Of a stretch of DNA of 64,000 nucleotides, positions 1 through 64,000 are shown piece after piece. The stretch covers positions 10,354,001-10,418,000 of the forward strand of contig NC_091289.1 in assembly GCF_032444005.1 (NCBI RefSeq), written 5' to 3'. The first letter of the stretch is position 1. The number at the start of each line of letters is the position of its first letter. Below the pieces are notes generated by a model that did no database searches, was not told the origin of the DNA, and saw nothing but the letters and a program-made list of their open reading frames with translations. Position numbers and translations under genes: made by a program. This stretch comes from Ranitomeya imitator. Taxonomy: Eukaryota.

Positions 1-3000
1 TGGTGCAGTCACTGTGTATATACATTACATCACTGATCCTGAGTTACCTCCTGTATTATACTCCAGAGCTGCACTCACTATTCTGCTGGTGCAGTCACTG
101 TGTACATACATTACATTACTGATCCTGAGTTACATCCTGTATTATACCCCAGAGCTGCACTCACTATTCTGCTGGTGCAGTCACTGTGTACATACATTAC
201 ATTACTGATCCTGAGTTACATCCTGTATTATACCCCAGAGCAGCACTCACTATTCTGCTGGTGCAGTCACTGTGTACATACATTACATTACTGATCCTGA
301 GTTACATCCTGTATTATACCCCAGAGCTGCACTCACTATTCTGCTGGTGCAGTCACTGTGTACATACATTACATTACTGATCCTGAGTTACCTCCTGTAT
401 TATACCCCAGAGCTGCACTCACTATTCTGCTGGTGCAGTCACTGTGTACATACATTACATTACTGATCCTGAGTTACATTCTGTATTATACTCCAGAGCT
501 GCACTCACTATTCTGCTGGTGCAGTCACTGTGTACATACATTACATTACTGATCCTGAGTTACATCCTGTATTATACTCCAGAGCTGCACTCACTATTCT
601 GCTGGTGCAGTCACTGTGCACATACATTACATTACTGATCCTGAGATACATCCTGTATTATACTCCAGAGCTGCACTCACTATTCTGCTGGTGCAGTCAC
701 TGTGTACATACATTACATTACTGATCCTGAGTTACATCCTGTATTATACTCCAGACCTGCACTCACTATTCTGCTGGTGCAGTCACTGTGCACATACATT
801 ACTGATCCTGAGATACATCCTGTATTATACCCCAGAGCTGCACTCACTATTCTGCTGGTGCAGTCACTGTGCACATACATTACATTACTGATCCTGAGTT
901 ACATCCTGTACTATACTCCAGAGCTGCACTCACTATTCTGCTGGTGCAGTCACTGTGCACATACATTACATTACTGATCCTGAGTTACATCCTGTATTAT
1001 ACCCCAGAGCTGCAGTCACTATTCTGCTGGTGCAGTCACTGTGTACATACATTACTGATCCTGAGTTACATCCTGTATTATACTCCAGAGCTGCACTCAC
1101 TATTCTGCTGGTGCAGTCACTGTGCACATACATTACATTACTGATCCTGAGTTACATCCTGTATTATACTCCAGAGCTGCACTCACTATTCTGCTGGTGC
1201 AGTCACTGTGTACATACATTACTGATCCTGAGTTACATCCTGTATTATACTCCAGAGCTGCACTCACTATTCTGCTGGTGCAGTCACTGTGCACATACAT
1301 TACATTACTGATCCTGAGTTACATCCTGTATTATACTCCAGAGCTGCACTCACTATTCTGCTGGTGCAGTCACTGTGCACATACATTACATTACTGATCC
1401 TGAGTTACCTCCTGTATTATACCCCAGAGCTGCACTCACGATTCTGCTGGTGCAGTCACTGTGCACATACATTACATTACTGATCCTGAGTTACCTCCTG
1501 TATTATACCCCAGAGCTGCACTCACTATTCTGCTGGTGCAGTCACTGTGCACATACATTATATTACTGATCCTGAGTTACATCCTGTATTATACTCCAGA
1601 GCTGCACTCACTATTCTGCTGGTGCAGTCACTGTGTACATACATTACATTACTGATCCTGAGTTACATCCTGTATTATACCCCAGAGCTGCACTCACTAT
1701 TCTGCTGGTGCAGTCACTGTGCACATACATTATATTACTGATCCTGAGTTACATCCTGTATTATACTCCAGAGCTGCACTCACTATTCTGCTGGTGCAGT
1801 CACCGTGTACATACATTACATTACTGATCCTGAGTTACATACTGTATTATACCCCAGAGCTGCACTCACTATTCTGCTGCTGCAGTCACTGTGTACATAC
1901 ATTACATTACTAATCCTGAGTTACATCCTGTATTATACTCCAGAGCTGCACTCACTATTCTGCTGGTGCAGTCACTGTGTACATACATTACATTACTGAT
2001 CCTGAGTTACCTCCTGTATTATACTCCAGAGCTGCACTCACTATTCTGCTGGTGCAGTCAGTGTGTACATACATTACATTACTGATCCTGAGTTACATCC
2101 TGTATTATACTCCAGAGCTGCACTCACTATTCTGCTGGTGCAGTCACTGTGTACATACATTACATTACTGATCCTGAGTTACCTCCTGTATTATACTCCA
2201 GAGCTGCACTCACTATTCTGCTGGTGCAGTCAGTGTGTACATACATTACATTATTGATCCTGAGTTACATCCTGTATTATACTCCAGAGCTGCACTCACT
2301 ATTCTGCTGGTGCAGTCACTGTGTACATACATTACATCACTGATCCTGAGTTACCTCCTGTATTATACTCCACAGCTGCACTCACTATTCTGCTGGTGCA
2401 GTCACTGTGTACATACATTACATTACTGATCCTGAGTTACATCCTGTATTATACCCCAGAGCTGCACTCACTATTCTCCTGGTGCAGTCACTGTGTACAT
2501 ACATTACATTACTGATCCTGAGTTACATCCTGTATTATACCCCAGAGCAGCACTCACTATTCTGCTGGTGCAGTCACTGTGTACATACATTACATTACTG
2601 ATCCTGAGTTACATCCTGTATTATACCCCAGAGCTGCACTCACTATTCTGCTGGTGCAGTCACTGTGTACATACATTACATTACTGATCCTGAGTTACCT
2701 CCTGTATTATACCCCAGAGCTGCACTCACTATTCTGCTGGTGCAGTCACTGTGTACATACATTACATTACTGATCCTGAGTTACATCCTGTATTATACTC
2801 CAGAGCTGCACTCACTATTCTGCTGGTGCAGTCACTGTGTACATACATTACATTACTGATCCTGAGTTACATCCTGTATTATACTCCAGACCTGCACTCA
2901 CTATTCTGCTGGTGCAGTCACTGTGCACATACATTACTGATCCTGAGATACATCCTGTATTATACCCCAGAGCTGCACTCACTATTCTGCTGGTGCAGTC

Positions 3001-6000
3001 ACTGTGCACATACATTACATTACTGATCCTGAGTTACATCCTGTATTATACTCCAGAGCTGCACTCACTATTCTGCTGGTGCAGTCACTGTGCACATACA
3101 TTACATTACTGATCCTGAGTTACATCCTGTATTATACCCCAGAGCTGCACTCACTATTCTGCTGGTGCAGTCACTGTGTACATACATTACTGATCCTGAG
3201 TTACATCCTGTATTATACTCCAGAGCTGCACTCACTATTCTGCTGGTGCAGTCACTGTGCACATACATTACATTACTGATCCTGAGTTACATCCTGTATT
3301 ATACTCCAGAGCTGCACTCACTATTCTGCTGGTGCAGTCACTGTGCACATACATTACATTACTGATCCTGAGTTACCTCCTGTATTATACCCCAGAGCTG
3401 CACTCACTATTCTGCTGGTGCAGTCACCGTGCATACATTACATTACTGATCCTGAGTTACATCCTGTATTATACCCCAGAGCTGCACTCACTATTCTGCT
3501 GGTGCAGTCACTGTGTACATACATTATATTACTGATCCTGAATTACATCCTGTATTACACCCCAGAGCTGCACTCACTATTCTGCTGGTGCACTCACCGT
3601 GTACATACAATACATTACTGATCCTGAGTTACATACTGTATTATACCCCAGAGCTGCACTCACTATTCTGCTGGTGCAGTCACTGTGTATATACATTACA
3701 TTACTGATCCTGAGTTACATCCTGTATTATACCCCAGAGCTGCACTCACTATTCTGCTGGTGCAGTCACTGTGTACATACATTACATTACTGATCCTGAG
3801 TTACATCCTGTATTATACCCCAGAGCTGCACTCACTATTCTGCTGGTGCAGTCACTGTGTACATACATTACATTACTGATCCTGACTTACAACCTGTATT
3901 ATACCCCAGAGTTGCACTCACTATTCTGCTGGTGCAGTCACTGTGTACATACATTTACATTACTGATCCTGAGTTACATCCTGTATTATACTCCAGAGCT
4001 GCACTCACTATTCTGCTGGTGAAGTCACTGTGTACATACATTACATTACTGATCCTGAGTTACCTCCTGTATTATACTCCAGAGCTGCACTCACTATTCT
4101 GCTGGTTCAGTCACTGTGTACATACATTACATTACTGATCCTGAGTTACATCCTGTATTATACCCCAGAGCTGCACTCACTATTCTGCTGGTGCAGTCAC
4201 CGTGCATACATTATATTACTGATCCTGAATTACATCCTGTATTATACCCCAGAGCTGCACTCACTATTCTGCTGGTGCAGTCACCGTGCATACATTACAT
4301 TACTGATCCTGAATTACATCCTGTATTATACCCCAGAGCTGCACTCACTATTCTGCTGGTGCAGTCACCGTGCATACATTACATTACTGATTCTGAGTTA
4401 CATCCTATATTATACCCCAGAGGTGCACTCACTATTCTGCTGGTGCAGTCACCGTGTACATACATTACATTACTGATCCTGAGTTACATACTGTATTATA
4501 CCCCACAGCTGCACTCACTATTCTGCTGCTGCAGTCACTGTGTACATACATTACATTACTGATCCTGAGTTACATCCTGTATTATACTCCAGAGCTGCAC
4601 TCACTATTCTGCTGGTGCAGTCACTGTGTACATACATTACATTACTGATCCTGAGTTACCTCCTGTATTATACTCCAGAGCTGCACTCACTATTCTGCTG
4701 GTGAAGTCAGTGTGTACATACATTACATTACTGATCCTGAGTTACATCCTGTATTATACTCCAGAGCTGCACTCACTATTCTGCTGGTGCAGTCACTGTG
4801 TACATACATTACATTACTGATCCTGAGTTACCTCCTGTATTATACTCCAGAGCTGCACTCACTATTCTGCTGGTGCAGTCACTGTGTACATACATTACAT
4901 TACTGATCCTGAGTTACATCCTGTATTATACCCCAGAGCTGCACTCACTATTCTGCTGGTGCAGTCACTGTGTACATACATTACATTACTGATCCTGAGT
5001 TACCTCCTGTATTATACCCCAGAGCTGCACTCACTATTCTGCTGGTGCAGTCACTGTGTACATACATTACATTACTGATCCTGAGTTACATTCTGTATTA
5101 TACTCCAGAGCTGCACTCACTATTCTGCTGGTGCAGTCACTGTGTACATACATTACATTACTGATCCTGAGTTACATCCTGTATTATACTCCAGAGCTGC
5201 ACTCACTATTCTGCTGGTGCAGTCACTGTGCACATACATTACATTACTGATCCTGAGATACATCCTGTATTATACTCCAGAGCTGCACTCACTATTCTGC
5301 TGGTGCAGTCACTGTGTACATACATTACATTACTGATCCTGAGTTACATCCTGTATTATACTCCAGACCTGCACTCACTATTCTGCTGGTGCAGTCACTG
5401 TGCACATACATTACTGATCCTGAGATACATCCTGTATTATACCCCAGAGCTGCACTCACTATTCTGCTGGTGCAGTCACTGTGCACATACATTACATTAC
5501 TGATCCTGAGTTACATCCTGTATTATACTCCAGAGCTGCACTCACTATTCTGCTGGTGCAGTCACTGTGCACATACATTACATTACTGATCCTGAGTTAC
5601 ATCCTGTATTATACCCCAGAGCTGCAGTCACTATTCTGCTGGTGCAGTCACTGTGTACATACATTACTGATCCTGAGTTACATCCTGTATTATACTCCAG
5701 AGCTGCACTCACTATTCTGCTGGTGCAGTCACTGTGCACATACATTACATTACTGATCCTGAGTTACATCCTGTATTATACTCCAGAGCTGCACTCACTA
5801 TTCTGCTGGTGCAGTCACTGTGCACATACATTACATTACTGATCCTGAGTTACCTCCTGTATTATACCCCAGAGCTGCACTCACTATTCTGCTGGTGCAG
5901 TCACTGTGCACATACATTACATTACTGATCCTGAGTTACCTCCTGTATTATACCCCAGAGCTGCACTCACTATTCTGCTGGTGCAGTCACTGTGCACATA

Positions 6001-9000
6001 CATTATATTACTGATCCTGAGTTACATCCTGTATTATACTCCAGAGCTGCACTCACTATTCTGCTGGTGCAGTCACTGTGTACATATATTACATTACTGA
6101 TCCTGAGTTACATCCTGTATTATACCCCAGAGCTGCACTCACTATTCTGCTGGTGCAGTCACTGTGCACATACATTATATTACTGATCCTGAGTTACATC
6201 CTGTATTATACTCCAGAGCTGCACTCACTATTCTGCTGGTGCAGTCAACGTGTACATACATTACATTACTGATCCTGAGTTACATACTGTATTATACCCC
6301 AGAGCTGCACTCACTATTCTGCTGCTGCAGTCACTGTGTACATACATTACATTACTAATCCTGAGTTACATCCTGTATTATACTCCAGAGCTGCACTCAC
6401 TATTCTGCTGGTGCAGTCACTGTGTACATACATTACATTACTAATCCTGAGTTACATCCTGTATTATACTCCAGAGCTGCACTCACTATTCTGCTGGTGC
6501 AGTCACTGTGTACATACATTACATTACTGATCCTGAGTTACCTCCTGTATTATACTCCAGAGCTGCACTCACTATTCTGCTGGTGCAGTCAGTGTGTACA
6601 TACATTACATTACTGATCCTGAGTTACATCCTGTATTATACTCCAGAGCTGCACTCACTATTCTGCTGGTGCAGTCACTGTGTACATACATTACATTACT
6701 GATCCTGAGTTACCTCCTGTATTATACTCCAGAGCTGCACTCACTATTCTGCTGGTGCAGTCAGTGTGTACATACATTACATTATTGATCCTGAGTTACA
6801 TCCTGTATTATACTCCAGAGCTGCACTCACTATTCTGCTGGTGCAGTCACTGTGTACATACATTACATCACTGATCCTGAGTTACCTCCTGTATTATACT
6901 CCAGAGCTGCACTCACTATTCTGCTGGTGCAGTCACTGTGTACATACATTACATTACTGATCCTGAGTTACATCCTGTATTATACCCCAGAGCTGCACTC
7001 ACTATTCTGCTGGTGCAGTCACTGTGTACATACATTACATTACTGATCCTGAGTTACATCCTGTATTATACCCCAGAGCAGCACTCACTATTCTGCTGGT
7101 GCAGTCACTGTGTACATACATTACATTACTGATCCTGAGTTACATCCTGTATTATACCCCAGAGCTGCACTCACTATTCTGCTGGTGCAGTCACTGTGTA
7201 CATACATTACATTACTGATCCTGAGTTACCTCCTGTATTATACCCCAGAGCTGCACTCACTATTCTGCTGGTGCAGTCACTGTGTACATACATTACATTA
7301 CTGATCCTGAGTTACATCCTGTATTATACTCCAGAGCTGCACTCACTATTCTGCTGGTGCAGTCACTGTGTACATACATTACATTACTGATCCTGAGTTA
7401 CATCCTGTATTATACTCCAGACCTGCACTCACTATTCTGCTGGTGCAGTCACTGTGCACATACATTACTGATCCTGAGATACATCCTGTATTATACCCCA
7501 GAGCTGCACTCACTATTCTGCTGGTGCAGTCACTGTGCACATACATTACATTACTGATCCTGAGTTACATCCTGTATTATACTCCAGAGCTGCACTCACT
7601 ATTCTGCTGGTGCAGTCACTGTGCACATACATTACATTACTGATCCTGAGTTACATCCTGTATTATACCCCAGAGCTGCAGTCACTATTCTGCTGGTGCA
7701 GTCACTGTGTACATACATTACTGATCCTGAGTTACATCCTGTATTATACTCCAGAGCTGCACTCACTATTCTGCTGGTGCAGTCACTGTGCACATACATT
7801 ACATTACTGATCCTGAGTTACATCCTGTATTATACTCCAGAGCTGCACTCACTATTCTGCTGGTGCAGTCACTGTGTACATACATTACATTACTGATCCT
7901 GAGTTACATCCTGTATTATACTCCAGAGCTGCACTCACTATTCTGCTGGTGCAGTCACTGTGCACATACATTACATTACTGATCCTGAGTTACCTCCTGT
8001 ATTATACCCCAGAGCTGCACTCACTATTCTGCTGGTGCAGTCACTGTGCACATACATTACATTACTGATCCTGAGTTACCTCCTGTATTATACCCCAGAG
8101 CTGCACTCACTATTCTGCTGGTGCAGTCACTGTGCACATACATTATATTACTGATCCTGAGTTACATCCTGTATTATACTCCAGAGCTGCACTCACTATT
8201 CTGCTGGTGCAGTCACTGTGTACATATATTACATTACTGATCCTGAGTTACATCCTGTATTATACCCCAGAGCTGCACTCACTATTCTGCTGGTGCAGTC
8301 ACTGTGCACATACATTACATTACTGATCCTGAGTTACCTCCTGTATTATACCCCAGAGCTGCACTCACTATTCTGCTGGTGCAGTCACTGTGCACATACA
8401 TTATATTACTGATCCTGAGTTACATCCTGTATTATACTCCAGAGCTGCACTCACTATTCTGCTGGTGCAGTCACTGTGTACATACATTACATTACTGATC
8501 CTGAGTTACCTCCTGTATTATACTCCAGAGCTGCACTCACTATTCTGCTGGTGCAGTCACTGTGCACATACATTACATTACTGATCCTGAGTTACATCCT
8601 GTATTATACTCCAGAGCTGCACTCACTATTCTGCTGGTGCAGTCACTGTGTACATACATTACTGATCCTGAGTTACCTCCTGTATTATACCCCAGAGCTG
8701 CACTCACTATTCTGCTGGTGCAGTCACTGTGTACATACATTACATTACTGATCCTGAGTTACACCCTGCATTATACTCCAGAGCTGCACTCACTATTCTG
8801 CTGGTGCAGTCACTGTGTACATACATTACTGATCCTGAGTTACATCTTGCATTATACTCCAGAGCTGCACTCACTATTCTGCTGGTGCAGTCACTGTGTA
8901 CATACATTACATTACTGATCCTGAGTTACACCCTGCATTATACTCCAGAGCTGCACTCACTATTCTGCTGGTGCAGTCACTGTGTACATACATTACTGAT

Positions 9001-9380
9001 CCTGTATTATACTCCAGAGCTGCACTCACTATCCTGCTGGTGCAGTCACTGTGTACATACATTACATTACTGATCCCGAGTTACCTCCTGTATTATACCC
9101 CAGAGCTGCACTCACTATTCTGCTGGTGCAGTCACTGTGTACATACATTACATTACTGATCCTGAGTTACATCCTGTATTATACCCCAGAGCTGCACTCA
9201 CTATTCTGCTGGTGCAGTCACTGTGCACATACATTACATTACTGATCCTGAGTTACATCCTGTATTATACTCCAGAGCTGCACTCACTATTCTGCTGGTG
9301 CAGTCACTGTGCACATACATTATATTACTGATCCTGAGTTACATCCTGTATTATACTCCAGAGCTGCACTCACTGTTCTG
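1..9380 (+). repeat. 86-bp tandem satellite (~110 monomers, some 81-bp variants) in TMEM43 intron 2; continues off the left edge
   Basis: Monomer tggtgcagtcactgtgtacatacattacattactgatcctgagttacatcctgtattatactccagagctgcactcactattctgc; ORF-track starts recur every 86 nt; 81-bp units lack one attac copy. Confidence 0.98.
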
Positions 9381-9425
9381 CAGTTTGCACTCTTGGTGGA
9401 TATTATATGTCTTGCACATTCTCAC

Positions 9426-9569
9426 CTCATTAGTAAACAGCAGGTAGAATGAGAGGGTGAAGGCGATGAGGCCGACCACCATCCCTCCGGCCGTGTCACT
9501 GAGACGCTGCAGGAATCCTGGTGCCGGATCACTTCTGATCGTCGTGTGTTCTCTAGTGGAATCTGCATA
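9426..9569 (-). CDS. TMEM43: TMEM43 (LUMA) coding exon 2
   Basis: 144 nt, [48 protein letters not shown] resembles human TMEM43 N-terminus ([32 protein letters not shown]); tttgcag acceptor, GAG|gtgaga donor. Confidence 0.95.
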
Positions 9570-9651
9570 CTGCAAACATCACACAGAAGGTGACCAGACG
9601 GGACTGTTTGATGCTTTCATCACAGCTGAGGGTTTGTTACAATCACATTAA

Positions 9652-9932
9652 AGGGACACTGTCACCTGAATTTGGAGGGAACAATTTTCAGCCATAGTGG
9701 CGGGGTTTTCAGGTGTTTGATTCACCCTTTCCTTACCCGCTGGCTGCATGCTGTCTCTGTCCTCCATAGTACACGCCTGCGCAAGGCAAGATTGCCTGTA
9801 CTACGGAGGACAGAAAATGAACTTCAATCCAATATTGCAGCCAGCGGGTAAGGAAAGGGTGAATCAAACACCCGAAAACCCCGCCCCTATGGCTGAAAAT
9901 TGTTCCCTCCAAATTCAGGTGACAGAGTCCCT
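9652..9932. mobile_element. T2/Kolobok-type MITE (281 bp) in TMEM43 intron 1
   Basis: TTAA on both sides; TIR agggacactgtcacctgaatttggagggaacaattttcagccatag and its reverse complement. Confidence 0.88.
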
Positions 9933-10140
9933 TTAAGTAGTGGACACATCACAGCTCTCTGTTCGTTACAATGTATCAGTCTTGATGTTTAGCATTATAT
10001 TCCTGACACGAAACAACTGCAACAAACCCTCAGCTGTGAGAAGTCTAACAATAGCGGGGAACATAAGGAAGCAGCAGAACTGTTCACTACAAGCTCTGTC
10101 CGCCCTGCAGTCACACTTGCAGTTCTCTGCCGTCACTCAC

Positions 10141-10152
10141 CTGTCTGGCCAT
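10141..10152 (-). CDS. TMEM43: TMEM43 coding exon 1 (MARQ)
   Basis: Minus strand aacATGGCCAGACAG|gtgagt; 12-nt phase-0 first exon as in human; joins exon 2 in frame. Confidence 0.85.
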
Positions 10153-10574
10153 GTTCCGCCCTGAGATGCAGACACTTGTCTATGGAGAAGCGGTATAGAC
10201 GTCAGGAACCCCGGATACGGCGCTCTCACTTCTTGCCAGCGACTTTTTCCCGATACAAAGTTACCTCCCTGTCCCAAAACACTTCTGCGCATGCTCAGTA
10301 GTCCCAGCCACGCGAAGCAGCATGGGAGTCGTAGTTTTTGTCGTCGGAGACTCCTATACGTGTCTTTTCGGAAATATTTCTCTGTTGATTATCATTCAGT
10401 GACAGGTTATGAAGTCACCGGCCCCAGAATAACGCAGATATCTGTAATAATGTGGGTTATATGGAACAGGCAGTCATTAGGGCAGACCCGTCCGGGGGCT
10501 TTCACGTTTCCCTAGTCGCACTGAGTGACGTCAGCAAAGTGCGCGGTGCCGGGAGAAGTGTGAGCGCTACAGCC
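10153..10574. promoter_or_regulatory. Bidirectional CpG-rich promoter shared by TMEM43 and CHCHD4
   Basis: 422 nt between divergent ATGs; TGCGCATGC (NRF1-like, 10286-10294), ACTACGACTCCCATG on minus (ZNF143/THAP11-like, ~10321-10336), TGACGTCA CRE (10526-10533). Confidence 0.75.
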
Positions 10575-10596
10575 ATGTCCTACTGCAGGCAGGAGG
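10575..10596 (+). CDS. CHCHD4: CHCHD4/MIA40 coding exon 1 (MSYCRQE-G)
   Basis: gccATGTCCTACTGCAGGCAGGAGG|gtaag; matches vertebrate MSYCRQEG start. Confidence 0.93.
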
Positions 10597-11597
10597 GTAA
10601 GAAAGGACAGGAGGGAGCTGGACCGAGCAGAGCGGGGGATGGTGGAGGGGCGACAGGAGAGAGGCAGCAGGGTAAAGCAAGGAGAAGAGGCACGCTGGGG
10701 GTTAATACACTTCAAGGGCATCTCCTGTCACCGGGAATATCACAATGCAGGGAGTAGTAGTCGTCCTCAGTCTGCTTGGCGCGGTTTTCTTCACCCTCAG
10801 TTATTTTCCAGTGCTGATATTTATTTTTACTTTTACTGTTTTTTTGTTGTTGCTGAGGCTGGAAAGGAGGATTGGGGCAGAAGGTTTATTGGAAGAGGAA
10901 AGGAGGTTTGAGTGGGGGGAAAAGAAAAAAAAACCCTCATATTTCGTTGCAGTTTTGTTCTCTGTAGATAAATTATCAGTCATTGATTTGCACCAGAAAT
11001 CACTGATGTTTGCGCCGTTCCAGCAGCGCTAGAGAAGGGGCTAAGAATGCGCCAGGTTTATTCAGGGCGTGCGGTGATGATTGTGCACTGGATGGTGATG
11101 TCCAGGAAGCTACACAGAGGGAACGTCTGAGTCTCCGCACCATGGCGTCTGGTGCTTGCCAGGTCCTGTTTACACTATTACACAGCATCAATACATCTGG
11201 GCTGATGTTTGTGTTTTGTTTTGTCTTTTTACACAAAAAGTCAATTTTTCTCCCTTAAACTCCATATTAATACATTTTGCAAAATTATTTTTTCTTATGT
11301 TGAATGTTACTGTACCCAAATTATGATTTTTTTTTTAATTTTCTCCTGAGCTACTTACTTTCTCACTACAATAATAAGCAGCGACTCCGGCTTAGTTGCT
11401 GGAGTCTGCATTAGTCTTACGTCCCTGACTCTTATGCTTTGCACTGCAGCTCTGCACCCTCCCCAGTCACTACTAGTTCTTTTCTAAGTATTCTCGTCAA
11501 TGAAAAAGCAGGGTCACAATCAGTATGGCTGCTGTTTCTGATTCAACCGGGACCCAGATGAATTTATCTTGACAATCTTTTTTTGTGATCGTTTTAG

Positions 11598-11696
11598 GAA
11601 AAGATAAAATTATTTTTGTAACCAAAGAAGATCATGCGACACCAAGCAGTGCGGAGCTCATCCCTGATGACCCCAACGACCCCTATGAAGACCATG
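11598..11696 (+). CDS. CHCHD4: CHCHD4 coding exon 2
   Basis: 99 nt, [32 protein letters not shown] (AIF-binding N-terminal segment); ttttag acceptor, G|gttggt donor. Confidence 0.93.
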
Positions 11697-14529
11697 GTTG
11701 GTAACATTTGTGTGTTAAATTTAGCAATGATTAAAGGGGACCTCCCACCATTCTTTTCCACATCGGTCAGGGAGAAGGCACGCTGATAATGTTGCATCGT
11801 TGGGTATTGGCCAGTGTTCATGCATGGTCTGCAGATATCATGAACGTCTTCTACGCTGATAAACAGGACAGGTGTGCGACACCTGACCGTCATGCATGAA
11901 CTTTGGCCAGTATCTGATTATGCAACGTTATCAGCACATCTTCCCCATCAATGCAGCAAAGAATAGCTGGGGAACACTTTTATTTATTGCACAATTAGTT
12001 TTTTACAACTTTCCAACATTTTTTGGTTTTGAGTTTCTCACGACTCGTAAGATTTCTCCTTGCTGTCATTGAACGGGAACATTGTTTGCATTCAGAGGAT
12101 GAAAACATTCTTACAGCTGAGGTTTTGTTACAACTGCATTTTTCATAGACAATCCTTTGAGCTAAACATATCAGCAGCACAAATCTTTCTCCTGTCCTGA
12201 TAATTTGTTACACTGTATCAGTGCAAGTGGAATTTATCAGTTTTGAGGCTGTTTAGTTGACAGAGGATTCTATAGAATGGATGCAGCAGACTCTCTGCTA
12301 TGAGACGTATTGGGTCACAGGGTTTTTTGATATCGTGGAGTCACAGATCCGCATAGGATCTTCAGAAACAAACATCAATTATCTGTTAAAACTTATTGCA
12401 AATTTTACGTAATTTTCTTATTCTTCCTAAATTGGGAACATTAAAAAAAAAGTCACTGAATAGGTTGAAGTTTTTATTTCTAACATTACCAAAGCTCAAA
12501 TAATAATGTTACAATTGTATTGGAAGTGGTGTCTTGAGTCAGAGAAGCCCACGGCGCAGGCTCCTTCCAGTTTAGAGGCTGTCCCCACAGTCAGTCATTT
12601 CATGGCTTCTCTCTGCCCTATGAGGAATCTCCCAAATGAAATTAATGGACTGTAATTTACAGCTGAGACGCAACATTTCTGGTTATTTTTGGGACTATTA
12701 GCTTTAGTGAAAAAGTGAACTAGTATTCTCTTGTACATAGGTGCAGTTCCAACTCCTGCCCCCAGAGGGCAGCATTTAGTCACTGACACTTGCACAACTC
12801 CCCCAAAGGATATTGTGAATCGCTGAACCACATATTTCCCCCTCAACAGACTTGGCACCAGTGTCCGGCTTAAAATGACTCGCTGGACGTTTTCGTCTCC
12901 AGAGTGAGCAAAATGGAAAGATAAAAAAAAATGAAAATTATATATATTTTTTTTTATATATGCCACAAAGAGTTAAGTCTAAAATGTACCCTCATCCAAA
13001 AACCAGATTATCCCATGGTGCAGAGTCAGCAGATGTCTCTAAGCATGTCCTGGTTCACAGTCTAAAGGGTGACAGAAGATTGGCATGTTGTTCTGCCATG
13101 TCAGGCATTGAATGCCAGCCAGAAACTACAAGTTCCATCATGCACTGATTATTGAATGCTTGGACTTATAGTATCACAACGGCTGGAGACCGCTGACTAC
13201 TTGGTGCACGTGCAGGCTCTGATTTACATTTGAGACAGGAGCCTGGTGATTCCAGCTGACAGATGAATTGTCTTCAAATTAGTGCACCCCAAAAACGTAT
13301 TATTGCTCACATCGTTTTTTTTTTAACATGGTCCAAAGCTAAACTCTATGAAGTTAAGTAGTTATTGTATTTATATGTTTTGGCCTTTTTCTAATTGTTT
13401 TCCCCTCTAGTTACATCTTCAGACACAATCCATTGTCTCAGGGTCTCGCCTCCGAGGGTGGCGGTCCGTTTTTAAAGGGTTAATGCCATCCGTCATTGGC
13501 TGATTGCTCCTGAAAGGACTGGTGTAGCAGGCGGGCTGCAGCTGGCAGCGAGACATGAATAGTCGGATTCATTCTGCCTGTCACTTGTACTATAGGGAGG
13601 GCGGTCTGCCGGGTGGGAGATATTGTCCAAAGCTGCCACCGACCTCGAAAAGATTGAAAACATGGCTTGGCATTACAGAGAGCTTTGTGTGTGTGTGTGT
13701 GTACAGCGCATTATGTCACTAGCAACTCTAACTGCAGGTCAGCGCTAATTACTACAGGGCACCGCAGCCGCCAGTCGGGGGATGGATAACATGGGCGGGA
13801 CGGTGCCCAGAAAGGGTAGACACCGCCGTGTGTCATGTGTGCCCAGCTACCTATTATCCTCCCAATGCGCAGTTTACACTGACGGCTGTCTGACACGTTA
13901 AAAGGGTATTCCCATTTCATAGCATGATGGTATTTATCTGGCATATGCTATTTTATGATCATCCCAGTGTAATGGGAAAAAAAAAACGTTAAATGAGATT
14001 CAACTTAACTAATGCTGGTGGACTTTTTTTTTTTTGTGTTTCTTAAGTTTGTGGGGGTCCCAAACGTTGGACATCCACTGATCATTAAGAAATGGGATAC
14101 TCAGTCACTTTACGGGATGAAAATACTTAATTTTTTTAAGGAGTTCTTGCATCGTCCTCTTTTGGTAGAAGTGTAGGTTTGAACATAGATGGGGAGGAGG
14201 GAGATGAAGCTGCAGTTTCTCCCTGGGAAATGTGCAGTGAGGAGACATTTGATTGGATACAGCTCAACTGTGACATCACACTAGGATGACACGCCCACTG
14301 AGGCGGAGCAGAGAGAAAATGTGCAGGTGCAGGAAACCAACAATAGTGTTACAGTGGCAAGTAAAAGTTGCCCTAACTGTGAACAGTTGAGCAAATTGAA
14401 GATTAATTGATCTGTAAAAGGCCTAAAGTTATAGATGACACATTTCCTTTGTAATTTAGGCAAAATATATACCGTACATTTTCATCTTTTACATTTGAAA
14501 AATTATAAAAAGGAAAATGGGACAATAGA

Positions 14530-15000
14530 AAAGTTTGGGCACCCTGCATGGTCAGTACCTAGTAGTGCCCCTTATGAAAGTATCACAGCTTGTAAATGCT
14601 TCTTGTAGTCAGACAAGAGTCTTTCAATTGAGGAATGTTCGTCCATTCTTCCTTAAAGAATTCCTCCAGTTCTGTGAGATTCCTGTGTTGTTTTGCTTCC
14701 TCTGCTATTTTGAGGTCTAGCCACAGATTTTCAATGATGATCAGATCAGAGGACTGTGAGGGCCATTGTAAAACCTTCATCTTGTGCCCTTTGAGGTCCT
14801 CTATTGTGAATTCTGACGTCTGTTTAGGATCATTATCCATTTGTAGAAACCATCCTCTTCCTCTTTTCAACTGCAGCCTTTTTACAGACCGCATTATGTT
14901 TGCATTAAAAAATTATTAAATTTCACTAAATCCATTTTTCCCCCCTATCTGTGAAATGTTCCCTGTGCCATTGGCTGCAGCACATCCCCAAAGTAATGAT
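14530..15000 (-). mobile_element. Degenerate Tc1/mariner transposase fragment in CHCHD4 intron 2
   Basis: Minus ORF with QMDNDPKQ...WPSQSSDLIIIENLW (second D and E of DD34E); ends approximate. Confidence 0.8.
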
Positions 15001-15032
15001 ACGTCACTAACTTTAAATGTGTTTTTTTTCAG

Positions 15033-15325
15033 GTTTGATTCTCCCCAATGGAGACATTAACTGGAATTGTCCATGCCTTGGGGGAATGGCCAGCGGACCA
15101 TGCGGGGAGCAATTCAAAGCTGCCTTCTCCTGCTTCCACTACAGCCAGGAGGAGGTGAAGGGCTCAGACTGCCTGGACCAATTTCGAGGGATGCAGGAGT
15201 GTATGCAGAAGTACCCCGACCTCTACCCCCAGGAGGACGAAGACGAGGACAACAAAGACAAGCTGAGCCCAGAACTGGCACCTACAGAAGCCTCCCCTGT
15301 GACTGTAGAGGAGTCATCCAGCTAA
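15033..15325 (+). CDS. CHCHD4: CHCHD4 coding exon 3 (CPC + twin CX9C), stop TAA; total 137 aa
   Basis: [66 protein letters not shown]; ttttcag acceptor. Confidence 0.97.
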
Positions 15326-16165
15326 TGTAAAGGAAGGGGGCGCCGCCTCCAAGATTTTACCTCCCACTGTTGTATGGACCATGACCTACCCCTCCACTGT
15401 CTTATATAGGGCCCTACTGGAGCATGATGCAGGAGGTCACCCACAGCTGGAGATCACCGCGAAGAACGCTTCCCTTTCTAAGGAAAAAGACAACAGGTTA
15501 ATTTAACCAATTATTGAAATATCTGATTCTGGGAAAGCTGGGATTCAGCCCGTTTGGCCTTTACAGCTGTCAGAGCACGAACAGCGGCCATATTGGTGAC
15601 CACCCAGCCTTTCCAGATCCAATTATGTAAGAGGGACGATCAGGGGCTTTGTTGTGGGTTTCATATTATTTTCCATGATTTTGGTTCGCTCCTCACTGTC
15701 TTTTCACTGGGTATGGACATAATGAAGATCTGTGGAGGAGCAGATAACACCCGCCTGTGCCTCAATCCTGACACCCACCGCTGCCGCCTCTCCTGAATGC
15801 ACTGAATATAGCAGGCTCCATATCTGTGGATCACGTGCAGCGTTTGTGACTTGAACGTATTAAATCTCTTTCTACCTTATACCAATATTCCTCGTTATAT
15901 TTTTTTAATCTTTTTACTTTTCAGATTTTATATAATTTTGCAGTTAAGTCCCGGAGTCACAAACTACAACACCCATCATGTCCTCACAGCCTTTGACCAT
16001 CCTGTCATGCAGGGAGTTGTAGTTTTCCAGGCACTGGTGAACCACAGGGTAGTGACCATTGCTATGGACTCAGATGGTGGAGAACTATTGACAAGCACTG
16101 TGAACACTTCGGGAGTTGTCAGGCCATGGAGGCCAATGCTTGGTCCGGGTCTGATGAGTAATCAT

Positions 16166-16474
16166 TAGTGATGAGCGAATATACTCGTTGCTCGGGTTTT
16201 CCAGAGCGTACTCAGGTGGTCTCCGAGTATTTGTGAATGCTCGGAGATTTAGTTTATCACCTCAGCAGCATGATGTACAGTTACTAGCCAGCCTGAGTAC
16301 ATGTGGGGGTTGCCTGGTTGCTAGGGAATCCCCACATGTAATCAAGCTGGCTAGCAGCCGCAAACCATGCAGCTGGGGCAAGGAAAACTAAATGTCCGAG
16401 CAGTCATAAATACTCGGAGACCACCCAAGCGTGCTCTAGAAAACCTGAGCAACGAGTATATTCGCTCATCACTA
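16166..16474. mobile_element. hAT-type MITE (309 bp)
   Basis: TIR tagtgatgagcgaatatactcgttgctc / gagcaacgagtatattcgctcatcacta; flanking 8-mers gtaatcat vs ataatcaa (6/8, decayed TSD). Confidence 0.75.
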
Positions 16475-16829
16475 ATAATCAAATTTGTAACTTAAAAACA
16501 TTGTGTTCAAACTACTCACCATTTTTAAACTTCTGTTTGCTGTTAGTGAATGGGAACATTATAGTTTATATTTAGAGGAGTCTCACAGCTGAGTGTTTGT
16601 TACAATCTACCACTGCTATAAACACATCAGCAGCTCATATTTCTCTACTGTCTTAATACATTTATTGTATTAACTTGGAGTCTTGGCTGTGAAGCAGAAT
16701 TAAGGATACAGCTCTGGAGATGGACTATGCAAAAAATAGAATGTTATTCATGAGGTTTACAAGATTTTTACAAAGTTCAAAATGTCATATAGATTTAATT
16801 TGCAGTGTTAGTGTAATCCAGTAACAGTA

Positions 16830-17120
16830 CATGATGGAGACGGCAGGGGGTGTATTACACATGGTAGAATTTGATACTGCATCTCAGCAGACAGTACCAC
16901 ACATAATAGATATACAGCACTGCAGACAGTATCACATGTAGTAAGATTAGATACACAGCTCAGCACAGTACCACACATGGTAGGATTAGATACTACGTCT
17001 CGGCACACATAAAAGGATCAGATACACAGCTAAGCAGACAGTGTCACACATCGGATTAGACACTGTCTGCTGAGATGCTGCATCACACACGATAAGATTA
17101 GATACACCGGCTGAGCAGCA
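16830..17120. repeat. Degenerate ~45-bp tandem repeat (attagatacacagctcagcagacagtaccacacatg-like)
   Basis: About 6 imperfect copies of agattagatacacagct...cagtaccacaca. Confidence 0.6.
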
Positions 17121-17923
17121 CAAAGTCCCTCCGGTGATTTGGGGCTAGTCACTTGGTAATCACTCTCCTTCAGTCAGAAATGTTTAAATAACTTTAATTT
17201 ACAGTTAAGTACAAAAGAAGCGAGTTTTAGCCGTGCTCCGTGAATACCGCCATCGGGTGCACAAAAAACCCTGAAGCCTATTTATAATTTACAGGAGGAG
17301 GAACCTGAGCACAGATCCTAAGGTTGGAATAGCCAGAATACATAAGATATAGTGAGAAAATCCCAAGGGATGGGGAATTTTGATTGGCTGCCCTTCATAC
17401 AAATCAGACAGAATCAGGCCCACAATAATCATAGCCTGTATTCACGGTTGTTTGTACCCGCTATCCCCACCCCATTTATGGTGCAGCAGAAAGCAGCTAT
17501 TGCTCCCTGTCATCAGCCATTTCACGTTGGGCAGAGGTGGACTATAATGTTCGGGGGACACCGCCCTGCCCCCATGATCACCATCTCGGCTCTGGAGATA
17601 TTTCCATCCATAGGTGACTGTTATCAGCCCCTCTTATGTCACCGCTGCACTCCATAATGTCCACCGCCCACGTCGGTCTTTGGTTGCCTTCTGGTTTCTC
17701 CGTGCCCCATTGTACGATCTTCATGATCTCCACATCCAGCGCACTCCCTGGTAATAAAACATCCGTCCGCAGCCGTCACGTGGGGTACAAGCAGCCGATC
17801 GCAGCACTGGAGGCGTCCTGGGATCGTCGGAGGAGGAGGAAGCTCGGCCTAGGAGTTCCTTGTGCACGGAGGGAGATCTACACTACTGCCAGAGAGAAGA
17901 AAAAGGATCAAGTCCGCCGAGAT

Positions 17924-18060
17924 CTATTTACATCCGGAGCGGAGGAAGTCGATGGCCTGCTTGGCCCAGGCGGCCTTCCAGGGCTTCACCAGACTGTTCA
18001 TATTGACCAGCAGCTTGTTATTCCGGGTGTCCTCGGGTCCGGCTATTAGGTAGTCTACAC
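17924..18060 (-). CDS. Netrin-4-like exon 10 (NTR/C345C C-terminus, stop TAG)
   Basis: 137 nt, GVDYLIAGPEDTRNNKLLVNMNSLVKPWKAAWAKQAIDFLRSGCK*; cf. NTN4 GLEYLVAGHEDIRTGKLIVNMKSFVQHWK. Confidence 0.92.
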
Positions 18061-19031
18061 CTGAAAGACAGCACACAATGTATCAGCTTTATTCCACATC
18101 TTTACTTACAATGAATGGAAATGTAACATCTGCACAGACATCAAACTTCTCACAGCGGATGTTTTGTCACATTTGTATCCTGTCTACGCAGTTTGAGTGT
18201 GTGGATTCTAATGGTCGTCTCCTTTTGGTGAGTGCAGGACATCTGGACCGAGGATGAAGATTAGTTTTTTTATTGCATACATAAAGTAAATATTAAGATA
18301 TTATCGGAGTTCAAAATAAACTCAGACTTTCAGTAAATGTCCCTTGTACATAGCAGCCGCTGTTAGTGAATCCGTTTCAGGCCAGGGTCACACAAGCGGA
18401 TTTTCTTTGATCTGAGAAAACCGGATGCAAGTCGTACGTGCTGCAATTTTTTATTTTTTCCCAGAGAAAAAAAAAACCTGACGTGTACGGCCACATAGGC
18501 TAACATCAGCATTAGTCCAAGGGCAATGCAAAGTATTGTCGGATCGCACTCAGACCAAAAATCTGGTCACCTGCACGGACCCTTACACAGATCTGATCTT
18601 TAGTCATTCACAGGAATATCCCCATTCAGCGGCAGCAAGCAGAGATCTTAGAGAGGTAAGGAGGAAAAGAACGATTGATGCTGCAAACGAAAAGTGAAGC
18701 CGTGACTATAAATCGCAACCCATCAGATTCCATAGCTAATTTTGCAAGTTTGTATGTGAAAATTGCAGACGCAATCAGGTTGGTTACTATAAGAAAATCA
18801 CTTTTTTTTCCACATTTCGATAACGTGGAGGATATTTATCAAAAGTAAATTGCAGAATCTGCGTCGGACAATCCCTTCTGTTCGATGTCCTCCCCAAATA
18901 AAGGATAATTACAGAGATAATCCCCAGTGATCAGATGAGATCTGGGAAGGAACCAGCAGCAAGTGATTCATTTGCCTGCAGCGCCTCCACAGGGAAAATG
19001 AGGTATTACATGTGCCCATTAAACTAATTAA

Positions 19032-19842
19032 AGGGAACCTGTCACCCCGTTTTTTGAGATTGAGCTATAAATACTGTTAAATAGGGCCTGCGCTGTGTGT
19101 TCCTATAGTGTATGTAGTGTACCCCGATTCCCCATGTATGCTGAGAAATAACTTACCAAAGTCGCCGTTTTCGCCTGTCAATCAGGCTGGTCAGGTCGGG
19201 AGGGCGTGGTGACATCGGTGGTTCTTCCTCAGCTTTACGTTGGTGGCGTAGTGGCGTAGTGGTGAAGACACAGCGCGCGATCTGCGCTGTAATCCCTTGC
19301 ATCGGTGGGGGCGGCCATCTTCCTGGGGCCGCGCGTGCGCAGATCGAGTGCTCAGCTGCACGGGGCTTCAGGAAAATGGCCGCGGGATGCCGCGCGTGCG
19401 CATTAGAGATCGCGGCGGCCATTTTCCCAAAGCCGAGATGCAAACTCGGCTTTGGGAAAATGGCCGCCGCGATCTCTAATGCGCACGCGCGGCATCCCGC
19501 GGCCATTTTCCTGAAGCCCAGTGCAGCAGAGCACTCGATCTGCGCACGCGCGGCCCCAGGAAGATGGCCGCCCCCACCGATGCAAGGGATTACAGCGCAG
19601 ATCGCGCGCTGTGTCTTCACCACTACGCCACCAACGTAAAGCTGAGGAAGAACCACCGATGTCACCACGCCCTCCCGACCTGACCAGCCTGATTGACAGG
19701 CGAAAACGGCGACTTTGGTAAGTTATTTCTCAGCATACATGGGGAATCGGGGTACACTACATACACTATAGGAACACACAGCGCAGGCCCTATTTAACAG
19801 TATTTATAGCTCAATCTCAAAAAACGGGGTGACAGGTTCCCT
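19032..19842. mobile_element. T2/Kolobok-type fold-back MITE (811 bp, near-perfect palindrome)
   Basis: TTAA TSD both sides, agggaacctgtcacc termini; arms mirror to a central loop at ~19438-19444. Confidence 0.92.
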
Positions 19843-20459
19843 TTAAGGTACAGACATTTTGGGTCCTCCAATAGATGAAGTCCGTAGAATCTCCAGCTTC
19901 ATCTCTCTTCTAACAAACTAACAATTCAATGTTCTCCAAAGTGTATTAGTAGATATCCAGGAAAATCCCCAACTATCTGGCACCAGGATAAACCATCAGA
20001 AGTAGGCGTACTATGCCCAGGGTCTGCCACCTTCAGTTCTCCGAGAGCTGACCTGTCCGAAAACTGCACATGAACAGCCCGATTCATTCCGTTCAACTTG
20101 TGGAATGAGACTTTAGGACAAGAGACAGAAGCAACTGATCTTGTGTCCCCAAGAGGCCAGACCTGTCCCGAACAGAAAGGGCACTGTGTCCATCAGCGAT
20201 TTCTGGGAGAGACTGAAACGCTGCCATTTACTGCAAGGCTGCCAGTCCTGACCCTTTAAGTACTGAACGACCCTGTGCCCACCAGATTCTACATCCTTTT
20301 CAGCTTTGGATGAGCTCATAGGAAACTCTGTGTTCTGTCAGGTCTTTATTCTGGAATAAAGCTCCAAATCTTCTGCATGCACAGAATTATATATGTAATC
20401 GTTTTGCCTACACCCACTACTAGAGTAGGTACACTCATTATGGGATCAGTATACTTCTG

Positions 20460-21917
20460 TCTGCAGGGAGCTCCCCCTAGTGGTGACTGCAGACAGGATC
20501 TTATCATGTATCTCTGTATACAGGGAGCTCCCCCTAGTGGTGACTGCAGACAGGATCTTATCATATATCTCTGTATACAGGGAGCTCCCCCTAGTGGTGA
20601 CTGCAGACAGGATCTTATCATGTATCTCTGTATACAGGGAGCTCCCCCTAGTGGTGACTTATGTGACAGGATGTTATGTATCTATATACACGGAGCTCCC
20701 CCTAGTGGTGCCTGCAGACAGGATCTTATCATATATCTCTGTATACAGGGAGCTCCCCCTAGTGGTGACTGCAGACAGGATCTTATCATGTATCTCTGTA
20801 TACAGGGAGCTCCCCCTAGTGGTGACTGCAGACAGGATCTTATCATGTATCTCTGTATACAGGGAGCTCCCCCTAGTGGTGACTTATGTGACAGGATGTT
20901 ATGTATCTCTATATACACGGAGCTCCCCCTAGTGGTGCCTGCAGACAGGATCTTATCATGTATCTCTGTATACAGGGAGCTCCCCCTAGTGGTGACTGCA
21001 GACAGGATCTTATCATATATCTCTGTATACAGGGAGCTCCCCCTAGTGGTGACTGCAGACAGGATCTTATCATGTATCTCTGTATACAGGGAGCTCCCCC
21101 TAGTGGTGACTTATGTGACAGGATGTTATGTATCTCTATATACAGGGAGCTCCCCCTAGTGGTGACATGACAGGATGTTATCATGTATCTCTATATACAG
21201 GGAGCTCCCCCTAGTGGTGGCTGCAGACAGGATCTTATCATGTATCTCCCTATACATGGAGCTCCCCCTAAAGGTGGCTGCAGACAGGATCTTATGTATC
21301 TCTGTATACAGGGAGCTCCCCCTAGTGGTGGATGCAGACAGGATCCTATCATGTATCTCTGTTCACAAGGAGCTCCCCCTAGTGGTGACTGCAGACAGGA
21401 TCTTATCATGTATCTCTGTATACAGGGAGCTCCCCCTAGTGGTGGCTGCAGACAGGATCTTATCATGTATCTCTGTATACAGGGAGCTCCCCCTAGTGGT
21501 GACTGCAGACAGGATCTTATCATGTATCTCTGTATACAGGGAGCTCCCCCTAGTGGTGACTGCAGACAGGATCTTATGTATCTCTGTATACAGGGAGCTC
21601 CCCCTAGTGGAGGCTGCAGACAGAATCTTATCATGTGTCTCTGTATACAGGGAGCTCCCCCTAGTGGTGACTGCAGACAGGGTCTTATCATGTATCTCTG
21701 TATACAGGGAGCTCCCCCTAGTGGTGGCTGCAGACAGGATCTTATCATGTATCTCTGTATACAGGGAGCTCCCCCTAGTGGTGACTGCAGACAGGATCTT
21801 ATCATGTATCTCTGTATACAGGGAGCTCCCCCTAGTGGTGGCTTCAGACACGATCTTATCATGTATCTCTGTACACAAGGAGCTCCCCCTAGTGGTAGCT
21901 GCCGACAGGATGTGATG
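20460..21917. repeat. 57-bp minisatellite, left block (~25 units), CTCF-like motif on minus strand
   Basis: Unit cagggagctccccctagtggtgactgcagacaggatcttatcatgtatctctgtata. Confidence 0.96.
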
Positions 21918-21919
21918 TA

Positions 21920-23537
21920 CAGTACAGACCAAAAGTTTGGACACACCTAATTTAAAGATTTTTCTGTATTTTCATGACTATGAAAATTGTACATTCACAC
22001 TGAAGGCATCAAAACTATGAATTAACATATATGGAATTATATACTTAACAAAAAAGTGTGAAACAACTGAAATTATGTCTTATATTCTAGGTTCTTCAAA
22101 GTAGCCACTTTTTGCTTTGATGACTGCTTTGCACACTCTTGGCATTCTCTTGATGAGCTTCAGGAGGTAGTCACCGGGAATGGTCTTCCAACAATCTTGA
22201 AGGAGTTCCCAGAGATGCTTAGCACTTGTTGGCCCTTTTGCCTTCACTCTGCGGTCCAGCTCACCCCAAACCATCTCGATTGGGTTCAGGTCTGGTGACT
22301 GTGGGGGGCCAGGTCATCTGGGCGTAGCATCCCATCACTCTCCTTCTTGGTCAAATAGCCCTTACACAGCCTGGAGGTGTGTTTGGGGTCATTGTTCTGT
22401 TGAAAAATAAATGATGGTCCAACTAAACGCAAACCGGATGGAATAGCATGCCGCTGCAAAATGCTGTGGTAGCCATGCTGGTTCAGTATGTCTTCAATTT
22501 TTAATAAATCCCCAACAGTGTCACCAGCAAAGCCCCCCCACACCATCACACCTCCTCCTCCATGCTTCACGGTGGGAACCAGGCATGTAGAGTCCATCCG
22601 TTCACCTTTTCTGCATCGCACAAAGACACGGTGGTTGGAACCAAAGATCTCAAATTTGGACTCATCAGACCAAAGCACAGATTTCCACTGGTCTAATGTC
22701 CATTCCTTGTGTTCTTTAGCCCAAACAAGTCTCTTCTGCTTGTTGCCCGTCCTTAGCAGTGGTTTCCTAGCAGCTATTTTACCATGAAGGCTGCTGCACA
22801 AAGTCTCCTCTTAACAGTTGTTGTAGAGATGTGTCTGCTGCTAGAACTCTGTGTGGCATAGACCTGGTCTCTAATCTGAGCTGCTGTTAACCTGCGATTT
22901 CTGAGGCTGGTGACTCGGATAAACTTATCCTCAGAAGCAGAGGTGACTCTTGGTCTTCCTTTCCTGGGGCAATCCTCATGTGAGCCAGTTTCTTTGTAGC
23001 GCTTGATGGTTTTTGCTACTGCACTTGGGGACACTTTCAAAGTTTTCCCAATTTTCCAGACTGACTGACCTTAATTTCTTAAAGTAATGATGGCCACTCA
23101 TTTTTCTTTACTTAGCTGTTGTTTTCTTGCCATAATACAAATTCTAAATTTCTAATATTCAGTAGGACTATCAGCTGTGTATCCACCAGACTTCTGCACA
23201 ACACAACTGATGGTCCCAACCCCATTTATAGGGCAAGAAATCCCACTTATTAAACCTGACAGGGCACACCTGTGAAGTGAAAACCATTTCTGGTGACTAT
23301 CTCTTGAAGCTCATGAAGAGAATGCCAAGAGTGGGCAAAGCAGTCATCAAAGCAAAAGGAAGAACCTAGAATATAAAACATTTTCAGTTTTTTCACACTT
23401 TTTTGTTAAGTATATAATTCCACATGTGTTAATTCATAGTTTTGATGCCTTCAGTGTGAATTTACAATTTTCATAGTCATGAAAATACAGAAAAATCTTT
23501 AAATGAGAAGGTGTGTCCAAACTTTTGGTCTGTACTG
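21920..23537 (-). mobile_element. Tc1-like transposon (1618 bp), transposase pseudogene, inserted in the 57-bp array
   Basis: TA TSD; ~260-bp TIRs starting cagtacagaccaaaagtttggacacacc; frameshifted fragments with WSDESKF, QQNNDPKH (D to N) and VWGELDRRV. Confidence 0.95.
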
Positions 23538-25100
23538 TATCTCTGTATACAGAGAGCTCCCCCTAGTGGTGGCTGCAGACAGGATCTTATCATGTATCTC
23601 TGTATACAGGGAGCTCCCCCTAGTGGTGACTGCAGACAGGATCTTATCATGTATCTCTGTATACAGGGAGCTCCCCCTAGTGGTGGCTGCAGACAAGATC
23701 TTATGCATCTCTGTATACAGGGAGCTCCCCCTAGTGGTGACTGCAGACAGGATCTTATCATGTATCTCTGTATACAGGGAGCTCCCCCTAGTGGTGGCTG
23801 CAGACAGGATCTTATCATGCATCTCTGTGTACAGGGAGCTCCCCCTAGTGGTGGCTGCAGACAGGATCTTATCATGTATCTCTGTATACAGGGAGCTCCC
23901 CCTAGTGGTGGCTGCAGACAAGATCTTATCATGCATCTCTGTATACAGGGAGCTCCCCCTAGTGGTGTCTGCAGACAAGATCTTATCATGTATCTCTGTA
24001 TACAGGGAGCTCCCCCTAGTGGTGTCTGCAGACAGGATCTTATCATGTATCTCTGTATACAGGGAGCTCCCCCTAGTGGTGACTGCAGACAGGATCTTAT
24101 GTATCTCTGTATACAGGGAGCGCCCCCCTAGTGGTGTATGCAGACAGGATCTTATCATGTATCTCTGTATACAGGGAGCTCCCCCTAGTGGTGGCTGCAG
24201 ACAGGATCTTATCATGTATCTCTGTATACAGGGAGCCCCCCCCTAGTGGTGACTGCAGACAGGATCTTATCATGTATCTCTTTATACAGGGAGCTCCCCC
24301 TAGTGGTGACTGCAGACAGGATCTTATCATGTATCTCTGTATACAGGGAGCTCCCCCTAGTGTCTGCAGACAAGATCTTATCATGTATCTCTGTATACAG
24401 GGAGCTCCCCCTAGTGGTGTCTGCAGACAGGATCTTATCATGTATCTCTGTATACAGGGAGCTCCCCCTAGTGGTGTCTGCAGACAAGATCTTATCATGT
24501 ATCTCTGTATACAGGGAGCTCCCCCTAGTGGTGGCTGCAGACAGGATCTTATCACGTATCTCTGTATACAGGGAGCTCCCCCTAGTGGTGTCTGCAGACA
24601 GGATCTTATCATGTATCTCTGTATACAGGGAGCTCCCCCTAGTGGTGGCTGCAGACAGGATCTTATCATGTATCTCTGTATACAGGGAGCTCCCCCTAGT
24701 GGTGGCTGCAGACAGGATCTTATCATGTATCTCTGTATACAGGGAGCTCCCCCTAGTGGTGGCTGCAGACAGGATCTTATCATGTATCTCTGTATACAGG
24801 GAGCTCCCCCTAGTGGTGGCTGCAGACAGGATCTTATCACGTATCTCTGTATACAGGGAGCTCCCCCTAGTGGTGTCTGCAGACAGGATCTTATCATGTA
24901 TCTCTGTATACAGGGAGCTCCCCCTAGTGGTGGCTGCAGACAGGATCTTATCATGTATCTCTGTATACAGGGAGCTCCCCCTAGTGGTGGCTGCAGACAG
25001 GATCTAGTCATGTATCTGTATAAAGAGAGCTCCCCTAGTTGTGGCTGTATAGAATATTATCATGCCTCTTTTTATACAAGGAGCTCCCCCTAGTGGTGGA
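23538..25100. repeat. 57-bp minisatellite, right block (~27 units), CTCF-like motif on minus strand
   Basis: Same unit resumes in register after the TA duplication. Confidence 0.96.
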
Positions 25101-25155
25101 TGCAGGATTCCAGATTTTATAATTTTCATTGCTGTTTCTAATATTTTGATGCTAC

Positions 25156-25326
25156 CTGGGTTAAGGATGGGGCACGTGCAGCCACGATTGGTCCATGATT
25201 CTGGATAGATGCTCCGGTTTTTCCGACCAATTTTCACTTTCCCTGATTTGAGGACTTTTCTCACTTTCACCACCACTTCTGCATGAGTGCCTTTATCATG
25301 TGCCGACAAAATTCTTGCTTTTATGA
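25156..25326 (-). CDS. Netrin-4-like exon 9 (NTR domain)
   Basis: 171 nt, VIKARILSAHDKGTHAEVVVKVRKVLKSGKVKIGRKNRSIYPESWTNRGCTCPILNP; AG/GT flanks, phase 1-1. Confidence 0.95.
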
Positions 25327-25737
25327 CTGCCAAAGAAAACAAAAAAAAAAAAAAAAAGATATAAATGCTTTCAAAGTTACATGGTGTTTTCTTCTCTACT
25401 CACATCCAAAGCTGCATTCAGAATTCTGCTGGTTACCGAAGAGTAGTGCATTGTGGGAGATCAGGCGACAGATACACAGCTAGGCCTCCGCTGTTAGGTC
25501 AGACGCTTCATTGTGTAGTGAAGAAATGTCATCTTGCAGGATTGTGAATGCAGCTTTGGGTGTGAATGGAGTATAAGACAATAATGAGATGTTGAGAACG
25601 TTTTCATATTCCTGGTGAATTAAATATGGCATTTCAATGTTCTCGGGTCAGAAATGTTGACGATTTATCAAGTACAAGATGGTATTTTACCATCGTTAAG
25701 ATCTGGAGGGCGCGGTGACATCCGATCTCCCACTTAC

Positions 25738-25806
25738 CGTACGCATATTTCATCTGGCAGAAATCCGTCATGCTCCCCAGCATCCGCTCCTTGCACACAC
25801 ACTTCT
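25738..25806 (-). CDS. Netrin-4-like exon 8
   Basis: 69 nt, EKCVCKERMLGSMTDFCQMKYAY; cf. NTN4 GKCECKEQTLGNAKAFCGMKYSY; G|gtaagt donor. Confidence 0.92.
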
Positions 25807-26220
25807 CTGGAGGACGCACGTCACGTGCCAGGTACATGAAAAAAAGAATTCAAGACGTCGGCCACTCGGTTATCAGGGCCAATCTGTGACCTGGCAGGTG
25901 TGAGGGACTACAAGTAACAGCATGGCTGGCAGCAGTGCTGGGTCCAGCGGTTTACAACATCTATAGTATGGTATAAATAGTGCCGCCACTTTCCATCATC
26001 TTTTAAAGTGACAGTACAGCTTTGAAGATCTATGCTTTTTTATTGAAGCATAGGACATATCACTGCAGAACTAGACACACGTTGCAATGATGGACAGTTG
26101 GGTGACAGGTTACATGTGGACACTACACTCATACCCGGTTATTTAACTGTGAGTTTTCCCTTTAAGAGAAGATCTTTTGTAACTTGGAGCCTCAGACTGT
26201 TACTTTTCATTGGCGGCTAC

Positions 26221-26354
26221 CTGGATGTCGCAGCGCGGAAAAGCCCTGTTCACTCGTCCACTTCCAGTCATCTTCACTGTCATTGGTCGGCAGGTCTATG
26301 ATGTCAGGAATCCGTCCACCAATAGGAATGTTTAAATAATGTTCATTGTCACTG
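26221..26354 (-). CDS. Netrin-4-like exon 7 (linker)
   Basis: 134 nt, SDNEHYLNIPIGGRIPDIIDLPTNDSEDDWKWTSEQGFSALRHP; cf. NTN4 WEWEDAQGFSALLHS; phases 2/1 fit neighbours; not in ORF track. Confidence 0.88.
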
Positions 26355-26434
26355 CTGCAAAACGATCGGTGACATCATCAGCGGAATCGGCAATATTGTT
26401 ATATTGTCAAATTATACAAAAAACAACAAGATAC

Positions 26435-26648
26435 CTGTTGCGACATTCCCCCGTGTCTGGGTCACAGTCTCTCGCACAGTCACATGGGCGGCAGCCATTG
26501 TCTCCAAATCCCCAGTATCCCGTCAAGCAGTGATCGCAGTATGGACCGGCCACACCGGGTTTGCAGTAACAGAAACCAGTTTTGGGGTTACACTTCCAAC
26601 TTTTGTTCAGCGTTTCATTTACAGAGCCGATAACATTACAGGGACATT
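26435..26648 (-). CDS. Netrin-4-like exon 6 (LE3)
   Basis: 214 nt, CPCNVIGS...[43 protein letters not shown]. Confidence 0.95.
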
Positions 26649-26689
26649 CTATAATAAAGATGATGAGAGCTATAGTACATATTGCTACA

Positions 26690-28530
26690 AAACAGAGCAG
26701 TATTATAGTAGTTATATTCTTGTACATAGGGGCAGTATTATAGTAGTTATATTCTTGTACATAGGGGCAGTATTATAGTAGTTACATTCTTGTACATAGG
26801 AGCAGTATTATAGTAGTTATATTCTTGTACATAGGGGCAGTATTATAGTAGTTATATTCTTGTACATAGGGGCAGTATTATAGTAGTTATATTCTTGTAC
26901 ATAGGGGCAGTATTATAGTAGTTATATTCTTGTACATAGGAGCAGTATTATAGTAGTTATATTCTTGTACATAGGGGCAGTATTATAGTAGTTATATTCT
27001 TGTACATAGGGGCAGTATTATAGTAGTTATATTCTTGTACATAGGGGCAGTATTATAGTAGTTATATTCTTGTACATAGGGGCAGTATTATAGTAGTTAT
27101 ATTCTTGTACATAGGGGCAGTATTATAGTAGTTATATTCTTGTACATAGGGGCAGTATTATAGTAGTTATATTCTTGTACATAGGGGCAGTATTATAGTA
27201 GTTATATTCTTGTACATAGAGGCAGTATTATAGTAGTTATATTCCTGTATATAGGGGGCAGTATTATAGTAGTTATATTCCTGTATATAGGAGCAGTATT
27301 ATAGTAGTTATATTCTTGTACATAGGAGCAGTATTATAGGAGTTATATTCTTGTACATAGGAGCAGTATTATAGCAGTTATATTCTTGTACATAGGAGCA
27401 GTATTATAGCAGTTATATTCTTGTACATAGGGGCAGTATTATAGTAGTTATATTCTTGTACATAGGAGCAGTATTATAGTAGTTATATTCTTGTACATAG
27501 TAGCAGTATTATAGTAGTTATATTCCTGTATATAGGGGGCAGTATTATAGTAGTTATATTCCTGTATATAGGAGCAGTATTATAGTAGTTATATTCTTGT
27601 ACATAGGAGCAGTATTATAGGAGTTATATTCTTGTACATAGGAGCAGTATTATAGCAGTTATATTCTTGTACATAGGGGCAGTATTATAGTAGTTATATT
27701 CTTGTACATAGGAGCAGTATTATAGTAGTTATATTCTTGTACATAGTAGCAGTATTATAGTAGTTATATTCCTGTATATAGGGGGCAGTATTATAGTAGT
27801 TATATTCCTGTATATAGGAGCAGTATTATAGTAGTTATATTCTTGTACATAGGAGCAGTATTATAGGAGTTATATTCTTGTACATAGGAGCAGTATTATA
27901 GCAGTTATATTCTTGTACATAGGGGCAGTATTATAGTAGTTATATTCTTGTACATAGTAGCAGTATTATAGTAGTTATATTCCTGTATATAGGGGGCAGT
28001 ATTATAGTAGTTATATTCCTGTATATAGGAGCAGTATTATAGTAGTTATATTCTTGTACATAGGAGCAGTATTATAGGAGTTATATTCTTGTACATAGGA
28101 GCAGTATTATAGCAGTTATATTCTTGTACATAGGGGCAGTATTATAGTAGTTATATTCTTGTACATAGGAGCAGTATTATAGTAGTTATATTCTTGTACA
28201 TAGTAGCAGTATTATAGTAGTTATATTCCTGTATATAGGGGGCAGTATTATAGTAGTTATATTCCTGTATATAGGAGCAGTATTATAGTAGTTATATTCT
28301 TGTACATAGGAGCAGTATTATAGGAGTTATATTCTTGTACATAGGAGCAGTATTATAGCAGTTATATTCTTGTACATAGGGGCAGTATTATAGTAGTTAT
28401 ATTCTTGTACATAGGAGCAGTATTATAGTAGTTATATTCTTGTACATAGTAGCAGTATTATAGTAGTTATATTCCTGTATATAGGAGCAGTATTATAGTA
28501 GTTATATTCCTGTATATAGGAGCGCTATTA
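26690..28530. repeat. 35-bp AT-rich minisatellite (~52 units)
   Basis: Unit ggcagtattatagtagttatattcttgtacatagg. Confidence 0.96.
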
Positions 28531-29132
28531 CAGTAATTATATAATTTTACAACAGGTTGCATTCCACTGCACAATAACTACAGGGGAGCTAGATTTTAAG
28601 CTGCGTCCCTTTAACTGAACCCTGGCATCAGGTTGGTTGAGCAGAATTCCGCTATTTAAATAGAACGGGCTTCTCCTCGCCCGCTCACAGCTGTGCTTTG
28701 CACACCGGATTATGGGACTAGAAAAAAAAAAGAGCCAAGATATAATTGAATGAGCACTGCTAATGCCCCAGATGTATCACAGAAGGAGACAGAGGCTTAA
28801 CCGAACAATGGACCGGCATTACGGCCCCCGTGAAGAGTAATGCCCGGCTCTCAGTGAAAATCCCAGCTCCAAATGAATCATATCACACTATATCAAAACC
28901 CAGGAATCCGGTGTTATGTTGTAGCTGAAGGGCAGGTGTGTGTCGGGCGGACGGCCGCCTTTTATCCCCCTTTCTTTTGTGTCTGATACGCTGGGTACAT
29001 GGCATCTAAATTGGCAGTTTTGTGCATTTTTATGGACTATTTTCTTTCTTTTTTTTAAAAAAAAGCCCAAGATGTTGAGACAAGTTGCTTAGTAATGCAT
29101 GAAGGCGCACGTTCATCAAGCTTGTGTCTTAA

Positions 29133-29779
29133 AGGGAACCTGTCACCCCAAAAATCGCGGGTGAGGTAAGCCCACCGGCATCAGGGGCTTATCTGCAGCA
29201 TTCTGTAATTCTGTAGATAAGCCCCCGATGTTACCTGAAAAAGGATAAAAAGACGTTATATTATACTCACCCAGGGGCGGTCCCACGGCTGGTCCGGTCG
29301 GATGGGGGTCTCTGGTCCGCTGTGGCGCCTCCTATCTTCTTTCCATGACGTCCTCTTCTGATCTTCAGCCACGGCTCCGGCGCAGGCGTACTTTGCTCTG
29401 CCCTGTTGAGGGCAGACAAAGTACTGCAGTGCGCAGGCGCCGGAAAGGTCAGAGGCCCGGCGCCTGCGCACTGCAGTACTTTGTCTGCCCTCAACAGGGC
29501 AGAGCAAAGTACGCCTGCGCCGGAGCCGTGGCTGAAGATCAGAAGAGGACGTCTTGTAATGAAGATGGGAGGCGCTGCAGCGGACCGGAGACCCCCATCC
29601 GACCGGTTCAGCAGCGGGACCGCCCCTGGGTGAGTATAATATAACGTCTTTTTCTCCTTTTTCAGGTAACATCGGGGGCTTATCTACAGCATTCCAGAAT
29701 GCATTACAGAATGCTGTAGATAAGCCCCTGATGCCGGTGGGCTTACCTCACCCGCGATTTTCGGGGTGACAGGTTCCCT
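29133..29779. mobile_element. T2/Kolobok-type fold-back MITE (647 bp)
   Basis: TTAA TSD; same agggaacctgtcaccc termini as 19032-19842 but different interior; palindromic arms. Confidence 0.9.
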
Positions 29780-29929
29780 TTAAAGGGGCTGTCTGCAATA
29801 AATACCTCCGTGTCTCATCATACCTAGTGAAGGTTGTCCCCCCTCTAGAGACAAGGGGGGAGGTAACAACATGGACGCCTCTGAGTTTAGGTGTATGATA
29901 AGTAGCCCCGTCTCTTCTTCTGGACTTAC

Positions 29930-30118
29930 CTTTGCACACCAGGGGGGAGCTGATGGGCTCAGTGGGGTCCCGGTAATATCCCGCCCTGCATCTCTGGCAG
30001 CGGTGCCCTTCAGTGTTGTGCTGACAGTTTTCACAAACTCCTCCGCTTTTCTTTCCAGAGGACACCCAGATGCCAGGATCGAAGTGACAGCTGACGGCGT
30101 GATTGTGACAACGACAAC
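29930..30118 (-). CDS. Netrin-4-like exon 5 (LE2)
   Basis: 189 nt, CRCHNHAVSCHFDPGIWVSSGKKSGGVCENCQHNTEGHRCQRCRAGYYRDPTEPISSPLVCK; G|gtaagt donor. Confidence 0.95.
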
Positions 30119-30236
30119 CTATACGTGGAGACGGTAGAGGAAGGCGAGATATTACCGGAGACCATAGCGACAACCAAGACATGAAAGCTCCTCTGTAGCC
30201 ATCAATCTGTCCATCCATCCATCTCATATCCATCTA

Positions 30237-30414
30237 CAGGTGCTTCTCACATTAGATCATCATCAAAAAGTTAATTTATTTCAGTTCTTCAATACAAAAA
30301 GTGAAACCCATATATTTTATAGAGCCATTACACACAGAGTGATCTATTTCACGTGTTTATTTCTGTTAATGTTGATGATTATGGCTTACAGCCAATGAAA
30401 ACTCAAAAGTCTTT
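30237..30414. mobile_element. Isolated Tc1 TIR fragment, same family as 41476-44008
   Basis: ta|caggtgcttctcaca...tcatcaaaaagttaatttatttcagttcttcaatacaaaaagtgaaac nearly identical to 41476 onward. Confidence 0.8.
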
Positions 30415-30468
30415 ATCTTGTTTGCTTTTGCTGCTGCTGCTTGACATTGAGTGCTGCTGCTCAGCTTA

Positions 30469-30779
30469 GGCTACGTTCAGACTAGCGTTGTGCTAGTGTG
30501 CGTCGGGTTAGCGTCGGGCGACGCACGAGTCATGCGCCCCTATGTTTAACATGGGGGACGCATGCGTTTTTGTTTGTTGCGTTTTGCGACGCATGCGTCT
30601 TTTTTGCCGCAAGCGTCGGACCAAGAAAACGCAACAAGTTGTATTTTTCTTGCGTCCGATTTTCGGCAAAAAACGACGCACGCGTCGCAAAACGCAGCGT
30701 TTTTGCGTGCGTTTTGCCGCGTTTTTGCGTGCGTTGTGTCGCCGACGCAGCGGCGCACAACGATAGTCTGAACGTAGCC
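30469..30779. mobile_element. PIF/Harbinger-type MITE
   Basis: TIR ggctacgttcagacta / tagtctgaacgtagcc with TTA on both sides. Confidence 0.8.
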
Positions 30780-31032
30780 TTACCTGTATCCCGAGTCCCC
30801 CGTCCTTCTCCTGTTCTGTGGTCCCGAGTATTCTCCCATCTAATGTATATGTAGCTATAGGATTACTCCTTCCCTCAGTGCATTACTTTACAGTTATATT
30901 AAATCTCATTTGCCGAGTGTTTGCCCATTCAGTCATCCTAGTCAATCGTTTTGTAATGTCAAGGTCAGATTTTAATATCCTACATAGTTTGGTGTCGTCA
31001 GCATCTGTCCTGTGTATTTTTTTCACACTTAC

Positions 31033-31159
31033 GTTTGCACTCGTTGGGGGCTCCGGTTTTCCCATCTCCAGGCCTCCATGGGACATCATTGTACATTGGG
31101 GCGCACTTTTCACAGTGATCCCCTGCGGTGTTATGTTGGCACACACATTTCCCATGGAC
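31033..31159 (-). CDS. Netrin-4-like exon 4 (LE1)
   Basis: 127 nt, [42 protein letters not shown]; AG/GT flanks; frame not shown in ORF track. Confidence 0.94.
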
Positions 31160-31946
31160 CTGAAGAGATAAAATACAAGTTACTCTTCATTGTATTCATC
31201 ACATGAGCTGTGTATCTAATCTGATCATGCGGGATAGTGTCTGCAGCGTTTAGCCCCAACATGAGAAGCGTTCAGCACTACAACCCCCATCATCACATGT
31301 TACATTGCATGTAATGTGGCAATGACTCGGTGCCGGTCGTCCTCTGATGATGGAGATCTGGCGGCTATGGGCGCACAGAATCTGGGTCAGGCCTTAATAT
31401 GATCGTCCCCAACCCCTCATTGTTCCTTTGTATCACATTATTCTGTTGTTTGTAATCTGGGGGGCACAGCGGCTCCATGTGCAGAGGCAGCGCCCCCCGG
31501 CTGGCCTGCTCGGCAGCTCATGTCACTGTCCCGGATGGTTTTTGGCACAGGACCCAGGCAGACTTTTTTTCTCCTCCATCCAGCTGGTCTTTGAATTGCC
31601 GACCCAGCAGCAGAGCTGCACCGTGCCTGGAGGTCACCAAGCCTGGCACGGCCTAGATCAGATAGTTTGGAAACCGCTGGGGATTATCAGGGTGAAGGCA
31701 CAAGATGTTTGGACAGGAGATAACTACTGGAAACGGAGGAGGGTTATAGAAGGAATGTGCTAAATCCACTAAGAAATGTCTGTGCGCAAAAACAAGAGTC
31801 ACCTCGGGTGACCTGGAGCCACCAGCCTGGAGCTGCTGCTGGACGTGACCCCCTGCAGGGAACCAAGAGGAAAAGAGACAGCGAGGGCATCTGCAGAAAA
31901 TCAGGAGGGGCTCTGCAGGATCAGGGTGCAAATATATCAGAGGATG

Positions 31947-33313
31947 CTGGTCACCAAGGACTGGAACCCGAAACAGCTGGTCACCAAAGAATGGGACACC
32001 AAACAGCTGATCGCCAGGAACTGGGACACCAAACAGCTAGTCACGAGGGACTGGGACACCAAACAGCTGGTCACCAAGGACTGGAACACAAAACAGCTGA
32101 TCGCCAAGAACTGGGACACCAAACAGCTGGTCACCAGGAACTGGAACACCAAACAGCTGGTCACGAGGGACTGGGACACCAAACAGCTGGTCACGAGGGA
32201 CTGGGACACCAAACAGCTGGTCACGAGGGACTGGGACACCAAACAGCTGGTCACCAGGAACTGGAATACCAAACAGCTGGTCACGAGGGACTGGGACACC
32301 AAACAGCTGATCGCCAGGAACCGGGACACCAAACAGCTGATCGCCAGGAACTGGAACACCAAACAGCTGGTCACGAGGGACTGGGACACCAAACAGCTGG
32401 TCACGAGGGACTGGGACACCAAACAGCTGATCGCCAGGAACTGGGACACCAAACAGCTGATCGCCAGGAACTGGGACATCAAACAGCTGGTCACCAGGAA
32501 CTGGGACACCAAACAGCTGGTCATGAGGGACTGGGACACCAAACAGCTGGTCACGAGGGACTGGGACACCAAACAGCTGGTCACGAGGGACTGGGACACC
32601 AAACAGCTGGTCACGAGGGACTGGGACACCAAACAGCTGGTCACCAGGGACTGGGACACCAAACAGCTGGTCACAAGGAACTGGGACACCAAACAGCTGG
32701 TCACCAGGGACTGGGACACCAAACAGCTGATCGCCAGGAACTGGGACACCAAACAGCTGGTCACGAGGAACTGGGACACCAAACAGCTGATCGCCAGGAA
32801 CTGGGACACCAAACAGCTGATCGCCAGGAACTGGGACACCAAACAGCTGGTCACCAGGAACACCAAACAGCTGGTCACGAGGGACTGGGACACCAAACAG
32901 CTGGTTACGAGGGACTGGGACACCAAACAGCTGGTCACCAGGGACTGGGACACCAAACAGCTGGTCACGAGGGACTGGGACACCAAACAGCTGGTCACCA
33001 GGGACTGGGACACCAAACAGCTGGTCACCAGGGACTGGGACACCAAACAGCTGGTCACCAGGGACTGGGACACCAAACAGCTGGTCACCAGGGACTGGGA
33101 CACCAAACAGCTGGTCACCAAAGAATGGGACACCAAACAGCTGGTCACGAGGGACTGGGACAGCAAACAGCTGGTCACCAGGAACTGGGACACCAAACAG
33201 CTGATCGCCAGGAACTGGGACACCAAACTACTGGTCACCAAGGACTCGGACACCAAACAGCTGGCCACCAGGGACTGGGACACCAAAAAGCTGATCGCCA
33301 GGTACTGGGTCAG
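31947..33313 (+). repeat. 30-bp tandem repeat (~45 units), stop-free in several frames
   Basis: Unit ctgggacaccaaacagctggtcacgaggga; one 21-bp unit near 32860. Confidence 0.95.
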
Positions 33314-34828
33314 TAAACCGCCAGAGTTACCCCAGTGTTTCATACAAGACTTCACACCAGGTTATGTCAGAATGGTCCATTGTAATATATTACTTTGCCC
33401 CAACACCTGGTCCGTATCCTTCCTTACATTGAGAGCCACATTCAGTGGCCCCCATTAAGTCCCCCATTAGTGACACTGAGAACCTGGTATAAGACGTCCT
33501 TAAAGGCAGGATTCTCACATCCACTTTACCACAGTCCGTGTCCTTACGACCAGCAGACTTGCCACACTATTGTACCCAGCTTTGAGCACCCCTATAACTG
33601 GTAGTGTCAGTATACCCCCCACCCCATGTAGGACCATCCAGACATGGTTGTTATACTTGGTGCTAATGCACCAAACTGGCAGACAGCCGTGAATACACAC
33701 CATGGGCCTGCGAGCCTCAGGTTGGGGACCCCCTGCCCTAATACAATTAGCAGGAGACTATTCCTGCAGCGTCAGATCATATACCCCATAAAGAGCAAGT
33801 CGCTCGCAGTTGGAGCTGCCAGTGTCTGTGCATTAACATTTTGCTGAACCCGGGATTGCGGGGGCTATGGTTAGGGCTGGGTCACATCCCTGTTGGAGCG
33901 CTGCCAGTTGAGAGATATGCATGGGGTGGGGTGAGGGGTTAGTAGATCCGGCCACCCCTTCACAGTGGAGGTCAGGTTGTGCCAGCATCCCCCCAGGGCC
34001 TCATGTAGTGGCAGACACAGACAGAAGGGGCTCCTGTGCAAGAGCAGTATATGGGCCCTGTGCAGTCCAATATCTCATAATGCACAATTCCACCTGCTTT
34101 GGAGCCTGATGTGGCCCCCGACCTCCTGGACCCCTGTGCGGCTGCACCAATTATATTTCCGCCCGTGGCTTCATGCTCACTGTGTAATGACACCGGATAG
34201 TGGTCCCACCAACATTATGGACGTCTAAAATTTTGAGCACATTTTAGCACAACGTGTAACTTTCAACATGAAAAATAGGAAAAAAAAGATTGAAGACAAA
34301 AATAAAGAGAATTTTTGATTTGGCGCAATATTTGTGAGCTATGCGCACCAGTTTGATAGCTTTGGAGGAAAAAAAAAAATCAATATCAACGAAAACCACA
34401 AGATAAAAAAAAAAGTTACTTAAAGTAAAAATTGCAAAAGATGAACCAATCCCTTTGTATTGCAAGCCTTCTCTGAGCGCTGATTGCTGTCATTGAATGG
34501 ACCGTTCAGCCCGGATAGTCCTATGTGAGCGAAATGCTTGACACGAATCTTTCCTATGCTCTGATCAATTATAGCAAACTATCAGCGCAGGTAAAATGTA
34601 ATCTGGAGTCTACACGAAATACATTGCAGCAAAGCCACAGCTATAAGTAGTGCTAGATCAGGATGGGTTTTAGCCTCTTCATGTACAAAAATGTAATGAT
34701 TTATGTTAAGAAAGCAGAGGTCTTGTAAATGGGGTTAAATGGGGACACAAAATACATCTACAGCCGTACACATCACTATTCGGTCTGATTCGGTACAATG
34801 TATCGGTGCAGGGAGAATATATCATCTT

Positions 34829-35607
34829 CGGCTGTGTGCACACGGTGCGTTTTTGCTGCGTTTTTTAAATGCAGATTTGTCACAAAACCTGAAGGGTTTC
34901 CTGACGCAGCACAGTGAATGGGAATCCTGAAGTCTCGTGCACACGGCGCTTATTTTTAACTTGCAGACTTAACACTATATGCAGTGTTAACTCTGTGCCT
35001 ATGTTCACATGTTGCGTTTTTTATGTGTTTTTTTTCCAGAGGCAAAATCTGCTCTCTTGGCAGTAAGAAACTTGCCTTTAAAAAAAAAAGCAGGTTTTGC
35101 TCAGTTTTTGTTGCACTTTTTTCCTGCGATTTTGCCATGGTACATTTGTCCCTTGTGCATGCCGATAAATTTTAATGCATAAAAAAAAAAAAGTTTGATT
35201 CTACCTCATTAGGTTTTGACACCAAAAGAAAAAAACTTCTTTCAATGGGTGAAAACCACTAAAAGAAGCGACATGCTGCATTGCTGCATTTGTCACAAAG
35301 CAAGGTATTGCACAAATACTGAGTACAAAAAACAAGCTGTGTTCATGAGATGTCTGAAATTTCATAGACTTTGCTAGTACTGGAAAACGCAGCTGAAATT
35401 GTGCATAAAAAACATATTTAAAAAATGCAACATGTGAGCAGCCTTTTTGCTGCAGATTGCACCCATACTAATGAGTGGGGAAGAATCTGCACCAAAAATG
35501 CAAGTAAGAAATGGAAAAAAAAAAAAATGGCTTTTTGCTGCTATATTTTTCCTGCCAAGCGATGCAGAAATTTCTGCACCAAATATTTCAACGTGTGCAC
35601 ATAGCCT
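34829..35607. mobile_element. Degenerate Harbinger-like MITE remnants
   Basis: ggctgtgtgcacacgg / gcctatgttcacatgttgcg ... caacgtgtgcacatagcc termini; boundaries approximate. Confidence 0.5.
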
Positions 35608-36075
35608 AAAGTCACGTGCACACACTGAGCATTTGGTGAGTTTTTGCATCAGTATTTGTAAGCCAAAGCCAAGAGATCAAAAGACAGAGAAAAATTTAAT
35701 TCACAAAAAATTCTCTAGATTGGATCCCTTGTAGCAAAGTATTAGGTCAGGATGATTTTTCTGCCTCTGGATCTAAACAAGAACATTCCGGTCACTGACA
35801 TCTAGCAGAGGTCTTAAAAATGAGGAAAATTGTATGCACAAGAATAATAAAAACACCATAATAATAAAAAGACACCAAAGACAGTTTAAAAACTAAATAA
35901 ATAAAAAGAGACCAGTAAAGCAGAAGTACACGGACTAATGTGTATGTGCTCTTCCGGCTCTGCAGAAAGCAGGATGACAATCCCTATGGGCCATGTGACG
36001 TCTGACAACTATGAAAGCCAAGCAGCACCTGTGACATTGATAGGACTAAGATGTCTGCTCTGCCCCTTTACTCAC

Positions 36076-36342
36076 AGCAGCCTCTGCTCCCGCCATGCTC
36101 CCCGCCTGCTCACACGCCTCCGCATGTCCATTGCAGAAACAGCTTCCACGTACGATCAGATCATAAATGGCGTAGTAAGCGAATCTCTGGGGCTTCTCCT
36201 GTAATCCGCGCACAGCCTGGCATGGACAGTCCTGTCTCTTTAAGAGCAGAAGTCTCAGGTTAGTGATCTTCAGCAGCTCCTGTGCCTGAGGACTGTACGG
36301 ATCCTCAATTCTATTAGCCGGATTTAAGGCTCGAAATATCAC
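36076..36342 (-). CDS. Netrin-4-like exon 3 (end of LN domain, start of LE1)
   Basis: 267 nt, VIFRALNPANRIEDPYSPQAQELLKITNLR...YYAIYDLIVRGSCFCNGHAEACEQAGSMAGAEAA; GCT|gtgagt donor. Confidence 0.95.
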
Positions 36343-36641
36343 CTGGAAGCAAGAGGGGGTGCAAACACAACGTTACAATAACTACAGTGCAGTAAGTCTT
36401 CATACAGGAAAATATATATCACTGCACCGTGTTAGCGCCTAGATAGAAAAATATTAAGATTTGAGAGTCCTCAGTGGTTAATACCTTTTTTTTTAATGGC
36501 TAACTGAACAGGAACAAATTGCAGCTCAGTGCAGGAATGAACGTGTCACATGGATTTATGTCTTTCTACATGAACCATGGAGTGTGCTCCTCAGACCATG
36601 AGGGGTCATCACAACCCTGGACCAGACCCCAATCACAGGAC

Positions 36642-36919
36642 AATAATAATAATCTTTATTTTTATATAGCGCTAACATATTCCGCAGCGCTTTACAGGTT
36701 GCACACATTATCATCGCTGTCCCCGATGGGGCTCACAATCTAGATTCCCTATCAGTATGTCTTTGGAATGTGGGAGGAAACCGGAGAACCCGGAGAAAAC
36801 CCACGCAAACACGGAGAGAACATACAAACTCTTTGCAGATGTCGTCCTTGGTGGGGTTTGAACCCAGGACACCAGCGCTGCAAGGCTGCTGTGCTAACCA
36901 CTAAGCCACCGTGCTGCCC
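36642..36919 (-). mobile_element. tRNA-derived V-SINE
   Basis: Minus strand: A box TGGCTTAGTGG, B box GGTTCAAACC, V-domain-like gagtttgtatgttctctccgtgtttgcgtgggtttt, (ATT)n tail. Confidence 0.85.
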
Positions 36920-38449
36920 CAATAAAACTTCCACACTCCTTATCTATGAACTGTTCCAATATTCACGGCCACAACTGTTTCTCCCTCTCCCTCTGATCGT
37001 TCGGCTTCCCGTCACTCGTCTTATCTATTGCATTATTCCTGTGTCCCGTTGTGTATAAATATGGGATTCTTAACATTTTCTGTTATCCTGAGCCCGATGA
37101 ACGGACTTGAGGAGTCTCCAAAGCTGCAATTTGTTACCGTCTTTTCAGTTAGCCAATAAAAAGAGGTGTATCGCAATATTGTAGTAAATGTTCAGGACTC
37201 ATGCTCCAGTCACATCCAGAGCTGCAGTCCCAGTTCTGCTTTATGTTGTATCTTGCAGAATGCCGTCCTGTAATCTCACAGCTGTTCACTGTTCAGCTCT
37301 TTGCTGGATTGCATTGATGTCATGTCTGTAGTGTATTATAGGAGCCAGATGAGGTGACATCCGCCATGTGGCATCCTGAAGAATTATGAATGCAGCTCTT
37401 GGGCTAGATTCACACGTTGTGGCCAAGATGCGTATTTTGCCTCAACATGACAAAAATAAACTGTTTTTTTCCTGCAATTTTCAGCAAAAATATTGTGGTG
37501 AGAAAACTGCCCTGCAGCCGCAACGTGAGAGCACGGCCTTAATGAGACTTTCTTAAAAACCAGACTAAGGCAGTGCCATATATTGTGTAATTACAGGAAC
37601 TCGGCTTAGGCAGTGATCTCTGCTTGCTGGCATTCAGCAGAATTTTGAATGCAGCTCTGGATGTGAGTGCAGACATCCTCCAGCGGAAAGGCAGTGCTAT
37701 CTATTATGTACCCGGGATAATAAGAATAATTGTGGCTTATTCATGGCAGCACATCGCACGGGCACTGGCGCTCTGTTGTGACTGCACACGTAGCGTGATC
37801 TGCGTCACAGTATTCATGCCCGGTCAACTGTCATGAACATTTCTAATAACCGCCCTCATCCCCAGCAGCGAGAGTCCGATGTCCCAGCCCCCCACTGTTT
37901 AGGAGATGCTCACCCCGCTGGGCCACAAAAATGCTCTATTCTATTGCAGCAGTCGGGAAGAAATGGAATTTCAGCTCCGCTGACACAAGTGTGTCTACCC
38001 CTCTACTGACGGGCCGTGCCTGGGACCCCCGTGGTTCTGTTATGAGGCAGGGGCTCCTCTATGCAATTAACCCTTTGTTTAATGAGAAGTTCCTTTATAG
38101 AGTCAAAAAGGTTAAAATTGCTCAAATAGCAATGGGCTGAATGTAACTTAAACATATTAACACTAATTACCATAAATATTGGCACAAGCTATGAGCCCCC
38201 TATTACAGGTGCTGCCATCCTGCATTCATACCATTGCCCAACATAACAGAAGCATAAGACCTCACCACTGGGTATATTTCATTTTGATCATTTTAAAATG
38301 ACCCAAGCGTTAGGGTTTATTAACTTTATAACATATTTATTACTGATGAAACTTGATTTTACCGTTACACAGTTCAAAATCCCTTCCATAAACCAAGGCG
38401 AATAACACAATTCAAGCCACCAATACAAGATATATATATATACACTGCA

Positions 38450-39720
38450 GCCACCACTAGGGGGCGCTCCCTGTATACAGAGATACATGATAAGATCCTG
38501 TCTGCAGCCACCACTAGGGGAGCTCCCTGTATACAGAGATACATGATAAGGTTCTGTCTGCTGCCACCACTAGGGGGAGCTCCCTGTATACAGAGATACA
38601 TGATAAGATCCTGTCTGCAGTCACCACTAGGGGGAGCTCCCTGTATACAGAGATACATGATAAGAACCTGTCTGCAGTCACCACTAGGGGGAGCTCCCTG
38701 TATAGAGAGATACATGATAAGATCCTGTCTGCAGTCACCACTAGGGGGAGCTCCCTGTATACTGAGATACATGGTAAGATCCTGTCTGCAGTCACCACTA
38801 GGGGGAGCTCCCTGTATACAGAGATGCATGATAAGATCCTGTCTGCAGTCACCACTAGGGGAGCTCCCTGTATACAGAGATACATGATAAGAACCTGTCT
38901 GCAGTCACCACTAGGGGGAGCTCCCTGTATACAGAGATACATGATAAGGTTCTGTCTGCTGCCACCACTAGAGGGGCTCTCTGTATACAGAGATACATGA
39001 TAAGATCCTGTCTGCAGCCACCACTAGGGGGAGGTCCCTGTATACAGAGATACATGATAAGATTCTGTCTGCAGCCACCACTAGGGGGAGCTCCCTGTAT
39101 ACAGAGATACATGATAAGATCCTGTCTGCAGCCACCACTAGGGGGAGGTCCCTGTATACAGAGATACATGATAAGATTCTGTCTGCAGCCACCACTAGGG
39201 GGAGCTCCCTGTATACAGAGATACATGATAAGATCCTGTCTGCAGCCACCACTAGGGGGAGCTCCCTGTATACAGAGATACATGATAAGATCCTGTCTGC
39301 AGTCACCACTAGGGGGAGCTCCCGGTATACAAAGATACATGATAAAATCCTGTCTGCAGCCACCACTAGGGGGAGCTCCCTGTATACAGAGATACATGAT
39401 AAGATCCTGTCTGCAGTCACCACTAGGGGGAGCTCCCTGTATACAGAGATACATGATAAGGTTCTGTCTGCTGCCACCACTAGCGTGAGCTCCCTGCATA
39501 CAGAGATACATGATAAGATCCTGTCTGCAGTCACCACTAGGGGGAGCTCCCTGTATATAGAGATACATGATAAGATCCTGTCTGCAGCCACCACTAGGGG
39601 GAGCTCCCTGTATACAGAGATACATGATAAGATCCTGTCTGCAGCCATCACTTGGGGGAGCTCCCTGTATACAGAGATACATGATAAGATCCTGTCTGCA
39701 GTCACCACTAGGGGGAGCTC
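38450..39720. repeat. 57-bp minisatellite, inverted orientation (~22 units), CTCF-like motif on plus strand
   Basis: Unit ccactagggggagctccctgtatacagagatacatgataagatcctgtctgcagtca, reverse complement of the 20-25 kb arrays. Confidence 0.96.
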
Positions 39721-40525
39721 TGTTATGACCTGGTGGTCAGGACAATAATGGACCTAGTGGTTAAGAGCACACGGAATGACCTGATAGTTACTGATAATAA
39801 GGACGAGCTCTGGGACGTGGGAACTCTGCTGACCGCAATCCCTAATCCTATCAAACACACTAGAAATAGCCGTGGATTGCGCCTAACGCTCCCTATGCAA
39901 CTCGTCACAGCCTAAGGAACTAGCTAGCCCTGAGGATAGAAAAATAAAGCCTACCTTGCCTCAGAGAAATTCCCCAAAGGAAAAGGCAGCCCCCCACATA
40001 TAATGACTGTGAGTAAAGATGAAAATACAAACACAGAGATGAAATAGATTTAGCAAAGTGAGACCTGACTTACTGAACAGACCGAGGATAGGAAAGGTTA
40101 CTTTGCGGTCAACACAAAAACCTACAAAAAGACCACGCAGAGGGCGCAAAAAGACCCTCCGCACCGACTCGCGGTGCGGAGGCGCTCCCTCTGCGTCCCA
40201 GAGCTTCCAGCAAGCAAGACACAATAAAAATAGCAAGCTGGACAGAAAAATAGCAAACCAAAGAAATACAAGCTGGAACTTAGCTTCTGCTAGGAAGACA
40301 GGTCACAAGAACGATCCAGGAGTGAACTAGACCAATACTGGAACATTGACAGGTGGCATGGAGCAAAGATCTAAGTGGAGTTAAATAGAGCAGCCAGCTA
40401 ACGAATTAACCTCGTCACCTGAGGAAGGAAACTCAGAAACACCCACCAGAGGAAGTCCATGGACAGAACCAGCCGAAGTACCATTCATGACCACAGGAGG
40501 GAGCCCGACAACAGAATTCACAACA
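39721..40525. mobile_element. Solo LTR (805 bp) inserted in the 57-bp array
   Basis: TGTT...AACA termini, GAGCTC duplicated on both sides, no coding remnant. Confidence 0.85.
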
Positions 40526-41315
40526 GAGCTCCCTGTATACAGAGATACATGATAAGATCCTGTCTGCAGCCACCACTAGGGGATCTCCCTGTATACAAAG
40601 ATACATGATAAGATCCTGTCTGCAGTCACCACTAGGGGAATCTCCCTGTATACAGAGATACATGATAAGGTTCTGTCTGCAGTCACCACTAGGGGGAGCT
40701 CCCTGTACACAGAGATACATGATAAGATCCTGTCTGCAGCCACCACTAGGGGGAGCTCACTGTATACAGAGATACATGATAAGATCCTGTCTGCAGTCAC
40801 CACTAGGGGAGCTCCCTGTATACAGAGATACATGATAAGATCCTGTCTGCAGTCACCACTAGGGGGAGCTCCCTGTATACAGAGATACATGATAAGATCC
40901 TGTCTGCAGTCACCACTAGGGGAGCTCCCTGTATACAGAGATACATGATAAGATCCTGTCTGCAGTCACCACTAGGGGGAGCTCCCTGTATACAGAGATA
41001 CATGATAAGATCCTGTCTGCAGTCACCACTAGGGGGAGCTCCCTGTATACAGAGATACATGATAAGATCTTGTCTGCATCCACCACTAGGGGGAGCTCCC
41101 TGTATACAGAGATACATGATAAGGTTCTGTCTGCAGCCACCACTAGGGGGAGCTCCCTGTATACAGAGATACATGGTAAGGTTCTGTCTGCAGCCACCAC
41201 TAGGGGGAGCTCCATATATACAGAGATACATGATAAGGTTCTGTCTGCAGTCACCACTAGGGGGAGCTCCATATATACAGAGATACATGATAAGATCCTG
41301 TCTGCAGTCACCACT
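40526..41315. repeat. 57-bp minisatellite continuation (~14 units)
   Basis: Array resumes in register after the LTR. Confidence 0.95.
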
Positions 41316-41475
41316 CTTGGAGACCCCATGCGGATATCACTGCAATTATTATTAGAATTTTGTAAATTTACTCTACTATGACAACAGCGCAAAATCAATC
41401 AGTTTTTATATTTGAGTCATTATAGAGGGACATATATATTTATCAAATACCCATTATTTCTTGATTGTATCAGTA

Positions 41476-44008
41476 CAGGTGCTTTTCACAAAATTAGAAT
41501 ATCATCAAAAAGTTAATTTATTTCAGTTCTTCAATACAAAAAGTGAAACTCATATAGAGTCATTACACACAGAGTGATCTATTTCACGTGTTTATTTCTG
41601 TTAATGTTGATGATTATGGCTTACAGCCAATGAAAACCCAAAAGTCATTATCTCAGTAAATTAGAATACTTTATAACACCAGCTTGAAAAAAAAAAAAAG
41701 ATTTTAAAATCCAAAATGTTGTCCTACTGAAATGTATGTTCAGTAAATGCTCTCAACACTTGATCGGGCTCCTTTTCCATCAATTACTGCATCAATGCGG
41801 TGTGGCATGGAGGCGATCAGCCTGTGGCACTGCTGAGGGGTTATGGAAGCCCAGGTTGCTTTGATAGCAGCCTTTAGCTCATCTGCATTGTTGGGTCTGG
41901 TGTCTCATCTTCCTCTTGACAATACTCCATAGATTCTCTATGGGGTTAAGGTCAGGAGAGTTTACTGCCAATAAAGCACAGTGATACTGTTGTTCTTATG
42001 CGGCACCTCGTAAGGGCAGTGGGGTACTCGGATCCGGGCCCTTCTGTTCTCAATGGGGATGTCACGGTGGCGGACCCGGTCCGTGGCCCTCGGGAGGCCC
42101 GTTGATGTAGTGGGGGAAAGGTCTTTAAAGGGATAATGTTCGTGACGCCACCTGTGGTATTCGGTCAGGGTGACCGACGCTGCTTAGGGGTCCGCTGGAG
42201 TGATGTTATGGCAGCTGGATGGTATACCTTCCCACAGGTGAAGTATATCCCCAGGGCTTCCCAGAGTGTAGCTGGTGGATGGTGGATGATGTAAAGCGCA
42301 GTGAATAACGAGGACACAAGGTTGCAGTCTCTTTACCTTTACTGAAGGCTTCATCATCCACAGTCCAGGGAAGGGACCACAGGGCAGGCAGAGTCCGGCC
42401 GGTCTGAATGCAAATCCAGAGTCCCCTTATCCAGGTGGAATTCAGTAGCCTTCCTCTAGCGCCTGGGCGTTGTAGTACCTCTCTGCTGAGCAACTCGGTA
42501 AGGTCCTCACAACTATTGTAGATGTTAAGTCTCTTCTCTCTGTCCCCCTGATGGATAGGACAAACCCGTATGACTGGTGGCCTGAGGCTTTTTATAGGGA
42601 CCCTAGAGACGCCGCGGCCCCCACAAGTTGCTACCCTGCCTCCTGGGTATATGGTCGGCAGCCAATGTGGAATCAACTGTACTGCCAGTCTCTGAAGTAA
42701 CGGCATAGAGCTCTTTACTCCCTCGGTGTTCTGGCTACCGGCTTCTGCGCCTCAGAAGGAGGCAGCCTGCCTCTAGTTGGTCTCCCACTGATGTTCCTCT
42801 TCTGTTGCTATGACTTCATTGCTCACTCACTGCAACACAATTCCTTTCAATGTCTCTTTCTTGGGATGCTGCCGCATGGGATGCAGGCGCAGCTCCGTGT
42901 ACCTCCCTCTTCCACAGGCCGCAGTCTGGAGCTGGCTGGAACCCACTCCAACTATCTGCTGCCAAACTCGGTCAGGACTCACTGACTATCTCCTACTCCC
43001 TCCAGTCAGCTTCTGTCTAACTTCCTAACCAACCCACCAGTTTTACGTAAGTGTGAGGAGTGCCCTAATAGATAGAAGCATGGCTCCCCCTGGCGGACTG
43101 GAGTGTGAAGTGTGTTTGGTGGTTGTGATACCTGGACAGAAGATCTCCTTCATTGCCTTCAGATGTAACATCACTCCCCCTGGTGGAAGAACAACATTAC
43201 TGCAACGACCAGGACTCTGGGGCGCTGCACTTACACCAGGTATTGGTAATTTTGGCAGTTTGGAGAGGGGCAAAGTCCTGCTGGAGAATTACATTTTCAT
43301 CTCCAAAAAGCATGCTTCCCTCTGCCGACAAGAAGTGCTCTACAATGTCCTGGTAGACGGCTGCGCTGACTTTTGACTCTTGATAAGACACAGTGGACCT
43401 ACACCAGCAGATGACATGGCCCCCAAACCATCACTGATGGTGGAGACTTCACACTAGACCTCCAGCAGCTTGGATTGTGGCCTCCACTCTTCCTCCAGAC
43501 TCTGGGACCTTGATTTCCAAATGAAATGCAAAATTTACTTTCATCTGACAACAACACCTTGGACCACTGACAACAGTCCGGTTCTTTTTCTCCTTGGCCC
43601 AGGTAAGACGCTTCTGGCGTTGTCTATTGGTCATGAGTGGCCGGACACAAGGAATGCGACACTTGTAGCCCATGTCCTGGAGACGTCTGTGTGTGCCACA
43701 TTGATGCAAAAGGAGCCCGACCAAGTATTGAGTGCATTTACTGAACATACATTTCAGTAGGACAACGTTTCGAATTTTAAAATCATTTTCAAGCTGGTGT
43801 TATAAATTATTCTAATTTACTGAGATAATGACTTTTGGGTTTTCATTGGCTGTAAGCCATAATCATCAACATTAACAGAAATAAACACGTGAAATAGATC
43901 ACTCTGTGTGTAATTGACTCTATATAATATAGGAGTTTTACTTTTTGTATTGAAGAACTGAAATAAATTCACTTTTTGATGATATTCTAATTTTGTGAGA
44001 AGCTCCTG
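41476..44008 (-). mobile_element. Internally deleted Tc1-like element with nested LTR
   Basis: TA TSD; ~310-bp inverted ends caggtgcttttcacaaaattagaatatc; fragments MGYKCRIPCVRPLMTNRQRQKRLTWAKEK and LQQDFAP. Confidence 0.9.
41999..43229. mobile_element. Solo LTR (1231 bp, Gypsy-like by TSD length) nested in Tc1
   Basis: TG...CA ends, imperfect terminal IR (tgcggcacc / ggggcgctgca), 4-bp TSD CTTA at 41995-41998 and 43230-43233. Confidence 0.85.
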
Positions 44009-44689
44009 TATTTACAGACAGATTGAGGCTACAGGGATTGACAGTCGGGGTGGACTTATGTCCTACACAGACTAGGTCGGTTATTTTGGAATATGGCCAT
44101 ATTTATGCGCCTGTTTAAATGTTTGTAATTATCGTTTGTGACTTGTTATATCATTAATAATACAAACTCTTTTAAGGCGATCACTATTATATACATACCT
44201 CTTTTTTCTTTCACCTATATTTTGACATTGCAGCCATGGCGCCGGTATGGGAGGGAAGTGTCTGTTATTTTTTGTTTACATTGGGGAATATCACGCACGG
44301 GTTGTACGAGTGATTAACAGATCAGCTCCCTCTTGTGGTGACTGTAGGCAGCAACAGTTTTGTAGATTGGGGCTCTGACTATTATAAAGATACTTTAGGA
44401 AATTCCTCAGGGCAGAAAATGAATGATCCTGAAATGTATTTCTAAATCAAAATGATTCTTTTGCCCCTCCGTCCTCCCTGGAAACTGTGGAGGAAAAACT
44501 GATCTCATCACCAATGCACGAGATTTGGCCGCTGTTCTAGATGAAACAAAGCAGAATAATCTCATGAATGAAGTCAGACAAGTGAGCGCCTCGTACACCA
44601 GTAATGAATATGTCTGCCTGACGGATCCAGCAATGTAGAGTATGGGGGTAACAAACTGTGCAAGGAAAAGACACTGCCTTGTACCCCAT

Positions 44690-45550
44690 ACGTCATGTTC
44701 CTGTACACCCGCGAGTCAGTGTCATCATCCTGTACCCCGAGTATCAGTGTCATTATCCTGTACCCCGAGTGTCAGCGTCATTATCCTGTACCCCGAGTGT
44801 CAGTGTCATTATCCTGTACCCCGAGTGTCAGTGTCATTATCCTGTACCCGCGAGTCAGTGTCATCATCCTGTACCCCGAGTATCAGCGTCATTATCCTGT
44901 ACCCCGAGTGTCAGCATCATTATCCTGTACCCCGAGTGTCAGCATCATTATCCTGTACCCCGAGTGTCAGTGTCATTATCCTGTACCCCGAGTGTCAGCG
45001 TCATTATCCCGTACCCCAAGTGTCAGCGTCATTATCCCGTACCCCGAGTGTCAGTGTCATTATCCTGTACCCCGAGTGTCAGCGTCATTATCCTGTACCC
45101 CAAGTGTCAGCGTCATTATCCTGTACCCCCAGTGTCAGTGTCATTATCCTGTACCCCCAGTGTCAGTGTCATTATCCTGCACCCTGAGTGTCAGTGTCAT
45201 TATCGTGAACCCCAAGTTTCAGTGTCATTATCCTGTACCCCGAGTGTCAGCGTCATTATCGTGAACCCCGAGTGTCAGCGTCATTATCGTGAACCCCAAG
45301 TTTCAGTGTCATTATCCTGTATCCCGAGTGTCAGTGTCATTATCCTGTACCCCCAGTGTCAGTGTCATTATCCTGTACCCCAAGTTTCAGTGTCATTATC
45401 GTGAACCCCAAGTTTCAGTGTCATTATCCTGTACCCCCAGTGTCAGTGTCATTATCCTGTACCCCAAGTTTCAGTGTCATTATCCTGTACCCCGAGTGTC
45501 AGCGTCATTATCGTGAACCCCGAGTGTCAGCGTCATTATCGTGAACCCCT
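44690..45550. repeat. 28-bp minisatellite (~30 units) ending ~95 nt from the exon-2 donor
   Basis: Unit agtgtcagtgtcattatcctgtaccccg. Confidence 0.95.
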
Positions 45551-45645
45551 AGGCAGTGATCTCTGGTCGACAACATTATAAAATGTGACATGATAAATTC
45601 TTCTGGTTGTTTTTGGTGCATTCTCACATTGGGGCCATCGCTCAC

Positions 45646-46178
45646 CTCTCCTCTTGTGCAGGGCCAGGCGTCTGAGTACCGTGAAGTGCACAATGACCCC
45701 TCCTCATTCAGGTCATCCTGGAGGCTGAAAGTCGCCGTACAGTTAATAGCAAAATACTTGTAAGGTCTCCAAGTTTTTCCATAGTCAAACGATCTCTCCA
45801 GAACCATCGCTGCGGGCCGTGGGGACCTGAAGACCATGATGACGTGCGTCAAATAAAACTCAGTCTCAAAGTCCAACCTGATCTCCTCCTTGAGGACACC
45901 CTGTGCCGACTGCCACCAGGTGCCCGGACTGGAGAAGACGTCGTCTGTCATGTGAGAGGGAAGGTGCGAGTTCTCCGGCTGGTTGATGCTACATTTCGTG
46001 CACTGGCTTTCGCTGCAGGAGATGGCTGTCCGCTGGTACCGAACCTCAGGGTAGGAGCAGTACAGTTCACTGACATTCTGGCCGCAGGTGGTGAGGGTGA
46101 CCGGAGTCCGGCCGATAGCAAGGTTCCCAACCGGGGGGTTGCACGAATGTCCATCACACCGGAGATGGTGGAACTTGG
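45646..46178 (-). CDS. Netrin-4-like exon 2 (laminin N-terminal LN domain)
   Basis: 533 nt, RCDGHSCNPPVGNLAIGR...TTCGQNVSELYC...TWWQSAQG...FRSPRPAAMVLERSFDYGKTWRPYKYFA...PCTRGE; ctctag acceptor, GAG|gtgag donor. Confidence 0.96.
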
Positions 46179-49100
46179 CTAGAGAGAAAAGAAAGACAGT
46201 GAGGCTTGCAGGTTTCCTCGAATTTTGTTCCTATTTCTCCCTATTTCCAGTTCTCTGCTTGCCTAAATAGGGGATGGCTGGGGCCCCGACATTAGGGCTT
46301 CAAAAGCCACAGCGTTTCGGAGAAAGACATGCAGGACTTGACTGTATCGTGCTGCCAGGCTCGGATTCTTGATGCTCTTGGCTCAGGCAGCATGAATTTA
46401 GGGTCCATTCAAGTTTGCTACAACGTATCAGTCTGAAGACCATCCTGATTCTATCAGTGGGACATGTAGGCTGGAAACAAGTGTGATAAAACCCGAAAAG
46501 TGTGAAGTATTTGGACCATAAAGATTTTGGAAATATTCCACAGGTTCCCACCTTAAGAAATAATTTTTCTGGCATCAAAAGTTACCAGAACTTGACACAA
46601 TGGGTGCTAATTTTTGCACCATGTTTTACACTTATTTTAAAAATATGGATGGGAATTAGCAGTAAGGTCCATCTTCAACCACAAGCCACAAATTTACGCT
46701 GATCTACACCAGAAAACCGGTGGATAGCATGGCTGCAGTTTACACTAGCTCAAAGCAGGTGCAGATTTCATTATCTGGAATCTACTCCCAAAATGTATGA
46801 AGAGGCGCCCAGCTAAGAATACATTAGGCACATCCTACCTTACCGGAATTCTTTTGAGACTGACAAGGAAAACCTACACTTGGTAAATTGATCATTTCAC
46901 CACTGCCGCTTTGGTGATATCTGCCGGAAGTGATGACATTCCAGACTTTTCAAGTTTTTAATTTCACAATGATAAAGGGGATGTATTACAGCAGAAAGGA
47001 CCACGCAACGGACTGTGGTGATATAGGGCGATGTACTCTCCTTTGAGCACAGAGCTTGTAATTATTTTCATTGAGTTTGGCCACAATCAGGGTCGTCCTC
47101 CCACCTGGCACACAGACATGGAAGCGACCTCAGTTACCAGCACAGATCTTCAATAATTCATAAACTGCTGATGCCTGGGGAAGCGGCCTTATCTCTTTGG
47201 GAGCTGCTGTTGCATAACTGATTCCCTGATTGCAGCCGCTGACCCGGATCCATTCTCCAATAATCGGCCGGCATCCTGTCTCATAAGCCACAGAGCCCGC
47301 TGCTGCATTAACCACATCGTACCCAACTGTTGGCATCACAGCAAATAACTGTGGGAAAGTTACATAATAAAGAGTGTGGACTATGGATGCAAAATAATAA
47401 TCGACTACACTGCAAGACTGCACATTGCAGCAAATGCGGCCCTCCCAAACTTATTTTGGCCCCTAGATTAAAAATAGCCAGAATGTTTTATTAGATGACG
47501 TTACGCAGTATTTCCTACAGGCAGAGAGGAACGAGACCATTTGCAGCCACAGCCATATTCCGTTGCCACCGACCAGGAGCCCTGCAAATCACATCATCCC
47601 CAGCGCCTGTTCTGATTACTAGGCCCAGTGTGACATCACGCATGCGTCACCCCGCAATAATAATGCTACAGGTGGTCTATGAATACGAGGCACCAGCCAT
47701 TCCGTCAGGAAGGAGGAGGAGGTTCGTAGGGCTCCGGTCCATTGGGCAAGGACTATTAACATGGCCGCTGCCCCGGGGAATGGATTCACTATTCCCTACT
47801 CACAGGCTGATGCACCGGTGGACATAGACAGAAAAGGGCCCCATGCAAAAGCAACATTTGGACCCCTTGAGGTCCCATAGCTCATCATTTCCACACGTTT
47901 TCTAGGTGATAGCGGCCCCATTACCTCTTGGGCCCTGGGCACTAGCACAGATTGCACCAATTATATGTCCGCCCCACGGCTGATGTCAAATTAAAAAAAA
48001 ATGTTGATGAGTACAACAGAACTTCAATGTTTCCCTACACAAAGAAAGTCACTAGTGTCTATGGCAATGATACCTGTCAGCAGCCTACTTATTGATGGTT
48101 TCCGGCTGACTGAATTTTCCTACACATAAAAGAACAACTGAAAAAGCAAAAGAGTAAAAACAAAAGAAAAGATTTATGTTACTTATCACATAATGATACA
48201 TTCTTCTCCTGTTACATTTCATTTGAAGGCCTCTGATCGCTGTCAGTGAAGTGAAAGCTTATTGTGTATGTCCAAAACCGGTATGGACCCAGTACATCTC
48301 ACAGCTGATGGTTTGTTACAAATGTATCTAGTCTAGACAATCCTCCAGACTGAAGCATGATACATTGTAACGGAGGCCAAGTGCTGACACACAGAGCAGA
48401 CCTCCTAACTTCTGGCTCCGCATCGGACTGAAATCACGGAATCCAGGACTGCGGTCAGTCACGTCAGGATGTCCTGTCCCTACACAAGCATCCAATCTAC
48501 GGCCACCATGGGTGATCTTACATGAATATGATAGAAGGGTTGTAAACTGGTTTTCAGGATCCTTATTAGGTGATTGTAAGTATCTAGTGGTCCCTCATTG
48601 GGAGAGGAGAGCGGTGGCACAGAGCCGCTCTGGGGAGAACTCGCCACTTACACACATTACAAAGCCTAAACACTTCAATACAAAATGTAGAATGCTCCAT
48701 GTGTCCTGCGGGGGCGCTGCAGGGAAACACCTGATGCCACATGCTCCTCCAGCCAACCTTTATAACAGGCTGTATGTTGGCATGGAAGCAGAAAACAAAG
48801 CACTTTTGCCAAATATCCTGCAGTGGGGACAGATACACAGTGTGGCACTATCGTTATGTGATTGTACAATCTGTCTGATCTTCATAGACAGTGCACATAC
48901 ATGCAAACTATTGTTCCCTGTTATCAGCCATTAATTATTTTGACATACAGGATGCTCCATGATGACTACTTTATTTTGCTGATCTCCACCAGTACCGAGG
49001 CATTTACATCTATAGGTTTGACTGATTTTAGTCCCTTGTCTTTTTTAACCTCCTGAGCAGGAGTGGACACAGAGAAGGGCCCCTGTGAAAGAACAGTATA

Positions 49101-49504
49101 TGGGCCCTTTCCAGTCCAGTAACTCATAATGCAGAATTCCACCGGCTCTGGGAGTGAAACTGAGCCCCCTCATCTCTTGGGGCCCAGTGTGGCCGCACAG
49201 GTTGCATCAATGGTATGTCCACTTGGGTGCTATTATAAAATAGCTGTAGTGGGCCTTTAAAATGGTTTAAACACAAAAAATAAATAATTAACAAAATGTA
49301 ATTGCCATTGATTGCAGTTACATTACGTTAATCAATCCCTGATATGAGCAGAGCCAGAAATATTGGAAACAATCCATCATCATCCAAGCTCTCAATGTTC
49401 CGTCCAAACATGTGCGAACTGGAAATGCCAATTCCCTATAATCAGTAATCTTTTGCTGAAAACGGCATACAGCTCTGAATTATAAGATAAATTACTTATC
49501 ATGT

Positions 49505-50798
49505 ACTGATCCTGAGTGACATCCTGTATTATACCCCAGAGCTGCACTCACTATTCTGCTGGTGCAGTCACTGTGTACATACATTACATTACTGATCCTG
49601 AGTTACATCCTGTATTATCCTCCAGAGCTGCACTCACTATTCTGCTGGTGCAGTCACTGTGTACATACATTACTGATCCTGAGTTACATCCTGTATTATA
49701 CCCCAGAGCTGCCCTCACTATTCTGCTGGTGCAGTCACTGTGTACATACATTACTGATCCTGAGTTACATCCTGTATTATACCCCAGAGCTGCACTCACT
49801 ATTCTGCTGGTGCAGTCACTGTGTACATACATTACATTACTGATCCTGAGTTACATCCTGTATTATACCCCAGAGCTGCACTCACTATTCTGCTGGTGTA
49901 ATCAATGTGTACATACATTACATTACTGATCCTGAGTTACATCCTGTATAATACTCCAGAGCTGCACTCACTATTCTGCTGGTGCAGTCACTGTGTACAT
50001 ACATTACCAATCAAAGAAGAAAACAGAGAAGGCAGCACTCACCGATCCATCACGAGAGGTAACTTCCACGGGTCAGGAGGGCGCGAAACGGCCGTTGTCA
50101 GGCTTGCCGCACTTCATGTTTTTGTACCCCCGGCTGTGATGTCTTTTACTCAATAAAAGTTACCTCTCGTGATGGATCGGTGAGTGCTGCCTTCTCTGTT
50201 TTCTTCTTTGATTGGACTTGGATTTGTTTCGTGGCTGGAGCACCTAAGATCCGGTGGTCAAGACTCCCATCACAGGTGAGCAGGCGCACGTTGTTTCCTT
50301 TGAGCGGTAGTGCTGTCAGCTTTTTTTCTTCAAGATTGAGTGTACATACATTACATTACTGATCCTGAGTTACATCCTGTATTATACTCCAGAGCTGCAC
50401 TCACTATTCTGCTGGTGCAGTCACTGTATACATACATTACATTACTGATCCTGAGTTACATCCTGTATTATACTCCAGAGCTGCACTCACTATTCTGCTG
50501 GTGCAGTCACTGTGTACATACATTACATTACTGATCCTGAGTTACCTCCTGTATTATACCCCAGAGCTGCACTCACTATTCTGCTGGTGCAGTCACTGTG
50601 TACATACATTACATTACAGATCCTGAGTTACATCCTGTATTATACCCCAGAGCTGCACTCACTATTCTGCTGGTGCAGTCACGGTGTACGTACATTACAT
50701 TACTGATCCTGAGTTACATCCTGTATTATACTCCAGAGCTGCACTCACTATTCTGCTGGAGGAGTCATGAGTACATACATTACATTCCTGATCCTGAG
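49505..50798 (+). repeat. Second 86-bp satellite block (~11 units) in netrin-4-like intron 1, interrupted at 50008-50339
   Basis: Same monomer as 1-9380. Confidence 0.95.
50008..50339. mobile_element. Probable Penelope-like terminal-repeat fragment with 5' inversion
   Basis: 15-bp TSD gtgtacatacattac; perfect 59-bp inverted arms (50007-50065 / 50157-50215); GAAACGGCCGTTGTC; AATAAA at 50152. Confidence 0.6.
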
Positions 50799-51512
50799 AC
50801 TTTAAGCTTTCACAGATTCCAGAATGATAGATTTACTTGGCAATGAGGAAAGAGTGGTGAGTGTGACAGCCCTTTATTCTTGGGGGGTGTCCCAGGTATT
50901 TTTTGGGCTGATGCCTCTTCATCATCATTACTCAGGAGGATGCAGCTGATCTGCAGTGAGACAACACCACACAGTCCACCATCTGATACATTATGGATAC
51001 ACAGAGTATCTGGGGGCTGTGAGATCTGAGCTGTGGAAAGTTCTATATTATTCCGATTATGTGTCACATTTTCTTGGCTCTTAGAACCAACTGACATCAG
51101 AGAGCAAAAGAAAATCTTGAACGAGAGGAAACTACTGAAGAAGCTGGAATATAAATATACTGACAGTTTCCAACCTGTCAATCACAGAGGCGGCTATAAA
51201 AAGCAGTCAGTGAGCTGAAACAAACACATTACTGTTTCTTTGCCCAAGAGGTTCTGCAGCAGCTGGATCTTTTTTTTTTTAAATACTTTAGGGAGACCTG
51301 ACTATTGACCCCATTACCACCAGTCTATGAATGTAACCATCCCCTATCTACATGCAACAACCCACAACACTCCAAGATGGTAGAAGAAATAAAGTGACAT
51401 CTCCTCTATAATCACAGATCATCTAATGGACTACAACTCCCAGCTGCACTCAGTGTACGGTGAGCGTTGGATCCCCAGCCCCCACACACCTGCCTGTGCC
51501 CACCATCCTTAC

Positions 51513-51573
51513 CTGGGTCTGTGTGCACTGAGACAATCCATTCCAGGAACACAATGATGGTGATTCCCTGCAT
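51513..51573 (-). CDS. Netrin-4-like exon 1 (putative signal peptide MQGITIIVFLEWIVSVHTDP)
   Basis: atcATG context, hydrophobic stretch, CCAG|gtaagg phase-1 donor matching exon 2; the ten exons total 1902 nt = 633 aa. Confidence 0.75.
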
Positions 51574-52046
51574 GATGGGGGTGATGATCTGATGAGAAAG
51601 GCTGCTCAGCTCCCCTCAGCCCTGCACAGCCTGCCCCAGTGCCCCTCAGTCTCTGCTGCTCAGGCTGGCAGTCAGGGGGCTTCTCATCTTTGGGGTCACC
51701 TCCCTGCCCCTCTTATACAGTGGCTGATTCTATCTCCTATCTCCACATGTCAGTGTAACGACTCTGCAGCTCTGATGTCAGCAGGCACTCCACCCCCTTA
51801 TATCAGACTCCTTTTTCAGATAGTTCGTCCCAGCAGCAATAATTGGACATATAATCCATATATTGCACGATCTGCTTATAAGTGGAGGTGACTGCGATCC
51901 TGGTGCTATTCCTCCCCTGATCTTGACCTGAGACTCCCGGGAGATGCTCTGCTCCTCGGCTCCTTCCTCCTTGAGATGCTGACTCCTCTCTCACTTGGAG
52001 GCGGCCGGGCTGTCAGTTTCATGACTGTCTCCGAGGCTGCTGTCAC

Positions 52047-52146
52047 TTTAAATTAAATGCCCAACACGTGGGCAGTGACTCCGCCCACTCGCTTCATGGA
52101 TTGTAACTGTGCAGTGCCCTCTGCTGGACGTATGCATGTACTGCAG
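52047..52146 (-). promoter_or_regulatory. Putative netrin-4-like promoter plus composite CTCF site
   Basis: AT-rich TATA-like 52047-52057, CACGTG 52065-52070, GC box 52079-52088, CCAGCAGAGGGCAC 52114-52127, CTGCAGTAC 52138-52146. Confidence 0.5.
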
Positions 52147-52223
52147 GCACCTGCCATTCACCTTCATGTCCCATTGTAACATCTTCACTTGCTGTCAGTG
52201 AATAGAAACATTCTTGTGTGTGT

Positions 52224-52415
52224 GCTGCCGTCACACTATCAGTATTTGGTCAGTATTTTACATCAGTATTTGTAGCCAAAACCAGGAGTGGAACAATCAG
52301 AGGAAAAGTATAATAGAAACATATGCTCCACTGCTGCATTTATCACCCACTCCTGGTTTTGGCTACAAATACTGATGTAAAATACTGACCAAATACTGCT
52401 AGTGTGACGGCAGCC
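52224..52415. mobile_element. Small palindromic MITE between the divergent netrin-4-like and UROC1 starts
   Basis: gctgccgtcacacta...cagtatttggtcagtattttacatcagtatttgtagccaaaaccaggagtgg mirrored at the right end. Confidence 0.8.
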
Positions 52416-53799
52416 TTTATGTTCAGAGCCTGACAACGTGTCTTGATATACTCACAGCTGAGAGTTTGTTACAATGTATCTGTTTAGCTTGGTCCACAGC
52501 GCATAGGATGATATGTGCCATATGCCCTTTCCAATCAAAGGTTCAGATAATTTGGATACGGAATAATCCGCACTACAGGGTAAAGTGTGAATAGAACCTT
52601 ACATGCACTGATACACTGCGACAAACTGCAGCTCTGCTTCCAGGTTTTCAACCTCTAAAATGTAAAAAAAGTAATGTTTCCCTTAAATTTCAGAGAGGGA
52701 ATGCGACTGCGACAAGCAAAAAGGCAGAACCCGTTGGATTTTCCTTGTCGCAGCACCTTGCTGGTTACAATGTGACCCAATCCCCTCATTCTGTGCTGTG
52801 ATGAGGCATAAAGCGCAGCTGTCATGTAGCCCAGGCCCACAATATTGTAGAACTTTCCAAAAAGTTACACTCTGGGACAAGTTTTCCACAATCCATCCAG
52901 GGGGGGATTTTATAGAAACAGCATCACTTTTATTATAGGCTGCATCTGGTACTGCTGCAAAAACTAAGCTGCAATACCCGACCCAGCATATAGTCACAGG
53001 TGGCGCTGTTCCTGGAATAAAAAGCATTTTGGATTTAGTTTGTATTCTTGCCTGCAGTCTTTTTGTGATTGCCAAAGACTGCCCACATTGACAATCATTA
53101 GATGCAGTGCTGAAATGCCAACTAACGACAACCATTCAAAATTTAAAGGGGTTGTCCACGTTGGGAAACAATTTTTTTTTTTAATTTAAATATATGTAGT
53201 TGGGGCTGAAAACGTTAGCAATTGGGTTTCTTTTAAAATCTTGTATCTATATCGTCTGTGCCGCACTGTCTATTGCTGGCTGTAGAATGAGTCAACAGAG
53301 GATCGCTCAGTGAGCGCATTCTGAATGGAGAATTTGTAACAGTTTTATGTTTTTTTTTTTTTTTCTCAGCTCCTCTCAGTTGATTTATGACCACAGACCA
53401 CATGTCAAGGAAACAAAAAGCCTGTAGAAGCCAAATGGTGCAAAATATTTCAATGAAACCAAATTGTAAAAAATGTTGAAGTGACAAAAAAACAAAGTTT
53501 CCCAAATGTGGACACGGTTGTTGAGGCTGTGATCACTGTTTTAGTGATTTTTTTGTTTGGCAAATGTTGATAGAAAATAATGAATTTAGAAGCAGTAAGG
53601 TAACGCATGTAGCGAGGTGTCCGCAGAGCCTGGGGTATGTGCAGTGGCTGCAGGAGGGGCTCAGGTAACACATTAATTTGGGGAAAGGTATTGACCAATG
53701 AGGCGGCAGCACAGTTGTGGGTGGGGCAGTTTACCTGATTTTTCCCCCCCAGGGTTCCCTGGGTGAGTCCATTTGCCCCAGTGGCTCTGAAGCTTCAGG

Positions 53800-53925
53800 A
53801 TGATCAGTCTGCGGGAGCTGTGTGCTGGCATTCCCCTCCATCCCCTGCCCGAACACAGAGGGATTGATAATGGGGTCCCTCATGCTCCTATCCGGACCCC
53901 CCAGCTCTCTGCACAGGATGAGAAG
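53800..53925 (+). CDS. UROC1: UROC1 (urocanate hydratase) exon 1
   Basis: MISLRELCAGIPLHPLPEHRGIDNGVPHAPIRTPQLSAQDEK|gtgagt; cf. human MSSLQALCSGLPLRPLPENRG. Confidence 0.93.
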
Positions 53926-54973
53926 GTGAGTGTGGCATCAACTGCCCATTCCTTAGTTCCTCCTATATGGAGGCTTGTAGAATGCTGGGACTAGTAGTTC
54001 CACACTATGCAGAGTGTTGGGCTGGATGGTTCTGCTCTCGGCAGAGTTGTGTGGTGGGCAATGGGCATCTAACTGCCCCTCAGGGACTGAACCTGAAGCT
54101 CCTGGGCCCCAAGAGAAAGCCTGCACCAGGGGCCCCTAACCGCCATGCTGGTCCCCACTTATCCCTGAGGGCACTGACTCTATGCACTTTTTTGGGTTCG
54201 TTCAGGCTGCTTCATGGCCCTATTGCCTAGAGAGCGCAGGTCAGGATGAACTGATACATTGTAACAAAATGGATCTTGTGTTCTCAGCCACACAAAGGTT
54301 TCTAGTCACTGACTGCAAAAAAAACCTGTAATTTAGCAGTGGTCTGAAGGGACCATGAGTCCTGGAAAACCAATAACCTGGGTTCACACAAGCCGTGTAA
54401 AAGAAAAGTTACAGCCAATCACAACACGGCTTTCAATTTACCAGAGCAACCAATCAAAGCTTGGCTTTCTTCTTACTGGAACAGGCTGAGAATTGTAAGC
54501 CGCTCTCCGGTTGGTTCCTACGGGCAGCAGGTATTTCTCCAGGACGACATTACTGAGGCCTTCTGCCATTTGTTCTGTGTGGACGGCAGTTATCGGGTTA
54601 ATAATTCCCTTTCATTGTGCAACATGTCGCTGTAAACTAGTAACCCACGGGCACAGATGGCCGCCTCCCCAGGATGTGGGGTTTGCCATCCTCCGGTTTT
54701 GTCACTTTATCCTTGATCCCAGACTCGGCCTGTATTTGTGCAAAACCTTTATATTTATTTTCCTGGGCGGCTTATATGCGGCTCACCTCTATGTAAAGTG
54801 ATGTAGTGGAGCTGGATCTGTCATGTTAGGACTGAAACTCGCCCATCATTTCCAAACTAAAGCCGTCCTGCAACGCTGCAGTTACTACAAATGGCTGATA
54901 ACTGAGAACAATAGAGCACATGTAAGTGGAGAATGTGAAATGCAGGCTGTGATTCTCTGTGCTATGGTTACAG

Positions 54974-55104
54974 CTGGCTTTGGAGAACGCCTTGCGCTAC
55001 TTCCCCCCGGAGCATCATTCCACGCTGGCTCCAGAATTCGTAAAGGAGATGAGATGTTACGGACACATCTACATGTATCGCTTCGTTCCCAACATCCCCA
55101 TGAG
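54974..55104 (+). CDS. UROC1: UROC1 exon 2
   Basis: 131 nt, LALENALRYFPPEHHSTLAPEFVKEMRCYGHIYMYRFVPNIPMR. Confidence 0.95.
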
Positions 55105-55303
55105 GTGAGATCTGTGGTGGGAAGAGGCTTCACTGGAGCAAATAATCTAAAAATGACCATGGTTACTATATGATGCATTATGCAGGTGTGGACGAATGGT
55201 AACTAACATAGAAGTGTTATACGAGGGGAAAACTCCGCACTCAGTTCATGCAATGAAGGAATGGCCGTCTTAATATAGTAATCCGATTTATAATGATGTT
55301 TCA

Positions 55304-55568
55304 GGCTATGTGAACACGTTGCGGATTTTGCTGCGGATTGGATGCTGTGGATCCACAACCGTTTTCATACAGTGTATAGTACCATGTAAACCTGTGGAAA
55401 CCAAATCCACAGTTTCCATGCGGTATTTTCCGCAGCACATCAATTTTTTTTGTGCTGATTCCGCAGCGGTTTACACCCACAATAGGAATCCGCAGGTGGA
55501 ATCTGCACAAAATCCACATTAATTCAGCGGTAAATCTGCACCAGATTCCACAATGTGGGCACATGGCC
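55304..55568. mobile_element. Harbinger-type MITE
   Basis: ggctatgtgaacac / gtgggcacatggcc termini with TCA on both sides. Confidence 0.7.
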
Positions 55569-55884
55569 TCAGTCCTCACATCCGGCCCTTCATCAGACAG
55601 TAACGGATTGTTGTGGGAGCGGAGGTAAGATGGCCGGAGTTGCTCGTGCTGAAGCGCAGTCATTTCTTCATCGCATAATCTGAGTGCAGAGTCTTCCTCT
55701 TGTTTCACGGACTGGATCCTTACTCGGGCACCATATCTCTCGCGGAGCGATGTATAGTTCATAGAAAAAAATAAACCATGAACACTTCTATTTTAATGCA
55801 TTAAAAAAAGCAAAGAAAATGAACAAGATAAATCTAAATCCCATCAATATTTGGTGACTGCCAGTCTTCATCAATTATTCCATG

Positions 55885-57054
55885 TGCGGCGCCACAGGGT
55901 CCTGGTCGTCGCAGTGGTATTTCGTTCCTTTCGGGGAGAGTGATGCTACTTTTGGAGGCAAGAAAGGTTAACTGCATCCAGGTATCACAAACATGCAACA
56001 CAGTTCACACTCCAGGCCACCAGGGGGAGCTCCTGACCCTATTTATTAGGTCACTCCCCATAGATATATATAACTGGTAGTCTGTAGGGAAAGTAAGTTA
56101 GTCAGTTCCTGACAGAGCTCCAGACAGGAGGTCTATTAGTTCCAGACTGGAGTCTGAGGAGGACAGAAGGTTAACTGAGCTGTGCATTCCCTCAGGGCTG
56201 CAGCTCCCAGAAAGAGACATTGAAAGGCAGAATTGTATTGCAGTGAGCTTGAAGGAAGTCGTAGCTAAGGAGAGGATACCAGAAGGGTACCAGCCTCGCT
56301 CAGGCTGCCTCCTTCTGAGGTGCAAAATCCCGGTAGCCGGAACACCGAGGGAGTAAGGACCTCTACGCCTTATTTCAGAGACCGACAGGACAGCTAATTG
56401 CAGGTTACCTGTCTGCACCTACACCCAGGAGGCACGGTGACACCTACAGAGCTGGGTTATCTAAGACCCTAAAAACAGGCTCAAGTCACCAGTCATAGTG
56501 GTTTTGTCCTATCCTATATGGGGGACAGAGCGAAACATCGCATCTGTGAGACCCTTACGAGAAGCCATAGGCAGTAAGGGACTACACCACCACAGTGCAA
56601 GGGAAGGCTACTGATTTCCACCTGGATAAGGGGACTCTGGATGTGCCTCCAAACCGGCCGGACTCTGCCTGCCCTGTGATCTGGTGCTCTGGACTGTGGA
56701 TGCTGAAGTCTTCAGTAAAGGTAAAGAGACTGCAACCTTGTCCTCGTTCTTCTCTGCGCCTCTCACCATCCACCACCTACACACCGGGAAGCCCTGGGGA
56801 CACGGGGACACACTTCACCTGTGGGAAGGTATACCATCTAGCTGCCATAACACCTCAGCGGACCCCTTAAAGCAGCATCTGTCACCCTGACCGAATACCA
56901 CAGGTGGCGTCACAAACATAAACGCTATCCCTCTAAAGGCCTTTCCCTTTTACACGGACGTCCTAGGGCTACAGACCGGTTCGCCACCGTGACATCCCCC
57001 TGAGAACCGCAGGACCCGGTACAGAGTACCCCACGGCCCTTGGGGGGCGATCCA
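55885..57054. mobile_element. Solo LTR, same family as 41999-43229, opposite orientation, diverged
   Basis: tgcggcgccacagggtcctggtcgtcgcag matches reverse complement of the 43229 end; right end gagtaccccacggccctt matches the 41999 end; no clear TSD. Confidence 0.75.
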
Positions 57055-57153
57055 ACTGCACACTTCACACCAGAGGTGTAGCTAGGGATTTGGTTTAAGG
57101 GGTAAACAAATCCTCTGAATGGGTCCCTAACAATGTAACCCTGACTACAAATA

Positions 57154-58711
57154 CAGGTCCTTCTCAAAAAATTAGCATATAGTGTTAAATTTCATTATTT
57201 ACCATAATGTAATGATTACAATTAAACTTTCATATATTATAGATTCATTATCCACCAACTGAAATTTGTCAGGTCTTTTATTGTTTTAATACTGATGATT
57301 TTGGCATACAACTCCTGATAACCCAAAAAACCTGTCTCAATAAATTAGCATATCAAGAAAAGGTTCTCTAAACGACCTATTACCCTAATCTTCTGAATCA
57401 ACTAATTAACTCTAAACACATGCAAAAGATACCTGAGGCTTTTATAAACTCCCTGCCTGGTTCATTACTCAAAACCCCCATCATGGGTAAGACTAGCGAC
57501 CTGTCAGATGTCAAGAAGGCCATCATTGACACCCTCAAGCAAGAGGGTAAGACCCAGAAAGAAATTTCTCAACAAATAGGCTGTTCCCAGAGTGCTGTAT
57601 CAAGGCACCTCAATGGTAAGTCTGTTGGAAGGAAACAATGTGGCAGAAAACGCTGTACAACGAGAAGAGGAGACCGGACCCTGAGGAAGATTGTGGAGAA
57701 GGACCGATTCCAGACCTTGGGGAACCTGAGGAAGCAGTGGACTGAGTCTGGTGTGGAAACATCCAGAGCCACCGTGCACAGGCGTGTGCAGGAAATGGGC
57801 TACAGGTGCCGAAATGGGCTACAGAGAAGCAGCACTGGACTGTTGCTAAGTGGTCCCAAGTACTTTTTTCTGATGAAAGCAAATTTTGCATGTCATTCGG
57901 AAATCAAGGTGCCAGAGTCTAGAGGAAGACTGGGGAGAAAGAAATGCCAAAATGCCTGAAGTCCAGTGTCAAGTACCCACAGTCAGTGATGGTGTGGGGT
58001 GCCATGTCAGCTGCTGGTGTTGGTCCACTGTGTTTCATCAAGGGCAGGGTCAATGCAGCTAGCTATCAGGAGATTTTGGAGCACTTCATGCTTCCATCGG
58101 CTGAAATGCTTTATGGAGATGAAGATTTCATTTTTCAGCACGACCTGGCACCTGCTCACAGTGCCAAAACCACTGGTAAATGGTTTACTGACCATGGTAT
58201 TACTGTGCTCAATTGGCCTGCCAACTCTCCTGACCTGAACCCCATAGAGAATCTGTGGGATATTGTGAAGAGAAAGTTGAGAGACGCAAGACCCAACACT
58301 CTGGATGAGCTTAAGGCCGCTATTGAAGCATCCTGGGCCTCCATAACATCTCAGCAGTGTCACAGGCTGATTGCCTCCATGCCACGCCGCATTGAAGCAG
58401 TCATTTCTGCCAAAGGATTCCCCACCAAGTATTGAGTGCATAACTGAACATTATTATTTGTTGGTTTTTTTGTTTGTTATTAAAAAACACTTATTTGATT
58501 GGATGGGTGAAATATGCTAATTTATTGAGACAGGTTTTTTGGGTTATCAGGAGTTGTATGCCAAAATCATCAGTATTAAAACAATAAAAGACGTGACAAA
58601 TTTCAGTTGGTGGATAATGAATCTATAATATATGAAAGTTTAATTGTAATCATTACATTATGGTAAATAATGAAATTTAACACTATATGCTAATTTTTTG
58701 AGAAGGACCTG
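57154..58711 (+). mobile_element. Tc1-like IR/DR transposon (1558 bp), DD34E transposase pseudogene
   Basis: TA TSD; ~200-bp TIRs with tcaa(a/t)aaattagcatat direct repeats; SDESKF, QHDLAPAH-34-PIENLW; internal deletion/frameshift at ~57811 and TAG at ~57920. Confidence 0.96.
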
Positions 58712-59464
58712 TATTGTCGTGCACCCAAATAGTGGATGTAGGAGAAACTCAGCAGATAAAAGCTGTAAAAAATAAATAAATAAATATCTCAATACAAAGA
58801 CTAAGTGATATTACCGCCATATAGTGTAAGATACCAGTCTTGCAGAACATATCAGATTGCAGTACTTATTGATGGTGACCTGCAGCTGACATTTCTAATG
58901 GATTCCTTCATTTTTCAATCTGGCCCAGACCAACATGACAACTTCCAGCCAGGACTCTGCTGCAGAGACTACAACACACATCTGACTCCGCACATTTCCT
59001 GCACTGTCACAATCTATCCCCCAACCTGCACAACAACCTCCTTATCCTGCTGATGCCCCAATACTGAACCGCTGCTGCCATGTCCCTATTACTGCCCCTG
59101 CTACGTGGTACTGTGCCTCTAATTTTACTCCTACTGAAGCCCTAGATTCCTTTCATTGCATTCATAAAGTATGATGTCAGTAAAAGTGCCCCACAAACAT
59201 GAAGATGCCCCTACAGTGAATTTCTCCATATGCACAGTATGCTGACCCTAATGTACCCATTATGGAGGCTGTGGGGCTGTTATAATATTTGGTGGGCTAT
59301 GTAGGAGCATTTAAATTGTATGCAAGAAATTATACAGTGTGGACCAATTGTCCAGTCTGTGGAAGGCCCTTCTATGTTCCCTGGATTGTGCACAAGGGCC
59401 ATACAGACATGGAGGGGGATTTTGGTGGAAGAACATGACCAGCTGCACAAATCTTGGACATTAA

Positions 59465-59884
59465 GGCTACTTTCACACTAGCGTCGGAATCTCCCCGTCG
59501 CAATGCGTCGGGCAGAGATTCCGACGCTAGCGTTTAACGCACTGCACAACGCAGGCAGCGGATGCATTTCTCCAGCGCATCCGCTGCCCCATTGTAATTT
59601 GCGGGGAGGTGCTTGCGGAGTTCCGGCCGCGCATGCGCGGTCGGAAAAAGCGGTCCGTCAGGAGCAAAAAACGTTACATGTAGCGCTTTTTGCTCCCGAC
59701 GGTCCGCCAAAGCACAACGCATCCGTCGCACGACGGAAGTGACGTTTGGCAATCCGTCGCAATGCGTCGTCAATACAAGTCTATGGGGAAAAAACGCATC
59801 CTGCCAGCACTTTTGCAGGATGCGTTTTTTCTGCAAAATGACGCATTGTGACGGATTGTAGATAACGCTAGTGTGAAAGTAGCC
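59465..59884. mobile_element. Harbinger-type MITE (420 bp)
   Basis: TIR ggctactttcacactagcgt / acgctagtgtgaaagtagcc, TAA TSD. Confidence 0.85.
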
Positions 59885-60213
59885 TAACCTATAATGGAGA
59901 CTGAACCCGGTCTCTCCCTAACATTAGGGTCTGACCTCACAACTGTTCGTTTGGGTGAAGGGGTAAAAATTCCTACAAACTCCTGTGAAATCCTTTCCAG
60001 AAGAGTGGAACTGTTATAACTGCAGAGGGGCAGCTCCATATTAATGTCTATGGAGGACTGAAAAGTTCTTGAGTGGAAGAGGCCAATACGTAAATGGTAC
60101 TTACTCCTATATGAAATGCAAAATTTTCCATGAGGAAATGAACTGTTAACGTTGATTCTGGGAGGTTGTATGTAATACCTTCTGTAATTTTTTTTTTTTT
60201 TCTTTTTTTTCAG

Positions 60214-60307
60214 GGCTTATCCAATCAGTGAGTATCCCTGCAAAACTAAGAAGGCAGCAGCCATAATGCACATGATTATGAATAACCTGGATCCAGCAGT
60301 GGCTCAG
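60214..60307 (+). CDS. UROC1: UROC1 exon 3
   Basis: 94 nt, AYPISEYPCKTKKAAAIMHMIMNNLDPAVAQ. Confidence 0.95.
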
Positions 60308-60721
60308 GTACAGGTTTATAATTCTGATCGGAGATGGCTGCCTTTAATGTTGGGTGATCATGGAAAGTGTTGGGAACTGTATGATGAACGATCTTGTCTT
60401 GTGGCTTATGCACAGTATGGTGACAGTATATAATGCCATATAACCATAGCATAATAGTCATACAGCGCATGCATAATATGGCCATAAGGAAAGTCATGCC
60501 ATATAGTGCCCAGAAATGCCACTATAAAATCACTTTACAGTACCTTTACTGGCGTAACAAGGTAGCTCCTCAGCCACCGGAGACTGGGTTGAACCAAGCG
60601 GTGGAGGCTGCTTGGTGATAAAGGTCTCAGGCCTGTTACCCCTTTAACCTGTTAATCTTACCCTGTATACGTAATATGGTGATATTACATAATTGTAGAT
60701 TTTATGACTTCTGACCCACAG

Positions 60722-60781
60722 TTTCCCCAGGAGTTGGTAACATACGGTGGCAATGGACAGGTCTTCAGTAACTGGGCGCAG
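60722..60781 (+). CDS. UROC1: UROC1 exon 4
   Basis: 60 nt, FPQELVTYGGNGQVFSNWAQ (urocanase signature-like). Confidence 0.95.
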
Positions 60782-61248
60782 GTAGGTGCTAAGTGCGGTT
60801 GGATTCTGGATATTTATTGGTAACTTAAAGGGTTGCAGATTCTCAAGACCATTCCTCCTATTCCTGATGTGGCCACAATATGAATTAATTGGCTGATGAC
60901 AGGGAATAATTGTATAGAAGTAGAGGTGAGACAGTTTAGCCTTAGTGTCCTCTTTAACTATGGTGGGCTGTCTTCTTTCTTCGACCTGCATGCCTTTTGT
61001 ATTTTGATATGTAATATAATAAAAATATTTTAAAGGAGTGTTTGTTTTTTTTTGGTCCTGGGATTGTACTTTCTGACCTCTTGTGGATGGGACATTTCTT
61101 TAAATGTCAAGCCCTTCCTCCTTGGGACCATCCATAAAGCCGATTCCAAATCAAAGCCACGTGAGACTTGGCCGGCCTCCCAAGTTGGCATCAGAACAGG
61201 AGTTTACCATCCCCACTACCATTTCCCTTTCTTCTCTTGTATCTGCAG

Positions 61249-61377
61249 TTCTGGCTGGTGATGCATTATCTATCGGAGATGACGGAAGAACAGACTCTGG
61301 TGATGTATAGCGGCCATCCTCTTGGTCTCTTTCCTAGTCACCCTGGTGCTCCAAGAGTGGTGATCACCAATGGGATG
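61249..61377 (+). CDS. UROC1: UROC1 exon 5
   Basis: 129 nt, FWLVMHYLSEMTEEQTLVMYSGHPLGLFPSHPGAPRVVITNGM. Confidence 0.96.
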
Positions 61378-61462
61378 GTGAGACATCTGCTCACTGCCAT
61401 TCTCCAGGTGTTCAGATGGGTAACCCTATATCAAAGAGAATCTTGTTAATTTTTATCTGTAG

Positions 61463-61524
61463 GTCATTCCCAACTACTCATCCAGGAAGGATTATGAGAA
61501 GATGTTTGCATTAGGAGTCACAAT
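61463..61524 (+). CDS. UROC1: UROC1 exon 6
   Basis: 62 nt, VIPNYSSRKDYEKMFALGVT-M. Confidence 0.94.
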
Positions 61525-61582
61525 GTAAGTAACAACCTTCCTCTATCCTCCATATTTTACTCTCCCAGAAAGCTCCTATTTA

Positions 61583-61932
61583 GGCTAGGTTCACATTGCA
61601 TTAATGGGTTAACGCAAACGGACAGCATTGAACGGCGAAAATGTTGCAATTAACGCCGTGCAACGGGTCCGTTAGCGCACCCATAGACAGCAATGTGTTT
61701 TGTTTTTTTTTTTTTTGCTGTAGCGCATACCAATTTCGGCACGCGCTAGTGATGTGCAGTTCTTTTGTGACGGACCTCGGACGCTGCTTGGTGTGTCCGA
61801 CCCTCGGTCGCGCATAACGGGGATCTGCGCTAGCGGGGACGCCGAATGCGGACCCTAAACAAACATTGCGTTAGCGCAATCTGCTAGCACTATGCGTTTA
61901 ACGGATTGCCCTAACGCAATGTGAACCTAGCC
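61583..61932. mobile_element. Harbinger-type MITE
   Basis: TIR ggctaggttcacattgc / gcaatgtgaacctagcc; TSD not intact. Confidence 0.75.
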
Positions 61933-62295
61933 AGCTTTTTGCTGGTTCCCCACTGAGACTTTAACTGTCCACCAGTAAATTGGAGCATTGGGGGGCCTTA
62001 ATGTCAGCAGGACTGGTGGGCTATCTTGTGTATTGAGCGCTCTCTACTGGGCATTTTGAGTGTTTTTTTTTTTTTGTTTTTTTTGTTTTTTTTCCCTCCA
62101 GAGGCTTCTGGCAGCGGCTTACTCCCCTTTCCCCATTTAGAGCACATGTATGGGAGGAAGGACATTGGGCCCTCCGCTATTGAAGCTTTATTGGCACCAT
62201 TTGTATAATGCATTTGGGAACAATATAGATCTCTGCTTCCATGAGGCGAATTTTTGAATAATTTTTACGTCCATATTTAATTTGCATTTTGGAAG

Positions 62296-62362
62296 GTATG
62301 GACAGATGACGGCAGGAAGCTACTGCTACATTGGCCCGCAAGGAATTGTGCATGGCACAGTG
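62296..62362 (+). CDS. UROC1: UROC1 exon 7
   Basis: 67 nt, YGQMTAGSYCYIGPQGIVHGTV. Confidence 0.96.
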
Positions 62363-62622
62363 GTAAGTTGGCACAATGTGTACTCTACTTAAAGTATATT
62401 ATTGGATTTGCTTATTTTTAATTAAATCTATGCCAAACTCCAATGCGGCATCGTTCCTAGAGCCCGGCCTGAGGGTGCAGCATGATTGCACGGAGGAGCG
62501 GTGTCATGGACCACCTCCCGGTACTACACTGGGTGTTGCAGCGCGGCCGTTATGCTATATGGCGCTTGCTTTCAGTGTTTTGCCCTGTGGCCACATCTGA
62601 TCACATGCTTCTGATCACACAG

Positions 62623-62766
62623 CTAACTGTACTGAACGCTGGAAGGAGATACCTTGGAGCAGATGATCTCAGTGGGAAGGTGTTTGTGACCTCCGGTCTG
62701 GGAGGAATGAGCGGCGCTCAGGCAAAAGCAGCCACGATTGTGGGCTGTATCGGGGTCATTGCTGAG
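62623..62766 (+). CDS. UROC1: UROC1 exon 8 (NAD-binding GLGGMSGAQ)
   Basis: 144 nt, LTVLNAGRRYLGADDLSGKVFVTSGLGGMSGAQAKAATIVGCIGVIAE. Confidence 0.96.
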
Positions 62767-62897
62767 GTAACTGTTCTTGGTTCTCCATTATGGGACACAA
62801 CTTGTTAGATGAAAACTGATAACTGGGGACCTCTGATGTGACGTTGCTCCGGGGTGGCTCCATGCGCCTCCATCTCACGGCTCCTGTGTATTGTCAG

Positions 62898-62986
62898 GTC
62901 GATGAAAGCGCTCTGGTAAAGAGACATAAGCAGGGCTGGCTGATGGAGGTAACCAAGTCTCTGGATGACTGTGTCCAAAGGATCAG
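62898..62986 (+). CDS. UROC1: UROC1 exon 9
   Basis: 89 nt, VDESALVKRHKQGWLMEVTKSLDDCVQRI-R. Confidence 0.94.
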
Positions 62987-63087
62987 GTAAGGGGAAACAG
63001 TGCAGTTCGGCTGAGGTGGTGGGGGGGCTGGTTTGTTCTAGAATTTATTTAATTTTTTATGTACCTTTTAATCTTTTGTCTTCACAG

Positions 63088-63150
63088 AAAAGCAAAGAAA
63101 GATAAGGAGACGCTCAGCCTGGGATACCATGGGAATATCGTGGACCTTTG
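63088..63150 (+). CDS. UROC1: UROC1 exon 10 (GC donor); gene continues beyond the window
   Basis: 63 nt, KAKKDKETLSLGYHGNIVDL-W followed by gcaagt. Confidence 0.88.
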
Positions 63151-64000
63151 GCAAGTCGTGTACTTCTGCTGCACATATGGGGCCTGAGAGCGTCACAATG
63201 TGCCAGGGAGGAATCTGTAACACATTAGAGTAATGCTCTTATGATAGATCACTGGATAGATCACTGGAGGTGATCCTGATCGCTCACAATCCAAGTTTCT
63301 GCTCCCAGATCTGAAATATTCAGAGTTCAAGAATTTCCCTATCAGAATAATTCACAGGAAAACAGAAAATTCATCCTCTGCTCAGTTCATTGCAGATGTT
63401 TCTCATCTTTGTTTCTGGAAACGCTGGATGACTACAAATATGGCCGTGTAAAGGGGTTATCCCATAAACATGATCTCTTAACTACAGGATGTATGATTAG
63501 GGTTGTGGGGTCCTCCCACTGATGACTGTCGCTGATCTTCAGGACGAGGGTCCCTCATGTGTACCCACCACTTAACTCGCTGTGTATGGGAGCAGTGGTC
63601 ACATGCACTCTCATACCAGTAAATGGAGCATGGATTGATTAGAGGTTGTACCTTACTTTTTACACTGACCTATCCTTAGCACAAGTCATCAATTTCTTAT
63701 CAGCCAGGGTCGGACATGCAGCACCCTGCTGATCAGCTGTTATGAACGGCTACTCCTCTCATGTGGGGGAACCCTGCACTCCCAACATCCAGCTGTTGGA
63801 CCACCAAAAACCCTACATCCTGTGGATGGTGATAACCATTTAAGAGTCCTACATAGGATGTAACCTGGAACTTAACAAGTTTAGGATTGTTCCACTGGAA
63901 TCCTAGTCAGGAGAGGGACTCCACAGTCTATCTTGGAGGAGACCTGTGCGGTAGTCTATAGTTGGGGATTAATTTTGCATTAAGGACACAAAGGTTAATG

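Follow-up and report, generated by a model that had tools for sequence, protein, structure and literature searches.

The 64,000-nt window analysed here (the whole stretch from 10,354,001 to 10,418,000 on the forward strand of contig NC_091289.1 of Ranitomeya imitator) contains, on its minus strand from 51573 to 17924, a ten-exon netrin-4-like gene (NTN4L), which lies tail-to-tail with CHCHD4 on one side and head-to-head with UROC1 on the other. The features are, in window coordinates:

9351-9575, minus strand: putative TMEM43 exon 1
15017-15325, plus strand: ORF carrying the final CHCHD4 (MIA40) coding exon; CPC motif, CHCH Pfam match
17924..18060, minus strand: NTN4L exon 10, coding part, 137 nt including the stop; NTR end
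25156..25326, minus strand: exon 9, 171 nt; NTR module
25738..25806, minus strand: exon 8, 69 nt; NTR module start
26221..26354, minus strand: exon 7, 134 nt; LE3-NTR linker
26435..26648, minus strand: exon 6, 214 nt; LE3
29930..30118, minus strand: exon 5, 189 nt; LE2
31033..31159, minus strand: exon 4, 127 nt; remainder of LE1
36076..36342, minus strand: exon 3, 267 nt; LN end, including R202 (counterpart of mouse R199), and LE1 start with a shortened loop b
45646..46178, minus strand: exon 2, 533 nt; bulk of the LN domain, last codon E198 (equivalent to E195 of mouse Net4)
51513..51573, minus strand: exon 1, coding part, 61 nt; ATG at 51573, hydrophobic signal-like N-terminus, CAG/GTAAG donor
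61168-61449 and 62482-62808, plus strand: ORFs with early UROC1 exons; Urocanase_N and Urocanase Pfam matches

The CHCHD4 exon in the window shows 67-68% identity to the CHCH gene next to the elephant shark and electric eel orthologues; the putative TMEM43 exon gave no match in Pfam, in the atlas or in the eel locus. Of the neighbours that an earlier note on this DNA had named, CHCHD4 and UROC1 were borne out (by Pfam, and by the CHCH match across species) and TMEM43 is a candidate. The arrangement recurs in other vertebrates: UROC1 is head-to-head with NTN4L in pelican, elephant shark, platypus and Tasmanian devil, and a CHCH gene lies downstream of NTN4L in elephant shark, Tasmanian devil and electric eel, such that both sides are as in the window in elephant shark and Tasmanian devil and the UROC1 side alone was seen in pelican and platypus. 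Canonical NTN4 is presumably flanked by USP44, AMDHD1 and HAL, as on the human map, and the position of the window gene differs from this. At the canonical NTN4 loci of X. tropicalis, gar and eel, no informative neighbour gene was found within 10 kb.

Gene model, domains and constraint

Every intron of the model runs from GT to AG, and the spliced exons give 1902 nt that encode 633 amino acids and a single terminal stop. The earlier note had described ten GT-AG exons and 633 residues without internal stops, and our rebuilding returned the identical model, with its sizes for exons 4, 5, 6, 8, 9 and 10 and both end coordinates exact. The spliced coding sequence matched a 3.2-kb RNA-derived contig of a related frog (Logan contig L001, the source of the transcript evidence) in one HSP at 87.3% and, when this mRNA contig was mapped back to the window, it fell into exactly ten blocks at the exon edges of the model, with nine junctions matched. 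The same mRNA aligned to 51819-51513 at 66%, and the 5'UTR of exon 1 probably extends to about 51819; at the other end, exon 10 runs on downstream as 3'UTR, with a conserved trace at 17494-17552. NTN4L in the window is an intact gene of expressed type, its transcription being read from the spliced mRNA of the related frog. Its introns are crowded with satellite arrays and transposon remnants.

Database, family and PDB searches were run exon by exon, and the joined 633-residue sequence served for alignments, for BLAST against fetched proteins, for tree building and for dN/dS. In the ORF pieces that carry exons, Pfam recognised Laminin_N (1.6e-36 and 1.6e-10), NTR (3.1e-9) and, in three of the pieces, EGF_laminin, giving the order LN, three LE and a C-terminal NTR that is typical of the netrin-4 family and agrees with the domains previously proposed for this gene; the signal peptide that completed that proposal is putative, as judged by eye from hydrophobicity. 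The joined model aligns end to end with netrin-4 family members. Against the PDB, the exon 2 piece matched netrin-4 (2.6e-45) ahead of laminin beta1 (1.7e-25), netrin-G1 (1.8e-12) and netrin-1 (about 1e-11 to 3e-11); its LN domain thus resembles those of netrin-4 and laminin beta more closely than those of netrin-1/3/5 or netrin-G. The LN-LE head is also homologous to that of the laminin beta chains themselves, with identities of about 38-40% to long laminin-beta-like proteins, but NTN4L has neither the long arm nor the coiled coil, and an NTR module follows its three LE repeats.

The protein retains cysteine at all 46 of the 46 conserved columns (those with cysteine in nearly all of the 40 aligned proteins), and dN/dS, which had been put forward earlier as a check, was about 0.1 (0.09 by NG86 and 0.125 by YN00, with each mature domain at or below 0.1). 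NTN4L is under purifying selection. That it might be a decaying or silent relic in R. imitator, as introns so full of repeats could suggest, is very improbable in view of the intact 633-codon frame, the uniformly canonical splice sites, the complete cysteine set, the low dN/dS and an orthologue that is transcribed and identically spliced in a related frog.

Two netrin-4 clades and their distribution

The window protein shows 89% identity to the proteins named 'netrin-4-like' in Bufo bufo and Rhinoderma darwinii and 92% identity to a partial Dendrobates protein, but only 57-59% identity to canonical NTN4; among the matches listed, none was identical (best 89%, or 92% over the partial protein). 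In two maximum-likelihood trees (quick searches, with SH-aLRT supports only), NTN4L and canonical NTN4 formed two sister clades, each holding chondrichthyans, ray-finned fishes, lungfish, amphibians, sauropsids and mammals, with supports of 94 and 97 in one tree and of 94 and 98 in the other (the 94, not starred, belonging to the netrin-4-like clade). The window gene grouped with Bufo and Rhinoderma (98-99) within the frog, tetrapod and gnathostome parts of the netrin-4-like clade. Both genes were found together in single species of frogs (X. tropicalis, Discoglossus, Pelodytes, Mixophyes, Ascaphus, Rhinoderma and Dendrobates) and beyond them (wallaby, brushtail possum, elephant shark, bichir and lungfish), including the closest relatives for which a separate canonical NTN4 was recovered (Rhinoderma, P0399 beside P0168; Dendrobates, P0402 beside P0213). 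Teleosts were considered as possible carriers of the NTN4L-type gene only, but this was rejected, as eel, tarpon, arapaima and perch-like fishes have canonical NTN4 too.

As a whole, these data are best explained, with high confidence, by the window gene being the orthologue, in a hyloid frog, of NTN4L, the sister gene of netrin-4 (NTN4, beta-netrin), which agrees with the claim of the earlier note that it is a netrin-4 paralogue lying outside the canonical NTN4 clade. The converse, a canonical NTN4 orthologue that was relocated in frogs and diverges fast, would share the domain structure and intron positions of NTN4 and would suit the RefSeq name 'netrin-4' carried by the X. tropicalis and pelican orthologues, but it is refuted by the AU test (forcing the window gene into the canonical clade cost a delta lnL of 117.8; p-AU = 5e-68), by the separate canonical NTN4 of the frogs closest to it and by the UROC1/CHCHD4 position common to elephant shark and Tasmanian devil, and retains practically no likelihood.

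NTN4L is a real gene but not a new one, being already annotated from sharks to marsupials and named in chicken. Compared with the NTN4L genes annotated in RefSeq/Ensembl (such as those of Bufo bufo, Rhinoderma darwinii, X. tropicalis (XP_002938270) and chicken), the window gene shows no substantial difference: it matches them at 72-89% identity along the full length, falls in one clade with them, is likewise split into ten exons and lies, as they do, between UROC1 and CHCHD4. From NTN4 (structures 4WNX and 9AZ3), with which it has in common the LN/three LE/NTR architecture, the intron positions, the 46 cysteines and an LN domain closest to laminin beta, it differs in identity, clade and locus, and the two clades are fixed for different residues at eight sites.

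NTN4L was found in every major jawed-vertebrate group sampled, including monotremes and marsupials (platypus and at least ten marsupial species), whereas no NTN4L of a placental mammal was among the matches in the databases searched. On database matches, placental mammals thus appear to be the only group without the gene, and the earlier note's description of it as absent from mammals has to be withdrawn: in addition to the proteins themselves, UROC1 adjoins the gene in platypus, as do UROC1 and CHCHD4 in Tasmanian devil. The same note's supposition that it might be annotated as netrin-4-like in some non-mammals proved apt, as RefSeq labels many of them so; the plain 'netrin-4' label is nevertheless carried by the two orthologues named above and by both teleost genes.

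Research on netrin-4 (its basement-membrane softening, angiogenesis and tumour suppression) was built on placental mammals, apparently the one group without the sister gene. Frogs, birds, reptiles, fishes, marsupials and monotremes have two netrin-4-type proteins under equally strong constraint (frog-shark identity is similar in the two clades), and netrin-4 knock-out or expression studies in these animals must therefore consider NTN4L, with the plain 'netrin-4' labels adding to the risk of confusion.

Origin of the duplicate

The intron positions of NTN4L are common to the canonical NTN4 of gar and eel, and in the trees the hemichordate outgroup (Saccoglossus ntn4) branches below both clades, which places the NTN4/NTN4L split after that outgroup and before the divergence of sharks and bony vertebrates. 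An amphioxus 'Ntn4p' fragment was also found and lies outside the trees; among the named matches, no lamprey or hagfish sequence was identified. NTN4 and NTN4L descend from a DNA-level duplication in which all intron positions were retained, occurring after the hemichordate outgroup had branched and before sharks and bony vertebrates parted, with NTN4L subsequently kept between UROC1 and CHCHD4.

This timing fits the early vertebrate genome duplications, a fit that does not by itself prove a whole-genome origin. Our measurements (the timing bracket and DNA-level copying with introns) would be equal under a small-scale duplication, segmental or dispersed, on the vertebrate stem, and the existence of the unplaced amphioxus fragment leaves some room for one. 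We nevertheless consider a small-scale event unlikely, both because the timing coincides with the 1R/2R events and because the gene pairs that we take to link human 3p25/3q21 with 12q22-23 (FGD5/FGD6, NR2C2/NR2C1, TXNRD3/TXNRD1, CHST13/CHST11 and ALDH1L1/ALDH1L2) would form, around both loci, the pattern of a paralogon.

Laminin-binding residues and possible roles

In mouse netrin-4, E195 and R199 are needed for binding to laminin gamma1, and deletion of the KAPGA motif makes that binding 25-fold weaker (PMC5141367). In the alignment, NTN4L of the window retains E198 and R202 at the positions of mouse E195 and R199, and these equivalents, together with the cysteine framework of LN-LE, are invariant across the NTN4L clade. 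Loop b of LE1, in contrast, is five residues shorter than in canonical NTN4 and has no KAPGA in tetrapod NTN4L, including the window model (counted over all tetrapod netrin-4-like rows aligned there, with Dromiciops gapped in the region). Among canonical NTN4 proteins, KAPGA is a trait of amniotes, and those of frogs and fishes also do without it; its absence is therefore not a specific sign of lost laminin binding. Given the effect of the deletion in mouse netrin-4, NTN4L may all the same be a weaker or differently tuned gamma1 binder.

Were NTN4L to work as netrin-4 does, the secreted protein would bind the short arm of laminin gamma1 through its laminin-beta-like LN-LE1 head and, once bound, would compete with laminin polymerisation in basement membranes. 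We lean slightly towards this mechanism, which is suggested by two residues and one loop. The alternative is that NTN4L is functional but acts away from laminin networks, either as a ligand of cell-surface receptors or by binding secreted factors such as Wnt through its LN domain. Such a role would suit the short, KAPGA-free loop b of all tetrapod NTN4L, at the site that accounts for the 25-fold difference in gamma1 affinity in mouse, as well as the cell-type-restricted expression of chicken NTN4L, and the LN domain of human NTN4 has been reported to bind Wnt ligands (PMC9187238). We regard it as doubtful, as the E195/R199 equivalents and the LN-LE cysteines are invariant across the clade and KAPGA is likewise absent from the canonical NTN4 of frogs and fishes.

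In chicken, NTN4L serves as a marker of inner-ear supporting cells, with expression restricted to abneural supporting cells. The literature searched yielded no functional or evolutionary study of NTN4L, in keeping with the earlier remark that the gene is functionally little studied; the 14 text matches to 'NTN4L' in PMC9187238 were names of constructs ('NTN4LN/NTN4LE') and do not refer to the gene. With no paper found on its evolution or function, NTN4L therefore represents an ordinary gap in knowledge and not a new kind of gene.

A broader reading, which we put forward tentatively, holding it rather doubtful that its three parts are jointly true, is that NTN4L may be a second, differently tuned laminin regulator in particular tissues of non-placentals (for example, the regenerating avian inner ear); that the disappearance of the gene along the placental stem may have accompanied the chromosome break that now parts UROC1 from CHCHD4; and that the netrin-4 ancestor may have stood, prior to the vertebrate duplications, beside all three genes of histidine breakdown (HAL, UROC1 and AMDHD1), which were later split between the two copies.

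Gene model, transcript match and domains

Netrin-like translations lay in open segments of the minus strand at the positions that an earlier note, made from the sequence by eye, had assigned to an intact ten-exon gene. We listed acceptor (AG) and donor (GT) sites near every open segment and joined the exons straight from the window sequence, which is without any N. The ten coding exons (61, 533, 267, 127, 189, 214, 134, 69, 171 and 137 nt), with GT-AG borders in every intron, form a coding sequence of 1902 nt (633 amino acids) that starts at 51573 and ends at 17924 with its single stop; the claim of an intact gene stood, with start, stop and all six of the exon sizes quoted by the note exact in the joined model. 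A Logan contig of 3199 nt from RNA run SRR5149395 of a related frog codes for a protein with 89% identity to the model and matches the spliced window coding sequence without interruption (nt 5-1902, 87.3% identity, 6 gapped positions). Mapped onto the window, this contig fell into exactly ten blocks whose edges were the modelled exon edges (the first block extending to 51819 as 5'UTR), together with an eleventh short block in the 3'UTR. The dN/dS check proposed with the original claim gave 0.09 (NG86) or 0.125 (YN00) between the window's gene and this contig, with 0.05-0.10 in each of the LN, LE, linker and NTR parts for the same two frogs.

Database, family and fold searches were run with the exon-bearing open reading frame (ORF) pieces singly, the joined model being used in local scripts only. 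In the scan of these pieces, exons 2 and 3 matched Laminin_N, exons 4, 5 and 6 matched laminin-type EGF and exon 9 matched NTR. Solved Netrin-4 structures were the best matches for the exon 2 piece (E = 2.6e-45), followed by laminin beta1 (1.7e-25), netrin-G1 (1.8e-12) and netrin-1 (about 3e-11). The window protein has a cysteine at all 46 Cys columns conserved across canonical netrin-4 (NTN4) and its sister gene, netrin-4-like (NTN4L).

Relationship to canonical netrin-4

The best full-length relative from an exhaustive exon 2 search was Xenopus tropicalis XP_002938270 (72% identity across the whole model), and a word search with that protein returned two tiers of matches. The upper tier, mostly named "netrin-4-like", comprised many frogs, salamanders, a caecilian, squamates, turtles, a crocodile, birds, platypus, koala, Dromiciops, lungfish, sturgeon, bichir, sharks and elephant shark; the lower tier, named "netrin-4" and 53-57% identical to XP_002938270, spanned the same animal range plus placental mammals. 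Identity of the window protein reached 89% with netrin-4-like of both Rhinoderma darwinii and Bufo bufo and 92% with a partial Dendrobates sequence, versus at most 59% with any canonical netrin-4 compared. These values place the source of the window among hyloid frogs, its own protein being absent from the matches listed. Frog-to-shark identity was about equal in the two clades (60-68%).

A maximum-likelihood tree (LG+C20+F+G4, quick search, 69 rows), with N-terminal parts of laminin-beta-like proteins as root and Saccoglossus netrin-4 as second outgroup, recovered sister canonical (SH-aLRT 97) and netrin-4-like (94) clades, each holding chondrichthyans, ray-finned fishes, lungfish, amphibians, sauropsids and mammals; the window protein grouped with Bufo and Rhinoderma (support 99). 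Adding eight teleosts returned the same two clades, with the canonical clade at 98. Forcing the window protein into the canonical clade cost 117.8 log-likelihood units (p-AU 5e-68) and was rejected. Because Saccoglossus falls outside two clades that both run from chondrichthyans to mammals, the split came after the hemichordate lineage had branched off and before the jawed-vertebrate ancestor, which upholds the proposed paralogy to NTN4 and its age. Whole-genome duplication is a candidate mode for this split, and with no cyclostome member among the named matches either of its two rounds would fit; an amphioxus "Ntn4p" fragment exists and was left out of the trees.

Annotated copies of each gene exist in X. 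tropicalis, Discoglossus, Pelodytes, Mixophyes, Ascaphus, Rhinoderma, Dendrobates, Pleurodeles, Ambystoma, Protopterus, Erpetoichthys, Heptranchias and Callorhinchus, and among mammals in tammar wallaby and brushtail possum, so that the nearest relatives of the window's frog carry a separate NTN4 beside the gene studied here. The note's statement that exon sizes match those of NTN4 was borne out by exon ends common to all mapped loci (canonical NTN4 of gar and eel; netrin-4-like of elephant shark, Tasmanian devil and electric eel), at model positions of about 198-200, 287-290, 329, 392, 463-464, 508-511, 531 and 588-589. These shared ends indicate that the duplication copied the gene, introns included.

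Database names mix the two genes. X. tropicalis NTN4L (XP_002938270.2) is labelled "netrin-4", formerly "netrin-4-like", and the canonical gene of that species likewise carries the name "netrin-4"; pelican NTN4L (a cluster of 481 sequences) is labelled "netrin-4", and "Netrin-1" is the UniRef name for many entries of both kinds. Teleosts have two netrin-4-type genes, both called "netrin-4" in RefSeq. The first is canonical (for example, in eel and tarpon); the second is a fast-evolving family with a long stem (0.86) that groups with netrin-4-like (SH-aLRT 94) and adjoins a CHCH gene at the electric eel locus. Grouping of this second family with the canonical clade was rejected (p-AU 0.025). 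Its Ensembl-derived names go back to a zebrafish clone, si:dkey-202e22.2, a name absent from every paper of the literature library searched.

Candidate laminin binding and published context

In mouse, netrin-4 dissolves laminin networks and has an affinity of about 2 nM for the LN domain of laminin gamma1; this affinity falls to 66 nM with E195A/R199A and to about 50 nM without loop b (281-KAPGA-285), and the two changes together abolish binding (PMC5141367). In our alignment, the Glu and Arg of that pair are kept in both clades and in the hemichordate, except for Lys in place of Arg in one primate NTN4; in the window protein the pair corresponds to E198, encoded by the final codon of exon 2, and R202. 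Loop b is unlike that of canonical NTN4: it is five residues shorter and lacks KAPGA in all tetrapod netrin-4-like proteins aligned there, the window's included (Dromiciops is gapped in this region), whereas shark and bichir netrin-4-like keep a longer loop of unrelated sequence. KAPGA-like sequence was itself confined to amniote canonical NTN4. Judged from these residues, we lean slightly towards NTN4L being a secreted laminin-gamma1 binder as well, one that would compete with laminin polymerisation; its Glu/Arg pair would engage laminin gamma1 and the altered loop b would confer a different affinity. That NTN4L acts instead on other partners is a less likely rival view.

NTN4L is an established gene symbol in chicken, where it serves as a marker for the lateral (abneural) supporting cells in the basilar papilla (PMC10656459; reviewed in PMC10933805), and it appears in a macrophage expression list (PMC6409778). 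In a netrin evolution paper (PMC3516229) and in a recent review (PMC10084454), netrin-4 is handled as one vertebrate gene, and searching the literature library under other gene names found nothing on NTN4L. The gene is thus already annotated and named, its history and function being undescribed in the library searched.

Chromosomal position, mammals and repeats

CHCHD4 is the tail-to-tail neighbour of the netrin gene, and UROC1 is its head-to-head neighbour.

Neighbouring genes in the window
15017-15325, ORF with the last CHCHD4 exon (CHCH domain and CPC motif)
61.2 and 62.5 kb, ORFs with UROC1 exons (urocanase domains)

UROC1 is also head-to-head with the NTN4L orthologue in pelican, elephant shark, platypus and Tasmanian devil, so NTN4L adjoins UROC1 in five species including the window's frog. 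A CHCH gene lies downstream of the orthologue in elephant shark, Tasmanian devil and electric eel. For elephant shark and electric eel, the last exon of that gene shares 67-68% identity with its counterpart in the window. The order shared with elephant shark makes the UROC1/NTN4L/CHCHD4 arrangement at least as old as jawed vertebrates. The 10-kb flanks of canonical NTN4 in X. tropicalis, gar and eel showed no informative gene. Human NTN4 is presumably near AMDHD1 and HAL, and the two loci may belong to paralogous chromosome blocks, human 3p25/3q21 and 12q22-23. UROC1, AMDHD1 and HAL are all histidine-breakdown enzymes.

The earlier note's suggestion that the paralogue is absent from mammals was wrong: NTN4L is present in platypus, beside UROC1, and in many marsupials, the koala cluster alone holding sequences from koala, Tasmanian devil, brushtail possum, sugar glider, Dromiciops, Gracilinanus, bilby, tammar wallaby, dunnart and wombat. 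The Tasmanian devil locus retains both neighbours. No placental appeared in the netrin-4-like tier of any protein database search, though placentals abound in the canonical tier; at database level, only placentals appear to be without NTN4L, a useful point together with the mixing of names. In human, UROC1 (which we place at 3q21) and CHCHD4 (at 3p25) are presumably no longer neighbours, and loss of NTN4L in placentals may have coincided with the break between them. Marsupial netrin-4-like proteins sit on a long branch (stem 0.29 in the first tree; koala 0.39 in the second) compared with birds and turtles (0.03-0.06), which suggests faster change in marsupials, the only therians in which the gene was found. 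The platypus model (774 amino acids) is the only aligned sequence with about 100 extra residues exactly at the exon 2/3 junction, where they separate the conserved Glu from the Arg; they probably reflect either an intron left unspliced or faulty gene prediction.

Repeats are dense around and within the gene. The first 9 kb are taken up by an 86-bp satellite that ends inside an ORF with the presumed TMEM43 exon 1, and a 57-bp unit forms four arrays (14-28 copies each, 90-95% match), those in intron 2 opposite in orientation to the intron 9 pair. Remnants of Tc1/mariner type were assigned from DDE_3 and HTH_Tnp_Tc3_2 matches.

Repeats and transposon remnants in the window
1-9381, 86-bp satellite, 105 copies at 95% match plus 4.5 further copies
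14583-14894, minus strand, Tc1/mariner-type transposase remnant just upstream of the last CHCHD4 exon
20456-21911 and 23536-25105, 57-bp arrays, intron 9
22080-23040, minus strand, Tc1/mariner-type transposase remnant, netrin intron
26695-28542, 35-bp tandem array, 53 copies, intron 5, ending 47 nt before the exon 6 acceptor
31946-33309, 30-bp tandem array, 46 copies, intron 3
38445-39720 and 40526-41315, 57-bp arrays, intron 2
43197-43748, minus strand, Tc1/mariner-type transposase remnant, netrin intron
44692-45549, 28-bp tandem array, 31 copies, intron 2, ending 97 nt after the exon 2 donor
49504-50798, degraded array of the 86-bp unit, 15 copies at 73% match, intron 1
57420-58435, plus strand, Tc1/mariner-type transposase remnant between the netrin gene and UROC1

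Near-mirror ORFs with the same peptide motifs on both strands, at 19153-19721 (intron 9) and 29256-29672 (intron 5), suggest long inverted repeats or palindromic elements.

What the first reader, a model, noticed from the sequence alone, without database searches (positions are those of the whole stretch)
20460..41315. About 88 tandem CTCF-like sites in divergently oriented 57-bp arrays inside the netrin gene
Seen: nearly every 57-bp unit carries CCACTAGGGGGAGCT. This fits the CTCF core CCASYAGRKGGCRSY at all but one position (A for C), and some units (e.g. ~38454-38468) have the full-consensus GGGGGCGC. Unit variation seems to fall mostly outside the motif. Blocks at 20.5-25.1 kb (~52 units) point left; blocks at 38.5-41.3 kb (~36 units) point right. 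Known: CTCF blocks loop extrusion in an orientation-dependent way, and divergent sites typify domain boundaries. Inference: a minisatellite family may act as expandable, oriented insulator cassettes, here separating TMEM43/CHCHD4 from the netrin promoter and UROC1.
Basis: partly seen in the sequence, partly recalled or inferred. Interest (0 to 1): 0.78.

Follow-up and report, generated by a model that had tools for sequence, protein, structure and literature searches.

The report
Transposon-arm minisatellites carrying CTCF-type motifs
Two introns of a poison frog's netrin-4-like gene hold about 87 tandem copies of a 57-base unit that matches the CTCF binding motif well, but each array grew from one arm of an old hairpin-shaped transposon that already carried the motif, and nothing yet shows that they work as insulators.

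Summary
Two 57-bp minisatellite arrays, 20445-25105 (motif on the minus strand) and 38445-41315 (motif on the plus strand), contain 87 near-full units. About 75-79 of them match the CTCF matrix strongly (about 20 of 27 bits, p about 1e-7). Both arrays lie in introns of a netrin-4-like gene (introns 9 and 2), between CHCHD4/TMEM43 and the netrin promoter/UROC1.

The insulator reading is possible but unsupported.
- **Origin:** Each array is one amplified arm of an old hairpin repeat. Rhinoderma darwinii has the unamplified element in the same intron, with one CTCF-type motif per arm. Orthologous loci in Xenopus, Rhinoderma and Engystomops have no 57-bp array.
- **Conservation argument fails its control:** The homologous 86-bp sister satellite has no CTCF motif, yet the same segment is its least variable part.
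- **Orientation:** "Divergent" only reflects which arm was amplified in each element, a one-in-four outcome.
- **Context:** Tandem repeats fill 31% of the window.

A single CTCF motif about 0.5 kb upstream of the netrin start codon is conserved in four frogs. It is the better boundary candidate.

The scan has already noted a 57-bp CTCF-motif array of about 80 units elsewhere in this genome, plus several other CTCF-motif minisatellites. No binding or Hi-C data could be reached.

The parts
20445..21919 (-). 57-bp array A, left part (25 near-full units; 225-bp higher-order period); CTCF-type motif on the minus strand
21920..23537 (.). Tc1-like transposon inserted into array A (TA target duplication, inverted ends about 95% alike, transposase frame broken)
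23538..25105 (-). 57-bp array A, right part (27 near-full units). Its two outermost units are degenerate (a true array edge) and lie 45 bp from the exon 9 splice donor
20340..20432 (+). Unamplified partner arm of the hairpin repeat next to array A; CTCF-type motif decayed (best -9.5 bits)
38355..38444 (+). Outer part of a hairpin-repeat arm directly upstream of array B
38445..39720 (+). 57-bp array B, left part (22 near-full units); the first unit has the full-consensus GGGGGCGCT
39721..40526 (.). 806-bp TG..CA LTR-like insertion splitting array B, with GAGCTC on both sides
40527..41315 (+). 57-bp array B, right part (13 near-full units)
44290..44420 (-). Solitary arm copy with a CTCF-type motif (18.2 bits at 44323). 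It is probably the partner arm of array B, separated from it by a Tc1-like element at 41474-44010
17927..51573 (-). Netrin-4-like gene, 10 coding exons: about 51573-51466, 46179-45643, 36345-36073, 31159-31031, about 30116-29931, 26649-26437, 26356-26222, 25819-25739, 25327-25151, 18061-17927
52112..52130 (-). Single CTCF-type motif (22.3 bits) about 0.54 kb upstream of the netrin start codon; conserved in four frog species
1..9381 (+). 86-bp satellite (108 units), a homologue of the 57-bp unit without a CTCF motif; used as a control
49504..50798 (+). Older 86-bp array in netrin intron 1, orthologous to the 97-bp (Rhinoderma) and 100-bp (Engystomops) arrays

Best explanation
The two arrays are ordinary minisatellites that grew in place from the inner arm of an old hairpin-shaped (inverted-repeat, MITE-like) dispersed repeat of hyloid frogs. 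I take this to be lineage-specific and neutral. The arm already carried a CTCF-type motif. Unequal crossing-over or replication slippage in very repeat-prone, chromosome-end-proximal DNA copied a 57-bp piece of one arm about 52 times in netrin intron 9 and about 35 times in intron 2. In one element the right arm was amplified and in the other the left arm, so the arrays point apart. The motif is therefore inherited rather than maintained unit by unit, and the arrays need no insulator function to explain their existence. Shown: the arrays, the motif strength, the intron positions, the homology to the hairpin arms and to the 86-bp family, and absence of the arrays in three other frogs. Inferred: the expansion mechanism and neutrality. 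CTCF could well bind naked units, because the motif is strong and has no CpG to be methylated. Whether it binds in chromatin is unknown.
For: Origin: Rhinoderma darwinii has a hairpin element of about 240 bp (L002 28996-29236) in the same last intron, in the same order after exon 9. Its outer arms are 19/19 complementary and its inner arms are 46 nt at 83%. It has one CTCF-type motif per arm (+29078 at 19.8 bits, -29150 at 18.6 bits). Window 20340-20423 aligns to that arm (E 4e-4). The edge of array A, the upstream flank of array B and the solitary copy at 44.3 kb also align to it. Engystomops has an arm homologue in intron 2 (E 1e-7). Lineage specificity: there is no 57-bp array in L001, L002 or L003. 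The R. variabilis gene is at least 8.9 kb shorter than the span in this window. Repeat-prone context: tandem repeats make up 31% of the window. The orthologous loci lie 7-21 Mb from chromosome ends. This is the zone where frog minisatellites derived from transposon pieces expand by unequal crossing-over (PMC10794172). No selection signal: the 86-bp sister family is homologous over its full length (z 9.3), has no CTCF match and expands just as well (108 units). Its segment homologous to the motif is the least variable. The unamplified arm has lost its motif. G-run slippage that breaks the motif has spread to 7-9 units. Age: both arrays pre-date transposon insertions.
Against: The PWM match is very strong and the units are CpG-free (observed/expected 0.00-0.05), so CTCF binding is chemically plausible. 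The motif block is the least variable part of the unit. Both Rhinoderma arms keep motifs of about 19 bits. Earlier notes of this scan list at least 9 CTCF-motif minisatellites in this genome, which looks like more than chance and could mean a real link between CTCF sites and arrays (unchecked). No chromatin data were available either way.
Confidence: 0.68

Rival explanations
1. The arrays are occupied by CTCF in vivo and act as strong, orientation-specific barriers to cohesin loop extrusion, exapted or incidental. Array A (motifs pointing left) would anchor loops to the CHCHD4/TMEM43 side, for example with the plus-strand site at 12756. Array B (motifs pointing right) would anchor loops to the netrin promoter side, for example with the conserved minus-strand site at 52112. 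The 13 kb between them would then be a boundary.
For: PWM of about 20 bits in 75-79 units. The units are CpG-free, so DNA methylation cannot block the sites (methylation sensitivity of CTCF is established knowledge). Convergent partner sites exist on both sides. Precedents: the DXPas34 34-bp minisatellite has a CTCF site per monomer (PMC3149622). Dxz4 banks of co-oriented CTCF motifs direct contacts by their orientation (PMC5899087). Tandem CTCF sites act as insulators (PMC7087399). Transposons spread CTCF sites in mammals (PMC3368268). CTCF and Rad21 are needed for domains in Xenopus (PMC8270788).
Against: No occupancy or contact data exist. The conservation argument fails its control. The arrays are absent in three other frogs, and the partner arm's motif has decayed. 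Repeats and transposons are often heterochromatic, and such marks mask CTCF motifs (PMC12487818, title and abstract only). A 57-bp spacing leaves no room for nucleosomes between bound sites, so full occupancy would need a nucleosome-free stretch of 3-5 kb (inference). A deeply conserved single site already sits at the promoter.
Confidence: 0.22
2. The main consequence is at the RNA or DNA-structure level. The two arrays are inverted repeats inside one transcription unit and flank exons 3-9. In the pre-mRNA they could pair over hundreds of bases. That could promote back-splicing (a circular RNA of exons 3-9) or exon skipping, or make an ADAR substrate. At the DNA level they could mediate inversion of the 13-kb segment.
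For: Inverted arms reach 676-685 nt at 94-95% complementarity, 13.9 kb apart. Both lie in introns of the same gene. Promotion of exon circularisation by flanking inverted intronic repeats is established knowledge for Alu pairs.
Against: The gene looks intact and its exons are conserved. Each array can also pair within itself only as direct repeats, so competition is not an issue, but 13 kb is a long span.
Confidence: 0.08
3. The two arrays are the ends of one large mobile element, or the product of a single inversion that split one array.
For: The arrays are inverted and 94-96% alike.
Against: Conserved netrin exons 3-9 lie between them, in the same order as in Xenopus. Each array has its own hairpin-arm flank and a degenerate true start in the same phase (column 1). 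The ends fall at columns 14 and about 42, which a single breakpoint cannot give. Each array also has private variants.
Confidence: 0.02

Closest known systems
Frog minisatellites grown from pieces of transposons near chromosome ends (Bredeson et al. 2024, PMC10794172)
   Same: These are head-to-tail arrays of tens of bp, derived from part of a dispersed repeat. They sit among many other arrays and lie 7-21 Mb from a chromosome end in the three relatives where the position is known. Different expansions occur in different frog lineages.
   Different: The source here is the arm of a hairpin (inverted-repeat) element, not the SINE/tRNA-V, CR1 or Kolobok pieces named for Xenopus. The amplified piece happens to hold a CTCF-type motif.
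DXPas34 minisatellite at mouse Tsix (34-bp monomers, each with a CTCF site; PMC3149622)
   Same: It is a short-period tandem array with one CTCF motif per unit.
   Different: DXPas34 is CpG-rich, has experimentally shown CTCF binding and acts in X-inactivation choice. The frog arrays are CpG-free and their binding is untested.
DXZ4/Dxz4 and FIRRE macrosatellites (PMC3491370, PMC5899087, PMC6985041)
   Same: These are banks of co-oriented CTCF motifs in tandem repeats whose orientation dictates contact direction. Human DXZ4 has two oppositely oriented sets.
   Different: Their units are 3-6 kb against 57 bp here. Binding and architectural function are demonstrated, and their position is conserved across mammals. 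None of these is shown here, and position is not conserved beyond the genus level as far as could be checked.
Transposon-borne CTCF sites (SINE B2 and others; PMC3368268)
   Same: A dispersed repeat family carries a strong CTCF-type motif and seeds new motif copies around the genome.
   Different: In mammals the spread is by retrotransposition of single copies, and many copies are shown to be bound. Here the multiplication is local tandem amplification of one arm, and binding is unknown.

Membership tests
Vertebrate CTCF binding site | Match to the core motif (JASPAR MA0139-type matrix / CCASYAGRKGGCRSY) | tested here: met
   The consensus unit scores 19.9-20.3 of a maximum 27.4 bits, p about 1e-7. 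In the arrays 76 sites reach p<1e-6 and 79 reach p<1e-5, against about 1.3 expected at p<1e-5 in the whole window. The IUPAC check gives 14/15.
Vertebrate CTCF binding site | Occupancy by CTCF in chromatin or binding in vitro | not testable with these tools
   No ChIP, CUT&RUN or EMSA data were available.
Vertebrate CTCF binding site | Motif more conserved than its surroundings | tested here: inconclusive
   Within units the motif is less variable: 1.8% against 5.0%, rank 2 of 57. The CTCF-less 86-bp homologue shows the same low variability in the corresponding segment, rank 1 of 86. The partner arm's motif has decayed. Both Rhinoderma arms keep theirs.
CTCF-bound architectural tandem repeat (DXZ4 / DXPas34 type) | One co-oriented motif per repeat unit | tested here: met
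   All 50 motifs of array A are on the minus strand and all 27 of array B are on the plus strand.
CTCF-bound architectural tandem repeat (DXZ4 / DXPas34 type) | Array kept at the orthologous place in related species | tested here: not met
   There is no 57-bp array in the orthologous introns of Xenopus tropicalis, Rhinoderma darwinii or Engystomops pustulosus. DNA of other dendrobatids could not be fetched.
CTCF-bound architectural tandem repeat (DXZ4 / DXPas34 type) | Measured effect on contacts or insulation | not testable with these tools
   No Hi-C or Micro-C access.
Transposon-derived frog minisatellite | Unit homologous to part of a dispersed repeat found as single copies elsewhere | tested here: met
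   The hairpin element in Rhinoderma intron 9, the arm in Engystomops intron 2, and the arm copies at window 20340-20432, 38355-38444 and 44290-44420.
Transposon-derived frog minisatellite | Signs of unequal-exchange dynamics: higher-order periods, private variants per array, degenerate edge units | tested here: met
   A 225-bp period in A1; private variants per sub-array and degenerate first units.
Transposon-derived frog minisatellite | Location in the recombination-rich terminal part of a chromosome | tested here: inconclusive
   The orthologous loci lie 21.0, 7.3 and 7.45 Mb from a chromosome end. For this genome, earlier notes only imply that the window lies within about 38 Mb of one end of a 206-Mb record.
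Domain boundary with divergent CTCF sites | Reverse motifs on the left and forward motifs on the right | tested here: met
   With two arrays this has a 1-in-4 chance, and it follows from which hairpin arm was amplified.

The most novel reading that the evidence does not exclude
A hairpin transposon family of hyloid frogs carries a working CTCF site in each arm. Local tandem amplification of an arm creates CpG-free, methylation-proof CTCF super-sites that stall cohesin in one direction. In giant poison-frog genomes such arrays (this 57-bp family at several loci, and other CTCF-motif minisatellites noted by the scan) would then mark or strengthen domain boundaries. Alternatively, CTCF-bound sites may themselves be preferred seeds of minisatellite birth.
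Probability: 0.1. Interest if true: 0.75.

Novelty: new member of a known kind. Interest (0 to 1): 0.35.

Why it matters
As it stands this is an ordinary repeat expansion, and the claim that it is an insulator cassette should not be carried forward without chromatin data. It is still a useful natural series. The same intronic element exists with two single convergent motifs (Rhinoderma), with one decayed arm plus about 52 copies of the other (this frog), and with a matched sister satellite that lacks the motif. That allows a clean test of whether stacking CTCF motifs at 57-bp spacing increases occupancy or barrier strength. It also allows a test of whether transposon-borne CTCF motifs shape chromatin in amphibians as SINEs do in mammals. 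The conserved promoter-proximal motif gives an internal positive control.

Tried and rejected
1. One large mobile element with repeat-array ends, or a single inversion splitting one array. Rejected: conserved netrin exons 3-9 lie between the arrays, and the phases at the array ends do not fit.
2. ORF 20116-20337 as the last netrin exon. Rejected: it has no Pfam or PDB match, and the true last exon is at 18061-17927.
3. Scans of metagenome contigs for the unit and for two motifs 57 bp apart gave 0 hits.
4. Rfam on the whole window gave no family.
There is no read-depth, RNA or cross-species k-mer evidence.
6. DNA of the closest relatives (Ranitomeya variabilis, Dendrobates tinctorius, Phyllobates terribilis, Anomaloglossus) and of Bufo bufo could not be fetched because the files were too large. 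Only gene spans were obtained.
7. The search of earlier findings by sequence was blank.
8. The resemblance of CTGCAGT in the unit to the CTCF upstream motif was considered and dropped. It sits 2 bp from the core instead of about 10. This is from memory and was not tested.
Exons were mapped one by one with public frog proteins.


Full report
**What is there**

Tandem Repeats Finder reports a 57-bp repeat at 20456-21911, 23536-25105, 38445-39720 and 40526-41315, at 90-95% matches. The 15-mer CCACTAGGGGGAGCT, allowing one mismatch, occurs 77 times in these blocks. Fifty copies are on the minus strand on the left and 27 are on the plus strand on the right. Shuffled sequence gives none.

Tiling with the consensus gives 87 near-full units, 52 left and 35 right, plus partial units. 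The left pair of blocks is one array split by a Tc1-like transposon (21920-23537). That element has a TA target duplication, ends about 95% alike and a broken transposase frame. The right pair is one array split by an 806-bp TG..CA LTR-like insert (39721-40526). So the arrays are older than these insertions. The window has no N.

**Motif strength**

I scored the window with the JASPAR MA0139.1 count matrix. The consensus unit reaches 19.9-20.3 of a possible 27.4 bits (p about 1e-7). In the arrays 76 sites pass p<1e-6 and 79 pass p<1e-5. About 1.3 sites at p<1e-5 are expected in the whole window.

The only departure from the IUPAC core is A for C at one position.
- Only one unit (38454-38468) has the full GGGGGCGCT.
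- Nine units fall below 7.9 bits, mostly because one G of the G5 run was lost.
- The arrays are almost CpG-free, with observed/expected 0.00-0.05 against 0.39 for the window.

**Gene context**

Pfam finds Laminin_N, laminin-EGF and NTR pieces on the minus strand, plus CHCH and urocanase exons elsewhere. A full scan of protein representatives returned a 643-aa Xenopus tropicalis netrin-4-like protein (P0001). Mapping it by tblastn, exon by exon, gives ten coding exons from about 51573 to 17927 on the minus strand.

Array B lies in intron 2. Array A lies in intron 9, the last intron, and starts 45 bp after the exon 9 splice donor. I did not build or search a joined spliced model.

The exons are identical to the Ranitomeya imitator protein P0270 in most segments, so the window is that species or a very close relative.

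**Where the unit comes from**

The gene order UROC1, netrin-4-like, CHCHD4, TMEM43 is kept in X. tropicalis (L001), Rhinoderma darwinii (L002) and Engystomops pustulosus (L003). None of these loci has a 57-bp array.

Rhinoderma has a hairpin element of about 240 bp (28996-29236) in the same last intron, shortly after exon 9:
- Its outer arms are 19/19 complementary.
- Its inner arms are 46 nt at 83%.
- Each arm carries one CTCF-type motif in convergent orientation: +29078 at 19.8 bits and -29150 at 18.6 bits.
- The 57-bp unit aligns to the inner arm at 80-88%.

In the window, 20340-20423 directly left of array A aligns to the Rhinoderma arm (E 4e-4). Its motif has decayed (best -9.5 bits). The right edge of array A continues into inner-arm sequence. 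The 90 bp upstream of array B match the outer arm. A solitary arm copy sits at 44290-44420, with an 18.2-bit motif. That copy is probably the partner arm of array B, now separated from it by a Tc1-like element at 41474-44010. Engystomops has an arm homologue in intron 2 (E 1e-7).

The simplest reading is that two old hairpin elements sat in introns 9 and 2. In this lineage one arm of each was amplified in place: the right arm in one element and the left arm in the other. That is why the arrays point apart, and for two arrays this outcome has a one-in-four chance.

**A matched control for the conservation argument**

The motif columns are the least variable part of the unit: 1.8% against 5.0%, with the 15-column window ranked second lowest of 57. 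By distinct variant types the difference is weak, 1.07 against 1.5 per column.

The 86-bp satellite at 1-9381 and 49504-50798 is a full-length homologue of the 57-bp unit (local alignment z 9.3 against shuffles). A 7-bp insertion and several substitutions remove the CTCF match (best -4.6 bits). Even so, the segment homologous to the motif is the least variable 24-column window of its 108 units: rank 1 of 86, at 0.5% against 3.7%.

Low variability there is thus a property of this repeat superfamily and not a sign of CTCF constraint. In both families the variable part is the AT-rich, slippage-prone stretch. The 86-bp family has also expanded at least as much without the motif. None of the other minisatellites in the window has the motif either.

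**Context and mechanism**

Tandem repeats make up 31% of the window. The orthologous loci lie 21.0, 7.3 and 7.45 Mb from a chromosome end. That places them inside the terminal zone where Bredeson et al. (PMC10794172) found frog minisatellites. Many of those derive from parts of transposons, and the authors attribute their expansion to unequal crossing-over in recombination-rich DNA.

Several arrays in this gene are old and orthologous across three hyloid families:
- the 86/97/100-bp array in intron 1;
- the 35/36-bp array just upstream of exon 6;
- the 28/30/31-bp array just after exon 2.

The 57-bp arrays are the younger, lineage-specific members of this landscape. The R. variabilis gene spans 24.75 kb against at least 33.6 kb here. 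That leaves room for differences in array size or presence between congeners, but I could not fetch its DNA.

**What speaks for function, and what is missing**

CTCF and Rad21 are needed for domains in Xenopus, and the vertebrate motif shows convergent orientation at domain borders there (PMC8270788). Tandem CTCF sites insulate (PMC7087399). Banks of co-oriented motifs in Dxz4 direct contacts by orientation (PMC5899087). DXPas34 is a 34-bp minisatellite with a CTCF site per monomer (PMC3149622). Transposons spread CTCF sites in mammals (PMC3368268).

So the idea is mechanistically reasonable. Array B would be convergent with the conserved promoter site at 52112, and array A with a plus-strand site at 12756. 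Repressive marks are also reported to mask potential CTCF sites (PMC12487818; I saw only the title and abstract).

By contrast, a single CTCF-type motif lies 0.44-0.67 kb upstream of the netrin start codon, on the gene's strand. It is conserved in all four frogs, including the distant Xenopus: window 52112 at 22.3 bits, L001 9464 at 25.5, L002 9316 at 19.3 and L003 9539 at 23.7. It is the better candidate for a real boundary element between UROC1 and netrin. It also shows that the matrix picks up conserved sites in frogs.

**Earlier notes of this scan**

Another window of this genome was noted to hold about 80 co-oriented CpG-free CTCF motifs in a 57-bp minisatellite (s1-294841). Several other CTCF-motif minisatellites were followed up and judged ordinary expansions, one of them from "a dispersed hairpin repeat" (s1-288135).

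I could not read those loci. My result agrees with them and adds the orthologous unamplified element and the sister-family control. If those arrays are as strong as this one, at least nine in 755 windows looks like more than chance. That leaves open a real link between CTCF-type motifs and array birth, most simply through this transposon family.

**Verdict**

The most likely explanation, at about 0.68, is neutral in-place amplification of hairpin-transposon arms that already carried the motif. A CTCF-barrier role, incidental or exapted, stays at about 0.2 and is directly testable.

Noticed in passing
window 52112-52130 (-); L001 9464, L002 9316, L003 9539: A single strong CTCF-type motif lies 0.44-0.67 kb upstream of the netrin-4-like start codon. 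A nearby TGGGCGGA box and, in the two-species alignment, an ATTTAATT box are conserved with it. It is present in Ranitomeya, Rhinoderma, Engystomops and Xenopus, and is a likely real promoter or boundary element between UROC1 and netrin.
   Followed up: yes
window 26695-28542; L002 25091-27116; L003 35591-39534: A 35/36-bp minisatellite of 53-110 copies sits directly upstream of netrin exon 6 in three hyloid families, with nearly identical consensus units. It appears to be an orthologous array that has persisted since these families split. The 28/30/31-bp array just after exon 2 and the 86/97/100-bp array in intron 1 behave the same way.
   Followed up: partly
window 24360-25044 versus 38972-39720: Arrays A and B are inverted repeats (up to 685 nt at 94-95%) flanking netrin exons 3-9 inside one transcription unit. 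They could pair in the pre-mRNA (back-splicing, editing) or mediate inversion of the 13-kb segment.
   Followed up: no
window 55840-57150 (+) and 41960-43290 (-): Two copies of an LTR-like repeat of about 1.2 kb each carry CTCF-type motifs (56014 at 21.1 bits; 43081 at 16.7 and 43171 at 14.4). The second copy is nested in a Tc1-like element at 41474-44010. This is a second transposon source of such motifs in this genome.
   Followed up: partly
window 1-9381 and 9354-9578 (-): The 9.4-kb 86-bp satellite abuts what reads like TMEM43 exon 1 on the minus strand. The exon identity rests on my recollection of the human N-terminus and on the TMEM43 gene called next to CHCHD4 in L002/L003. If so, the satellite fills the start of TMEM43 intron 1.
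   Followed up: partly
window 57372-58432 (+): Another Tc1/mariner-type transposase reading frame in two or three pieces, lying between the netrin promoter region and the mapped UROC1 exons (about 61-63 kb).
   Followed up: no
57-bp unit: The unit contains three short palindromes: CTGCAG, GGGAGCTCCC (which fits the loose NF-kB pattern GGGRNYYYCC) and TGTATACA. Because 57 is a multiple of 3, the arrays give long spurious ORFs, and the exon 9 frame runs on into array A.
   Followed up: no
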